Shown here in pieces: positions 1 to 64,000 of a DNA stretch of 64,000 nucleotides. Positions within the stretch are counted from its first letter, which is position 1, and each line of letters opens with the position of its first letter. The position numbers and the translations under genes were made by a program. Source of the stretch: Amoebophrya sp. A120 (Eukaryota > Protista > Dinoflagellata); the NCBI GenBank assembly GCA_905178155.1, contig CAJINV010000012.1, forward strand, positions 553,271 through 617,270, given 5' to 3'. The notes under the pieces are model-generated. The model was not told the origin of the DNA and did no database searches. It worked only from the letters and a program-made list of their open reading frames with translations.

Positions 1-217
1 AGGCTGCAGAGCAAATGTTGGGATCGTGTCGGCTAGTAAATGCGCAGGCGTGAGAACTAGAAGCGACACGCATGCCAGCGGCATGGGATGGTGGGGCGGG
101 CTCCGTTGGGGAGAAATGCAAGATGGTTGGGGCCCACACAAATCAACTATATTTCCCGGGAGCCCCGGGCCGGGGGGTGTTCGATTTTTGATGAACTTCC
201 TTGATTTTCCTTGTCTA

Positions 218-2593
218 AGGTATGTACCGACATTGATATCGCAAGGTACTGCTCATCAACAGAGGACTTTCATGCAGCACCAGTGCAAAGAGGAGGCGGA
301 CTGCGCTGCGCAGCTGTCAGAATCCGAGTGTTCACATGAAGATAAACCGCAGCAGACCGAAGCTAGTCCTAGTACTACCTGAACAAGATGCAAAAGTAGA
401 GCTGTCGTCGTGGTTGCGGACATTTTTGCAGAGGCACCATGTTCCGGAATCTCGAGGACGGGCAGTGGGCCTAATATCCTGCGCAAATCTTCACCTCGGA
501 AGAGGAGGAACTCGACATCTTGGCGATTACGACGTAAGTACTATTGCCGAGTTGTCGATTACCCTGTAGCTCGAATTTCCAGAGGATGACCTTCCTGATG
601 CTCCTAAAAGGCAAAGGGCCTGTTTGGCGCTACGCTTCTAGCATCTACTGTTTTGGAGACCACTTCTGCGGCGTTCGTGTGACGAAGAAAACGTGAAGAT
701 CTCCCGAGTCGTGTGGTACAACTTACTAGTGCCTCTCAAGAAGTCATTTAAGTTGAAAAACGGTCATTTTTCGATAGGCTCGACGACAATACAGGTTCAG
801 TTGTTCATGGTAGAAGAATGAGCTTGATGTAGTTTTTAAAAACTCTAATTACTGAAAAAAACAGATATTTTGTAGACTGCAACCGATTGGCATTGGCAAG
901 AAATCCGGACGAGAGGCCTGCTATACCGAGCCACTTGGAGGTATGTACCGACACTGATTTCGCAAGGTGGTACTGCTCATCAACAGACGAGTTTCATCAT
1001 TCAGCACCAGTGCAAGAGTCTTAGAGAGGAGGCGGACTGCGCATCTGGATCTGTCAGAATCCGAGTTGTCTTCACATAAAGATATTAAACCGCCACAGAC
1101 CGAAGCTAGTACTACCTGAGCGAGATGTCGCTGTGGTTGCGGATTACATTGTCGCAGTGGCACGATGTGCCGGAATCTTGAGGATGGGCGGTGGACCTAA
1201 AATCCTGGGCGAATCTTCACTGCTGGCCAACTTGTTCATCTTCAGCTATTTGCTAATGCTAGTTGCATCAATTGGGATTGTAAATCGAAATCACCGGTTA
1301 CTTTTCACAATGTGTTCTCTCTGGTACGGCTGGGGAGATTTCCTCACTCCGCACTCAGTAACGTCATTCAACTTTCCGGTGGTACTTCTACCACCATCTA
1401 CACCAAAGATCGTCGTCTTAAGGTCGGAACTGCGGCCCGCGGCCCAAGAAGAAGAAGTGGGAATCTAGAAATTAGAAATAAATGGGGCTTTTTCTCGTTT
1501 GCAGAAGCGGCCGCGCGGCGAAAGCGCGGCCCGCAGGGCCGCGCTTTCGCCGCGTGGGCCGCGGCGATGGTAGAAAAAGGTTGGCGGACCTTCGCGCTGA
1601 TTAGATTTTCGCGCACGCATTTGGTTACCAATATCGCCCTCCGGGCGCGACCTTAAGACGAAGGAAGATCCTCCGGGAGGCGCGGAAGAAGAGGAACTCG
1701 ACATCTTGGTGATTACGACGTAAGTACTATTCCCGAGTTGTCGAGGATCTGCCTGTAGCTGAAATTTCGGAGGATGAGCTTCCTGATGCTCCTCAAAGGC
1801 AAAGGGCCTGTTTAGAAGCGCTACAGTACTACTTCTAGCATCTACTGTTTATTATTATTTGGAGACCACTGCGGCATTCGTGTGACGAAGAAAACGTGAA
1901 GATCTCCCGAGTCGTGTGGTACAACTTACTAGTGCCTCTCAAGAAGTTTTTTAAGTTGAAAAACGGTCATCTTTCGATAGGCTCGACGACAATACAGGTT
2001 CAGTTGTTCATGGTAGAAGAACTTCAGCTTGATGTAGTGAAATAAAAACTCTAATTACTGAAAAAAACAGATATTTTGTAGACTGCAAGAACCGATTTTT
2101 GGCATTGGCAAGAAATCCGGATAGCAGGCCTGCTATACCGAGCCACTTGGTATGTACCGAGAGTGATTTCGCAAGGTACTATTCATCAACAGACGAGTTT
2201 CATCATTCAGCACCAGTACAAAAGTCTTAGAGAGGAGGCGGACTGCGCATCTATCAGAATCCGAGCAGTTATCACATAAAGATAAACCGCCACAGACCGA
2301 AGCTAGTTGTACTACCTGAGCGAGATGTCGCAGTGGTTGCGGACATGATTTTCGCAGTGGCACGATGTGCCGGAATCTTGAGGACGGGCGGTGGACCTAA
2401 AATCCTGGGCGAATCTTCACTGCTGGTCAACTTGTTCATCTTCAGCCAATGCTAGTTGCATCAATTGGGATTGCAAATCACCGGTTACTTTTCACGATGT
2501 GTTCTCTCTGGTACGGCTGGGGAGATTTTCTCACCCCGCACTCAATAACGTCATTCAGCTTATTTCCGGTGGTACTTCTACCACCATCTTCAC
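218..2593. repeat. Diverged tandem duplication, period about 1.2 kb (copies ~499-1403 and ~1686-2593, partial third copy ~218-490)
   Basis: Shared blocks such as GAGGAACTCGACATCTTGG.GATTACGACGTAAGTAC at ~505 and ~1691, and GGTATGTACCGA at ~219, ~940 and ~2149. Copies carry many indels and no long ORF. Confidence 0.9.
1413..1661. mobile_element. MITE-like TIR element with TTAA-containing ends and an internal GC hairpin
   Basis: Perfect 14-bp inverted repeat TCGTCTTAAGGTCG (1413-1426) / CGACCTTAAGACGA (1648-1661). Internal 19-bp perfect stem 1514-1532 / 1536-1554. Confidence 0.7.
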
Positions 2594-2763
2594 CACAACA
2601 TCCATAAGGCGTTTTGCTCCATCTCCCGTGTGCCCCGCAGTCCTGACACTTCACTCCGGCGTTGTTTAGCATTTTCACAATGTGGGAATTCGGCGGGTGG
2701 GTGACAGAAGTGGAGTAAATCCCGACCTGCTTCCGCGTGCCCCAGTTGTTGTTCTCGAGCCTT

Positions 2764-2922
2764 TATGCATTGCAAAAGTATCTTCGCACAACTAGTATGA
2801 ATCGCAGGACAAATTTTCTCAAGAAGAGAAGTCGACTTTGTCATGCAAATTCAGGTAAGAAACTAGATTTGTCATGCAGGATTGCGATTAGCACGAGTTG
2901 CACGATACTTTTGCATTCGATA
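2764..2922. mobile_element. TIR introner, family B
   Basis: Ends TATGCATTGCAAAAGTATC ... GATACTTTTGCATTCGATA; degenerate flanks GCCTT/GTGTT. Removal plus 5 bp joins short minus ORFs 2841-3062 and 2590-2844 (EKNT|REQQ). Confidence 0.75.
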
Positions 2923-3013
2923 GTGTTCTTCTCACCCCCAGCCGGTTCTTGATCTGGGGGCAAAACTTGTCGTAAAACATCGTCATGGCCTGGCGATTGT
3001 TGATTTGGGACAG

Positions 3014-3168
3014 TATCCACTGCAAAATAAGTATCGCACTCGTAGTAATTGCTATCGTGCATGACAAATATCCCTTGTTAGGCGAAATAGCATTACAAAT
3101 TGCATTTTTTTTTCTTGAGAAAATTTGTGATGCAATTTATACCACGTACGATACTTTTGCAATGCATA
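3014..3168. mobile_element. TIR introner, family B (opposite orientation to the 2764 copy)
   Basis: Ends TATCCACTGCAAAATAAGTATCGCAC ... GTACGATACTTTTGCAATGCATA; flanks GACAG/GACCG. Host frame not resolved. Confidence 0.8.
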
Positions 3169-4796
3169 GACCGGCAGGCCGAGCAGTAGACGGCCGTGAT
3201 GTTTGTCCCCTTCGTGCGGACGACGGACGGGGCGCCCATGTTGATAGGTCTTCGTAGTGGATGTTTCTCAGTGTCTGCTTGATCTTGTAAGCGTCCACAT
3301 GATTATCTAACAGGACTAAACACCTCTCGTCAGTCTTGTCCCTCGAAGGAGCGCACGAACAACGCGGGAAGAAAATCGCGCTCGCAAACAACAATTGTCA
3401 AAAGACAAAGACGCTAGAAAGGGAAAATGAGCATCAACATTATCACGACCGACATAAAAATAAATCTGGCAAGAAAGGACAACGGATACATATCAAGAAA
3501 GCAGAAAGTACGTCGTGTTCTCGAGGTCACAGGATTGGTACACGACGAGAAGGGGAACGTCTGAGGAGAGAGGTGTCGCAAAAGATGAAGCATCAACAGC
3601 TACAAAGCGTCGAACATAAGACGAGGCAGGAGCAGGACCGACTACCGTCGCCTATGCAGGAAAACGCGGGGTTGGTAGTTCTGTGCTAGCGCACCCTCGG
3701 TTAGGCACCATCATCATCATCTCCCACACAGTTATATCACTTTTATCATCAAATAAGGTGGCACGAGGGCCATCAATGAACTGCATTTCTTCATTTGTTA
3801 TTTTCAGTTTCTGCAAGGGAAATTCATCGTCTGTCTATACATTCACATTTATAGTGATAGTTTTCGAAGGATGCCACCACTCGTGTTAATATTTTTCTCT
3901 CACCAAGACCAATGACTCGATGAAATCGGGCCACTCCTGGGTGAGTGAGACTGATCATAAATCCTCTTGTTCTTTCCAAAATAAGAAAATTCTGCCGTCG
4001 GAGTTGCAAGTCAGAAGTTCTATCTCGTGCCTTCTTCTCAATGGAATTCGAAGAAAATTCCAGAGGGAAAAGTATGTAGATGCTCAGTCGCCGCGTCGTG
4101 TTTGCAAACTCAATTTGGAGTCTGAGCGCACATCAAAAAAATCATCGATATCTATGGAAAGATGATGGCTGAATTTTAGCTCCTCTTTGATCAGGGTTAT
4201 CTCAAAATCAGATACGTGCTTTTTACGTGCAGCTCTGTCGAGATGACGGCACCAGAAGTGCTAATTAGTATGCTATTCAGTGACTGGCAAGCTGCTTGCA
4301 AAAACACTGGCAAGCTCCAAATATGACAATCGATTTTGACAAATCCAAATGTGAGTCTGCTCAATCATGATGCTGCAACTGAAAATCTCTGAATGACAGA
4401 TGTCGCGTATCGGTAAACTAGCACTGCACAAAGATTTTACGTTTGTTGAACGAGCAGCCCGTGAGCCGAGTTAAAAATGGGACTGGGACAGTTCGTCGAG
4501 AAAAAATGTAACGACTTGATTTGTGCATAGTAGCCCCAGCGAGGGGCGAGGAGCTTTCGCACATCGAACTTTGGACGTTTCTTCTAGCTGGGTCGTATGT
4601 TCGCTTGGTTCGGGAGCAGCTTGCTTGGTTGGGCCCAACCGAAGGCTGTAAAATAAACCGGAGTATGTTGTAGTTATAGAGCACAATTATATCAATATTT
4701 ACCATCTCTCCGCTGGGTCTAAAAATTCGCCACTTTTGATGTCCGGCGATGCAAATACTAGGTAGAGCACTGAAAGAGTATACATCGTTTTTTTTT

Positions 4797-4894
4797 GAAG
4801 TAAATTAAAACCTAAAACAAAGATATGGAGTGAAGTAAACTAAAACCTAAAACAAAGATATGGACAGTGAAGTAAACTAAAACCTAAAACAAAG
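4797..4894. repeat. Three-copy ~35-bp tandem repeat
   Basis: GAAGTAAA(C/T)TAAAACCTAAAACAAAG(ATATGGA) three times, bracketed by GTAGAGCACT at ~4762 and ~4897. Confidence 0.85.
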
Positions 4895-5641
4895 TAAGTA
4901 GAGCACTAAGATTGATATGGAGTACTGGCAAGACCAGACGAATAACCGTGCTTGTTTCTAGAAGCAGCTTCAATTATAGCAGAGTCTCGGTTTTGCACTG
5001 GTTCGTCCTGGTACCATAATAGATTGTTTTTCAACATTGTTCCAAAAAAAAAAACAAGAAAAATTTGTTCGCAAATGGAGGCAGCCACACATACTTGCGG
5101 AATTGCATGCAAAATCAGCAAGCTGACCACAAAGAGGTAAAGAAATCAATGTTCTTGGAAATATAAAGAAACTTTTGTTCAGCGGACGGCTACGGTGGCA
5201 TGACAAAGACGATGAAGCTGCCGGGTTTAATATTCCAGCTTCTTGGGTATGGGTCTACTGTGTAGCCACAACTATTTGCGAAGAAAACGAAATTGATCTG
5301 TTGAGTTTTTTCTGATGAAGAGCAAGTTCTTCCTTTTGTCAAATAAGTGTCTTTCTCTGCTTTCTGCATCTTGATGGATGCATGTTCTTCTTTCAAGTTG
5401 TAGAATGAAATCTAAATTTCAAGACTTCTACTTTGAAAGCAGCTGGAGCCAGCAACTATCAAACTATGTATACCTGATGTGCGAACTATGTATACGTGAT
5501 TGATGCTTCACATTCATTTCTATTTTCGAGTTCGACGACAAGAGAGAAAAGATGTTGAGAGCCTACATCGTAGTAGCGCGAAGAACTCTTGTCGTCCAAC
5601 TTTCCTTGTCATACCGGCTACAACTATTGCAGCTTGTGTAG

Positions 5642-6748
5642 TTATTTTCCTGCTCCTTTCATCACCTTTTTCATAACCGCCATGGAAGATGACTTCTTCA
5701 TGCCAGCGCCGCGGGTAGATGTAGAAGTCGCGCTACTGGTACTAGTCTTGGTACTATTCTTTCCAGCTTTCGCTGCTTTACTAGAAGACTTCTTCTTGCT
5801 GGATTTCAGGACGTTTACAGCTTTTTTACTCTTTCCACCGCTTGCAGTTGCAATATGTTTTCCAGTATTCATCTTCGCCTTTGCCGAGCCCATCTTCATC
5901 GGTGTGATCTTCTCGCCACCGGCAGCGGCACTACTCGAGCTAGAACTGCTACTGGTGTTCTTGCCACGACCCTTGGTTGCGCCATTCTTCGCCTTCACAC
6001 CCTTGCTCGTTTTCTTGCTAGATGAAATCGCCAGGAGGCTGGTAGTTTTCTTCATTGCAGGAGTTGCTGAGGTTCTTTTCATCGCGACTCTTTTCATCAC
6101 CGACAATTTTTTAAGAGCGGGCGCTTTATTGTTTTTGGCCGGACGACCGGGCTTCCTCTTCTCTTTGATAATCTTCATCGGCAGTGATGCGGCTTTGTTT
6201 CCAGGGTTCGGGTCGGTACTTCCAGAAGCTGCTGCTGCTACTGGCCCGGTACTAGTACTGGAAGAAGAGGACGAGGAGGATGATGCTGACGCCGCGCCAG
6301 AAGATGCTAGTCCTGTCGTTGTTCCACCCACGGTCTTTTTCGGCCGGCCCCGTGGCTTCTTTGCAGCTACTGGATTTTTACTTCCGGGCCCCTCGTGGTC
6401 CGCAGCTGAAATCCTTTTCAGAGAAGTATCTTTGTTTTCATCCTGCTGGCCGAGCACCAAGTTGATCTTCTTTGTCTCGCTGCCTGCGTTCTTTTTATTT
6501 CCTACTTGAGAAATAACTTTCGGTAGTGGCAAGCTCGGCTGTTGTTCTCCTTCAGAAGCTCTTTTCATCTTGAACGCCATGTGGGGAAATGCACGAAGAG
6601 CTTCAGCACGTGCACGTGCTGGAACTACAAGCTCAGCATGACTCGCTTGCTCGTCGCCCGCGACGTAGTTCTCCGGCTCCTTCATCTTCGTGCGGCCGAT
6701 CAAGATCTTGCCGCTTTTCGTTTCCTGTTTTTTGTTAAAAGGCAACAT
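5642..6748 (-). CDS. Lys/Ser-rich basic protein with AT-hook-like motifs (possibly the last exon of the upstream LRR gene)
   Basis: 368-aa ORF with KKPRGRPKK and KRKPGRPAK and a histone-H1-like Lys/Ala/Ser-rich tail. Confidence 0.65.
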   Translation of the reverse strand: MLPFNKKQETKSGKILIGRTKMKEPENYVAGDEQASHAELVVPARARAEALRAFPHMAFKMKRASEGEQQPSLPLPKVISQVGNKKNAGSETKKINLVLGQQDENKDTSLKRISAADHEGPGSKNPVAAKKPRGRPKKTVGGTTTGLASSGAASASSSSSSSSSTSTGPVAAAASGSTDPNPGNKAASLPMKIIKEKRKPGRPAKNNKAPALKKLSVMKRVAMKRTSATPAMKKTTSLLAISSSKKTSKGVKAKNGATKGRGKNTSSSSSSSSAAAGGEKITPMKMGSAKAKMNTGKHIATASGGKSKKAVNVLKSSKKKSSSKAAKAGKNSTKTSTSSATSTSTRGAGMKKSSSMAVMKKVMKGAGK

Positions 6749-6884
6749 GTACTACGGAACAACTGCAAGCTGTATCTGAAGACTTTTGACAACACGTCGC
6801 AAGATACGACTGATGAACTGGCGCCATCTGCGGAAGTACGGTATGTAATTAGCACCATGAAGATCGCAATGCAGCGATTTTGTT

Positions 6885-9800
6885 CTATACCAGCAGCTTT
6901 TTCTCCTCGGTTGAGAAACCCTGTATCGCTTTTTCGAAGCCATCCTCCCGGGCTTTTCTGTCGTTGTCCTCCTCGCTGCCGGTCTTGTCCTCGTCCCCTG
7001 CAGGTTGCAAGAAGGTCTTGTTCTGCAAGTCAACATTCTTTGCTTGGTAGTACTTGATCAGATCCTTGACGTCAAATTTCTTGGGCGTCTCATTGCTGGA
7101 TGAAAGAAGGGTGGGGTTGTTACTGTTTTGATCCAGGAACTTTTTCTGGTCGACACGGAACCCTTCAACATCCTCGGAGGTCGTTGTTGGAGCACAAATG
7201 GCCACCTTAGCGGCCTTACTGGTGCTCGCCGCGGCAGTGGTACTTCTAGATGATCCAATTGCCTGTTGTAGAAGTGGTTCCGGTCCCGTCTGAAGAGGAG
7301 GTTTTACTTGCTTGCCCGCAATACAAGCAGAGGACGAAGAACTTGTAGATGAAGAAACCTGTAATGCGCAATCTGAAACTACATGAAACATTGTCGCACG
7401 CATAGACGGCCAAAGCCAACAATTTTGAAGAAGCCAAATCTGACATAACAAGGCTAGCGATACAATACACTCGCATGCACATGTAGATCAAATGCATCAC
7501 CAAAAAATGCAAATGGATAAAACAAGGTCCAGGATCACGATGAGTTTCCTAAAACACTGGATAAATAAATACCAGTGCTGTATTTGCTGCGCGACCGCCA
7601 ACAACATTAGACGAGGAAGCCGAACTACTCGACGTCGCGCCCTGCAAACTCGTTTTTTGTACGTTGCACGACTTGGTAGCTCTTTTCGCATCGAGGCTGT
7701 CCGCAGCTCCTGCGGATGTAGAAGGTACCTGTTTTTTTGTTCGTGTCGATACCAATCATACGAGCCGCGAACTCGAGTTCATAATATTGAAGTGCCCATG
7801 ATCTGCCCAATTCTCGCACGAAGCACCAAATGGAAACATAGATTCCACAGTGGAAACAATTCTTCTTTCATCTTGTCCACAGGGAGTAATAAATAAGTAC
7901 CGTTGTTTTTGCTCTTCCCGCGCCTTTGACCTTTTTCAGGAGTTGATTCTCCTTGCCGCCAGCACTATCCTCTTCCGCTGCTGGTGCGTGCTTTTCATCC
8001 TTTTCCTTGTCCACCGCCGCCCGACCCCTCTTCGACGAACTCGCTGCGCTGCTCTCCGCGTTTGCACTGGCACTCTTCGCTGCCATCGCTCCTACCATCG
8101 AGCCTTCCAGGTCCGTGCTCGACTTTGTCTTTGACAAGGAGAAGAGTATACCGGACCCATGCGCATCTAGCAGTTTCTCGCCGTCCAAAACTTTCAACGA
8201 GGGGCAGGCCTGTTTTTCGTATATTTGGTGTTTGTTTTTCATTTTTGTTTTTCACTTCGAGAGGGCATCGAAAGCAACGCGCTTTTTTAAATCTAGTCAT
8301 GCACGGCAAATCTCACTGCGGACAGCAATTATACTGCAAGAATTTTCTCCCGCATCTCGGTTGGCTCCGGGCGGAGACGCAAGGGCATCAAGGGATAGTC
8401 GTTTCCCGTTATGCATCGCAATTGCGTCTGAGTCTGTACTAAAACAAAGGTATATTCTTAGTCTACATATTCCATGGAAAGTGGCTGGATCATCGCATAA
8501 GAACCAACAAACGCGCAGCTTCGTTTGTCATGCAAAGACGAAGCTTTTTGTTTTTCTTCTGTGCGCGGTGTGCACAGAAGAAGGCGCGACGCAATATGCT
8601 TGTCATGCTTAGCAGCTGCATTTGCTGGAGTGTTTTAAAAATCTTCCACAACCTCGTACGATCACAAGTTACAATTCCAGAACTACACTCAGACAGATTT
8701 TCACTTCCGTACCCTTGTAGAAGGTGTACCATTGCAGCGATCCCCTCGCCTCCAGTACTTCCAGCTGTGGCACCGCTGCGAGTCCCTCTTCGGCTTCGCG
8801 CAGCCCCAGATGTTCACTTCCCTGCACGCTCAAAGTTTTCAAATTCCGGAAGCAGTCGCTCGCGAGAAAATCCAGGTTTTTGATACCAGTGTTCTGCAAG
8901 GTCAGTACCTGTAGAATTTCTAGGTTCGGATTCCGTTTCATTGTTCATTTGACTGATATCTTCATGCTTATTCTCCGTGCAACATCAAGGTTACTTTTGA
9001 AGAGGTCGACCTTCAGTATGATGATGATCCTGCCATGATTCATTATTGCATTTGCGCGGCGCGACAATCTTTTTACATGAACCTTCACGGGCCAACAGGA
9101 ATTGACGAAAGAAGGTGAACCTCAAGAGACGAAGTCCCGCCCGGAAGCCCACAACTTCCGTCCACTGTTTCAAGTCCATCCAAAGCTTCACAATCCACGA
9201 TTCCCAGCTCCCGCAAGTTTGGGCACATCGAGAAGAGATCCTGGAGACCAGAGGATGGAATTGTGTATCAAATGCAAATGTCGTGTCTGGGTCTGGAAGA
9301 TTGGAAAACTTGTCATGCACATTTTGCACGACCCACGATGTAGTCCGTGATGTATGCGGTAGCATCACAGATTTTGTGAAGGCTTCCCGATGCCTATCCC
9401 GCATGAGAAATGCCCTAGGAAAAACAGGACTTCTCTTGCTGGTCATGCAATGCAGATGTTTTTAGAATCCAAGAACAGCATCACAAGTTGGATCCTTCCA
9501 GACCCAGACATATTTGCAGTTGATATTGTGTCGTTTGGAAAACACCAGTCGACGTCGTTAAAAACCAGTTTCGTGGTGGATTGCAGAACCGCATTGATTT
9601 GCTCTTCTCGCGAAAGCTGCTTTTTTGACTCCTGTTTGTCATCTCGGGTCGTGGATGATGATGATGATGATGATGAAGAGGTGGTGCTAGACTTGGAATT
9701 GGAGCTACTGCCTGTAGAAGTACCAGGCGAGGTGTTATTCGTGCTAGACGCGTTCGCGTTCTCCTCCTCCGCTGCTGCTCTCCTCTGGGGTAGTATGCAC

Positions 9801-10469
9801 AGGAACATCAAATTCGACGCACTACACGACGTTGGATCGTGATCATGTGCATTTTGCTGACCTCCAACCTCAAACTCAATTTGCTGTACAAATGAAGTCC
9901 TCTCATGCTCACTATTTCTTTTTGGGTTCTTGCCAAAATGAAAACTCAGAGGGCCAGCACTTTCTGCACGTCATGTTGTGCGGCAAATTTGTGTTCTTGC
10001 ATATCCAGCACACGCTCTGCGTACGACGTCAGCGTTTTCGAGATCGACGAAATTTCGTGGTTGGGATATTGTACTCGAACAAAATACTCAGATTCAGTGT
10101 CGTCCACCGTCCTCGCTTGTTTGCGTTGCCGCTTGATATTACCGCTGGTACTATTTTCTTTTGCTCCGCCACCAGCACCGCCTAATGACTGTCCTGCAAC
10201 ATCAGGACCATTGGCCTCCGATGCCAACACTAGGTTTTTCACCTGGGAGATCATGTTGTCGACAAATTCGAACATTTTTTTTTGTGTATTTTCACCTGTA
10301 GTTCCTGACAAAGACAAACGGTTGCTCCGATCTTTGATCTTCGTTCACAACTCATCATTTGTACTACGGAATTCGCACTAGTCAGTACTTTTTCTCCACG
10401 GAGCGCGAGAAGTCGGTCACTGCTCAACACCATGCTGGAAGAAGAAGAAGAAGATGCTTGCGGAGCCAT
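6885..10469 (-). CDS. Multi-exon leucine-rich-repeat protein; exon structure only partly resolved
   Basis: LRR-like peptides NLEILQVLTLQNTGIKNLDFL, FRNLKTLSVQGS and VPQLEVLEARG (8669-8941), plus LFSMCPNLRELGIVDCEAL recovered after removing 9266-9525 plus 5 bp. Chain of minus ORFs from MAPQASSS (ATG at 10469). Confidence 0.6.
7359..7572 (-). other. Canonical GT-AG intron candidate
   Basis: Minus strand CTG|GTATTT ... CATTACAG|GTT joins ORF 7549-7755 in frame to ORF 6885-7451 (ANTAL|VSSSTS). Confidence 0.6.
9266..9525. mobile_element. TIR introner, family A
   Basis: Ends TATCAAATGCAAATG..TGTCTGGGTCTGGAAG ... CTTCCAGACCCAGACATATTTGCAGTTGATA; perfect TTGTG duplication. Removal gives CFPNDT|IPSSGLQDLFSMCPNL. 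Confidence 0.92.
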
Positions 10470-11779
10470 ATTATGCAGCCTGCTCCTTCCGTAGATTTTC
10501 TTATTCTTCTCGCCCCCAGCAACGAGACGGGCACCACCTCGAGGTGGAGAGGAAGCGCCACCAGGACCGCCCCACGCGCCGTCGCGGCAGCGGCTGTAAC
10601 CCCTCTTGCTCATTTCGAGAGTCGGTCTATTGTATCCGTCGGGTGGAGGGAAGGTGAGCTACGGTTTTGAGATGTAGGCGGTACTTATTTTCTGTGCTGC
10701 ACACTGCGCTTTTGAGTATTGTTCACGTGCTTTTTCAAGAGAAAAAGGGATCTAAATCTGAGAAGGTAAGTAGTCGCGGTCGAGAATACAAAGTACTTAA
10801 AGAAGTGCGTGTACTAGTACAATAATCTGACAGCAATCTTCTTTGTGTTGTCACACATTATGATTTATTCCACCTTCGTTCTTCTTTCAGAAAGAGAAAT
10901 TTTCAGCCCTACCAATGTCGTTCCCGACCAATAAAGCCAGTACTAGCAGATTTTTGTCAAATCTCGTTCCCGACGAAAACCGTACTTTACTACTAATAGC
11001 AGATTTGTTACGGTAAAGATATTTTTTGTCGTTTTGTCGCTCGTAGTTGCAGTTACCTACTTCATCATACACAAAAGAGTAGTCTTTATTCCGTCGCCTT
11101 GTCTTGACAAGACAGTCTTCACTTCATTTTCATGTTCTATTTCTCTCTGTATCCTTTGTAACGAAAGTGCTTTACTTCCTCTTTGACCTGCTGTGGAAAT
11201 TTCTGAAGTGGTAAGGAATTCATAACTCGGGTGGGTTAGTGTTTGCTAACGAAAACAACAGCGCACTGGCCTCCGCTTGAGTCGGCTCCAGCAAACCTTG
11301 CGCAACTACTAGGCGGCCATGTACAAACCCGCGACGCGCCAGCTTCTACTGTTGCAGCTGTGGCGCAAGACAACATGGATGTAAGTACTTACATAGTTTG
11401 CAGCTCCATAGAGGAATCGACTTAATGGAAGCTGATGGATCGGGGTGTGTAGTTGTGAGGATCTTTTGTCATGATTGACCAGAAGCCGCGAATAAAACAC
11501 GCAACTGTCTCAACATGGAACAAAGCTGTCGCTGTGATCAGACGGCAGGGCGAGCTATTTCCACTACCAGAAGCTACAACCCTCCAGCCACAATATCGCA
11601 ACCCTTCGAATTTCAGAAAGTCCCGCCCTTCCTGATGCAGATATTCTTAATATCATGAACATGATTAATATTAGCCAGCGCCAGCAGGAGTCCTTGCCGA
11701 GATCGGCGCGCGAGGTCACTCCTCGTTGTCGTTCAGGCGCAGCAAATTCTAACTCTTGGCCCATAAGCATGATACATAC

Positions 11780-13250
11780 TCCGGTAGTGGGTTTTGCGCT
11801 TGCGCGCACACAGATTTTCGTTTGTGTGCGCGCGCGAAGTTGGCGCCGCCCGCGCGTGCGAGCGCGCGCGCCAGGGGGCTGCCCCACACTACACCCGCGC
11901 ACGCGCACAGAGAGTCGGGACAACGAAGGAACAGATTGGGGCGCCGGTCTTCGGTCAACCCTGGTCGCGGTCCTGTGCCCTGCCCCAGGCCACACGCGGG
12001 GGCGCCATGGCCTTCCGTTCGGTGGGGCGCGCCGCGGGCGCCTGCGCGAGCGCGGCGGGCGCTAGGCTCCCCACTTCCTGGGTCCTCAAACGGATGGGTC
12101 ACGGATTCGCTCATGCTGGTTGCTATAAGTTAACTCGGTACGCCGTAACTCTCTTACAAAGGCGGGACAGCGACCCCTCAGGGCCGGAGTCTCAGCGCTC
12201 TCTGCACGAAAGGGGCGGAATTAAGCTTATAGAGCAGCGTCGTACAGCCAGAACGAAGCACCCGCGGGTAATTCTGGCCTGGCCCTGCTTGAGCCAAAAC
12301 GCGGATGGGCCCGCGCGGCCTGGTGCGTAACGTCGGTCCGAACCGGGCGCGGCCGGGTCGGTGGGCCGAAGGGGTGGCGCAGGCGCTCGGCAACTACGCG
12401 ATGACTGGGGCGGGCCACAACAATCGCCGGCCCGCCGCGCCGTTACTTCGGTCTGGCCGACCCTCGCAGCTCTCGCGGTGTCCCTTGCCACCGGCGGGGG
12501 GCGCGTGCTCGCTGGACACCTTGAGGGCAAGCTCCTCCATCAGTGTGCGCGGTTCCGGGATGCCGCTGGCCGGCCGGGCCCCGGGGGGGCGGGGCCGCGT
12601 CGCCAATGGCCTCGGTCCCGCCATCACACACAGGGCGCCACCCCCGGCGACCGGGCCGCGAGATTAGCAACGAAAGACGGACGGGCCCCCGGGCCGCGCT
12701 CCCGGGCCGCGCTATGCCTTGGCTGCAACACGGGCCCCACGCCCCCGCCAACTTTCTCCCGGGAAGGGGGGGCCCGTGGCCGTTCGCATCGCCTCGGCCT
12801 TCTGCCTGTCGGCGAAACACTTGGCAACCTCCCGGAGCTTGGCGCTGCAGGCTTTTGTCGCTGGGGCAGTCTGTGTCGCTTGCGCACCACTTAGAGTGGC
12901 TGCCTCTCACTCGTGCGCACATGGTCGCCAGGGTCTTTGCTCCGTCCTGGGCGGCGTGCCTTCTAGGCTCTCGGCTTCCGCGCTTTCTCGCGACTGGCTC
13001 GCCGGCGAATTAGCTCGCACGGGCTGCCCCGGGGCGTGCGCGCCCGCCCGCGCGTTGTCGCCACCGCCATCGCCCGCCTGCGTTCCCGGTGCCGCGGTGG
13101 CTCGCTGGCGTTGGTCTCGAGGCAGTCGCGCCGGCCTCGCTCGCAATGGCGAGGCGGCCCCTTTGGTAAGGTGCCCCAGCAGAAACAGGGCGGCCGACGA
13201 CCTCCCCGGAGATCATTAACCCCAACAAGTGCCACGCGCGGGCGGTCTTG
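11780..13250. other. Anomalous GC-rich block, no convincing protein
   Basis: Abrupt shift to G/C runs; all six frames give Arg/Ala/Gly/Pro-rich peptides. Confidence 0.6.
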
Positions 13251-13992
13251 GCCTTGATGAGCAGAGCAGCGGCGTAGCTGGTGACGGTGGCGGTAGTCTT
13301 TCCTTCGATAAACCACCGAAGAAGCCCAGGCGCAACGCTTCCGGAAAATGCGCAACACCTGCGACCCGCGAAGCTTGCGATGAGTGCGCAAGCGCTTGCG
13401 ATGGGCAACAGCTGACGATCCACAACAAAAACTACTACCTCTTCCTCTGCGGAACCCCACACAGCGCGATCCTAGCATGAACAGAAAGCAAGCAACACTA
13501 CTGTGACGCTTCTGTGCGTAGTCCACAGAAGTGCAACCACGCTTGTAGTTTGTCCTAATTCACTTCTTTCCAGTTCATTTTTCAACTGTCGTGATTATTG
13601 TACACGGCCTTGCTTGAAGTTGAAGCAATCAACAAGTGGTGATTTTGCATTCTTGTAGTTTAATCACATCCTACATAGGTACAAGACATTGATTTGTGCT
13701 TTCTTCTCAGGTCCATAATTTCCTAATTGCAGCATTCTTCCAAAAAATCTGTATTCCCGAATGAAAATTTGATTTCAAAAAAAGTTGCTTACAGCCGCCG
13801 CGCTAGGACGAGCAGCAAATCACTGCTGCTTTTTGGCAAAGATTTTGCGCCACAGGTAAAAAGATTTGGACTTCTAAATGGCAATGGGTTCTTCATCTAT
13901 TTCGTTCTCCTTGTCTACTTTCTTGCTTCAGCTTCTTCGAATTGGTTCTATCCGTGTAAACTGGCCAACAAACGCAAAACTTGACGCTTTCA

Positions 13993-16900
13993 TCAATGCT
14001 GAAACTCGTCTTCGTGTATCGGCGGCTGACAATCTTCCACCTTCGTCGGGTGATAGCCCGCAAACTCCGGTAGGTTCTTGCCCCACTCCGGTGCTTGGGA
14101 CAAGCCGCCCTGCATTTGGCGGTACCACTCTGGGGCGTCATTGTCGTAGTAGAGACCTGAGAATGAGATTGTCAGTATTTGCATTGCAATTATAGTAGAT
14201 ACAAAGGCATGACAACTGTAATCCAGAAAGCGCACAGTTCTACGCATGACACATTCCTTAAAACGCAACACAGAGTTTAGAAGCGACATCATGTTGAAGC
14301 TGCTCAAAAAAACAACTTCTGTACAGCCGCTGGGCATATCTACATTCCCCTCGCACGCAAACCGCTTCGCACTGGTGTACGTCAGCCCCGCGATTTTTCT
14401 TCTTCTGCAGCCGAGGTCGAAGTGCGTTCTCTCGTCTCCGGATAACTGCCGGAAAAACACGGAACAAACGTCCGCACGACACGTGCTGTGCATCGTGTTC
14501 ACCACCGGGTTTTGCCACACACAACGCCCCTGGACGCAGATGTATCCTGGTTTGTCACAGTTCACGTTTTGGCAGGCAATCTGCGCCTCCGTTTGCCCGC
14601 TGCCGCCGATTTTCTCCATCTTCGCGTGGGTGGCGTTTTGGTACTGAAAATGGAACCCGGGCCATTGCTTCTCTTGTTTCTCCACGTCATCGGTTTCTTT
14701 TTGTTTTTCATCGGTGGATTTCATGGGGATCGATCCTACCGGCTCCTCCTCCACCCCCTTGATGTTCCCGTCGGTTAAATACTTCTCGGTTTGCTTCTCC
14801 GTTAACTTCCTGATTTGCGGCGGTCCGGAGAAATTTTCGTACACGCCGACCCAGCCGTTTTCGGTCAACATGTAGATCTGCTTCCGGCGGTTGATCATTT
14901 TCATTGCATTCGTGATTTGCGGAAGAATTGGTGCGGTATTGACGGACGAGGAGAGGGTGGTCGACGTTGTTGGGGCTATTCTAGAAGTGGTGGATGATGA
15001 GCTTGTAGCAGCTCTGCCTTCTTCCAGCAGTGTGACTGGTTCTTCCTCCTCTGCTCGACCACCGGGGCCTGCTGCTGCCGCCATTTCCCCGGGTGGTCTA
15101 CTCCCAAGAGAGCCATCTCTTTCTCCTCTTGAACTCGCTTTCCGGAACATTTTCCCGAACAGTTTCGGCTCGGCTTTCGGGACATCGTTCCCTGCCTCAT
15201 CCACGACCGCGGTCACGACTTTTTATCAACTGCAAAAATGTCTGGGTCTGGAAGACTTTGACACCTTTCATGCACGTTTTGCATGAGCCATGATGTCTGT
15301 GATGCATACCCTAGCAATACAGAATTTTTGAGGGCTTCTTGATGTCTATTCCGCATGACAAATGCCTTCTCAGCGTAGCAAAAATTGCATTCTGGTTGCT
15401 ACTCATGCAATACAGATTTTTTTAGAATCCAAATACAGCATCACAAGTTGCATTCTTCCAGACCCAGACATTTTTGCAGTTCATACTTTCACGTCCTGCG
15501 CGACAAAAATCTCCCCCGGCTCCAAGCTTCTTTTCGTTGGTAGTTGCGCGATGAAGACTTTCAAGCCACAAATTGCCAGCGGTGCGGACTTCAACTCGGC
15601 GGAGCCCTCGTCGGTATTCCCTTGTTTCTTGATTTCGATTTCTCCGATTTCCCGCATAATAGAAATGTCCGTTCCATTCCCATCTCCTTCGAGTAAAGTT
15701 TTGATTCTATCTGGTTTCTGCTCGTAGAGTTCCTTGTCGAAGAAAATTCTCGCCGTATCTAAACCTTTCGGGAGCATCGGGTCATTCACCAGTCGTATTC
15801 TCGTTACAAACTTCTTCCCGCTCGTCAAGCTGATTTTCAAAGACTGCTCGTGCCGGAAACCAGTGCGGGAACAGATGGTTTTCAAAAATTCGTCCCCCGG
15901 CTGCTCTAACGGATTTTTAGTTGGAATCGCTGCTGCAGCGGACGATGAAAATTGGGCCAGCTTCGCCCGTTCCTTCGCAACTATCAAATCGCTCTGCAAC
16001 TGCGTGATGTTCGTGATTTTTGGCTCCTCCCCCTCCTCCTCCAGCAGATTCCCCGGTTTCATGTCCCCAACGAAGCTGGTTTGTTTCAGCTTCAACTCCT
16101 TCTTATGCTCCGCAAAAGCATCGCTCTCGTACCAATTGCATTACAGCATGACAAATCGGGTCTGTTACCTGAACCAGCATTACAAATGGCATTTTTCCTT
16201 CTGCAAAAATTTGTCATGCAATTTTTACGAGTGCGATAGTCTTGCAATCCATACTTTTTCGGCAGTTGCAAATCCCCCTCCGCCGTTTCCTTCCCTAGCG
16301 GCTTGCCCTTCTTTGGCTCGAGGTACGGAATGCCGGTGGTTTGGTCGTCGACTGGGGTCGAGTATGCATCGCAAAAGCACTCGTAGCAATCGCAATCATG
16401 CATTACAATTCTAGTTGTCAAGGCAAATTGCATATACAAATTCAATTTGTAATGACCAATGAGAAGCCAATTTGTATTGCAATTTCTACTAGTACGTGTA
16501 CGATACCCTTGCAATCCATATCCAGTAGCGTTTAATTAACGCCGGGACGGGGGAAGTTTTTTTCGGAAAAATCTGGTAGTAATTCGCTTGGCCGAGGATG
16601 GTCGGAAGGAATTCCGTTTTCGAAGCTAATTCCCTTTCGTAAATTGTTTCGACAAAATTCCCGGCTTTCTCGATCAGCGACACGCGGATGTTGCGCTGCT
16701 GTTTGATTCTGTTGGTTTTTGATGCTAGGGTTTGTTGTTCGGATTTTTCAGTTGCAGTTCTTCGGCTCTGTTCCGTGAGACCGGTTTTCACTACTTGGAA
16801 GCCGAGCTGCTCGCTTGTTTCGGGACCGTCCGGGGTGGGCGCGGTAGAAATTTTCGCATCGGAACCTGCGCCTGCTGCTACAGCTTGCGTCGATTGTTCA

Positions 16901-18980
16901 CCAGCATCACCATCCCCGAATCCAAACAGCGCTGCAATCGCCGCTGCATCTCCTTCAAATCCGGCTGCCGCGTATCACAAGAAAAAGTGTTCACGTCAAC
17001 GGTTTTCACAGATTGCAGTCATGCATCACAAATGTGGCCCAATATGCATGCTATGCATGACAAATTTCATTGGCGCGTTTAGTGATGCGCTGCTGTATTA
17101 CAAATTCCATTAAGGTTAACACTTTTTCCTCTGATAACGCGTCCCCTGGTTCAAAGCTCCCCACTGGCGGAACATACAAGCCGTAGTGCGACCTGGGTTT
17201 ACTCGACCGGTCAATCCACGCGAAAACGCCGGACTCGGGATGAAGCACCCGGATCCGCACGCAACTCTTGTCGCGCTTAACGCCCGGGGGTGGTGCTGGC
17301 GTTTTAGTGTCGGTTGTTGCTTGGTCCGCGTCTGTTGTGGCTTTTGCATCTTCCGACTTTGTATTCATTGCAAAAGTATCGCACTCGTATAAATGCATTA
17401 CAAATTTCCTCAGCATGAGAAATGAAATTTGTAATGCTGATTTGCTTTAACAAACAGATTTGTAATGCTCGACTGCAATACGAGTACGATACATTCGCAC
17501 AGGATACTTTGACGTTTTCGAATACGGGTAGTGGTTCACGAACAAGTCAAACACGCTGGTGAGAAAGGGGCTCGGGGTATCCCCTGAAAAGTAACCACCC
17601 CCATCCAGTTTGTCATGCAAAACATGTAGCAAGTTCTGTGTTTGTCATGCAAAAAGTGGATGGGGATGGTTAATGAATTTTCAGGAAATACGGGGGGCGG
17701 AGGTAGTCTTTGGCGAAGGCTGATAGGTGCTGTTCCACCGTCTTCCGCTGCCTGGGGACATTTAAACCGGACTGTCTTTTCACCGCTTCGTCTAAATCTT
17801 CCTTACTCATTCCGTCGAAGTTGGGATGATGCTCAGCACTTGTTGTCGTTCTTGTTTCCATCGCTTTATTATTATTTTCATTCCGCACTTCATCTTCGTG
17901 TTCTGCATGGTCTTCGGCTACGCTCCTGTCGCGGCCTGTACTCGTCTGAGCAGAGTTCACCTTCTCCCGGCGCCCCTGTATTCTCTTCATATCGGCTTGC
18001 CGCTTTTGGTTGTTCTTTTCACTCGCGATCTGACCGAGTGAAGCTGGCCGTGGGGCTGAAAGAGCTTGCTCATTGTTCCTATCACTTTTGGGTCTTTGCT
18101 GGAGTGCAGCGAGCAAACCAATGTTGTTACCCGCAGCCGCTGTTCCAGGCCCGACCTGATCATCGAGACAGTCCACTTGCAGCATGTTCTGCATTGCTTC
18201 GTCAGCGGCGGCTCCGTTCAAAGCCGCTAAGAGTGCCTGCATGTCCTTGTTGAGCAATAAGCGTTCAAAATCCCCGTCTTCTGCGACCGTCTTAATGAAG
18301 TCCGCAAAGGATTTCGGGTTTGGAAATTGCAAGTTGTCTGGCAAAAAGGAAACGCTGGTGTAGTTTCCCGCAAGCGTTTTCACAGCGTGATCATAGACGG
18401 CAAAATTCTTCGGAAGGATAGGCGGAGAGACCTCCCCTGTGACTGGGTCGGTCGTTTGTGTAGTGGAGTTGGTCAAAAACGCGATTACCATGCGGAGAAG
18501 TTCTGGTCCTCCAGAGGGTGGTGGCGCTGGGATTTTCCCTTTGTGCAGCTTTTTCTCCTCTTTTTTACTCCTTACCCGCTGCACGTACGTTTTCTGCCGA
18601 TTGCGGTTCAGCATTTGGAGGTTATTCTGGAGCTGTAGAAACGCAGCGGCAGCTGCTTTCGGTCCACTAGAATTCAAGTCGCTACCGCTGGCGCCATCTT
18701 CACTCCCGGCTGCTTGCTCTTTTTCCTCGGGCGGCATACTTGCGGTTTTATTTCTCGGAGCAGATGCTTTTGGTAGTAATGCGTGTGCTTCCAAGTACTC
18801 GATTGGTACATACCGGGTGTAGAACTCCAGCAAGTGACTCCGCTCCGCCTCCGAACTGGCGGCGAGAATCCCCTTCTGCAGAAAGTAGGACTGCACAAGC
18901 TGGGTCGGCATTTTCAGTGCTGTTGCTCCGTCTTCTGGTGCTAGATTCGTCGCCTTGCTCAAACTTGTACTGCACAACAA
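13993..18980 (-). CDS. Large hypothetical protein with Cys-rich C-terminal part, at least 7 exons; 5' end probably further upstream (~19550, hydrophobic segment)
   Basis: Six ORFs and an extra exon join into one frame after removing six TIR elements plus 5 bp each (RPP|SPF, TSK|SED, GDA|SAG, RYW|TPV, PKK|ELK, DVK|VVT). C-terminal CQNVNCDKPGYICVQGRCV. Confidence 0.8.
15224..15485. mobile_element. TIR introner, family A
   Basis: Ends TATCAACTGCAAAAATGTCTGGGTCTGGAAG ... CTTCCAGACCCAGACATTTTTGCAGTTCATA; flanks CTTTT/CTTTC; frame restored. Confidence 0.92.
16104..16253. mobile_element. TIR introner, family B
   Basis: Ends TATGCTCCGCAAAAGCATCGC ... GCGATAGTCTTGCAATCCATA; flanks CTTCT/CTTTT; frame restored. 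Confidence 0.88.
16363..16520. mobile_element. TIR introner, family B
   Basis: Ends TATGCATCGCAAAAG ... CCCTTGCAATCCATA; flanks TCGAG/TCCAG; frame restored. Confidence 0.85.
16973..17136. mobile_element. TIR introner, family C
   Basis: Ends TATCACAAGAAAAAGTGTT ... AACACTTTTTCCTCTGATA; flanks CCGCG/ACGCG; frame restored. Confidence 0.88.
17362..17506. mobile_element. TIR introner, family B
   Basis: Ends TATTCATTGCAAAAGTATCGCACTCGTAT ... ATACGAGTACGATACATTCGCACAGGATA; perfect CTTTG duplication; frame restored. Confidence 0.9.
17578..17690. mobile_element. TIR introner, family D (113 bp, the smallest)
   Basis: Ends TATCCCCTGAAAAGTAACCACCCCCATCCA ... TGGATGGGGATGGTTAATGAATTTTCAGGAAATA; perfect CGGGG duplication; frame restored. 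Confidence 0.88.
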
Positions 18981-20370
18981 GCCCAGGTCTGCTGTACCAA
19001 TGAAGACTTGCGAGTTCTCCGGCAGAAAGGACCGGATTTCGGGGCAGCCCTGGAGATTTTTTGTTTTTCAAAAATCAAGCAACATGCTGAAGAACAACTC
19101 CCGCGTTGCAGCGCAGTGTGGCAAACTAAATTCTTCAATCATGAGGACGAGGAGGCAGGAAACAAAAAAAAACGTTTTTTTTTTACTACATAACTGCCTT
19201 GTTCGTAAAAAATCCATACGTCCGTGAAATTTTCGTGCATTGCATCCGCCACGTGGAACGGTTGCCCAAAAAACGCGGATACGCTCCCCTGATGCGTGTC
19301 GTCCAGGGAATTCGGTTGTGCGGAGAGGGGAATGTGCAACTCCGGGTCTGGGGCGGTGAAGGGAGGGATTTTATTTTGCAGGGAGACACCGAGCACGGCC
19401 TGGGGGAACTGCAAAGCGGGGAAAAACGAAAAGGACTGGTAGATGAACAAGTTCCACATCAGCACTAACACGGTCGTCACGATTCCAAAGAAGCACCTCC
19501 GCAGCAAGAAGCTTTCTCGCAGAGAACCAGGTATAAAAGAGGACATCAAGTAGAAGAAGTCGTGCAAGTTGCTGCGTCTGCGGAGCAACATCACGGACCG
19601 CGCAGAGAAGGTGGCTCTTATCCGACGCGGCAACGCAAGCAGCCCTTTGGTCCTCTCCGGTAGAAGTACCTGCACCGCCACAGCTTTGGGACCAAAATGT
19701 TCGTGCTTCTGCCGGACCACATGATCGACGCTTCTTCGACGTTTTCCGCCCCGAAAGCAGAGTTGCTTACGCATATTTCCAACTTGATCTCGGTCCCTCC
19801 TGGCGCTCCCGTCGGCCGACGCTGTTGTCCGCTTGCTCTCCCTGCTCATTGGCATGGTTCTGTGCTCGAGCTCGCCTTGGTGTCGACGTCCGCATGGCAG
19901 CGGTAGTAGCCGCTGCAGCACTTTTTCAGAACATACACCGCGAGGACGCCGGAGAAACTCATCGCCCGGCCGCGCCGGCCTGGGCCGGCCGGACTTATCG
20001 TACTGCAACATGCAGCTTCCGCATCGTGCTAAAGTGGGTTCGTTGTACGCACTTTTGCGATCCTCCTAGATCTCGACATGTCATCTCTACGGTTACAGCG
20101 CTCTCTCACTACACTCTACTTCCTGACCACTCACTCGTCTCCCCCATGAATCTTCTCAACTCGCCTACTACTAGAGCAAACACCGAATTGAGCAGAACAC
20201 TTGATGTGTTGCATTTCGCGTAGCTGCAAACACGGCCCCACGACAGGTGGGTGTCGTTCTCGTTGTCCTGCTAGACTGGGTTCTTGAAGCTATTTTTCAC
20301 TTTTTCCATTTCATTTCGATGTTTTTCTGTTCATCATGTTGGTCATGGCTCCTGGCTGTTCAACATGTAG

Positions 20371-23300
20371 TTTCGTTCCACCATGATCACCCACGAAAAC
20401 ATCTACTTTCATGTATGAGATTTCTTCACTCACCTCTTTGATGTGCCTTTTTACTTTCTAAACTCGTGCTGGGACACGATATTACATTTTCACCGTGTTT
20501 GTCAGTTTACAACCCTGACATAGAAAAAGTTAAAAGTTTTATGTACCAAAAACCAGCCGCACCATGTTAGCGCAACCCCTGGTTCCCCCAAAATAGTTAC
20601 GGCTAGGACGACCGTGTCTGTAATTGCAAGCCCAGCATCATAAAAAATGCTAAGGTCGCCTGCTCTCCATCCATGTGGTACTTTGTCAGTTGTGGTCCTC
20701 TACTGTACGGAAGAATTTTCCTGGGCTCTGTGGTCGACGTCAAACCTATGACGCCGAACACAAAGAGAGGAAATTGGAAAGTCGGTTTGGATAGAAGTCA
20801 GGAGCTCCAACGAGAAAGCTCCTGCCTTTTTGGTTGGTCGGTAACCTCCTCGTCGGCAGAGAAGGTTTTGGTTGCAATCAGGAGCGATAAAACCGCCCGA
20901 AAGTAGCAACACCCTGACCACCTTATTATTCCCAAAGTAGGAAGACCTACCAAACAAAAGTTCGAAGGGAAAGAAATAGATGTAGAAATGCTTTAAAGCA
21001 TAGAAAGATGTTGAAAACATCAAGAAAAAGGGACTACTAAGAACTCACTTACTACACAAACGGGATAAAAATAAAACCAACCACGTTGTTTAGGAGAACA
21101 GGTTGCGCTCCCGCTTGCCAAAATCCACATTTCCTATGTGAATAGGGGAAAAAAAAAGATGTTGTAAAAATAGGATTAAGTACATGAGGAAGTGGAAGTG
21201 GAAAGTAGTAGTGAGAAAAAATATGCTGTAGTCCACCTCGGAAAAGGTATAATAGAAAAAGATTGAATGAAAGATGTTCAAGAGCTTCAATATCAGTTCG
21301 GTCATGGGATAGTGGCGCCAACAAATAGAGTGTATTTTTTTGTAAGTATGTTGTGAGGGCTGGAGAAGTCGTGACGCTATGCCCATCAATCTACTTTCAA
21401 TACTACTTCTGTCACAACTGGCCCATAATGAATGTATGAAATAATACTTACGGCGATACCGTGGCGGCGCACCGCATTTGAAATACTTAGACGTGAAAAA
21501 GATCCAAATGGAACAAATGGTATGGCCCAGTCTTTAGCAAGTGGATTACGATCATACAGTCAGCTTCTCAACTTTGTAAAATTATATCGTGGATTGTATA
21601 CTTCGTTTTTGTACTTGTTTCGTTGTAAGTATCTATAGCTTTATTTCTTCAATGGTCGGAAGCGGAACGAAATTCGCATTCCCTGAAAGAAATCCTGTCA
21701 TCATCGTCTGTAAAAAATAGTTGCAGTCGTGGCGGCTGTCTGCCTTTTCTCTGCGTCCCGCTGGCCTCGAAACGTCCAAAAATCTCCTGCAATTATTGCT
21801 GGGCACATGATTCTGCTTGAATGTCCCGAAACTCCTTGAAAACGTTCGTCACCCGAGTTGCGACTGAGTGTCGTTCCGCACCTCCGGGGCGGTAGTTCCC
21901 AACCACACATGGCTTCTGGCTATTTATGTACTTTCGTTCCACCATGATCACCCACGAAAACATCTACTTTCATGTATGAGATTTCTTCATTCACCTCTTT
22001 GATGCGCCTTTTGACTTTCTAAACTCGTGCTGGGACGAGACGATACATGTCCACCGTCATTGTCAGTTTACAACCCTGACATAGAAAAAGGTTAAATTAA
22101 CCTTAATGTGCCCTGACATTAATAATGTTTTAAAAACCAGCTGCCGCGCCATGTTAGCGCAACCCCAGTTTTCCCCAAAACAATTACGACTAGGACGACT
22201 GTGTCTGTAACTACAAGCCCAGCATCACAAAAAATGCGAAGGCCAGCTGCTCTCCACGACCCATGTCGTACTTTGTCGGTTGCGGTCCTCTACTGTGTAG
22301 AAGAATTTCTCTGGGCTCTGTGGTCGACGTCAATCTTATGACGCCGAAACGCAAAGAGAGGAAGTTGAAAAGTCGGTATCGGTAGAAGAAGTGTGGCAGA
22401 CAAGGTTTTGGTTGCAATCAGGAGCGATAAAACCGCCCGAAAGTAGCAACACCCTGACCACCTTATTATTCCCAAAGTAGGAAGACCTACCAAACAAAAG
22501 TTCGAAGGGAAAGAAATAGATGTAGAAATGCTTTAAAGCATAGAAAGATGTTGAAAACATCAAGAAAAAGGGACTACTAAGAACTCACTTACTACACAAA
22601 CGGGATAAAAATAAAACCAACCACGTTGTTTAGGAGAACAGGTTGCGCTCCCGCTTGCCAAAATCCACATTTCCTATGTGAATAGGGGAAAAAAAAAGAT
22701 GTTGTAAAAATAGGATTAAGTACATGAGGAAGTGGAAGTGGGAAGTAGTAGTGAGAAAAAATGTGCTGTAGTCCATCTCGGAAAAGGTATAGTAGAAAAA
22801 GATTGAATGAAAGCTGTTCAAGAGCTTCAATATCAGTTCGGTCATGGGACGATGGTGCCGCCGCGCGAGCAACAGATGTAATGTGTTTTTTGTAAGTATG
22901 TTGTGAGGGCTCCTGGAGAAATCGTGACGCTATGCTCATCTTTCGATCTACCTTCACTGCTACTGTCACAACTGGCCCATAGTCAATGTATGAAATAGTA
23001 CTTACGCTTACGCTTACCGCGATACCGTGGCGGCGCACCGCATTTGAAATATACGTGAAGGAGATCCAAATGGAAATGGTATGGCCCAGTTTTTAGTAAG
23101 TAAGTGGATCACGATGGTGTACAGTCAGCTTCATCTCAACTTTCTAAAATTATTATATCCTGGATTGTTACAACTTCGTTGTTGTACTTGTTTCGTTGTA
23201 AGTATCTATAGCTTTTCTTCAACGGTCGGAACGAAATTCGCATTCCTTGAAAGAAATCCTGTCATCATCGTCTGTAAAGAGTTGCAGCGGCGGCTGTCTG

Positions 23301-23475
23301 CCTATAATTTGCGTCCCCTCGCTGTCCTCGAAACGAAATAACCCCCCTGCAATTATTGCTGGGGACATGAGATGTCCTGAAGCTCCTTGACAACATTCGT
23401 CACCCGAGTTGCGACTGACTGTCGGCCTTCGTGTTCTGCACCTCCGGGGCAGTGCCCAGCCACACAGGGCTCTGC
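20371..23475. repeat. Tandem duplication (~1.55 kb) of a gene 3' end plus downstream region
   Basis: TTTCGTTCCACCATGATCACCCACGAAAACATC at ~20371 and ~21932; segment ~21790-21920 is a diverged copy of the last codons of ORF 23353-24180. Confidence 0.92.
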
Positions 23476-26400
23476 ATGTGGGACGTGGGACGAGCTCGGT
23501 CGTGAAGCATCAACGGGGGAAACCGTAAGAAAATCACTATGCATCTCTTGCGTGGTCCGCTGATGCTCGGCTTCTTGTGCGGCAGCATCTACTTCTACTT
23601 CTTCAAGCATTGAGCCCGCAGTTGCGGACGTCGTGTTGCGGACGTCGTGTGAGGGAACTGGAGGCCCCGGTGCAGCGGTTAACTCATCTAGTGGTACTTC
23701 CAGCAGATCGGGTAGGTCATCTAGTACTACTAATACTTGGCCCTGACCACGAACAGCTCGAAAAAGTTCCTGTTGCGCTGCCCGTGCAACAGCAACCAGA
23801 GCTTGTTCTTCAGTATGTTGATCTCGTCCATCTGCATCCCCGACTACACTTCTGGAAGAAGTTCTGCTACGCGAAGCAGAGTTTTTTCTTCCTCTGGATT
23901 TCCTACTCGAAGAGCGAGATCGTCGAGAAGAGGAGCTTGTTCTGCAAGGCGAATTTCTGCTTGCCGACCTTCCTCGCGGAGTAGGTGGGGTGGTTCTTAG
24001 GCGCACGCCATGTAGTTGATTTTGATCGCCACTGCTGCTCGCAGCTCCCCCACTGCTGATGCACCCTGTACCTGTTCCTTGGGCTTCTGGATCTTGAGCC
24101 GGGCGATGGATAAAGCTTGAGCTGCTTTGGCTCTGCTCCCGTGCTGCTGCTGCTGCTGCTCCCTGCTCCTGCTGCGCCATCGTAGCGTCACGACACTGCG
24201 TTTCGTCTTTCTGTATTCCCGGTTTCGGTTTTGCACTAATATTGTTGCGCCCCTGGGCGAAGAACTCCCGCGAAGGATATCCTCCCGGCGTCCATCCATT
24301 GTAGTTACGGTCCCTTTATGCATTGGAAATATGTTCTTTGGGTCTGGATTTATCGGATCATCTGGAAGACACCAAGATCTGTATTAATGCGTAAGTACGA
24401 CTCGACTACGATAGTTGGCCTCCAGCACATATTTTTATTTTGCCGTGCTGGATGAACATGAAGCCAGTTTGTGATGCGTTTTACGAATGAATCTGCAATA
24501 AGCCTCGCAGAGCAACTTTTGAAGATGCGGATGCAGTCATGCCGTACAGGCGGCCACTGTGCTGCAATCCAGGTATCAACAGCGAGGAAAGTACTAGAAG
24601 TTTCCAGACCCAGACATATTTGCATTGCATACCCCGGAGAGATACGCCATCGTTTGTTTTCTTCTTTCCAGAAAGGCCCGCTGCTCTTCTTGTTGGTGCT
24701 GCTCGGCAGCACCTGTACCGTTGCAAGGAGGTGTTGAGTCGGAAATAAAGAAGTCCTGCTGCTGCTCCTGGTGCCGGGCAGGCGCGCCAAAAAGGCCAGA
24801 AGAATCGGAAGAGCGCCTACGTGCAATCGTGTTTTTGTCAGGACCTTCTAAATCTAAGTAGTCACTCAGCCTCACGACCCTCACAACACTCGTATCGTTC
24901 CGGTCCGTGGAAGACTCGCTTCGACCGAGGCTGGTGCGCCGGGCTGCCGAATTGCTGCCAGACTCCACGGGGGTCCTCGAGAAATCTATTGTGGTCGAAG
25001 CGCTTGTGACGCCAGAATTTGGACCTTCTGAACCTTTATTGATCCTGCCAGGCTGATGCGGTAAGAAGACACGACCCGGGGGATATATAGGCGGAACCGA
25101 CCCCCCGTGAACCAGAGTACAGCCAGGACGAGCCGTTGGCACTGCACAATTGGGCGCTGGAATGGCCGTACTAGCAGTCGCTCCTGCTTCAGTCAAATGC
25201 GCCGGAAAATGTGGCACAGACACAGAGGCTGTTCCGGTATCATAGCGGCCAACAAGGTAATTACTTTCCGACCCCGGCGTTTTCTCCACCAACTCGCCGT
25301 TCCGCAGTACTCTGCTCGGCCGGCTGTGGGTCCGTTGATGTCCTCCCCCGTAGGGCCCTCGCCGCTGGAGCGGTTCCAGACCTTGTGTGTGTGTATGAAA
25401 TGGCGTGAATTGTGGACCTTGGTCTTGTCCGAATGGCGGCGTTCGTTCAGTGTCGCGGACCAGCTCGCGAACTCGATTAGGATTATGTAGAAGTGGACTG
25501 TTAAAACCGTCTGGCGTGTCTCCAAACAACGCCGGCAATGGCGAATGATCATCGAAATATCTTTTCGTCGGTGGTGGGGTTGTATACCTTGCGTGGTTCG
25601 TCTGAGAGGCACTTTCCTCCCGGCGTCCGTCAAGCTCAAGAACTTCCTTTTTCCCCCGGTCCGCCGCCAGAGGAGATTCGGTAGCAGGAGTTGGATTTTT
25701 ATTAACACGAGGGGATGTCGAACCACGAGCGCCCCCGCCGCGGCCCGTCACCAACGGATCACGATCTTCGACTTCTTGTCCAGCCTGGACCTGCGTTTGG
25801 CTTCGCAGAGCTGCCCGGGGGGTTTTTGTTGAAACGTCTTCGCTAAATTCCGCCTCGATTCGGCGCCACAACAGGTCGGCGATATTATATCGATTTTCAT
25901 CTTCTAGTTCTACTGACAGCAGCACCCCCGCCGCCAGATGCTGCATACCACCCGGGAGGAACTCCGGCTGTGCCACTGGTTCTTGACCTTCTTTAATATC
26001 CCTCGCTCCGCTACTTGAAGGAACGGAAGCACCACCGCACGCTGGAGCTGCGAAGCTCCGCCTCCAGGCCTCCAGCTGCCGATGGGCGGGCGACACCCGC
26101 AGCTGCCCGTTCATGATGAATGAATCCGAGCGAAACTGCCCGTTTGCGTCTCCTTGCCGGAAGACTTCCTTCACGCTACGAAGAGAGCCGCAGAGGTGAT
26201 CCGCAACGGTGGTTCCGTATTGTTCCAGCAAAATAGAAGGCGACAGGGTATGATGTTGGCTCAGTTTTTTCAAAAATTCGCGAGAGTAAGAGAGCAAGAT
26301 TTGATGTCGTGGTCCCTGCTGTTCCGCATAATTCTTCATATCTTCGCGGTGAAGTTGATTGCAGTAAAGCTCTCGGTTCTCGTACGCGCGCCGAAAGAAG

Positions 26401-27223
26401 GTCAAAATCTCCTTTCGGGTTAGAAACTGCTCCTCCGGGCTGCGAGACGAAAAAGGCACAAAGTCCGGGTCCTGCCGTGAAAGCCGGGGGTGGCGATCCA
26501 GCTTATTTCCCACACGCCGCTTGGAAGTGATATGAACAGCCACCAGACGTCGCATGAGCAGCTCCTGTTGTAGCTCTTGAGTCGTACGTTGGTCAACATC
26601 TACTGTGGCCGCGTCACCGCTGGTAAGAAATTCCAAAAGATCTCGCTCGGTACCGCACACATTCTCCCTTGCAAACCGGATACCGTTATCAACAGCCCAG
26701 CCTGCCTGAGCGTCTATTTTAATTTCTTGCGACCTCGTCGTGCGCACGGCTGCTTGACGCTGCTGCTGTACTTCTGCATCACGATAACTACGCAATAGAA
26801 CGGCAATTTCGGGCTCAGACTTTACAGCTCCTGCAGACCACGGGCAGCTGGCAGCGAGTGCTATGGAACTGTCAGGATTGAAATTAACAAAGTTGAAATA
26901 ATTTGTGATGCATAAAATCTATACCAGTGAGTTGGACCCACAGTTTCCAATCGGCGCATGACAAATTTTCCTGGCCTCTGAAGCAAGTCTGTCATGCTGT
27001 TTAGGGCAAGACTGCTGCTCCCTGTCATGCTAGTCAGCAGCCCAATTCTTGACCCTTACCAGCACTAGAATCTGCCTCCCTTGCGCCTTCAGCAATAGAG
27101 TCAGTCTTTGTGTCGCATTTTATGCATGGCAAATCATCTCAACTTTGTCGATTTCAACTCTGACACATCCATAAGTGCTGCGACTACGCTAAGCAGCGGC
27201 ACCGCAGACTGAGAATAAACCAT
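23353..27223 (-). CDS. Putative secreted protein, 3 exons (27223-27174, 26856-24632, 24311-23353); paralog of 29066-31687
   Basis: Removing two TIR elements gives one frame starting with signal-peptide-like MVYSQSAVPLLSVVAALAASCPWSAGA and joining YLSG|DRNYNG into ORF 23353-24180. Confidence 0.8.
24317..24631. mobile_element. TIR introner, family A (degenerate)
   Basis: Ends TATGCATTGGAAATATGTTCTTTGGGTCTGGA ... TCCAGACCCAGACATATTTGCATTGCATA; flanks CCCTT/CCCCG; frame restored. Confidence 0.85.
26862..27173. mobile_element. TIR introner, family E (~57-bp TIRs)
   Basis: TATGGAACTGTCAGGATTGAAATTAACAAAGTTGAAATAATTTGTGATGCATAAAAT with an imperfect inverted copy at the right end; perfect AGTGC duplication; frame restored inside the signal peptide. 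Confidence 0.9.
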
Positions 27224-29065
27224 CTTCCGGATCGGGGAAGCGGTTAGATTTTTAGCAGAAATCTTCATTGCAATACTTACAACTAGTAGAGATGAAGAGA
27301 GCTGTTCTTGTGAAGGATTTTCGGTAAAAAATCGAGAGAGAATTATGTGAAAGAATGTCGAAGCTGCGGTCAATTTTCTTTGAAGATTTTTGGAAGCTAC
27401 GCTTCTTAGGATTTGACGAAATTTGGCCTTACACTTATACTTTCGGTAAAAAATTCTTTGTTGTACAGAGTTGATGTCGAAGGAATTTTCTAGAAAAAAA
27501 CAATTATGACAAAGTACGTGGCTCTTCGTTGGGTAGTATTATATCACTTTGAAGCAAATAAATACAGAATGCGAACTCAAGGTGGTATAAAAGCCAACGA
27601 ATCAAAAAAAAAGTGTCGTTTAGGATTGCTGTCCAATTCTGGGGATTGCTGTCCAATTCTGGTTCAATGAAAAATAACGTTGATATGTGCTCTACGTCTA
27701 CTTCGATGTTCGAAAAAATGATAGAAAGTTGTATATGACTGCAGCACCCTAAAAGTCGTGTTCTTGTAATGTAAGTAGCAAACTCGTCTCTCTTTCTCTC
27801 TGCTCCGACGGCTATCGCTATGTTTCGAGGTTAGGTCAAGTCTTGAACTGTCCAGTCACTATATAATCGATGCTGACTTTGTTTTTTGCGAAAATGGTAG
27901 GTAAGCAACAGAAGAGATTTCAGAAAATTGATCTGGTTTAATTTGTTCAGAGGTCGCTTATTTTTTCATCTTCAGCTGCAAACTGGAACCAGTCGACGTG
28001 CAATTTTTGTGCAAACCGAGTTGATGCATTCCACTCATTGGCGGGCAAGATCTTCTATTTCGGGTAGATTTATTGTTTCACGAAGAACCGATGCTCAGCA
28101 TGATACCACGATGTTGATCCACACAAACACAATTTACAGAGCGTATAATTTTTCCTTGAAAAGCGTCGATGTGAACGCTGTGACCCTTCCGTTCGTCGCT
28201 GTGATCCTTTATATATAATTTCTGCGAGATCTCGTCAGATTCTATTTCAATCTGCGCGGACCATTATTTAGATGACCGGATTATTTCGCTCCGAGAACAC
28301 CTTTCTCTAGCGGGCTTCTTGCGGCAGCTCTGCAGCTTTTCCGATTATATTAGGTTGAGTTTTACTGGGTCATTCTAAATTTTCATTCTGCAGCTCCAGC
28401 AATACTTCTCATTCCAGGAGCTCCTGTTGTGGCGAAGAACTTCTTCACCAAATATTAACCTCTCACGTACTCGATCACTTTCGCAGACATCTTCACGAAC
28501 TTACATAATTTCTTCAGGCATCATCATGTTCTTTGGGGCGCTACTTTCTAAATCTCATCTGAGCTGTGACTAAGAACTCCCTAGCATGGAATTAGAGCAA
28601 ATGCAATACGGGCAATCGCAATGCACAGGAATATTTAAAGACAGAAAGACGTCGTCGTGCAGCATGGTACTTACTTTCGGATTTTTTAAAGATAAATCAA
28701 GGGAACGGCATTCAACTTCTTCGCAGCACATCGATACCAAGGGGATACGGATGCGGATCTACTTAAGTAAAGAATGTGTTATGCCACAGCTCGTGGCCGA
28801 TCTTACAAGATGATGATGAACTACTAGTACAACACTGATACTGATAGATTACTCTGATGTAAGTACAAATCGTCTATCTAAAGTCGCAAATTACAAAACT
28901 ATCAAAAGGATTCCTCTCCTTCATTTTCCGTCACTATTTTCTCGAAGGATTTTTCCAGTCAAGTATGAACGAAACCTTTCTCACCCGTCGTGGGTCGCGA
29001 TGAGCTTCTGCCCAGCACTTCTCCACGGAAACCTGGTTTCATGACATGATCTTCGTGTAGGACTA

Positions 29066-31687
29066 CTACATCCGCCCCGCTGGGCGCCGTTGACGCTGCG
29101 GCCAATTGACATGATCGTGCGGCCACTGAAGACCCAATGCAGATTCGAGGTCTGTGGCCAAGCTGTAAGAACTTCTAAATTCGGGCGTACTAACACAGAA
29201 TTCCTGCACCGGACTTGGGATGTTTGCAGCATCGGGGGATAACTCGGCGAAGTTTTTGCAACAGTCGCAGGCTCGTCCGTAAGAGGCCGCCGTTGTACTT
29301 GTTTTAGCAGCTCCACAGCCTTCCTGTCGCGGCTTTTCACAAGCACAAGAATCGGCCTCACCCTCCCCGTCCAGATTTATTACATCCAGCTCTGGAACAT
29401 CAAACCCACATGTCGTGTGGTAGTACTTCTGTGTAGTTGTATCCCTGGAACAAGAATCATGCGGCTGTTTAATAAGCTCTTGCGCTTCATCTTCGTGGTC
29501 GTGGCCGGCCGTACTAGCTGCCATTGCAGTTGTTGCCCAGCCAGCTGGCGAGGCAGAAACGAAAGTAGACTCCGGCACTGCCGCCGAGGAGGACTGAACC
29601 TCCGGCGAGGACGTGGGCCTCGAAAATCCGGCAGGCGTTGGTCTTCGTGGTTCATGCCGAGGTGGAAATCGAAAAGCTCCACCAGCTGAAAAAGGGGTCG
29701 CGCCAGACAATGAAGGAGCCACAGGCTCTTCTTCTGCGGTTGTAGAAGCGGAGCTGTAAAAATGTTCATTGCCTTCTTGCGTTCGAGCTTCCCCTTTCGC
29801 CGCCGCTTGTTTAGTAGTTTTCATCTGTCTTATCTCGCGCAATTGCTCCTCTTCCTCCTGTCTCGCGAGTTCGTGTTCCTTACGCAGATCGTTGCCCGCT
29901 CGGTCTTGAAAAGCCTTTACCACAACGTCAAACACCTGCCCTCCGGTCTCGCTCCAGTAATTACCCGTGGTTGGATGTTTCCCGCCGAAAGCGCGCTCCA
30001 AACCACTAAGTAATTGTTCGCGCCCGGAATAAATATGACACGGCTCCTCTACTGTTGGTACAAATTCCTCCATTTGTTCTGCCCGTTTGAACACTGCCAG
30101 GACATTTTGAATCGTGCCGCGCTGCAAGTCCGCCACGTTCGTTGAAAAATTCCGCCAGGTTTCCTGGTCTTGCAGCCGCTCCAGAAGCCACCGCAGGGCG
30201 TCGTCCCCGTAGAAGTGATCTTCTTGATGTTTCCTCATCATCTTTTCCAGTTTGGGCAGAATTTCTTCCTTCATAAAAACGCTCTTCTGGTGCAACAGCA
30301 TCTGGTGCAACAGCATCTCTTCTCCGTAGGGTGTCAGCCGCGTCGTTGACGAAGTTTTCTTCATCTCGTCCACGGAAAAATCTCCGCTTTCTTGATTTCG
30401 AAAAGCTTCTGTATTAAAAATACTCCGATACACCTGATCAAACCGCTTCAAAATATCTTTGCGACTCAAGAAGGCTTTGCATGGTTCCAGTTTTCCTCCC
30501 AACGCGGGCGCGCCACACAACAAACCGGGCTCCCGATCCGAACTTACGATCCCATCCTGGCCCAGTTTGCGCACTAAAGTAACGGAAACGAGTTTTCGGA
30601 TCACTTTCCCGATTATCTCGTGCTCGTCGGCCTCGCGGGCAGATTTTTGGAAGGCCAAGGGACTTCCCAAAATCTCATTCTGCAAAACCCTTCTCCTCGC
30701 TTGCAATCTCCCCAACCCGTTTTCAAACGCCTGCTCGCCGTTCCGGGAGACTGGTTTTCCCGTATCCCTAACCGTCTTGATGACGAACTCATTACCGGCA
30801 TCGGGTGGCGACGTCACTGGTTGCGGCCGTACGAGCCTGTAGAGGTCCCATTCCGTGCCGCAAAACTGCGACTCTAAAAAGTTGATCGCGAAGGCTTTGT
30901 TTTCGTTCTGCTGGTAGGCGACGTAAGAATTTTTATCGGCTTCTGGTTGTTGGGGGTTGGAGGTAGGTTTATTTTGTGCGGACGACGAAAATCGCTGCCA
31001 CAGATTTGAGATCAGCGCCCCAATCTCTGATGTGGGCACAGTGGTGCTAGAGCTAGTGCTCTGCGGCTTTTGCTGCGATGATTCCTTAGCAGCAGGAGGA
31101 CCACCAGCAGCACGCTTCGTATTCGAACCTAGAAGTTGTCCAGGAACGGTTTCTGCCTTTTCCAGGTACTGGTTCCCAGCCGCACGGTAGGCGTCGCCAG
31201 AACTGCGAGCTGTGGTCTGGGAGGTGGTACTAGGTACAACCGACTGCGGGACCTGCTGCGCTATGCCATTGCCCGCTCCGGCGCGAGGACCACTCGGGAC
31301 AACACGAAAAACTCGGCTGTGGCTGTCATCTGCTGGCACGCCTCCTTTCCCGTGGCCCTTGTTACCACCAAGCCGACTTTTCGTCTTGCCCTTGCCCCCT
31401 CCTTTCGGCAGTTTCAAGGCTGGTGTTACAACAGTGGTGGAAAATGCTACGAAGAAAAGGATACGGACAGAGCGTCGAACTGCAGCAATTGACAAAACGC
31501 TGAAGGGACAACTTTCGAGCATCGACATGATGTACGTTCTTGTGCTGTAGAAGTAAATACACACGGCTAAAGTTGTAAATCCGAAAACAACTTTAGCCGT
31601 GAAAAGTTCTTCGGGATGTTGAACAAGGGAAATAGCTGTAGTACCTGGTTTGCTTCGTCGCACTAAGTAAGTACTATATGGAATCAA
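29066..31687 (-). CDS. Putative secreted/membrane hypothetical protein; start uncertain
   Basis: 873-aa ORF with hydrophobic N-terminal segments; shares CGTExDL, FL(S/T)RKxIL and VAD..G....V..VF blocks with the adjacent gene. Confidence 0.85.
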   Translation of the reverse strand: MIPYSTYLVRRSKPGTTAISLVQHPEELFTAKVVFGFTTLAVCIYFYSTRTYIMSMLESCPFSVLSIAAVRRSVRILFFVAFSTTVVTPALKLPKGGGKGKTKSRLGGNKGHGKGGVPADDSHSRVFRVVPSGPRAGAGNGIAQQVPQSVVPSTTSQTTARSSGDAYRAAGNQYLEKAETVPGQLLGSNTKRAAGGPPAAKESSQQKPQSTSSSTTVPTSEIGALISNLWQRFSSSAQNKPTSNPQQPEADKNSYVAYQQNENKAFAINFLESQFCGTEWDLYRLVRPQPVTSPPDAGNEFVIKTVRDTGKPVSRNGEQAFENGLGRLQARRRVLQNEILGSPLAFQKSAREADEHEIIGKVIRKLVSVTLVRKLGQDGIVSSDREPGLLCGAPALGGKLEPCKAFLSRKDILKRFDQVYRSIFNTEAFRNQESGDFSVDEMKKTSSTTRLTPYGEEMLLHQMLLHQKSVFMKEEILPKLEKMMRKHQEDHFYGDDALRWLLERLQDQETWRNFSTNVADLQRGTIQNVLAVFKRAEQMEEFVPTVEEPCHIYSGREQLLSGLERAFGGKHPTTGNYWSETGGQVFDVVVKAFQDRAGNDLRKEHELARQEEEEQLREIRQMKTTKQAAAKGEARTQEGNEHFYSSASTTAEEEPVAPSLSGATPFSAGGAFRFPPRHEPRRPTPAGFSRPTSSPEVQSSSAAVPESTFVSASPAGWATTAMAASTAGHDHEDEAQELIKQPHDSCSRDTTTQKYYHTTCGFDVPELDVINLDGEGEADSCACEKPRQEGCGAAKTSTTAASYGRACDCCKNFAELSPDAANIPSPVQEFCVSTPEFRSSYSLATDLESALGLQWPHDHVNWPQRQRRPAGRM

Positions 31688-32195
31688 TGTCAGACTGTCT
31701 AAATTCTAATTCTATGTAGATCGCACTAAAGATTTGTCTAGAAAATACGAAAGTCTCAGTGGAGTGTTAGACGCGGAAGTGTACGTAATAATATGGTGTT
31801 GAATATCTTCTGCTTCGGGTTCGGGTCCTGTCTGTTGAGTTTTTTAGCATAATTGAAAATTTTATGTGTCGTCGGTCGCGGTAGGGAATTTCCGTTCGTG
31901 TACTGTACAACTTTGAATGGTGGATGACATCAATTCATCACCTAGTCGTCCAGAACTTTGTTCAGGTTGAAACTGATCCTCCACATTTATAATATTTCAT
32001 CGACTTTCTGCTACAACTCAATCTCGAACCGACCGATCGCGTCACAGGGAAAAGGAATGAAACCGAAATTATGCTGAAGCTGATCATGATCTCGATTTTT
32101 GTTGTCTTTCTGGCCATTCATCATATAGATACCAGCTTTGTTTCTTATTTTGTAGTTTTCAACGCAAACAAAGCAACTCCACTGATCTTTTGTTT

Positions 32196-32387
32196 TCAGC
32201 AGGAGCTTAGCATCTTGTGGTCCTTGTCATCTTCTTCATGATCAGGGCCAAACAAACACCTCCTCACACCACGTTTCAGTTTCGAGGGTTTTCGACGAAG
32301 AGGGCGGGCAGGCCGAGTGTACTTACTAGTAATTCTGACAAATTGCTCAGTGTTGTTCCCAAGCTTTGACTGACTATGAATGTCCAT
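32196..32387 (-). CDS. Short ORF with Cip/Kip-like cyclin-docking motif
   Basis: 63-aa ORF containing VRRCLFGPDHEE; coding status unsupported otherwise. Confidence 0.3.
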   Translation of the reverse strand: MDIHSQSKLGNNTEQFVRITSKYTRPARPLRRKPSKLKRGVRRCLFGPDHEEDDKDHKMLSSC

Positions 32388-33123
32388 AATATGTCAGCGG
32401 TAATTTGGTGCTCTGGTGGTGTCGACCCACTGTTACACGGCGCAACCCCCGGCGAAACACGACCAGAAAACGCATCTGAGTCTGAATCTGAATTTGGTGG
32501 TACTGACGTGGCAAAAAAAAATGACCAAGCGAAGCAAATCCTTTACGCAATCTACTGTGCTGATCACGCATAAATCCGCGTGATGAAGAGTTTTTCCGCT
32601 GTAGCATAACGTAAACACAAGCTGTACTAGTACGTACGGGCACGGGCTCTAAACGGGGTTCTTTTCCGATGTAACCTCTTGCCGACTCGAACTAGTTACA
32701 GCTGTTAGGTTAGTTACTGCACTTCCACTTGCACTTCTCCGTGGAGGAAATAAAAATACTCTAGGTACTTAGTACCGCAAAGAGATGTCGATGTCGAAAG
32801 GCTAGTACAACGGGAACTGAGTGCCACGGGAAAGTAGCGTAAATACAGCATATTACAGAGCGGGCTTGCGGTTGCGCAGGTCACCGCGTCATTTTGCGCA
32901 CGTAGCAATGTAAAACAATCAATGATTTCGATAAAAGCCTACTTTAATTATTTTCAAACGACCAATTGCAAATCTACCAACTTTTCCATTGGAGACAGAT
33001 GTGAGTGAGGTTAAAAACAAAGAATAACCTCCCGCGGAACAGCGTCTACTTTGCACAATCATTGTTCATCAGGAGAAGTACTACTCACTGCGGCTGCACA
33101 CTGATGCTCCACACCATGACTAC

Positions 33124-35805
33124 CTACTGCTGAGTGCAATCACCCGCCGAAGAATTTTTGCTGGAGGACGCGGCACCTTGGAAAGGCGGAGATAGACGAC
33201 CAACAGCACGCTCCTCTGTTGGGGGTACGGCATATGCAGCTGGTGGCCTCGCAGTAGAACTGCCGCTGTTTTGATGTGGTTTTAAAGTCCTGCTACTTCG
33301 CTTTTTTGGTTGTTCTCCTAGTACTGTGGTCGGTTCGGTCTTCAAGAAAGCCTGCCGCTGCGCTTCCTCCAGACTCAGGATCCCGGTTTTAATCTGCTTT
33401 ATCACTCCGCGCGAAAAGGGCACGCCACCTGGACCGCACATAATTTCGCCTTCTTGTTTACTAGATGAAGTTGGAGGCCTGGCTGCTTCACCGCGTCTCG
33501 TACGTGTACTTGGGGCCCCCGGAGGTGGACCGCGTACGGCGAACGGCCGGTGGTCCTCCGCGCTTCTGCCAGGAGGCCTCGCCGTGGCACTCGATTCTTC
33601 TACGCGCGTTGGTGAAACATGATCTACTCGTACACGACGTGGCTCAACATGAGCTTCTTGCCAGTTTCGTCGGGCAGTGCCGCCGTGAACTGTTGGCATC
33701 GCATCAGATCCTGTTGGTGGGCTCGTCACAGTGGGCGGACTGCACGCGACCTGATGCGCCGGACGAGCAGCAGCACCAACAGCAGAAGATTTCTGCATCT
33801 CTGCAGCAAGAGTTCGAATTTCTGTTTCTCTCTGAGCACAATGAGATTCCGTAGTAGCTCCTGCTCTTCGGGCAAGCTCATCTTGTTCCCCCGCCCGCGC
33901 GTAATTGTTGTACTGCTGGTCGTCGTCCACCGGTCGTACTGGTACTGCTGCTGGGCAGGCAAAATTACTCGCATGATGTTGGCGCAGTGGTGGTGGTGGC
34001 GGTGACAACGCTGGAGGACAAGGAAGATCAAGATTCCACGTTGGCACCTGTGCAAAAGGACAGTCTTGTGAGGATACCCCGGGTGGTGCGGTCTGGCGAT
34101 GCATAGTGACTCCGTCATAATCAGTTCTATCCGGCGTGGCCTCCAGGAGAGGGTTTGTGGGCTGGTACTGGTGTGCTTTCCAATCCTTGTGGATGCCCCA
34201 GCATTGGTCAGGCGTGTTTGGAAAAAATCTCCACGGGCTGCACTCATGTCCACCGGGCGGTCCCGCTCCACCCCGCCTAGGCGTTTCATAGCCAGTTTGG
34301 TCTACTTCTCCCACTTCACGACCTCCCTGAGCCGCGTCGCCCTGAAAATAAAGATCCTCCGCTGCTGCGCCGCCGGACAGAAAACCACGTGCCCCCGCTG
34401 GGGGCAACATGGCAGATCCAGATGCCAGCCCAGAAGCCTGACCACTCTGTTCCCCGTGTTGTTCTCGTTCTTGCCCCGTAGTTGTTCGATCCGACCTGAC
34501 GTCCAGGGGAGGGTTTCTGGCGGGCTGTGCATCCTTATGGATGTTGTTGCCCCAGAAGTCAGGCGTGCTTGGATAAAATCTGATCTCGTCTGGGCTGCGG
34601 TTGCACTCAGCGTCCCGCCTTGGCGTTTCGTAACCAGTGCCCAGACCTCCATTTTGGTCTTCTCCCACTTCGGGAGGGTTTCTGGCGGGCTGTGCATCCT
34701 TATGGATGTTGTTGCCCCAGAAGTCAGGCGTGCTTGGATAAAATCTGATCTCGTCTGGGCTGCGGTTGCACTCAGCGTCCCGCCTTGGCGTTTCGTAACC
34801 AGTGCCCAGACCTCCATTTTGGTCTTCTCCCACTTCACCTATCTGAACGTCGTCCCGGGCCTCCGCTGCGCCGGAGGGAACAAAACCATGCTCTTCCGCT
34901 CGGGGCATGGCAAATCTAGGTGCCGGCTCAGAAGCATCGCTGTGGTGTTGGTCGTGTGCTTCTCGTCCTTGCTCCCTGTGGTTCCTTTCTGGTGGTGCAG
35001 CGGTTGCTCTGGTATTCTTAGGTACCTTCGGCCCATACTTCTCGAGATTTTCTTGTGCCCTGCGCTGAGCATTTCCCAAACTCAAGGTCCCGTTTGCAAT
35101 TGCGTCTCTCACCTTGTTGCGCGGAAGCCGCTTGCCACCCGCGCCACACATTCTGCCTCCTCTTCTTTTCGGCGCGTTCTCGTCGCGGATTCGCGTTGGA
35201 GGGATGGCTGCTTGTTCGCGGGGACTCGAGGATCGACTTGGGGCTGGTGGTTGCCGGTTTGGAGGGCTCTGGGCCGGCACTTCAAGTAGTGAGGCCGCGG
35301 CGGCAGCATCAAGACAAGGCGTTTCTGTTTGACCAAAGGACGTCGAGCTGCCATAGCCACTGCATTGTACCGGAACAAGCCCTTCTCCCGTTGGCGGGCT
35401 CGGCGTGCGAGACCAATAGTACTTCGGAGAGACAGACCGCTTCTCCGGAGAAACCGTGACTTTCCGATTTGGATGCCCACTTTCCGACTTGGATGCCCAA
35501 ACCGCTTGCGGAGTTTGAGTTGCGCCATGAACGAATATCACAGACGAAGATGACAACTCCGGAGACCGTGCATGGAAACCAGGATCAACATGAGCTGCAA
35601 GAAGAGGTAGGACCAAATAACTCAACATCCGCGCAAACAAAAGACCCACGAAAAGCTCCGCAGAATCGATCTTCCGTGCGGAGGGTCTACTACTTCTTCT
35701 CGTTGGGAAATAACTCGCTGATAGGACCATTGTGATCGATATTCGAACGTAAATAAGATAAAGAGAGGACCTTCGTGAATTGATATGAGCCCAAAACGTT
35801 CCCAC
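33124..35805 (-). CDS. Putative secreted low-complexity protein with internal repeats
   Basis: 893-aa ORF, hydrophobic segment LFVGLLFARMLSYLVLPLLAA, exact 55-aa duplication, and a two-copy MCGxGG...GxLSLxxAQRxA module. Confidence 0.85.
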   Translation of the reverse strand: MGTFWAHINSRRSSLYLIYVRISITMVLSASYFPTRRSSRPSARKIDSAELFVGLLFARMLSYLVLPLLAAHVDPGFHARSPELSSSSVIFVHGATQTPQAVWASKSESGHPNRKVTVSPEKRSVSPKYYWSRTPSPPTGEGLVPVQCSGYGSSTSFGQTETPCLDAAAAASLLEVPAQSPPNRQPPAPSRSSSPREQAAIPPTRIRDENAPKRRGGRMCGAGGKRLPRNKVRDAIANGTLSLGNAQRRAQENLEKYGPKVPKNTRATAAPPERNHREQGREAHDQHHSDASEPAPRFAMPRAEEHGFVPSGAAEARDDVQIGEVGEDQNGGLGTGYETPRRDAECNRSPDEIRFYPSTPDFWGNNIHKDAQPARNPPEVGEDQNGGLGTGYETPRRDAECNRSPDEIRFYPSTPDFWGNNIHKDAQPARNPPLDVRSDRTTTGQEREQHGEQSGQASGLASGSAMLPPAGARGFLSGGAAAEDLYFQGDAAQGGREVGEVDQTGYETPRRGGAGPPGGHECSPWRFFPNTPDQCWGIHKDWKAHQYQPTNPLLEATPDRTDYDGVTMHRQTAPPGVSSQDCPFAQVPTWNLDLPCPPALSPPPPPLRQHHASNFACPAAVPVRPVDDDQQYNNYARAGEQDELARRAGATTESHCAQRETEIRTLAAEMQKSSAVGAAARPAHQVACSPPTVTSPPTGSDAMPTVHGGTARRNWQEAHVEPRRVRVDHVSPTRVEESSATARPPGRSAEDHRPFAVRGPPPGAPSTRTRRGEAARPPTSSSKQEGEIMCGPGGVPFSRGVIKQIKTGILSLEEAQRQAFLKTEPTTVLGEQPKKRSSRTLKPHQNSGSSTARPPAAYAVPPTEERAVGRLSPPFQGAASSSKNSSAGDCTQQ
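34507..34836. repeat. Exact 2 x 165-bp coding tandem repeat, with a degenerate third copy at ~34150-34320
   Basis: GGGAGGGTTTCTGGCGGG at 34507 and 34672; peptide EVGEDQNGG...PARNPP occurs twice. Confidence 0.95.
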
Positions 35806-36199
35806 ACGACAGCACGCTTAAAAACAAAAGGGCGAAGAGAATGAATGTTGTACAAGTTTCGGAGAAAAACTGGTATTTCTTTTCCCAATCAAAAAAGTTG
35901 CATGCAGGTTCTTGTAATTCAGGGCACTTGATGTCCCAGTCGCACTCTTGTGTTCGTCTTTGTTGTAAACAAATAGCAGTACGTCGTCGACGAAACGGTC
36001 AGCAAAATATCGTCGACAACTAAAACGGAACTACAACCCACTCAGTACGACTTTTGGGCTGTTCAAAACTGGTGTGCAACAAACTACAACACTAAAATCC
36101 AAATAAAATGAAAATGAGTTGTAGAGCGTTCCTGGTGTTTTTGTGTGCGATTCTTGAGGGTTAGTTTCATGGTAAAGAAACCACAGGCCGCACTCAGCC

Positions 36200-36889
36200 T
36201 TACATTTTTGTATCTTGCTCAAGATCTTCCCATTCTATTTCTTTTTTACACCGACGAGGCGAAATTCCAGCAAGAGCATCCGGCACATTTTTGACCACAT
36301 CTTCTTCGTCGCTCGTCCATCGATTCCGTTCAAGAAATACGGATACAGGTCCTGTTCTTTTTCGATCGCAGGAACCTTCCTGCTCCAGAAGGACTAGAAC
36401 CACACTCATTTCATCTTTCCAGATCCCTTTCTTCGTGAGAGGCAGGGCTAATCTTATGATCATTTTCTTGATCGCCCACATATTTAGGTGCTTCCATAGA
36501 CGACCAGCTGCATGGATTGTCACTACGGGGACAGGCGTCGAGCAAAAATCGCTGCTTCTGACAGACGATATAGGTTGGTACTCGACTGCTGTTATGGTTT
36601 TTTTAGGAAGCAGAAAATCATATACAGCCGCACGCGTAGAAGCATTTGCGCTACTTGCGAAGGTAGAGGGAGCCGAGGCATCATCTTCTAGATTTGAACA
36701 TGGAGATGGAGGGAAGCAACTTCTACATTCATAATTACTCAGAGGTTTGCATATGCATTTGTCTGTACTCCAACAGCTGCAGCTGTCTTTTTTATCATCA
36801 TCGCGATATAATTTCTCGTCGTCGTCGTCCTCAGAGTTGTAGCACTGTGGCAACCTAGGCAATTTTCTAGTACCCCCATCCACAGGCAT
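36200..36889 (-). CDS. Hypothetical protein; intact relative of the partial copies in the 1528-bp repeat
   Basis: 229-aa ORF; LPRLPQC and CSNLEDDASAPS blocks recur in ORFs 38080-38433, 39608-39961 and 41806-42159. Confidence 0.55.
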   Translation of the reverse strand: MPVDGGTRKLPRLPQCYNSEDDDDEKLYRDDDKKDSCSCWSTDKCICKPLSNYECRSCFPPSPCSNLEDDASAPSTFASSANASTRAAVYDFLLPKKTITAVEYQPISSVRSSDFCSTPVPVVTIHAAGRLWKHLNMWAIKKMIIRLALPLTKKGIWKDEMSVVLVLLEQEGSCDRKRTGPVSVFLERNRWTSDEEDVVKNVPDALAGISPRRCKKEIEWEDLEQDTKM

Positions 36890-37685
36890 CCATCTCCAGG
36901 CTGATGATGTTGACGCTGACTACACATGTCACCGCTAATAGCCGACGCAGCCACAAGTACAACATTAACATAGTCCATAGACACAGCTTCCTCATTCCAA
37001 GGTTGTGAATAAGTGTAAAAGATGAGTGCGTCGCTTTCTTCGAATAACTTGCGCCGCTTGGTATTCTAGTACAAATTCCAAGCGTTATAAAAAAAAACAG
37101 ATACTGGTAGCGAGAGGTAGTAGTTCTTGTGCGGGGCGGCCTTTTGTCGCAAGGAATATCGTAGGTTACGTTTTTTACAGGTGTGGGGTCGTAGGAGGTC
37201 GTGAGAAAAATAAACCACTCAAAGCAGGAGCTGCGCTTTATGATGTTGCACCGTTCTTGTGTCGTGCAGGAGAAAAGTTCGAAGCTGATAAAGCCTGTAT
37301 AAGGAAAAATAGGTCAAAATAAACGAATGAGAAGCGAATACATTTTCGTGGTCCTCAGAAGTAGGCTCGTTTCTGCTGGTCGGTGTTTAAAGCTCGGTAA
37401 GGTCATCTTTTGCGTAAAAGGCGTTTTCTTTGGTTCTCTGTAGTATTCAGCTCCATATTTCACTAAGCTTTCAATACGTGGCGATTTTTGTATCTATGTG
37501 TCCGCGGCGTCTATGCTGGTCTTGCTTCGTCGCAACAACGCGTACGCGACGCTGATTTTTGTCCTCTTAATTAAGTACTTAATACCCTTCCTCATCAAAT
37601 CGGTTCCAGTAAAAACAAACCGTTGCTCAGGATGTACACCGGCGCATTCGCACTCCCGGCGGAGATGTAGGGCGCGCGGGCGAAT

Positions 37686-37922
37686 TATGGCGTTCTCAAA
37701 TGTTACATTCTCAACTGTTGCATGGATTTGTAATGCAAGAACAGCAACAGTGAAAGTGGCAACGTTGCAACTTTCGCATCACAGATTTTGCACAGAGTAT
37801 CATGCTGTTTAGCCCTTCGAAAATTTGTCATGCTAAGCACCTTGATCAAGTGGAGGGTAATGGCAATTTTGCATGACAAATTCATGTAACAGTATGAGAA
37901 TGTAACGTTTGAGAACGCCATA
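37686..37922. mobile_element. TIR introner, family F (copy carried by tandem duplication)
   Basis: ~50-bp TIR starting TATGGCGTTCTCAAA(T/C)GTTACATTCTCA; perfect CGAAT duplication. Confidence 0.92.
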
Positions 37923-39213
37923 CGAATTTCAACAGTCGGAACCCACACTGCTTCATCAACAGTCAGACCAAGGCTCTGACTTCTTTTCTTCGAGAGAGGC
38001 ACGGCGAATTTCATGATCATTTCCTTGATCGCGGCCCACTCATTTCGATGCTGTCAACATAGACCAGCTGCATGGATTGTCAGCACGGGGACAGGCGTCG
38101 AACAAAAATCGTTGCTTCTGACAGACGATATAGGCAATCGATTACTTCCGTTGGTTTTTGTTTTGTAGGAAGCAGAAAATCATATACAGCCGCGCGCGTA
38201 GAAGCATTTGCGCTACTTGCGTAGGTACTAGAGGGAGCCGAGGCATCATCTTCTAGATTTGAACATGGAGGGAAAAAACTTCTACATTCATAATTTCTCA
38301 GAGGCTTGCATACGTTTGTCTGTACTGGTGCCGCAGCGGATCTTTTATCATCATCGCGATATAATCTCTCGTCGTCCAACTCAGAGTTGCAGCACTGTGG
38401 CAACCTAGGCAATGGTTTAGTACCTCCACCCACAGGCGTCCTTCTCGAGGTTGATAATGACGCTGACTAATAAAAATGCCACCGCTAAAAACAGGAGGCA
38501 CCGCCACAGCTACTTACAGCTTCCGCTTTCCAAGATTGCATTATCAATATATAGTCCGTCGCTTTCTTCGAATAACTTGCGCCGCTTGGTATTCTAGTAC
38601 AAATTCCAAGCGTTATAAAAAAAAACAGATACTGGTAGCGAGAGGTAGTAGTTCTTGTGCGGGGCGGCCTTTTGTCGCAAGGAATATCGTAGGTTACGTT
38701 TTTTACAGGTGTGGGGTCGTAGGAGGTCGTGAGAAAAATAAACCACTCAAAGCAGGAGCTGCGCTTTATGATGTTGCACCGTTCTTGTGTCGTGCAGGAG
38801 AAAAGTTCGAAGCTGATAAAGCCTGTATAAGGAAAAATAGGTCAAAATAAACGAATGAGAAGCGAATACATTTTCGTGGTCCTCAGAAGTAGGCTCGTTT
38901 CTGCTGGTCGGTGTTTAAAGCTCGGTAAGGTCATCTTTTGCGTAAAAGGCGTTTTCTTTGGTTCTCTGTAGTATTCAGCTCCATATTTCACTAAGCTTTC
39001 AATACGTGGCGATTTTTGTATCTATGTGTCCGCGGCGTCTATGCTGGTCTTGCTTCGTCGCAACAACGCGTACGCGACGCTGATTTTTGTCCTCTTAATT
39101 AAGTACTTAATACCCTTCCTCATCAAATCGGTTCCAGTAAAAACAAACCGTTGCTCAGGATGTACACCGGCGCATTCGCACTCCCGGCGGAGATGTAGGG
39201 CGCGCGGGCGAAT

Positions 39214-39450
39214 TATGGCGTTCTCAAATGTTACATTCTCAACTGTTGCATGGATTTGTAATGCAAGAACAGCAACAGTGAAAGTGGCAACGTTGCAACT
39301 TTCGCATCACAGATTTTGCACAGAGTATCATGCTGTTTAGCCCTTCGAAAATTTGTCATGCTAAGCACCTTGATCAAGTGGAGGGTAATGGCAATTTTGC
39401 ATGACAAATTCATGTAACAGTATGAGAATGTAACGTTTGAGAACGCCATA
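39214..39450. mobile_element. TIR introner, family F (copy carried by tandem duplication)
   Basis: Same sequence and CGAAT flanks as 37686-37922. Confidence 0.92.
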
Positions 39451-40718
39451 CGAATTTCAACAGTCGGAACCCACACTGCTTCATCAACAGTCAGACCAAG
39501 GCTCTGACTTCTTTTCTTCGAGAGAGGCACGGCGAATTTCATGATCATTTCCTTGATCGCGGCCCACTCATTTCGATGCTGTCAACATAGACCAGCTGCA
39601 TGGATTGTCAGCACGGGGACAGGCGTCGAACAAAAATCGTTGCTTCTGACAGACGATATAGGCAATCGATTACTTCCGTTGGTTTTTGTTTTGTAGGAAG
39701 CAGAAAATCATATACAGCCGCGCGCGTAGAAGCATTTGCGCTACTTGCGTAGGTACTAGAGGGAGCCGAGGCATCATCTTCTAGATTTGAACATGGAGGG
39801 AAAAAACTTCTACATTCATAATTTCTCAGAGGCTTGCATACGTTTGTCTGTACTGGTGCCGCAGCGGATCTTTTATCATCATCGCGATATAATCTCTCGT
39901 CGTCCAACTCAGAGTTGCAGCACTGTGGCAACCTAGGCAATGGTTTAGTACCTCCACCCACAGGCGTCCTTCTCGAGGTTGATAATGACGCTGACTAATA
40001 AAAATGCCACCGCTAAAAACAGGAGGCACCGCCACAGCTACTTACAGCTTCCGCTTTCCAAGATTGCATTATCAATATATAGTCCGTCGCTTTCTTCGAA
40101 TAACTTGCGCCGCTTGGTATTCTAGTACAAATTCCAAGCGTTATAAAAAAAAACAGATACTGGTAGCGAGAGGTAGTAGTTCTTGTGCGGGGCGGCCTTT
40201 TGTCGCAAGGAATATCGTAGGTTACGTTTTTTACAGGTGTGGGGTCGTAGGAGGTCGTGAGAAAAATAAACCACTCAAAGCAGGAGCTGCGCTTTATGAT
40301 GTTGCACCGTTCTTGTGTCGTGCAGGAGAAAAGTTCGAAGCTGATAAAGCCTGTATAAGGAAAAATAGGTCAAAATAAACGAATGAGAAGCGAATACATT
40401 TTCGTGGTCCTCAGAAGTAGGCTCGTTTCTGCTGGTCGGTGTTTAAAGCTCGGTAAGGTCATCTTTTGCGTAAAAGGCGTTTTCTTTGGTTCTCTGTAGT
40501 ATTAAGCTCCATATTTCACTAAGCCTTCAAAACGTCAGCACGATTTTGCACTTATTCGCTTCTTCTTGCTGGTCTTCTTTCCTCGCAAGAACGCGACGCT
40601 GATTTTTGCTCTCAAAATTGCATAAAATACCCTTTATTCATCATCCTCAAATTGGTTCCAGTAAAAACAGGCCGTTGCTCAGGATGTACACCGGCGCATT
40701 CGCACTCCCGGCGGAGAT

Positions 40719-41599
40719 CATGGCATGCTAACATTGGAATATGGAGCCCCTTTGGGGGGCCTTCGAGGGGCCTTCGGGGGGCCTCGAAAAACGAAGGGGT
40801 AGCCAAGGGGGGTCAATGAACCCCCTTCGGGGGGTCGAAGACCCCTCAACGACCCCCCAATGACCTTAATCATCATTAATAGTAGTTAATCGGTTCAGGA
40901 GAAACTGGCTCACAGAAAGTATCAAATTTAGGACTGAGGTTTTTTGTGAAAACTTGTAATCGAACATTACCAGGCACAGGTTGTAAACTAATGAGAGATC
41001 GTAAATCTTGTTGAAACGGAGGACGAAAATGAAAACAAAAAGAAGAAAGAATACCGAATTCAAACGAGGTCGGGCACGAAAAACGAAATCGATATCGATA
41101 GACGAAAAAACGATATAGGTCGAGCATAGAGACAAGGAGCGAAATCGAGAACGAAAAAAGAATGCAAAAGTATCCGATGAGCGATATCACGAGAGATAGC
41201 CAAATGACGAAATCCAAACTCATACGAGATACGAATAATCTACTCATTCTACTCGCGAAAAACGAAATCATAAGAACAGCATGAGAAATTGAGATTGGAC
41301 CGATAAGAAAGATAGTCGCATAGGTCAAAAAGGATCTAGGTCATGATCGAGCAATGAGGATCGAGGTACGAGGATCGAGAGATAATTCGCATATAAAAAT
41401 AATACAAAAAGAGATCTACGTAGAGCACCGATATGGGGAAGCAGCAGAGATATCTCATTCTCTTGTCTCTCTGTCTCTCAGGAAAAGGTCACAGGGCACT
41501 CAGGACCGGAAGAACAACACAGAATGAAGGAGCGGATAATATAGCAATGGATTCAAGAAAATTTCAATGGAAAATCAAAAAAAGTCACAGATGATGACA
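40719..41599. other. Foreign ~880-bp insert with G/C hairpin end and A-rich body
   Basis: Interrupts repeat unit 3; host segment 40649-40717 reappears at 41625-41693. Confidence 0.75.
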
Positions 41600-42848
41600 T
41601 AAAAACAAACCGTTGCTCAGGATGAAATTGGTTCCAGTAAAAACAGGCCGTTGCTCAGGATGTACACCGGCGCATTCGCACTCCCGGCGGAGACCAAGGC
41701 TCTGACTTCTTTTCTTCGAGAGAGGCACGGCGAATTTCATGATCATTTCCTTGATCGCGGCCCACTCATTTCGATGCTGTCAACATAGACCAGCTGCATG
41801 GATTGTCAGCACGGGGACAGGCGTCGAACAAAAATCGTTGCTTCTGACAGACGATATAGGCAATCGATTACTTCCGTTGGTTTTTGTTTTGTAGGAAGCA
41901 GAAAATCATATACAGCCGCGCGCGTAGAAGCATTTGCGCTACTTGCGTAGGTACTAGAGGGAGCCGAGGCATCATCTTCTAGATTTGAACATGGAGGGAA
42001 AAAACTTCTACATTCATAATTTCTCAGAGGCTTGCATACGTTTGTCTGTACTGGTGCCGCAGCGGATCTTTTATCATCATCGCGATATAATCTCTCGTCG
42101 TCCAACTCAGAGTTGCAGCACTGTGGCAACCTAGGCAATGGTTTAGTACCTCCACCCACAGGCGTCCTTCTCGAGGTTGATAATGACGCTGACTAATAAA
42201 AATGCCACCGCTAAAAACAGGAGGCACCGCCACAGCTACTTACAGCTTCCGCTTTCCAAGATTGCATTATCAATATATAGTCCGTCGCTTTCTTCGAATA
42301 ACTTGCGCCGCTTGGTATTCTAGTACAAATTCCAAGCGTTATAAAAAAAAACAGATACTGGTAGCGAGAGGTAGTAGTTCTTGTGCGGGGCGGCCTTTTG
42401 TCGCAAGGAATATCGTAGGTTACGTTTTTTACAGGTGTGGGGTCGTAGGAGGTCGTGAGAAAAATAAACCACTCAAAGCAGGAGCTGCGCTTTATGATGT
42501 TGCACCGTTCTTGTGTCGTGCAGGAGAAAAGTTCGAAGCTGATAAAGCCTGTATAAGGAAAAATAGGTCAAAATAAACGAATGAGAAGCGAATACATTTT
42601 CGTGGTCCTCAGAAGTAGGCTCGTTTCTGCTGGTCGGTGTTTAAAGCTCGGTAAGGTCATCTTTTGCGTAAAAGGCGTTTTCTTTGGTTCTCTGTAGTAT
42701 TAAGCTCCATATTTCACTAAGCTTTCAATACGTGGCGATTTTTGTATCTATGTGTCCGCGGCGTCTATGCTGGTCTTGCTTCGTCGCAACAACGCGTACG
42801 CGACGCTGATTTTTGTCCTCTTAATTAAGTACTTAATACCCTTCCTCA

Positions 42849-45841
42849 TCAAATCGGTTCCAGTAAAAACAAACCGTTGCTCAGGATGTACACCGGCGCA
42901 TTCGCACTCCCGGCGGAGATGTAGGGCGCGCGGGCGAATTATGGCGTTCTCAAATGTTACATTCTCAACTGTTGCATGGATTTGTAATGCAAGAACAGCA
43001 ACAGTGAAAGTGGCAACGTTGCAACTTTCGCATCACAGATTTTGCACAGAGTATCATGCTGTTTAGCCCTTCGAAAATTTGTCATGCTAAGCACCTTGAT
43101 CAAGTGGAGGGTAATGGCAATTTTGCATGACAAATTCATGTAACAGTATGAGAATGTAACGTTTGAGAACGCCATACGAATTTCAACAGTCGGAACCCAC
43201 ACTGCTTCATCAGCACCGCCCTTGCGAACCCCGCCGCCTGCTCCTCAAACGTTCGCATATGCGCCTGGCCGCGGTAGGAGACTTTCTCGAAACTCGGACT
43301 GAGGTGCGGTTTTGTCGTGTTCGGAGAAGAAGTGTTTGCTCCTCCACTTCTTCCGTTTTTTGGCGACGACGGTGAGGTACTACTCTTCACATGGTCTTCG
43401 ATCCACTGCTCGAAAGGAAACACCGCGGACAGGAGAAATTTGCAGTTGTGCTGCTTACATAGCGAGTGAATTTCCTTCAATAACGTGATCGGCTTCTCGC
43501 ACCGGTCCAGAACGTTGAAGCTGGTGATGAGACTGAACTTCTGTTGCGGGTCGTGAAGGGCTGGGCAATGTTCTTTTGATACGGAGGCGGTGAGGAAAAT
43601 TTGCACGGGACAAGAACTGTTGTTCGGTGAGTTATACCCTGGTGCTGACGTCGAGATGCTTGTGTTTTTTTGCAGGTTCTTCCGGTCACTCGTTGTCAAC
43701 ATCGGCCGCAGCGTACCCTGCTTCAGCAGTTGTGACCTAGTGAAAGAAGTGTTGTCTTGTCTCGATTTACTGGAAGAACAGGGAGAGGAGGTGGAAGTAG
43801 AGGCGGGAGATGTTGATATGCTGCTGTCATTTTTCTGTACTCCACTCCTGGCAGCCGCTCCACCGGTTCTACGAGGACCATCTGTCGTGGTCCCTTGTAG
43901 AAGTGCGGAAGAAGATGCTGCCGTCGCAGCGGTCGACACGGTACTGCAATTATCGTCGGAAATCTGACTGCCCGCGGTGGTGGTACGGTGCTTCAGCGTC
44001 GAAGTAGTACTAGAGTTGGGAGGACCAGCTGCAATATCATCACAAACGTCTGATGCCCCTGTCGCGAGCGGCGTGCTGGTTTTACTATTTTGCAATAGCG
44101 GCACCGATCGTAGTGTTCCCATTGCCGACGTTTTTGAAGAAGATGATGCCCCTACAACTACGTGGTTTGTCGCCGCCGCGGCAGCAGGAGACAGCGTCTC
44201 TTGCTGATTTGTTTCATCCTTTTCTGGGCGGGAAGAAGTGGCTTCAACATCCCCATGCTCCTGATCAACATCCCCAACTACCTCTTTTCTTGGAACTTTC
44301 AGCAGCAAATCCCGCCACTTCCGATTGCCCATCCGCTCCAAGCGTTTAACCATTTGCTTCGAGACTTCGGTGCAGGTGACCCGGGAAAACAAAGGCAACA
44401 GCTGCTCAGTGATGTACCCGCAACCAGAGCCAATATCTAGTAGGTGCCCGCCCGGTTCGAAGAAATACTTGAACTGCTCTGATTGTGATTGTACTGCCTG
44501 TTGGTGTTGGTTTTTGCGATCATCTTCGCTGAACAGGGCCGTGTGGTCCTTCCCCTTGTCCGGCGCACAAAAGTCGTCAAGATCATGGTCGTGGTGTTCT
44601 TCCTCGGGTCGTCGTGCTAGATTTATTTTGGACGCAGTAGTTTTTCGACGTGGAGTTGTAGTATTTGTTCCTCCCACTGCTGGCGTGGAATACACCCTCC
44701 CTCGCTCATTCAATACTGCGACCAGGTTCCGTTCCACCGGAGCGGAAATAGTGTCCGTCAGAAACGCTTTGAACTGTGCGGCGCTGCAGAGCCACATCTT
44801 GCCCGTCCCCAGCAAGCCGTTGACATCCGTGTTGCTCATGCACATGCGGAAAAAGGTGCGAATCACGTCGATGAAGCACCGCGTGACGCCGTAGAGTTTA
44901 TTGTATTGGTCCTGGCAGATTTTCACGAACTCCAGTGTGTCTTGGTCCTGACAGGCGAGGTGGATGAAATCGATCTCGTCAGACTGGCGATCTGCAATAG
45001 TATCTTGCTCCGGGTTTCGTGAAGAAGAGATGCCTCTAGCTGCCTCAGCAGTGCCTCCGTGTTCTGGCTCGCCAGACGCACTGCCTGTTCGGGGGCCGCT
45101 TGCCATGTCGTCGTTGTTGTCGAGTTGGTATTTGTACTGCTGATTTTCCAATTTCTGAAGCACGAGCGAGTCGCGGTTATTTTGTTGAAACAGATCCTCT
45201 TGCAGTTCTCTTCCACGACCGGAATGATCCCCATGATTTTTCATGTCCCGTGATCTCTGTAAAAGTGCCCCCTTGCCGTTCTGTCCCGCGGATGCCGCTG
45301 CACCAGTTTTATTTGCCGACGCAGACGACGTGAACGCCGCTGTTACTTGTGCCTTATAGTGGTCTTTATCCGGTACCAACTCTTCACATTGCAATAAGTC
45401 TTCAGGTGTAGGAGCCAGTGTACTAGCATCCCAGATAACTACCCCAGGTGCTCGCCCCGCCACCGCACCTTCAGCTCCCGGGTTGAATTTGGCAAGGGGA
45501 GAGGTCGTCGAACCTACACCGCCAGTTGTACTAGCGAGTTGACCGTTTTTCTTCCTATGAACCGCATAGTACTCCTCCACCGGCCCGAGGTACTCCAGGA
45601 AGCATTCCGGGCAATATTCATACTCGGCCTCGCTGTACCTCCTCCGGACGCAGTTTGGGCAGGCTCCCGGTTTTCCGGAGGACACGGTCGGAATGGTCAC
45701 GTTGCGGTGGAGTTTGTGCGAGAGCTTGCACGTTCTTGTGGGGGGAGTAGCGCCGGGCGGCGTGTGCGAAGCGCCGGGTTTGGAGGAAGACGTCATGGTC
45801 ACGGGGACTGGCGGCTGTTGCGGAAAAGCTTGTTTAGTCAT
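42849..45841 (-). CDS. METTL9: METTL9/DREV-family SAM-dependent methyltransferase with long low-complexity insertions (exons 45841-43177, 42934-42849)
   Basis: Motifs MSNTDVNGLLGTGKM, LLDIGSGCG, TCTEVSKQMVKRL and FNVLDRCEKPITLLKEIH. The family C-terminus (GFRLLKF|ARAPYISAG...YILSNGLFLLEPI*) appears only after removing 42940-43176 plus 5 bp. Confidence 0.88.
42940..43176. mobile_element. TIR introner, family F, in METTL9
   Basis: TATGGCGTTCTCAAA TIRs; perfect CGAAT duplication; removal restores the conserved C-terminus. Confidence 0.95.
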
Positions 45842-46137
45842 TTGTATATTTTTTCATTTAAAGTTTAAGTTTTTCATCCGTGCGTTAGCGTTGTATATTG
45901 TTTTTATGTTTTGTTGATTTGTTATCAAAAATTGCTACAGACCAAAACTGGATGCTGGTTGATATTCAGTCGATTTCTGAAGGGGTGTTGATGTTGTACC
46001 ACCTTCTTGTACTGTAAGGCGGTTCGGTGTTTTTGTTTACTGTGTTCTTCGTCCTTGTTGCTGATGCTGGACGAGCTACTTGCTGTTATCTGCTGGAACT
46101 AGTAGACGTTGTATTGCAATTTTCAAGAAGAGACACG

Positions 46138-46317
46138 TATATCTAAAAGTTTTCTTCTGTTTCTCGCTAGGTAGTGTGGAAAATTTTGAATGTCAAGGAA
46201 AACGTTGCAGATGCAAACAGCCTTGTCAAATTCATCGATCTAAAAATAAAACGAAATCTTAGCACCATTAGCGAGCTCGTGCAAACAGAAGAAAAGTTGT
46301 AGAATCCTATAGATATA
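46138..46317. mobile_element. Candidate degenerate TIR element
   Basis: TATATCTA...TAGATATA ends plus inverted blocks TTTTCTTCTGTTT/AAACAGAAGAAAA and CTCGCTA/TAGCGAG; no clear flanking duplication. Confidence 0.45.
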
Positions 46318-46507
46318 GATAGAAAATGGTGCGGATGGTGGAAAAAAGCGTTGATGTCAGTCAGTCGTACAACTTGCGGGAAAAATAAAAGAATGCCGTG
46401 CCCATCAAGAAAAAAATGTCGGTTTGCAGAACGAGCCGAAATACAACATCGTGCAAAAGGAGTCCGCGCTGCTTTCACAGCTCGCAAAACTGCACCCGAA
46501 CAACTCG

Positions 46508-46759
46508 TATCAAATGTAAAAGTGTCTGGGTCTGGAAGAGTCATGCTGTTTTTGCATGACACATAAGGCCTGGCATGGAAGCTCTAGCATCACAGGTCTC
46601 GAGAAGCTTCCGCAATGCCGAATCCGCATTACAAATCCCCCATTTTGGTGACAGAAAGTGGGCAGCTTTTGCTACCTATGCATGAGAGATTTTTCTGTGT
46701 TCTGAAATGCGCATCACAAGTTTGTATTCTTCCAGACCCAGACATTTTTGCATTTGATA
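46508..46759. mobile_element. TIR introner, family A; host gene unresolved
   Basis: Ends TATCAAATGTAAAAGTGTCTGGGTCTGGAAGA ... TCTTCCAGACCCAGACATTTTTGCATTTGATA; perfect ACTCG duplication. Confidence 0.92.
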
Positions 46760-46821
46760 ACTCGCGTACGCCGAATGGAAAAATCCACAACGTTTTCATC
46801 TGCGCGCACTGTCTTCCGCTA

Positions 46822-47141
46822 TATCAAAAAGAAAAATCCCCCCTCCCCATATCGAAAACGTATCCGTCTGAAAATTTGTGATGCGCATTTGTGACCTCAA
46901 ATCCTGCCTGTCTTGCAAGAGGGCAAGTCCAGAAAGCGTTCCGCATTTTTCAGGCGGTTTGTGATGCTGTTTGGCTCAGAGCATACACGTTTGTCATGCT
47001 AGGCGCCTACGTCAAACCTCTCGGCTGAGGCTTGCCACATGCGTGCACTCCTCTACTGCAAGACAAATCTGATTTGTGTATGGAAATCCAGCATCAGAAA
47101 CTTCGTTTCGATATGGGGAGGGGGCATTTTTCCTCATGATA
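46822..47141. mobile_element. TIR introner, family G; host gene unresolved
   Basis: Ends TATCAAAAAGAAAAATCCCCCTCCCCATATCGAAA ... TTTCGATATGGGGAGGGGGCATTTTTCCTCATGATA; perfect CGCTA duplication. Confidence 0.9.
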
Positions 47142-47851
47142 CGCTATGCGTCCACTACGAGGCGGATACTTATCCGGGAAAAAGAAAAGAATGCCGTGCC
47201 CATCAAGAAAAAAATGTCGGTTTGTAGTTTCCTTGAATGTGCCTGTGGGACAGAGGGAAAGAAGGTGAAAATGACATAGTAATCCAAGAGCACTTGTCTC
47301 CTGCCTGCTTTGGATCATTTCCGAAGAAAAACGACCCGTTTTATTTTTGTTTGCACAAGAGCGTCATCAACTTCATTTGGTTGGACCAAAAAATAAAGAG
47401 ACGTCCGGGAAGGGCCGGATTTTGAGATCTTCTCCAACAAGGATCGCATTTCTTCCTTGGAGCAGATCATCGTATGCAGAGACGATTGTATGGACCGGAG
47501 GATTCTGTGTGCGTAATCATTTTGTGCATGAGGATCAGATCCCGTTTTTTCGTTGCTGTAGAACAGCTGTCACAGCACCAATGCGACAAAACACTCTTCC
47601 CTTTCTCTGTCTGTCTCGGATTGCTTTCTTGACTTTCGTGGTCGAGTTTTGCTTTTGTGAGCACCAGGTCGAAGCAACCTTTCAGCTGCATCGCGCGAGT
47701 GCTACTCAAACAATCTTAATCTTTCGGAAGTGCGGTTTTTTGTTCTCATTGTCTTTAAGGGTTGGTACCGTCATGTTGTAGTGGGTTGTAGGTACTCATG
47801 GAAGGTCTTGATCAGGTTGAGAATTCAGACTCAAAGTGGTCTCTGACTTTT

Positions 47852-49564
47852 CTACGCAAAAACCACTCCAAGCTCCTTACACCACTTCTTCATCATTTCC
47901 TCTGAAGCCATCCGCCCACCGCACACCTCGACTACTACATCCCCGCCTTCTTGCAAGATGTCACTGAACGCCGTGATGTCGTGTATTTTCAATTTGCACT
48001 CGTCTGTGCTGTCAGTACTACTGGAACAGCGGATGATGTCTAAAGTCGTTCTTTCACGTCCTTCCTCATCTGTCTTCTTCAAACCAGCCAAGTCCTCCTC
48101 TTCCGTGTCGATCAGCGCTAACGCCGCTCCGCAGGCAGGCTCGACTAGTGGAATCGGACAAAGTTTCTTGCTTCTTGTTTCTCCACCTTCTTCTTCCATC
48201 ACAACCTGTGGCACTCTTTTCCGAAACAGCATCGCCGCCTTGACTGCCGCGTGATCGGTGACACGAAAAGAGTACACGTTGGACGAGTGATCTTTATCAC
48301 CAGCCACTTTCCGGTAGAGTTTTTCGCAATTCAAACTACCTAAAGACTTCGCAACCGAGGTGATTGCCTTGAGCGTCACCGGTTTTTTCTCCAAACAGGA
48401 CTGATAAAAGCAGTCCGCGCCGACCGTCTCGCCGATGAAAAGCTTTACACCTTTTTGTTTCTTGTGTTTCTCCAACCCGTGCAAAATCCCGGTCGCTAAG
48501 CCGCCCCCTCCGCACGCCGTGATGATCGCTTTCAAATTTTCTCCTTTTCCCGGGAGTTGCTCCAAGATTTCGTCGACTACGGAACTGTGGCCCTCGTACA
48601 GGTTGTCGCCCTCAAAGGGGTGGATGTACTTGAGCTTTTGCATATTTACTTGCTGGACGCGAATCGTGGTGCCACCAGCCCGCGTTTCATGCGCAGAAGA
48701 TTCCGTTTTGACGTTTTCAGATTCCCTTACTAACCGTAACGCCTCCTCATTCGCCTCGTTCCAGACGTTGCCGAATATTCTGATTTCCACGTCCGGATTA
48801 TGCATTGCAAAAGTATCGCACTACGTGCAAATAGCATGACAAATTGCCTAAAAATGAAAAATGCAATTTGTCATTCGGATTTAACTTCAGAATGTGATTT
48901 TTATTGCATGTTGCCTACGATGACTACGAGTACGATGGTTTTGCGCCGCATACGGGTTCACCTCGAGCAGTTTCGGCCTCGCGATGTCGATCGGCGTGGT
49001 CTTCGGTAGAATGATCGTGCAGCCCAAATTGTACTGGTAACACGCGTAGGCGCAGGCGAGCCCCGCGTTGCCGCCGGACGAACAGACGCAACCGGTGCAA
49101 CTTTCCTCATACTTCGCCTTCTGCACGGTCAGCCCGATCCCGCGGATCTTGAAAGACCCGGAAGGCTGTAGTGCGTCGAGCTTGTAGTAGATTTGCAAAA
49201 ATGCGGGTGGTGGGCTGGTGGCTTCGTTGTGGCGGCTGGAGGTGTCGTCGTGTCTCTTCAGAAAAATCTTGTGACCCAGCACAAGCGGGGTTTTCTTGTG
49301 GCAGCTGGACGACGGAAGTAGAGTTGCATCATGAGGACGCGTTCCCTTGATGTCCTCGCTGGTAGAAGAGGTAACCTTCTTCTTCTTTGTCAGTTCCTCG
49401 GTTGAAGCATCGATAGCCACCTGAGAGTCCACTAGTTCTGTAGCTTTTGCTTTGCCTTTGCTCGGACTCCGGCTGCGCTTCAGGGAAGGGCTTTGCCCAA
49501 CGACATCGGTGCTGGAAGCGGCGCCGTGGGAAACAGGCAAGGATGGAGAGGTCGGAGGAGACAT
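47852..49564 (-). CDS. SDS: L-serine/threonine dehydratase, PLP fold type II, SDS/CHA1-like (exons 49564-48953, 48793-47852)
   Basis: KLDALQPSGSFKIRGIG (PLP lysine), SSGGNAGLA, YIHPF, CGGGGL, EPACGAALA and VCGG. Halves join as EVNP|DVEIRIFG. Confidence 0.92.
48799..48952. mobile_element. TIR introner, family B, in the dehydratase gene
   Basis: Ends TATGCATTGCAAAAGTATCGCACT ... AGTACGATGGTTTTGCGCCGCATA; flanks CGGAT/CGGGT; frame restored. Confidence 0.92.
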
Positions 49565-50199
49565 TCTGTCGGGTTCTTAAGCGCAAATGAGAATGATCTT
49601 CCAGAGGTTTTTTCTCCGCTACGTAGAACGAAGCCACAAGCAAGGCTAATAAAGAAGCAAGGTCCGCCCGGACGGAATCTAACAGATAGAGTAAATCACT
49701 CAAAAACTGCGCGTTGGCGTTGGGTTTGGCTTGGTAAAATGTTGCGGGTAGATGATGTAGAAGACACGAAGGTCAATACTATTGGGCGTCATCCATTTGA
49801 TCCCGGTACTCATGCAGTTCTCTGGGAGGGCAGATGGGCTTAACAAATGCAGACTATTCAACTAGGACATCACTTCATCTTCAACGAGAGACAGCGAGTA
49901 TCTATGTTTTGTTGTAGTCTTCGCCCAAAAATAAAATTGCAGATCGAGATGGCAAACCACGTCGCAAATGGAAGCGACGCGGTAGAGATCTTCATCTCCA
50001 GCTTGAGAGCGCTGTCCCCGTGACAAAGAAAATTCTCCATACACTAAAAGAGACATCGACACAGCAGCAAAAAGATGCTACCCAGTGTCGCTTGCTTGGT
50101 GACGAAACGCAAACAACACATCGAGACGGAGCCACAACGGCAGCCCCCGACGCTGGCTGTCTCTTCTCATTTGGTGGTGCAACACGACGCAAATTCATG

Positions 50200-51420
50200 A
50201 GCCTGACGCGCGAAAACCATACGCGGCCACGATCGCTACAGGGCTTTGAGGGAGGCCGACGGACCGAGGCAACCCTTACGAGCGGCCGCCAGGATGGAGC
50301 GAGCCCGGCGCCGCGCGGCAAAGCAAGCTGCTCGGCAGGCAGGGCAGCTGCCCACCGGGGGGGGCGTCCGTGCGTTCGCAGGCACACTCGCACACAGAAA
50401 AAAACCCACGGCGCGCCACGCACGGGAAAAAAACACCGGGGGGCGCGACCCCCACGCACCCGGGGGGGGGCTGGTACGCGGGCAGAAGGCAAACAAAGCG
50501 CCACCACCTACCACGCGCCAGCCCGGTGGCCGGTCGTCGGGGCCGGCACGGATACGCGGCCCCGGGCATTCGCTTTGCTTTCATACGTTCGCCAACGGGC
50601 GCACGGGCCACGCCATTTGCGTCGCCATCATAGTCCGCCTGTTGACACACCTTCATGACCAGGCAACCACCGCGCGCCGCGCCACCCACCACCGGTCGAA
50701 GTTAGTGGTCGAAGTTGGCAGGCGCCGTGCCCTACTGGCCAGCCCCCTGCCCGCTTCGTTCCCCTCGCACGCGCCGGCCCCGAGCGCCGGGGGCGGGGGG
50801 GGCAGTGCGAGGCGGCGCAGCCCGCCCGGCGCAACTGATGGCGGGCGGGGTGTAAGTATCACACCCGCGAGGCAGGGCCCCGGCCCAATGAAAGAGCGAA
50901 GCGGGCGCGGCAAGAGGTGCGGGCCTTTGGCTTCTCCGGGCGTGTGTGCCAAAGGATGCGCTGCCCCGCCTACCTTGCGCGCTCGCGCGCGGTCTGCAGC
51001 TGTTCGAAGAACAGCGCCGGGCACTCCCCCGACGGGCCTGGTCACTAGCAGCCTGCGCGGGCCTTCGACAACAGCAGCGGGTGGCCCCTAATGGGTGCAC
51101 GTGATCCCCCGCCCACGCAGGAGAACAGGCCGAGGAGGGTCCGGCGCCCGAAGTGCAAGCGACGCGGCAGGCGCTCGGCATCACCGAAGGGCTTGCCTTC
51201 TAAGTTGAGAGGGCGCAATTGAGTGGGTCGCGTGTTCCGGTTTTCCGAGCGTACTCGAAGAGGGGCCCGCTCTTGTCTTCGAAGACAAGCGCCGCCGGAA
51301 TCTGCCGCGCTCCCATGCAACGGCGTCGCCGGCACCGGCAGGGCGCCGCTCCAAATTCCGACGAAACCGCCCACCGCACTCCTGCTGACCTGGGTGATAG
51401 AGAAACATGGTTGGGCGGCG
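50200..51420. other. Anomalous GC-rich block
   Basis: Long G/C homopolymers and no credible ORF. Confidence 0.6.
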
Positions 51421-51692
51421 CGATGAAATAAGCACACAGCCACGCCGCAGGACGACACCGCACCACAACAGGAGTATAGGACCACTGAACAGAGAATACC
51501 GTCCCCCACAGCAAGAACATCGGAGCCTTGCAGCAACATCCAGCCGTCGCTGTGGACAAACTTGGGCTTGGCAACTTCCTTTCACCGAATAGATCTTCAT
51601 CTAAACCACTGCATTTTGCTTCTTTCCATATCCATTCCACACTGCTTCATCTCTTCCTTAGTCACATACCAATAGTAGCCGCCTCAGCGGGG

Positions 51693-52386
51693 GTAGTGAG
51701 GTCATGGCGGTTTTTTTGTCTTCACGCTAAAAACAGAAGCGACTTCTCTGCCCACCGTGCCATCGTGAGTAATGTTATGCACGACGGCACGGCGGTCGCT
51801 AGAGATGTCGATGCAGAACTGGCCTCCATTTGGTTTCGAATCGAAAAACCTTCCCCGCATGCTATGGCCCCGCCAGGCCCCACCCCCGGGTCGGCCCCAT
51901 GGGCCCCCAAATCGAGCCCATAGCATGCGGGTTCGCTTTTTGCTTTTGGCTGACTTTGTTTTTTTTTGTTTTTTTTGTTAAAATGCCGCATCTCCTGGCC
52001 TTCGGTCCGCCTCTGAAATGGCGTATTTTGGTGGCGTCTTTTGGGCGGCCCGGATGTGGGCTAAAATGGGGCCCATACCATGCGGCTTCGCTGTTTTTTT
52101 CGGACTGCTGCTTTTTGAGCGCCCCTTTTTGGGCGGCCCAAACCGCCAGAAACTAAGGCGGTGGGCGCCTCAGACGGGCGCCCCTTTTGCCGGCTCCCCT
52201 GCGTCGTTTTACTAAGCGGGAATCGATAGAATCCGCTCGGGCTTGTTTGACGGCAAAGCCCCGGCCGCTTGATAATTGAAAATTTTTTATGCCCAAAATC
52301 ACTTCCGGCCACTTGAAAACTGCCGGCCGTTTTGCGCACTGCCTGTCAAAAAAACCGCTAGATTAGAACGTTCGTGACCTCACTAC
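51693..52386. mobile_element. Non-autonomous TIR element candidate (~690 bp)
   Basis: Outer inverted repeat GTAGTGAGGTCA(T/C)G and inner inverted repeat GCGGTTTTTTTG (51707-51718) / CAAAAAAACCGC (52347-52358). Internal diverged direct repeat GCCCATA.CATGCGG.TTCGCT at ~51915 and ~52071. Confidence 0.6.
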
Positions 52387-52428
52387 ATACAATGATGAAC
52401 ATCAAAATTTCACAGACCTCCATCCCAC

Positions 52429-55400
52429 CTAAAACTGCAACTCCAACGCTTGCACCTCCGCCGTTTTAGTGATCAGCCTTTTCACGGTACTGTTGAAGTA
52501 CTCCACGTCTGGACTATCGTGCTTCGTTGGCGCCCCGTCGAGGTTAAACATGTAGTAGAAAAATCCGTCCAAATCGTGCACGCCCGGCAACGCCTTGATC
52601 ACATCCTTCCCACTAGCTTTGTTGAAGAAGTTGACGAACAAGATTAATTGCTGCGGTTGTTCATCTTGTTCCTGATCGTAGTCTGCGGAGTTGGTTGTAG
52701 AAGCGTCAACATTTTTGCCAGACCCCGAAGCGGTGGACTTCAAAATCGGATTCAATTGTCCCCGGTTTGCGAGTTTCTTCGCCTTTGCAAGCTTCTTCGC
52801 TTTCTCCTCTTCTTCTTTCTCGGTGGTGCTGTTTGTGTTTGTCGTGTTGGTCGAAGACGCTGATGCATTCGTGTCGTTGATGACGTACGTTTCGGACGTT
52901 GTATTGTTCGTTGCAGCGACTACATGGGGACTGGACGAGTTGAGCGAGCGCGAAGCTGTTGTATCTTCAGAAAAATTTGTTATCCCGTTTTCAACAGCAT
53001 CTAACCCTTCCCCCATCTCAAACTCTTCATCCGGCCTCAACGGTCTCTCCGGCGCCACCCACTCCTCGTGATTCAAAAACAAAGCGGTGTCATTGATCGC
53101 TTCGAGTTGCGCCATTCTGTTGGTTTCAATAGAGTTGCCAACATTATTTTCATTCGTAGAACTACTGCTCTGCGTCTGCCCCCCACCTGCTCCGCCATTT
53201 GTCACTATCCCGACATCCTGCACGAAGAATTGCACGTCGATGAAGGGAGAGAGTTCGAAAATTTTCTTCTTCGCCTTGATGATCGGGCGTTTCCAGGCAG
53301 TCACGAACCGGTCCAGAGCGACTTTGACCGCGTGTTGGAAGATGAAGGCGTCCTTGTTCTGTCTTTTCAATTTCTGTATCAAAAGTAAAAATGTCTGGGT
53401 CTGGAAGAATGCAACTTGTCATGCTGTTTTTGGATTCTAAAAAAATTAGTGTTGCATGACCAGCAAGAAAGGTCCAGTCTGTGCTACGCGGAGAGGGCAT
53501 TTCTCATGCGGAAGGCGCATCAGGAAGCCCTCTAAAAGTCTGTGATGCTAGGTCATGCATTACAGGCATCAGGGTTCATGAGAAATATGCATGACAAGTC
53601 TGCATTCACTTCCAGACCCAGACATTTTTACAATCCATATTCTGCTTCAAGTCGTGGGGGTGGATGAAACCCGGATGGGTCAATGGGTCGTATCCATACG
53701 TGCCGTAAAAATCCCCGCCGCCCCCACCATTTCGCTCAAATAGATACGCGAACCGGAAAAGGAGGAGTTCTAGATAGTCGAAGTTTTCCCCGTCCAGGAT
53801 GATTTGGAACAGGTCCTCCACAGATTTCGCGTTCAAAACGTCCTGGACCATACTGTACGGGTTGTTCAAATATCCTCTGCAAAAGTATCGCACTATCCTA
53901 GTGATCGCAGTCACGCATTCCTTTCTCATGGTAAACCCGCATGACAAACTTCATTTCTCATGCTGAGGGAATTATTTGTTATGCGATTTCTACTAGTACG
54001 ATACTTTTCCTTTTGCGATGCATATGAAAACCTGCACAAACTTCTTCAGGTCCTGCCTTAACCCGAACTTCTTCCGCTGAAAAACCAGGTCCTTTGTGAG
54101 AGACTCGCAGCCAAATTTGTTGCTGCACCAGTCGATCAGGTTGTACAGTGTCTGGATCCCGCGTCGGTATTTGAAGAAGGAAACGCTGGATTTGGTTTGG
54201 TGGATAGCATATTGATGAAAAGACGAACGCTGGCCACCTCGTCTTGAAGAAGACGAACTACTTGAGGAACTCGCTATACCATCATGCGTATGCTCGATCT
54301 CGCTCCGGTCTTTCGACACCGTCGGCTGTTTCCTCTGCGATTTGAAAATTTTCAGTTCCCGGAAAAACTCCTTGTCTTGCTTCGTTGTAGCCAGAGCTGT
54401 TTTGCCAGGCATTGTCGAGAGAAGTCTCTCATGCTCCGCGTCTACGTCGTCTTTATCCGTGTCTTTTTCATCCATGAGCTGCTCCTCGGTTTTGGTGATG
54501 TCCAGCTCTATCGCCATGGCGTCGTGCTCAGGCTCTCCACTTGTTGTACCGTCACCACTGTTTGATGGTGAAAACTCCACGAGAATTTCCTCGGTCAACC
54601 ACCGATCAAGTATGGTTGTGTTCGTCGTTCTTGGGGGGATATGAACCTCGGAAATCGTCGGCTGGAGGTGGTGATGTTGGAGATGTGCGACTCCTGTAGT
54701 TCCTGTACCCACCTTTATTGCAGCAGCAGGAGTTGTGGATGACGAAGGCTCTGTGTTGCTTTTGATTTTGTCTTGCTGCGATTTCAAGTCAGTTGTTGAT
54801 GTGTCATCTGCAGTTGATCTGGAAAAAGTTTGACCTTGTTCCTTGATGTCCTCTGCAGCATCATCCTCAAAGTGCCACTCATGCACCCTCCAACCGAACA
54901 GGTCCCGGAAAAACAACACCACCGCAGTGGTAGAGGAGGGCGCGAGGTTGAAAATTTTCCGGAGCGAGGTGATCAAAACTTTTTCAAAGCCGTGCTGCAA
55001 CCACGACGGATTACGTCTGGCTTTGTGTCTCGATGATCTCGTGGTCCTGTCAGAGGTGGTTGTTGTTCCGCGACTTTTATATGGCGCTGCATCAAAGTAC
55101 ACCGTGCTCTGCAAACCCTGCAGCCCGGCGCGCGCTCCACCGGCACCTGGCACGGTGCTTTTTCTTTCAGAACTACTGTCTGTGGTAGGCAATGTACTTC
55201 TCAGAGGGGGCGTCGATGGGGCAGCTTCGGCATGCGCCGCCTGTTCATCATCATCTCCCCTGGTGCTGGTGTAATAGTTTTCTGCACGATTTTGATTTTC
55301 AACTCTCGCCCGACCAACACACGAAGCCTTCACCCCTCGGCTCCTACTGCCAACCTCCGGAAGATCTACTGAGTTCCCCACCGAATTCGAGATCTTCACG

Positions 55401-57460
55401 TCCACACACAGCCCGAAATCCTTCACTTCTCGGAGATTCAGAAGTGGTGAAATGCTGCCCATCCCCTGATTCAAATGGGTCAATTCGGGGTGATTGTGCC
55501 GGATATTGGGGTTGGAAGATGACGCTCCGGAGGAGGGGGAAAAACGGAGAATCCAGTTAATGATGCCGCTCGCGCCGCCGTCGTCTGTAGGACCTTCGTT
55601 CTGTTCTTGCGCGGTCGGGTTTATTTGTTCTTGCTGCTCAAGAACTTTTTCAACTTCAACCGACGCTGTGGTCCCATCTGCAGCTGCGGTTTGATGTAGA
55701 TGTTCCTTGTTGTGCAACTGGTGATTCTCTTGGAGTTTGACAGCAGAAAATGCTGATGCGGCTCCAGGCGACTCACTTTTTATCCCTCTCCTGCTCCGTC
55801 TCTTTTCGAAGTACCGCTGCCCCCGGAGCTGCGCAGAAGGATCGCATCTTCGACCAATACTAGCAGCCCCTTGATGGAGACCCGCCAGACTTGTAGTTTT
55901 AATATTCCGACTAGTACTACTAGTACAGTGCCCCCTTAAGTTTTCGTAATTTTCGTCTAGAAATTTCTGATCTTCCTCATAGTAGGAGATCCCAACTTCC
56001 GCCACCGCCAACCCGTTGGTCGCAGCGCCATCCGACATGATAGTGAGAGATTTTATCAAGCTGAACGACCCCGGGCTGGAAAATGTGACCACAGTTTCTG
56101 ATGCAGAATTCCGATTTGTTGTAGTTGAAAAGTCCACACTCCTATGAGCCATCCACTTTGCCCGGCCCGTTGCGTCGCGGCCGCGGAGAAGAATTGGAAA
56201 TCGGATGTTAGAGGTGGTGCAGACTGGGAGAAGGGAGTTCTGGTTACTACTTCCATGGTTGTCCAGCATGACAAGTTTCAGGTAATCTAAGGAAAACTCC
56301 ACGGGGAAGGTTAATGTTGCGACGGACCGGACGATTTGCAAGAAGCCGGTGCCGGTTAGTTGAAAACCCGTTTTCCGCAAGGCGGCGGTGATCGGGTGGA
56401 GTGGTGGGGGTTTTGGTATTGATGCTTGTAGTCCGGCTTGTTTCCCTTTTGCAGGTACGAGTTTCGCACTCTGCTTTGCCTTCGTCTGTGTTGCAGCGGA
56501 AGTGCCTGTGCCGTTACTGGCCACGATGAACTTGTCCAAATCAAACGGCAACTTTTCAAGCTGAAAGAAATCCCTGAACACCTGCTGTGTCCCTTTGGGT
56601 AACGGTGACTGTCGATACCAAAAGTTGTCCCTGGCGCTGCGGGCGAACTGCTCCAAATTGCTGTAGCTGGTGGTGGTTTTCGTTTTTGTATTGGAAGTGC
56701 TGTCAGGCTCGTGCGCAAGTGAAGTAGATGTTCTTGAGGGGGCGGACGAGGAAGAAGATTTGGTCGAGGATGTTGATGACCCAGTACTACCACCACGAGG
56801 ACCATCTCGTAGCCTAGACAGACTGTCCTTATCCAGCTCCTTCCCTCGGTGAAGTTGAAGGTTTGAAGAGGAAGCAGCTGCACCAACACTTTCAGCAGTA
56901 ACTACAGACTCGGTTCCATTCCGAAGTCTCTGAAAATCCTTCCAATCCTTTCCCACATCGAAAAAGTGACCTCCGGCTTCCGCCTGGACCAAAAATCCGA
57001 AACTGTACTCCCGTTGGTCACAGAGAATGTTGGAATAGAAGTCGTCGTTTCTTCTATTTCTGATGGGAGGTGATTCGTCATGCTGCTTTGGAAAAGAAGA
57101 TGACCCAGATCTCTGAAACCCGTGTCGGGAATCATGTGAGGGCGTCCTTGGTGTCCTTTCGTGATTGAGATTCTGGCTTGATGACAAGCTACCTGCGTGC
57201 CGACTTCTTTTCCTCGCATCCGCCGACAAACACTGTTTGGTTTGCGAAAAATCCACAAACACATGCTCCGCAAATTCTCGCGCGCCGTGCTGGGCCGTGT
57301 GGGAGAAGGTCAGGGCGGCTTCAGCACCCGTGATTTTCGATGATGAAGTCGTATCGCCTTCGAAATTTTCCACGAGGTTTTGAAGAATGCAGACGGTGCC
57401 GGCTAGCAGCAAATTTGCCGCGGTTCGCCTCCGTCTTCGCCGTTTTCGGGGGCGGCCCAT
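52429..57460 (-). CDS. Large hypothetical, probably secreted or membrane-targeted protein (exons 57460-54025, 53865-53640, 53371-52429)
   Basis: 1244-aa ORF joins downstream ORFs after removing two TIR elements (QVF|NNPY, LKQ|KLKR). Likely start MGRPRKRRRRRRT followed by a hydrophobic stretch. Confidence 0.82.
53377..53639. mobile_element. TIR introner, family A (reverse orientation)
   Basis: TGTCTGGGTCTGGAAG TIRs; perfect TTCTG duplication; interior is reverse-complement to the 9266, 15224 and 62757 copies; frame restored. Confidence 0.92.
53871..54024. mobile_element. TIR introner, family B
   Basis: Ends TATCCTCTGCAAAAGTATCGCACTA ... TAGTACGATACTTTTCCTTTTGCGATGCATA; flanks TCAAA/TGAAA; frame restored. 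Confidence 0.88.
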
Positions 57461-58470
57461 CGAGTTTGCTATACCGCAGCTGACAAGGGGACGCTGTTTA
57501 GCAAGTAGCCTATCATGGAACCACACCGGCTCCGGCACGGGTGGGAAACCAACATGCAAAGAAATTGATATGCAAATTTCCGCAAATGGCAGCGAACTAG
57601 CTACACAACTTGGTGCGTCGACGCAATACGGTCTGGATCGAAGAATTGAAACAATAGTACTCATATGGAACACGAGGTAGCAAGATCTCTTGAAATAAAC
57701 ATGAACAACAGAAGAACCACATAGCACAACACAGATCAGGAGAAGTCGGGGGAAATGATCTCAATGCGCGCGCCGCAGTGCCGGCAATAATCCTCTCGAT
57801 CGTCATCATCTTACGCAAACCGCGATCGCGTCTGCAATGAATGGCAGATGAACTTATCAAAACGAGAAGAGGAACAAAGAGTCCAATGACAGACTCGCAC
57901 TCGACCCCCCCCTCGAAGGAAATATAAGGCAACACAAGCAAGAAGTGGCCACGGTCCACGCTCGTCGACCAATAGAGTTCGTTGTATGTTGGCGAATGAA
58001 CTGAAAAAAGGCAACGCGCCGAACAACCTAAGATGTGTTGCGTTTTCTTCTAAACCAACTCCCGCTCTGCGGGCGCGCAAACACGCACGAAAACCGAACA
58101 CGAGTGACGAGTCTGTCGCACGCCTAGCTACCAAAGCAGACCCGACCCGAGACATAGAAAAACCCCAAACACCAAGGCGGGCGGGGCACTGCAACTTGAT
58201 CATACTATACTTACATCTGCACTGGAATGACAATGAACCCAGAACCAAAAGCAAAAGAGCTGGGTGATTTGTCACAACGCGCCGTCTTTCCAAAGGTTTC
58301 ACTTTGCCCGGCAGCTTGCCCAGGACAGGCGCGCGGGGGCGGGGGGGCGCGCCTGGGTGGCGGCCGCTGCTGCCTGCCAGTTCTTTCACAAAGCGGCGCC
58401 GGCCGGCGCGCTCGCACCACAAGGCGAAGGCGCCCCCGCCCCCCGTGCCCCCCGCCCCCGCGCACCACAA

Positions 58471-58760
58471 GGTTCGCCGTCGTCTTCGCCGTTTTCGGGG
58501 GCGGCCCATCGAGCTTACGGCTCCCTACGGTGACAATCACAGACACAGAGACATCACCTGGTTAAGTGACACAGTTGGAAAACCCGAAAACCCGGAACCG
58601 TGGCAACGAAATCGAAATGCAATCGGCTTTCTTCTGAAAAAAAATAGTAGGCAGCTCCACGGCTCGCTCTGCCAAGGCAATACGGCCTGGGTGAAAGAAA
58701 GAATCGAAACAACAAGAAAGGAAATAGCGCGATCTGTTGAAATGAAGCGCAACGCAACAT
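58471..58760. repeat. Diverged duplicate of the gene-start region 57422-57710
   Basis: CGTCTTCGCCGTTTTCGGGGGCGGCCCATCGAG shared exactly, with further patches GCAATACGG.CTGG, AAGAAT.GAAACAA and GATCT.TTGAAAT. Confidence 0.75.
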
Positions 58761-58979
58761 CAGAAAGGCTTTTGAAAATGATCTCAGTTTCCGCGCTGCA
58801 ATGCGGTATGATCTTATTCTTGCGCCGACAATCGCAGTCGGTTCTGGGAGCGGCAAAACAAAAATCAGAAGAGCGAAATTGCCCCAGACAGGCCTGAGCG
58901 GCGGCCCCAATCAACACGATTATCAATAGAATGAGCAACTGAACTTAAGACACCACGCCAAGCAACGAACCTTACCTAA

Positions 58980-60480
58980 ACGACTTGGCGGCTGTCCCAA
59001 TTGACATGAACACGAGCAAAATGCGAGTCACACACCTGCCATAAAAGGGCCTGCGCGAAACGTGGAGACGTCCCAAGGGTGCGGGCACTGCCACGTCGTC
59101 TGCGTTCTCCAAATTCGCAGCCAGGCTGCAGCGCGCCCTTCGGACGACCTGTTGCAATTTAGCAAACAATTTGAATTTCTGGCCCGAGCGCCACACTCTG
59201 CAATGTGCCCGCTGGCCCGAGGATGGAGCTGCGCCGGCCTCTATGGCCTGTTCATTCTTGAAATTCACGGGGCGACACAGGGGACACACTCTCCCTGACC
59301 ATCGGAGCGCGCCCGAGGGCACGCGGGAAAGCGCCTGCCTCCCAAGATGTCAACGCGCGGCGCCACAGACAGTCAGGGCGACGGACGGAAACCCGGCGGG
59401 CTAGGCGCCACAGCCCCGAAGGAAAATAAGGGGGGCTGGTAGGGAAATTAACGGGCGCCCGGTGGGTGCGGCCGCGCGCCGGCCTTGTGACGCCATGCCG
59501 CCCCGCCACGAGCGAGGGCGGGGTGGGTCCGCCCCCCGGCCCGGCGTGGGGCGATGGGTCGGAGCGGGGGATGGATGGTCGGAAGGCCGAGGCGCGGCCC
59601 CAAAGACCCCCCGCCGGGCCGCTCCGCTTTCATTCCGGGGGGCCTCACCGAACCCCGCCGGCCTTGCTACTGCCGGACAGCTTGCGCACCGCCCCCCCTT
59701 GCGGGCTTCTCGATCATGATGCCGCTGGCCCGCGGCCTGGCCCCGCCCCTGCGATGTTTTTGATTCTTGCCAAAATCGCACGCGCGGTCGCGTTGCCTGT
59801 TGCGGCCAAAGCCAGGCGCCGCCCCCCTCACTTCCTCGCGGCGGTCGCGCGGCCGGAAGGGCCACGGGATGGGCGGGGGGGGCATGGCCAGGCGCGCGGG
59901 CGCACGGACGCAGGCAGCCCATAAGCAGGCGGCCCAGCGAGTCAAGTAGCCAGGTGGATAAGTCAAAGGATCGCCGGCCCACCTTGCAAAGCCGACTGTC
60001 CTCCATACGCCACATGTAACCATCGAACTTTTCCTCCATGCGCCACATGCAACCCGGCCGGCACCAAAACCCGGGCCCTAACCTCCTCACGGTGTCCCGG
60101 GGTGCCGGGCCGCGGCTTTTAATGCCCCACCCCGCGCGCCCGGGCCCGCCGCGCGGCGAAGTTAGACACAACGCCGCTGCGCCGCCGGCGTTCCATGGTT
60201 CCGTCGCTGCCTGGGGCCTGGGCGTTCTGGGGCGCGCGGCGCCTCTGTCTGGCCACGCACTCGATGCGGCAGAGGCCACAAAAGGAAAGGCGCCACGCGC
60301 AGGGGGGTCCCTCCTGCGCAGCGTAGAGGCGGGCGCCCCTGGCGCCAAGCCCCCGCGCCTTCATCTGCTTCACCCTAGCCCGGGCCCATTTTGTCGCCCG
60401 GGCTGTCCTGGGCTGGCAACTCACACACGGAAGCCGGGGCCGTCTGCATGCCGGACAGAAGCCGCGTCCCGGTTGCACTT
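58980..60480. other. Anomalous GC-rich block (similar composition also at ~58300-58470)
   Basis: G/C runs, no credible ORF. Confidence 0.6.
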
Positions 60481-60956
60481 ACCAAGTAGCAGCGCCTTCG
60501 AGAAAAAAGCCTCTGACCTAAAGCAGACAGATGCGAACCGGATGAACACACTTCTCTGATGAAGGAACATTTCCCAGATGCTCAGAGGCCAAATGCATTT
60601 GCCTTCCGCGGTTGAACGCTGTCGCTTTCGTCGTTTCAGCTACTGATCTCGATTGTACAAGAACTCGCACCTATCTGCATTTGAAAACTGCCAATCTTGC
60701 ATTTGATCCATTCTACTAATATTCAACTCTTATTTATTCCTGTTGTTGCTGTGAGTGACCAACATCATACTGACTGTTGCTTTCGAAAAAAGTTCATTGT
60801 GGTTTCATTCAAGAAAGCGCTGATGTGGTCAAGCTTAAAAGTTTATTTAGGACGACAAGACTGTAACTGATTAAAAATTCCTGTAGTTCTCACTCTTGCA
60901 GTGACGATTTTGAAATTCTACATAAGTACTTCAACTTACGACAACTTCGACCGCCG

Positions 60957-63900
60957 TCAAGTTCCCCGCACCACGGGGGTGCAGTTGGAGCTGGTCGCCG
61001 CTTCCGAGGACGAGTACCGCAGCGAGTCCTCGGGCATTTTCTCCCCGTCTATTTCCTTCTGGGCCATCCAGACCGCCGTCTGCCACTCCACCGACTCGCC
61101 GATATTGACCTTAGATAGGAGTTTGATTTGAGGTTGATATGATAGCACAATTTCTTCAAGAAGATGTCCACGCATGTCAAAAAGCCTGTGCGACATCAAA
61201 CGAAAGAAAGACAAGTTTAGAAAGTTGCAATGAAGAACTTCATGAAGACCATCTAATACCACTTTCGCTCCGAAATCACGCGACGCGGGCGGCACGATGA
61301 AAGCAGGACCGTTTCCGCTTGCGCCCCCCGTCCCTCCACCGCCAACGACATTCGCTATCTCTTGGCTGAGCGAATTCGCGTTGGAGCTATTTGTATTGCT
61401 GTTTTGGTGCCCCAGCTGCCGTTCCTGCTCTACGCCACCGGCCAAGGCTCCAAGTGTCGCGTTGTGACTACGAATTCTCGCTCTTGGATTTACACCGTGC
61501 TGTCGGGGGAAATTTGGCGGCTGCGGTTTGATCACTCGGTGTTGGTGTGACGATGCGACAATCTGCTCCCCAGTCTTGCGACAGGTGGTGCGGTGGTGCT
61601 GGTGTTGTGAGGACTTGTGATTGTTGTTGTTCGAGGCTGCACTCGCTGCAGTTCCCACACTATCGGCGTTGAAAGTCAATTTCTGATTCGCGATTTTCAT
61701 GATCTGCTTGTGGTTCGTCGTGGTACGGGCGCTGGAGTAGTTGTGCTGGGAATTATGGCTCTTTGCTGCAGCAGCTTTGTCACGCGACAAGCCGTTGTCT
61801 TTGTCCCGCTCTCCCCGAGCAGTCAGCATCTGCCCCGCTTGTTTTGCTGTGGACGAGGTGGAGTTGTTGCTCATACCATTCTCGCGACTGCTCCAGCCGT
61901 TCGCCTCCTTGATGTGGTTCCCCGAGCAGTTTACGGACCTAGGATTGCCTCCTCCACCGCTATTTGGGCCTGTGCTTGTCCCTCCATTTGTCGTCCCGTT
62001 GTTGTAAATCTCATTCGTACCGGCCAAATTTTGCTGGAACTTGGGGAAATTTACCGCGGCCCGATTAGGATTTCGTGCCGTCCGCGTGGCGCTGCCCGAT
62101 GGCCGGGTGGAAATCGCGAAACTGTGGTTGGACTGGTGAAAGTTTTCCCCGCTGGCGGCCTTTTGACGAGCAGAGGGAATAGCACCAGTCATCGAGTTCT
62201 TGCTGGATGGTGCAGCAGAAGTCGTGAAAGCGATGGTAGACGCCACGACAGGTGCTGGGCGACGCTCTTCCTGCTCGCGGTCTGCACTATGTTCGTGTAT
62301 TCCACCACCAGTCGCGGCAGAAGAAGTTGCAGCACTTTCATCCTTCAGCAAACTCGCCGCAGCCGTGGCGAGAAAAGAGTCGTTTCTGGCTGCCGGCGCG
62401 GTTTTTGTGAACTTCTGTGAGGAAAACAAGTTCTGCTTGTTGAAAATCGCAGGCATCTTGTCCACCACGCCGGGTTCGTCACGGTGATTTGCGGCTGCAT
62501 CAACGCAACTTTCTCCGTCAACAGTAGCCACAAGTTCTTGCGCCCGATCTTGAACCAAGTCGGAGGTCAGGAGAGGAAGAGTCGCTCTTATTCCTCCTGG
62601 AAGATCACCCTGAAGATGAACATGTGCCTGCCTCTCGTTTTGCACCACAGCGCTCGTGGTCGTCCCGCTCGTTTTGCAATCCACCACATTCACACCACTG
62701 CCGTGTTCGATCTCAGGCAACAAGATACCGGAACACACTGGCTCTGCGCCAGTGGGTATCAAATGTAAAAATGTCTGGGTCTGGAAGATTTCGAGATTTG
62801 TCATGCCTATTTGCCATGATCGATGATGTCTGTGATGCATGCCGTAGCATCACAGATTTTTGGAGCGCTTTGTGATACCTCTACCGCATGAGAAATGCCT
62901 TCTCCGCGTAGCACAAACTGGAGTCCTCTTGCTGTTCATGCAATACAAATTTTTTCAGAATCCACAGACAGCATCACAAGTTTACAATGTTCCAGACCCA
63001 GACATTTTTGCATTTGATAGCGGGCTGGCTGTGATCTTCCGCTTGTGAGTATGTTGTTGCGTCTTTTCCTCTATCACCTTGATTTATTTCCGAATCTGTT
63101 TTAGTATTCCCTCCTGGCGGTTGTCCAACAGCAACTCCGTTGCTGGCATTCGAAAACGATTTGTTCAGATTCAGCTTCTATCAAGTGTAAAAATGTCTGG
63201 GTCTGGAAACTTGTGATGCCGGGCGGCGTCTCATGATGAGGCTACAAATGCTGGCTCAGCATGACAAGTTTCTGAGCTCCTAGGTGTTGCCTATTCTGCA
63301 TGACAAACTGCGCTTCTGCATCACAGAAAAGCGCAGCTCTTGGGGAACGTGCATGACAGATTTAAGAGCCATGCCAGACAAGCATGACAAACATGAATTC
63401 TTCCAGACCCAGACATTTTTACAGTTGATAGCTTCGTGTTGGAGCTCGCACGCAAACTCGAGCTGCAACGGTTGAGGAAGCTGCTGAACATCCCTGCTAT
63501 GCGGTTGCTGCTGCGATTCAAAGTCGGCATTGGCGGTTGTTGCTGCTCGGAGGAACTGCCTTCTGCCGATTCTACTTCTTCTTCGCAGCTGCTGTTATCG
63601 GCTCGTTCACAGGCGGCCTGCTTGTTCCCGTTCTCTACCATGAAGTCAGGCGGCGATTCCGGGCTGCTGACAGTCTGGGCATTCATCTCAGGAAAATCCT
63701 GCTGACAGTGCCCCTTGCAGCTCAAATCCGTGTTTTTTTCGTCACAGCTGCTCGACCCGCTTTCTTCGCCTAGTTGGGTCGAACTGGAGCTAGCACCGCT
63801 CATGAACCGCAGGAAAGAAAAAGACGAGCTCATCTTGTGCCGCGGAATCGTCGGGCTCGGGGATCCGGACGTTTGCGGCCGAACTAAAGTGGTGCCCAGA

Positions 63901-64000
63901 ATGTTCTTTAACGGCGTGGGAGTGGTGGTTCCACGGCTGTTGGGCCGGAGAAGCTGGAGGTCTGGTGGTTGGAAGTTGTTGTGTGGGCGGTTGTTAAGGT
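60957..64000 (-). CDS. Large low-complexity hypothetical protein, 5' end beyond the window (exons >64000-63431, 63173-63020, 62751-60957)
   Basis: Frame is open from the window edge and continuous after removing two family-A elements (NTK|LNLNK, SQP|AGAEP). Confidence 0.8.
62757..63019. mobile_element. TIR introner, family A
   Basis: Ends TATCAAATGTAAAAATGTCTGGGTCTGGAA ... TTCCAGACCCAGACATTTTTGCATTTGATA; flanks GTGGG/GCGGG; frame restored. Confidence 0.93.
63179..63430. mobile_element. TIR introner, family A ends with a different interior
   Basis: Ends TATCAAGTGTAAAAATGTCTGGGTCTGGAA ... TTCCAGACCCAGACATTTTTACAGTTGATA; perfect GCTTC duplication; frame restored. Confidence 0.93.

What the first reader, a model, noticed from the sequence alone, without database searches (positions are those of the whole stretch)
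2764..63430. A unified system of TAT...ATA, 5-bp-duplication TIR elements acting as non-GT-AG introns
Seen: at least 21 elements of 113-320 bp, all bounded by 5'-TAT and ATA-3' with TIRs. Flanks form a 5-bp direct repeat that is perfect in 11, 4/5 in 8 and 3/5 in 2. In 15 hand-checked cases, deleting the element plus 5 bp fuses neighbouring ORFs, including conserved METTL9 and dehydratase sequence. No register of that deletion gives GT...AG on the coding strand. Known: Amoebophrya genomes are reported to hold many non-canonical introns with inverted and direct repeats, with an unresolved splicing mechanism. Inference: these are MITE-like DNA-transposon derivatives removed precisely from RNA by a rule tied to element ends rather than spliceosomal dinucleotides.
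Basis: partly seen in the sequence, partly recalled or inferred. Interest (0 to 1): 0.93.

Follow-up and report, generated by a model that had tools for sequence, protein, structure and literature searches.

The report
Amoebophrya transposon introns without GT-AG
In the marine parasite Amoebophrya A120, small transposon-like inserts with mirrored ends interrupt many genes and, where transcript data could be read, are missing from the RNA together with one copy of a 5-base duplication; this class was described in 2021, and the cell likely removes them with a relaxed spliceosome guided by the insert ends.

Summary
All 21 TAT...ATA elements are present (113-320 bp; 5-bp repeat perfect in 11, 4/5 in 8, 3/5 in 2), but they are 19 independent insertions, and two lie outside coding sequence. 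A window ORF is 100% identical to an Amoebophrya sp. A120 protein. Farhat 2021 already describes A120 introners with TAT-starting inverted repeats, 3-5-nt direct repeats and a MITE-like build. A spliced RNA contig lacks element+5 nt (one joint shown, two by arithmetic) while DNA contigs keep the elements. Not found in the texts I read: (1) the 5-bp rule holds across families (276 of 343 elements in a second assembly); (2) nearly all carry one internal motif (21 of 21; 335 of 343); (3) four imperfect repeats put the cut 1-2 nt before TAT and 3-4 nt after ATA, if one rule holds; (4) an aligner sliding inside the repeat reproduces the published spread of splice motifs. No transposase was found and the machinery is untested. 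The scan noted similar introns in other genomes, none in this one.

The parts
2764..2922 (-). TAT...ATA element, 159 bp, repeat 3/5
   Evidence: frame test marginal; no RNA piece shown
3014..3168 (-). element, 155 bp, repeat 4/5
   Evidence: frame test does not favour +5; no RNA piece shown
8410..8711 (-). likely 22nd element, 302 bp, TAC at the transcript 5' end, repeat 4/5, weak inverted match (7/20), two internal motifs
   Evidence: RNA length arithmetic fits its removal +5, but one other solution also fits
9266..9525 (-). element, 260 bp, repeat 5/5
   Evidence: RNA contig X3 record 10 piece starts at 9525 as predicted
15224..15485 (-). element, 262 bp, repeat 4/5; 267 nt missing from RNA
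   Evidence: X5 record 17: pieces 14323-15217 and 15485-16098 adjacent in the record
16104..16253 (-). element, 150 bp, repeat 4/5; 155 nt missing from RNA; kept whole in a DNA contig
   Evidence: arithmetic; X1 record 5 spans 15457-16494 without a gap
16363..16520 (-). element, 158 bp, repeat 4/5; 163 nt missing from RNA
   Evidence: arithmetic
16973..17136 (-). element, 164 bp, repeat 4/5
   Evidence: RNA piece ends at 16968 (next piece not shown); frame test 552 codons
17362..17506 (-). element, 145 bp, repeat 5/5
   Evidence: 479 codons
17578..17690 (-). element, 113 bp, repeat 5/5
   Evidence: 457 codons
24317..24631 (-). element, 315 bp, repeat 3/5
26862..27173 (-). element, 312 bp, repeat 5/5, divergent ends
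37686..37922 (-). passive copy of the 42940 element inside a tandem segmental duplication
39214..39450 (-). passive copy of the 42940 element inside a tandem segmental duplication
   Evidence: 37965-39486 is 99.9% identical to 41691-43212
42940..43176 (-). element, 237 bp, repeat 5/5, near the 3' end of a METTL9/DREV-like gene (ORF 43136-45853)
46508..46759 (.). element, 252 bp, repeat 5/5, outside long reading frames; removal from RNA unknown
46822..47141 (.). element, 320 bp, repeat 5/5, outside long reading frames; removal from RNA unknown
48799..48952 (-). element, 154 bp, repeat 4/5, inside a PLP serine/threonine dehydratase-like gene (47855-49564)
   Evidence: deposited A120 protein P0001 aligns with a 53-codon (159-nt) gap here; homologues run through
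53377..53639 (-). element, 263 bp, repeat 5/5, opposite orientation to its relatives 9266, 15224, 62757
   Evidence: (315 codons)
53871..54024 (-). element, 154 bp, repeat 4/5
   Evidence: 391 codons
62757..63019 (-). element, 263 bp, repeat 4/5
   Evidence: 239 codons
63179..63430 (-). element, 252 bp, repeat 5/5; its family is orientation-biased in coding sequence
   Evidence: (187 codons)
14155..14322 (-). ordinary GT-AG intron missing from the same RNA contig (shows the contig is spliced RNA); holds two copies of the internal motif
6724..6889 (-). ordinary GT-AG intron missing from RNA contigs X3 and X5

Best explanation
These are the known introner elements of Amoebophrya A120: short inserts with TAT...ATA inverted ends and a 5-bp flanking repeat that stay in the DNA and are missing from spliced RNA as element plus 5 nt, likely spread by one DNA transposase or integrase acting in trans and likely cut out by a relaxed spliceosome that takes its register from the element ends. 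Shown: anatomy, repeat length, loss from RNA at the junctions that could be read, retention in DNA, need for removal (stops), both orientations tolerated in the largest families. Inferred, step 1: a single enzyme makes a 5-bp staggered cut and reads the TAT ends and the shared internal motif GCAT[G/C/T]A[C/G]A, which lies on both strands as a DNA-binding site would. Inferred, step 2: in pre-mRNA the inverted ends pair into a long stem that brings the two exons together. Inferred, step 3: the cut falls at a fixed offset, most likely 1 nt before TAT and 4 nt after ATA, so the intron starts N-TAT, which matches positions +2 to +4 of this organism's ordinary donors (GTAT, GTAC), and ends on whatever bases 3-4 of the repeat are; one whole repeat copy is left and the exon is restored without a scar. 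Identity with the published class is near certain (about 0.97); the confidence below is for the mechanism.
For: Organism: P0001, 100% identical, named Amoebophrya sp. A120 by its source. [quoted passage not shown] RNA: 267, 155 and 163 nt missing, each element+5. DNA keeps them. Retention would give a stop inside or just after all 15 coding elements tested. Second assembly: +5 opens at least 120 codons on both sides in 76 of 343 elements against 10 (+3) and 4 (+4); a 972-bp element sits in the RNA polymerase II largest subunit. Register: RNA pieces allow offsets 0-4 (15224), 0-3 (16104), 0-2 (16363) and 1-5 (16973); common range 1-2. Weak hints for offset 1: AG at repeat positions 3-4 in 11 of 62 against 5.0 expected (p=0.016, one of 11 tests); damaged termini lie at the transcript 3' end in 7 of 8 frame-supported cases (p=0.07). 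Both orientations: 17:21, 6:11, 4:4 in three large families. Nearly all spliceosomal proteins are reported present and U1 snRNA undetected in A120.
Against: No test of the machinery was possible. The register rests on four junctions of one RNA contig, partly read from piece coordinates; a consistent pattern of this kind would also arise about two times in three if each junction had its own random offset (my calculation), so a fixed rule is not shown, and offset 1 is not separated from offset 2. G at repeat position 5 (which would give GT) is not enriched (24 against 20.4). When strand was taken from the locus only, damaged termini lay 8 at the 5' end and 3 at the 3' end. One family (63179 type) is 14:1 biased in orientation in coding sequence (p=0.001), so ends alone do not explain everything. 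No transposase was found, and Farhat 2021 report none in A120.
Confidence: 0.6

Rival explanations
1. Same elements, but removed by a non-spliceosomal, structure-guided cut-and-join pathway as proposed for euglenid nonconventional introns; the hairpin is the signal and N-TAT is no donor mimic.
For: Every element folds into an end-to-end stem; orientation does not matter in the largest families; no dinucleotide is required at the 3' end; U1 snRNA undetected; euglenid precedent.
Against: GT-AG introns and elements are missing from the same RNA contig, and 15% of A120 canonical introns are reported to share the repeat build, which suggests a continuum; weak AG excess at the position that offset 1 makes the acceptor.
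Confidence: 0.25
2. The spliceosome removes them, but the cut slides within the 5-bp repeat from site to site, always taking element+5; there is no fixed offset.
For: [quoted passage not shown]
Against: The published spread is reproduced by an aligner sliding in the repeat: simulated 65% N-T starts and 72% A-N ends against 69% and 68% in the 9,716-copy family fam2, whose start and end counts mirror each other (r=0.90). The published variability is therefore no evidence of real sliding.
Confidence: 0.1
3. The RNA gaps are reverse-transcriptase template switches across a hairpin between direct repeats, or the elements are excised at DNA level in part of the cells.
For: Hairpin plus short direct repeat is the recalled recipe for this cDNA artefact; assembled contigs drop rare variants, X1 may be the source of the assembly, and 370 joints were not shown.
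Against: Retention would truncate all 15 coding cases tested and RNA polymerase II in the second assembly, so removal must happen in the cell; DNA depth is even (28-34 in most unique bins) and a DNA contig spans 16104 whole; Farhat 2021 report tens of thousands of RNA-supported introns against the genome.
Confidence: 0.05

Closest known systems
Introner elements (IEs) of Amoebophrya sp. A120, Farhat et al. 2021, PMC7789003 (abstract, sections 10, 11, 12, 16, supplement passages and part 3 read; figures not seen)
   Same: Same organism; TAT-starting inverted repeats with an A run; direct repeats at the borders (Fig. S19 legend: 5 bp); hairpin; non-canonical borders; MITE comparison; mechanism left open.
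   Different: The paper gives repeats of 3-5 nt varying in length and position, variable splice sites and 1,954 families; here the repeat is uniformly 5 bp, one internal motif is shared across families, and the cut is bounded to 1-2 nt before TAT if fixed. Figures 3 and S19-S25 may show some of this.
A120 introner families of Gozashti et al. 2025, PMC12130899 (passages; all 58 A120 rows of supplementary file 8 read; files 13-14 not searched)
   Same: Most families classed as TIR DNA transposons of similar lengths; family 38 is annotated '5-bp TSD, TA/TA Termini', Ginger-like, with integrase-like homology.
   Different: Automated repeat lengths in the table range from 2 to 11 or are missing; no single rule across families is stated in the rows read. 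I did not assign window elements to their numbered families.
Euglenid nonconventional introns and Fritillaria non-canonical introns (review PMC11282704, section 6 read)
   Same: MITE-like origin, inverted ends, target duplications, non-GT-AG borders.
   Different: Different end motifs (euglenid CAG/CTG; Fritillaria AG-AC, AG-AT); euglenid introns are reported to leave as circles; Fritillaria borders are restricted, these are not.
Introners of Micromonas and Aureococcus (same review and PMC7789003)
   Same: Non-autonomous DNA transposons whose removal takes one repeat copy and restores the exon.
   Different: Those keep canonical GT/GC-AG sites from the element or the target; these usually have neither.

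Membership tests
Amoebophrya A120 introner elements | lies in the A120 genome | tested here: met
   P0001 100% identical, source name A120
Amoebophrya A120 introner elements | inverted repeat starting TAT, seven variable bases, then at least three As | tested here: met
   34 ends tabulated; 686 ends of a second assembly
Amoebophrya A120 introner elements | 3-5-nt direct repeat at the borders | tested here: met
   5/5 in 11, 4/5 in 8, 3/5 in 2
Amoebophrya A120 introner elements | repeated in the genome | tested here: met
   related copies within the window; summed DNA depth up to 196,590 over elements against about 30 outside
Amoebophrya A120 introner elements | RNA-supported intron with non-GT-AG borders | tested here: met
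   3 elements with both sides fixed, 2 with one side; borders; the other 16 not shown in RNA
MITE (non-autonomous TIR DNA transposon) | short, terminal inverted repeats, fixed-length target duplication, multi-copy | tested here: met
   (exact 5-bp repeat in 258 of 413 candidates; at most 8 for lengths 3, 4, 6-9; pairing preferred 5-bp matches)
MITE (non-autonomous TIR DNA transposon) | autonomous partner with the same ends and a transposase | tested here: inconclusive
   none among 3 long candidates in 146 loci; no whole genome held
MITE (non-autonomous TIR DNA transposon) | empty orthologous site in a relative | tested here: inconclusive
   protein homologues run through the 48799 site; no orthologous DNA among the loci
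Ginger DNA transposons | TG-type termini (recalled) and integrase-related transposase | tested here: not met
Canonical U2 introns | GT (or GC)...AG borders | tested here: not met
   none of 21 in any register across the repeat; 3 of 62 sites in the second assembly would be GT-AG at offset 1
Canonical U2 introns | removal by the spliceosome through a lariat | not testable with these tools
   no lariat or inhibitor data
Euglenid nonconventional introns | CAG/CTG end motif and release as full-length circles | tested here: not met
   end motif differs; circles not testable

The most novel reading that the evidence does not exclude
The tens of thousands of A120 introners, split in print into about two thousand families with 'no clear splicing signature', are one transposon system with one splicing rule: 5-bp duplication, TAT...ATA ends, one shared internal binding motif, and a cut fixed 1 nt before TAT and 4 nt after ATA, made by a U1-less spliceosome that measures from the element ends and needs neither G at +1 nor AG at the end.
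Probability: 0.4. Interest if true: 0.78.

Novelty: already known. Interest (0 to 1): 0.42.

Why it matters
How Amoebophrya removes the 60% or more of its introns that break the GT-AG rule has been open since 2021. If the apparent variety of borders is only junction sliding inside a 5-bp duplication, the question shrinks to one testable rule, and elements with an imperfect duplication are natural reporters of the cut site in RNA data that already exist. A spliceosome that sets both ends by position relative to a transposon's hairpin would make any insertion of this element harmless, explaining its spread, and the shared internal motif gives a handle for finding the missing transposase.

Tried and rejected
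No whole genome is held for the window, so no genome-wide scan or transposase search. Raw-read run X9 laid only 5 reads on 2620-20300: no evidence either way. RNA was laid on 2620-20300 only, so the 12 elements beyond 20300, including the two informative ones at 53871 and 62757, have no RNA junction here. Searches for the deposited proteins that would span 53871 and 62757 found nothing. Pfam named only the METTL9/DREV-like and dehydratase pieces among 35 ORFs (one further ORF had two hits below the curated cut-off). The end pattern has no match in viral contigs. Using conserved residues to read the register: of 34 exon pieces beside imperfect repeats only an SNF2 gene and a weak Sec23 hit were recognised, neither separating offset 1 from 2. 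I first took Table S4 of Farhat 2021 (all nine predominant A120 motifs have T second) as support for offset 1 and dropped it, because a sliding aligner gives the same picture. Long 'elements' L058:5001-6031 (adjacent short elements) and L063:2562-8758 (a pair of internal motifs) were rejected as autonomous copies. Mismatch direction within repeats was uninformative. Roy et al. 2023 is not held. A text search for four 10-base forms of the internal motif gave 544 papers; the 15 listed were unrelated.
Full report
1. Observation. A scan for TAT...ATA pairs with inverted ends found 19 of the 21 elements and an end-motif scan added 16104 and 53871. Pairs of this kind number 17 for TAT against 0, 0 and 1 in three shuffles. 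The elements at 37686, 39214 and 42940 share flanks and lie in a tandem duplication of up to 99.9% identity, so there are 19 independent insertions. The long reading frames are on the minus strand. No register across the repeat gives GT...AG on that strand in any of the 21.

2. Organism and prior description. The ORF at 47855-48820 is 100% identical to a protein that its source names Amoebophrya sp. A120. Farhat et al. 2021 (PMC7789003; abstract, sections 10, 11, 12, 16, supplement passages and part 3 read, figures not seen) report that over 60% of A120 introns are non-canonical, define introner elements by inverted repeats and 3-5-nt direct repeats, state that A120 repeats start with TAT followed by seven variable bases and three As, count 29,850 copies in 1,954 families, compare them with MITEs, find no transposase in A120 and no U1 snRNA, and leave the mechanism open. 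The legend of Fig. S19 names 5-bp direct repeats. Gozashti et al. 2025 (PMC12130899; passages and all 58 A120 rows of supplementary file 8) class most families as TIR DNA transposons and annotate family 38 as '5-bp TSD, TA/TA Termini' with integrase-like homology. The finding is therefore a known class in the organism where it was described.

3. Are they removed from RNA? Four runs were laid on 2620-20300, which holds 9 of the 21 elements; the output was cut (370 joints and 16,057 pieces not shown). Contig X5 record 17 joins 15217 to 15485 with adjacent record coordinates, a gap of 267 nt = 262+5. Its next shown piece ends at 16098 and the one after begins at 16521, with 104 record letters between, exactly the exon 16254-16357, so 155 and 163 nt are missing. 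It ends a piece at 16968, and X3 record 10 begins one at 9525, both as predicted. The tool marks X3 and X5 (one sample) as RNA by guess; they lack the GT-AG introns 6724-6889 and 14155-14322, so they are spliced RNA. DNA run X1 covers most unique bins at 28-34 and has a gap-free contig across the whole 16104 element; none of the 15 joints shown is an element+5 skip. X1 may be the source of the assembly and contigs drop rare variants. The 12 elements beyond 20300 have no RNA test here. At 48799 the deposited protein aligns with a 53-codon gap and five homologues run through the site. Retention would give a stop within or just after each of 15 coding elements tested.

4. Does the rule generalise? 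A scan of metagenome contigs with a family end pattern stopped at 150 stretches; the 76 loci listed come from one assembly prefix, and 146 overlapping loci (547,849 bases) were available to scripts. They are selected for one family's end but hold many others. Of 413 candidate pairs, 258 have an exact 5-bp repeat and at most 8 have one of 3, 4 or 6-9 bp (pairing preferred 5-bp matches). Without a terminus filter 242 of 264 candidates are TAT at both ends. Of 343 elements (276 perfect repeats), removal of element+5 opens at least 120 codons on both sides in 76, against 10 for +3 and 4 for +4; taken over all 343, +5 was best in 149, +3 in 132 and +4 in 62, so many elements are not decided by this test. 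A 972-bp element (L065:5001-5972) interrupts the RNA polymerase II largest subunit; the +5 reading continues into a stretch that I recognise from recall as conserved in that protein, +3 and +6 hit stops, +4 is open but unrecognisable.

5. A shared internal motif. GCAT[G/C/T]A[C/G]A occurs in 21 of 21 window elements: 70 hits in 4,562 bp against 14 in the other 59,438 bp (the motif was derived from these elements). It is in 335 of 343 elements of the second assembly, 3.5 per element, an independent check, and lies 187 times in sense and 225 times in antisense in 125 oriented elements. Presence on both strands across families with unlike ends suggests a DNA-binding site of one mobilising enzyme (inference). 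I did not find it in the passages of Farhat 2021 shown for 'motif', 'internal', 'subterminal' (12 of 23 places shown) or in the top 15 of a text search; figures were not seen. No autonomous copy was found among three long candidates.

6. Where is the cut? Imperfect repeats report which copy's base stays in RNA. Counting the offset as bases taken before TAT, the pieces allow 0-4 at 15224, 0-3 at 16104, 0-2 at 16363 and 1-5 at 16973. Cutting exactly at TAT or exactly after ATA is thus excluded as a general rule; if one rule holds it is 1 or 2. Four one-sided bounds cannot prove a fixed rule. Offset 1 makes the intron start N-TAT, like this organism's ordinary donors GTAT and GTAC. Hints for it are weak: AG at repeat positions 3-4 in 11 of 62 against 5.0 expected (p=0.016, uncorrected, 11 tests), no excess of G at position 5; damaged termini at the 3' end in 7 of 8 frame-supported cases but 3 of 11 locus-oriented ones. 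The published motif counts give no register: in fam2 (9,716 copies) 69% of starts are N-T and 68% of ends A-N, mirror images (r=0.90), and a simulated aligner sliding in a 5-bp repeat between TAT and ATA gives 65% and 72%. The reported lack of a splicing signature is what one hidden rule would look like after such alignment.

7. Orientation and structure. All 19 independent elements fold into an end-to-end stem or nearly so (prediction without shuffle control). Three large families occur in both orientations in coding sequence (17:21, 6:11, 4:4), so the main signal is symmetric; the 63179 family is 14:1 (p=0.001) in frame-supported sites and 7:5 elsewhere, which is unexplained.

8. Mechanism and verdict. 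Most likely: spread as non-autonomous DNA transposons with a 5-bp staggered cut, removal from pre-mRNA by a relaxed, U1-less spliceosome positioned by the paired ends at a fixed offset (0.6). Rivals: a non-spliceosomal hairpin-guided route as in euglenids (0.25; review PMC11282704, section 6), spliceosomal removal with a sliding cut (0.1), cDNA artefact or DNA excision (0.05). Other Amoebophrya strains are reported to use GT-AG and to have U1 (PMC12005148, passages). Searches for a paper that settles the register or mechanism listed none; Roy et al. 2023 is not held. Novelty: already known. Interest 0.42, for turning an open question into a direct test, not for the class itself.

Noticed in passing
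window 8410-8711: Likely 22nd element with TAC instead of TAT at the transcript 5' end and a decayed inverted repeat; at offset 1 it would start GTAC like an ordinary donor. RNA contig length fits its removal +5, with one alternative solution.
   Followed up: partly
window 14155-14322: An ordinary GT-AG intron that holds two copies of the introner internal motif; possibly an old introner that has become canonical.
   Followed up: no
window 36428-43212: Three to four tandem copies of a 1.2-1.5-kb unit (86-99.9% identical) that include the 3' end of the METTL9-like gene and its element.
   Followed up: partly
window 43136-45853: 905-codon ORF in which the METTL9/DREV domain is split into three stretches by long low-complexity insertions.
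   Followed up: partly
window 51849-52392: A different 550-bp non-coding repeat, 79% identical to L065:155-699 in the second assembly, without TAT...ATA ends.
   Followed up: no
window 46377-46426 and 47175-47224: A 50-bp direct repeat (98%) flanking the two non-coding elements 46508 and 46822.
   Followed up: no
window 218-2602, 20344-23424, 34507-34836: Further tandem duplications (76-88% identical gene-sized units; one exact 165-bp tandem pair inside a long ORF).
   Followed up: no
L065:5001-5972: 972-bp TAT...ATA element with a perfect 5-bp repeat inside the RNA polymerase II largest-subunit gene; a short family element with extra inner sequence, longest open frame 86 codons.
   Followed up: partly
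63179 family, loci: Orientation bias 14:1 relative to transcription in frame-supported coding insertions, unlike the other large families.
   Followed up: partly
window 53993-57760 and 60957-62849: Very long ORFs (1255 and 630 codons) with no Pfam family and no relative in the protein searches run.
   Followed up: partly

What the first reader, a model, noticed from the sequence alone, without database searches (positions are those of the whole stretch)
9266..63019. Orientation-independent intron behaviour
Seen: all host genes are on the minus strand, yet family A copy 53377-53639 is inverted relative to 9266, 15224 and 62757. Family B copies 16104 and 53871 are inverted relative to 17362 and 48799; 16104 and 17362 lie in the same gene. 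Both orientations restore the frame by the same rule. Known: spliceosomal signals are directional. Inference: recognition is symmetric, for example a TIR stem in pre-mRNA bringing the direct repeats together.
Basis: partly seen in the sequence, partly recalled or inferred. Interest (0 to 1): 0.8.

Follow-up and report, generated by a model that had tools for sequence, protein, structure and literature searches.

The report
Parasite transposon introns spliced either way
In a marine parasitic dinoflagellate, small transposon-like inserts are cut cleanly out of transcript assemblies whichever way round they sit in a gene, likely because their two ends mirror each other and fold together; the inserts are already described, but this two-way behaviour and the likely cut position narrow down an unexplained form of splicing.

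Summary
Observation confirmed. The window is Amoebophrya sp. A120. The repeats are its published introner elements (PMC7789003): TAT...ATA inverted ends flanked by a 5-bp direct repeat. RNA-like contigs of one sample skip element+5 nt at all 5 elements laid, in both orientations of both families. In a second assembly, family A sits 41 versus 48 and family B 9 versus 12 relative to the inferred gene strand, and 63 of 66 callable insertions obey the same frame rule. No GT-AG register or strand-specific branch motif was found. Splicing is not fully symmetric: mismatched repeats put the 5' cut 0-1 nt before the stem and the 3' cut 4-5 nt after it, following the transcript (3 informative junctions). 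The stem folds on both strands but shows no covariation, so pairing as the signal is inferred. The hairpin model is already published, and either-orientation introners are known in other algae. The scan noted similar hairpin-bounded introns in other genomes (unchecked). Lariat versus circle was not testable.

The parts
9266..9525 (.). Family A introner, reference orientation; 5-bp direct repeat identical on both sides
   Evidence: no RNA laid here
15224..15485 (.). Family A introner, reference orientation; repeat with one mismatch
   Evidence: no RNA laid here
46508..46759 (.). Family A (divergent subfamily), reference orientation, outside long ORFs
53377..53639 (.). Family A introner, inverted; skipped with 5 nt (joint 53371-53640) in 3 of 4 runs
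62757..63019 (.). Family A introner, reference orientation; skipped with 5 nt in 3 of 4 runs; mRNA keeps the transcript-upstream repeat copy at position 4
63179..63430 (.). Family A (divergent subfamily), reference orientation; skipped with 5 nt in 3 of 4 runs (tool flags 'between: not known')
2764..2922 (.). Family B, oriented like 17362; repeat with two mismatches
3014..3168 (.). Family B, inverted relative to 2764, 91 nt away
16104..16253 (.). Family B introner, inverted relative to 17362, same gene
   Evidence: no RNA laid here
16363..16520 (.). Family B introner, oriented like 16104; upstream repeat copy gives a Trp shared with the homologue
17362..17506 (.). Family B introner, reference orientation
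   Evidence: no RNA laid here
48799..48952 (.). Family B introner, reference orientation, splitting a PALP enzyme; skipped with 5 nt in 4 of 4 runs
53871..54024 (.). Family B introner, inverted; skipped with 5 nt in 3 of 4 runs; mRNA keeps the upstream repeat copy at position 4
16973..17136 (.). Other TAT...ATA element in the six-element gene
17578..17690 (.). Other TAT...ATA element (113 nt) in the six-element gene
24317..24631 (.). TAT...ATA element with degenerate family-A-like ends; removal with 5 nt joins a 1182-codon ORF
26862..27173 (.). Other TAT...ATA element, 312 nt
37686..37922 (.). 237-nt element, copied with tandem duplication at 39214-39450 and 42940-43176
46822..47141 (.). Other TAT...ATA element, 320 nt, outside long ORFs
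13996..19067 (-). Host reading frame, 1350 codons after removal of six elements
47855..49576 (-). Host gene, PALP (serine dehydratase-like) enzyme, identical to annotated Amoebophrya sp. A120 protein P0001
52432..57760 (-). Host reading frame, 1634 codons after removal of 53377 and 53871; single contigs cross both joints
60960..63998 (-). Host reading frame with two family A elements and one GT-AG intron
61110..61259 (-). 150-nt intron readable as GT...AG on minus, skipped in 3 of 4 runs; internal control for strand and for the runs being RNA

Best explanation
These are transposon-like introner elements of Amoebophrya that sit in genes in either orientation and are absent, with exactly one 5-base repeat's worth of flank, from RNA-like assemblies, likely because their mirror-image ends fold into the same terminal stem either way and a splicing machine likely cuts at a set distance from it. 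Steps: (1) inferred: a DNA transposase inserts a non-coding element without regard to strand and duplicates 5 bp of target; (2) shown: the element has inverted TAT...ATA ends, so the transcript starts and ends with the same motif in both orientations; (3) predicted: the arms pair into a 20-30 bp stem; (4) shown at 5 junctions: element+5 nt is removed and the original reading frame returns; (5) shown at 2 junctions and compatible at a third: the 5' cut lies 0-1 nt before the stem (one junction also allows -1) and the 3' cut 4-5 nt after it, so polarity comes from the transcript; (6) inferred, least certain: the catalyst is a retooled U2-type spliceosome in which stem recognition replaces U1 and the GT/AG checks.
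For: RNA-like contigs skip 48799 (4 of 4 runs), 53377, 53871, 62757 and 63179 (3 of 4 each); two contigs (X1 record 2, X4 record 19) cross both inverted elements. In X1 and X4 the depth in bin 48602-49152 equals that of the spliced contig alone (5.93 vs 5.93; 7.95 vs 7.97), so no unspliced form is assembled there. Annotated P0001 and two homologues are contiguous across 48799 with no added residue. Second assembly: 63 of 66 insertions with frames callable on both flanks keep one repeat copy (69 of 78 and 67 of 69 at other settings; 263 elements had flanks); orientation 41:48 (A) and 9:12 (B), P 0.53 and 0.66. Direct repeats have no sequence preference and only 17 of 206 elements allow GY-AG in any register. 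TAT is not invariant (14 of 852 sites changed; 4 at 5' ends, 4 at 3' ends in 91 oriented copies) and 2 changed copies lie in long restored ORFs, which fits structure better than a strict motif. Stem predicted on the transcript strand for 11 of 11 elements folded (mean arm pairing 0.62-0.96). U2, U4, U5, U6 and 83 of 89 spliceosome proteins are reported in A120, U1 is not (PMC7789003 section 10). Euglena non-conventional introns have a paired motif with a 3-nt 5' spacer and a 5-6-nt 3' spacer (PMC12501133 abstract).
Against: No comparative sign that pairing is selected: in 88 family A copies the variable arm positions 4-11 match 5.94 times against 5.86 in shuffles (P 0.24), G-U versus A-C mismatches are 85:76 (182:155 over all 206), and the arm duplex is no stronger on the transcript strand (100 vs 92, P 0.24). 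These tests have little power when the stem is long anyway. Arms differ from consensus at 1.4-1.6% of sites against 3.3% between repeat copies, which is no excess conservation if both repeat copies mutate. The cut position rests on 3 informative junctions from one sample, assembled contigs, RNA by guess and unstranded. No evidence here on the catalyst or on the excised product. The strand calls in the second assembly come from a codon model trained on this window, without RNA.
Confidence: 0.5

Rival explanations
1. The mirrored terminal sequence is read as sequence, by a protein or snRNA at each end; the hairpin is a by-product of transposon inverted repeats. An N-TAT start would keep the U+2 and A+3 of an ordinary 5' splice site.
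For: Both arms follow the same consensus independently, without covariation or G-U excess. A 1-nt 5' overhang, allowed at all 5 junctions, puts T at +2 and A at +3; that these positions match ordinary donors is recalled knowledge. Either-orientation introners in Polarella and Aureococcus carry splice sites in their ends.
Against: TAT changes occur at both ends, also in ORF-restoring copies. Families A, B and the others share little beyond TAT(C/G)...AAA. The 3' end lies in a repeat of free sequence, so it cannot be a motif. No pull towards G at +1 or -1 (GT 67 vs 64 on the opposite strand).
Confidence: 0.25
2. A non-spliceosomal endonuclease-ligase pathway recognises the stem and releases a full-length circle or linear intron, as proposed for euglenid non-conventional introns.
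For: No GT-AG register and no branch motif tied to the transcript strand; U1 not detected; similar short-5', long-3' spacer geometry in Euglena, where excised introns are reported circular without lariats.
Against: A nearly complete spliceosome is reported; in Fritillaria the U2 spliceosome removes non-canonical transposon introns. No back-going joint appears, but contigs drop rare forms, so this is not a test.
Confidence: 0.2
3. The junctions are not RNA splicing: either reverse transcriptase jumps across the hairpin between the direct repeats, or the element is excised from DNA in some nuclei.
For: Stem plus direct repeat is the recalled signature of template switching. The runs are RNA only by guess. 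The joint table of the DNA-like run was cut (423 rows hidden).
Against: The PALP enzyme and four long ORFs need the removal. No unspliced form is assembled at 48799 in X1 and X4. Three joints keep a mismatched base in one consistent direction. DNA-like contigs run from exon into the element ends at single-copy depth of about 43. The same contigs skip a GT-AG intron and give no cover in spacers.
Confidence: 0.04

Closest known systems
Introner elements (IEs) of Amoebophrya sp. A120 (Farhat et al. 2021, PMC7789003; saw abstract, sections 10-12 and 16, word-search passages, supplement legends; figures not visible)
   Same: Same organism; inverted ends starting TAT, seven variable bases, then AAA; 3-5 nt direct repeats; no splice dinucleotide; hairpin model; co-oriented gene blocks.
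   Different: Nothing in kind. The text searched does not address element orientation ('strand' 0 hits; the 'orientation' passages shown concern genes) and leaves the border position unknown (Fig. 3 legend); here both orientations are shown skipped and the cut is narrowed.
Either-orientation introners of Polarella glacialis and Aureococcus anophagefferens (bioRxiv 10.1101/2020.10.14.339549; saw passages; the Aureococcus paper itself was not available)
   Same: Transposon-derived introns with target duplications, some classes creating introns in either orientation.
   Different: They use GT/GC/GA and AG sites from the element or the duplication, and the classes named there showed a bias to one orientation; here no dinucleotide rule and no detectable bias.
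Euglenid non-conventional introns (PMC12501133 abstract, section 7, passages; PMC6221363 passages; review PMC11282704 section 6)
   Same: Inverted terminal repeats, non-canonical ends, repeat-like borders, short 5' and longer 3' spacer around the paired motif.
   Different: Euglena needs a CAG/CTG-type motif, 3 and 5-6 nt spacers and a purine at the exon start; here TAT/ATA, 0-1 and 4-5 nt, free flanks. Circular products are reported there and untested here.
Non-canonical transposon introns of Fritillaria borealis (review PMC11282704 section 6; bioRxiv 10.1101/2025.08.15.670264 passages)
   Same: [quoted passage not shown]
   Different: Preferred AG-AC/AG-AT ends and shown U2-spliceosome dependence; neither shown here.

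Membership tests
Amoebophrya A120 introner elements | Occurs in Amoebophrya sp. A120 | tested here: met
   PALP exon 100% identical over 313 aa to a protein named Amoebophrya sp. A120
Amoebophrya A120 introner elements | Inverted repeat at the ends starting TAT, seven variable bases, then AAA | tested here: met
Amoebophrya A120 introner elements | Direct repeat of 3-5 nt at the borders | tested here: met
   5 bp; 120 of 142 family A copies found by core only have identical repeats, no extension to 6-7
Amoebophrya A120 introner elements | Repeated intron, removed from RNA, non-canonical ends | tested here: met
   5 of 5 laid elements skipped; none has a GT-AG register
MITE (non-autonomous TIR DNA transposon) | Short, non-coding, TIRs, target duplication, many copies, both orientations | tested here: met
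MITE (non-autonomous TIR DNA transposon) | Cognate autonomous element with transposase and the same ends | tested here: inconclusive
   None among 8 pairings over 400 nt in window and loci, longest ORF 154 codons; whole genome not held
Canonical U2 spliceosomal intron | GT/GC...AG ends | tested here: not met
   17 of 206 in any register; 0 of 5 RNA-tested
Canonical U2 spliceosomal intron | Branch-point motif near the 3' end on the transcript strand | tested here: not met
   YTRAY in 3 of 95 family A copies on the transcript strand vs 8 on the opposite; 5 vs 5 of 28 family B
Canonical U2 spliceosomal intron | Lariat intermediate, snRNP dependence | not testable with these tools
   needs raw intron RNA or knock-down
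Euglenid non-conventional intron | CDG/CHG paired motif at +4..6 and purine at exon start | tested here: not met
   ends are TAT/ATA and flanks have free composition
Euglenid non-conventional intron | Excised as full-length circle | not testable with these tools
   only assembled contigs mapped; raw runs X9 and X10 did not map outside repeats

The most novel reading that the evidence does not exclude
Amoebophrya has a sequence-blind splicing route that finds any long terminal stem in a pre-mRNA, cuts 0-1 nt before it and 4-5 nt after it, and so undoes a 5-bp-duplicating transposon insertion exactly, in either orientation and at any target sequence, without U1, GT/AG or a branch motif, possibly without the spliceosome.
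Probability: 0.25. Interest if true: 0.8.

Novelty: already known. Interest (0 to 1): 0.42.

Why it matters
How Amoebophrya removes tens of thousands of non-canonical introns is an open question in the genome paper. Orientation independence rules out any signal in the element's interior, and the polar cut gives a precise, testable geometry. It also explains why these transposons spread so freely: every insertion, either way round, can be neutralised. The elements and the hairpin idea are published, and mirrored ends make two-way splicing an expected result, so the gain is a sharper constraint and a gene-annotation rule (remove element plus downstream repeat), not a new system.

Tried and rejected
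No whole genome held, so no genome-wide count in A120 itself. No run is on record as an RNA holder; X1-X4 are RNA by guess. Two protein searches for annotated models of the two long genes found nothing; the representative search gave 1 homologue only. A 4th-order codon model was too sparse (17-22 locus calls) and was replaced by a 2nd-order one. The motif GCATNACAA (48 of 54 hits inside elements) was considered as a branch site and rejected as such: its position and strand follow the element, not the transcript. Repeat mismatches lean to transcript positions 1-2 (22) over 4-5 (11), P 0.08, not used. 10002-10068 and 20747-20889 are weak candidates and were not counted. Rfam: 0 matches. No autonomous element. 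Literature: 7 searches and word searches in PMC7789003 with its supplement text, PMC12130899, PMC9860276 and PMC11453091 found no statement that Amoebophrya introners are spliced in both orientations; PMC9860276 allows opposite-orientation copies in its method. Supplementary figures S19-S25 of PMC7789003 and the datasets of the two PNAS papers were not seen and may show it. PMC5684705 was not held. PMC8469720 seen as abstract only; not the same system.
Full report
Identity. A minus-strand exon at 47855-48793 is 100% identical to a protein labelled Amoebophrya sp. A120. This matches the published A120 introner elements: inverted repeats starting TAT, seven variable bases and AAA, direct repeats of 3-5 nt, a hairpin model, and genes in co-oriented blocks (PMC7789003). 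The one-strand gene layout is therefore ordinary for this organism.

Orientation. Aligning interiors only, 53377 is inverted against 9266, 15224 and 62757 (192-239 vs 3-17), and 16104 and 53871 are inverted against 17362 and 48799 (38-57 vs 0-15). Further copies: family A 46508 and 63179 (reference orientation), family B 2764 (like 17362), 3014 and 16363 (like 16104). In the window that gives A 5:1 and B 3:4. A strict scan finds 17 elements against 0 in 3 of 3 shuffles.

Frame. Removing element+5 nt gives a 1350-codon ORF across six elements, and ORFs of 1634, 1182, 838 and 521 codons. The annotated protein P0001 reads through 48799 in this way and two homologues have no extra residue there. 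A homologue aligns in order along the 1350-codon product. 9266 is less decisive by ORF length and is supported by the codon model.

RNA. Contigs of four runs of one sample, RNA by guess, were laid on 47500-64000 at 99% likeness. All 5 elements in that stretch are skipped with 5 extra bases: 48799 in 4 of 4 runs, 53377, 53871, 62757 and 63179 in 3 of 4. That covers both orientations of both families; two contigs cross both inverted elements. The same contigs skip a 150-nt intron readable as GT-AG on minus and give no cover at 50255-51356 and 57969-59070, as RNA should. At 48799 the bin depth in X1 and X4 is what the spliced contig alone gives. A DNA-like run carries exon-element junctions at single-copy depth.

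Where the cut falls. Where the two repeat copies differ, the contig shows which is kept. At 53871 (B inverted) the intron can start only 0-1 nt before TAT and end 5-4 nt after ATA; at 62757 (A reference) -1 to 1 nt before; at 48799 (B reference) 0-3 nt before. 53377 and 63179 are uninformative. A cut tied to the element's own polarity would keep opposite copies at 48799 and 53871; both keep the transcript-upstream copy. A centred cut is excluded at two junctions. At 16363 the upstream copy gives a Trp that the homologue shares (inference). So recognition of the element is orientation-blind but the reaction is directional. The genome paper leaves the border position unknown. Three junctions are few.

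Larger sample. They hold 288 distinct elements. With coding frames scored on both flanks, 63 of 66 callable cases keep one repeat copy (69 of 78 and 67 of 69 at other settings). In 72 of 143 loci with a strand call (187 elements, 45 of them without clear orientation), family A is 41:48 and family B 9:12. Of 14 cases with two or more oriented copies of one family in one restored ORF, 5 hold both orientations (some rows overlap). Loci were chosen by a family A end, and strands are inferred.

Signals. The direct repeats have the composition of coding sequence; only 17 of 206 elements allow GY-AG in any register; YTRAY is rare and not tied to the transcript strand. TAT is common but not invariant, with changes at both ends. 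A terminal stem is predicted on the transcript strand for 11 of 11 folded elements and on the opposite strand too, weakest for 16363 (0.40). Against the stem as a selected signal: no covariation of variable arm positions, no G-U excess, no extra stability on the transcript strand.

Mechanism. Most likely the mirrored ends pair, and a machine cuts at the stem base on the 5' side and one repeat length beyond on the 3' side, restoring the pre-insertion mRNA. Removal in both orientations is shown (about 0.95); pairing as the signal and the spliceosome as catalyst are inferred (0.5 together). Rivals: mirrored sequence read without pairing (0.25), a non-spliceosomal route with circles as in euglenids (0.2), artefact or DNA excision (0.04).

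Comparison. The elements are members of the published A120 introner class. Either-orientation intron creation is reported for Polarella and Aureococcus, with ordinary splice sites and an orientation bias. Euglena non-conventional introns work most alike (paired ends, 3 and 5-6 nt spacers) but the defining motif is not met. I found no statement in print on orientation for Amoebophrya, but supplementary figures and datasets were not visible. Earlier notes of this scan describe similar introns in other genomes; I did not check them.

Verdict. Real, confirmed in RNA-like data, part of a known system; the orientation independence and the polar cut are useful, apparently unstated constraints on an open mechanism. 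Interest 0.42.

Noticed in passing
window 36200-43200: Tandem 1528-bp duplications of a gene segment, three carrying the same 237-nt element with the same direct repeat: duplication after insertion, not transposition.
   Followed up: partly
window 61110-61259: The GT-AG intron begins G-TAT, the same register as a 1-nt overhang before an element's TAT, and its last bases are partly complementary to its first; the fold does not pair its ends. Possibly an old element, possibly chance.
   Followed up: partly
window 51700-52390: Multi-copy repeat directly beyond the 3' end of the 52432 gene, very deep in the DNA-like run and shared by reads of the raw RNA runs; no TAT...ATA ends detected.
   Followed up: no
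window about 12000-14000, 50000-52000, 58000-60000: GC-rich (0.61-0.63) stretches between genes; the latter two contain bins without RNA-like cover.
   Followed up: no
all element families in the window: The motif GCATNACAA recurs on both strands inside unrelated families (48 of 54 hits in 7% of the window); a candidate shared transposase-binding site (inference).
   Followed up: partly
window 46508-46759 and 46822-47141: Two elements 62 nt apart outside long ORFs, between the methyltransferase and PALP genes; splicing not determined. L074 has the same two families adjacent at different target sites.
   Followed up: partly
L062:4014-4985, L041:3094-3724, L040:571-1051: Long family A copies (481-972 nt) with extra internal sequence and intact ends, possibly nested insertions.
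   Followed up: partly
window 43139-45853: DREV/METTL9-like methyltransferase ORF of 905 codons with long low-complexity insertions (the METTL9 name is recalled).
   Followed up: no
window 666-2446, 20365-22694, 34507-34836: Other direct duplications (about 1200, 1540 and 165 bp spacing).
   Followed up: no
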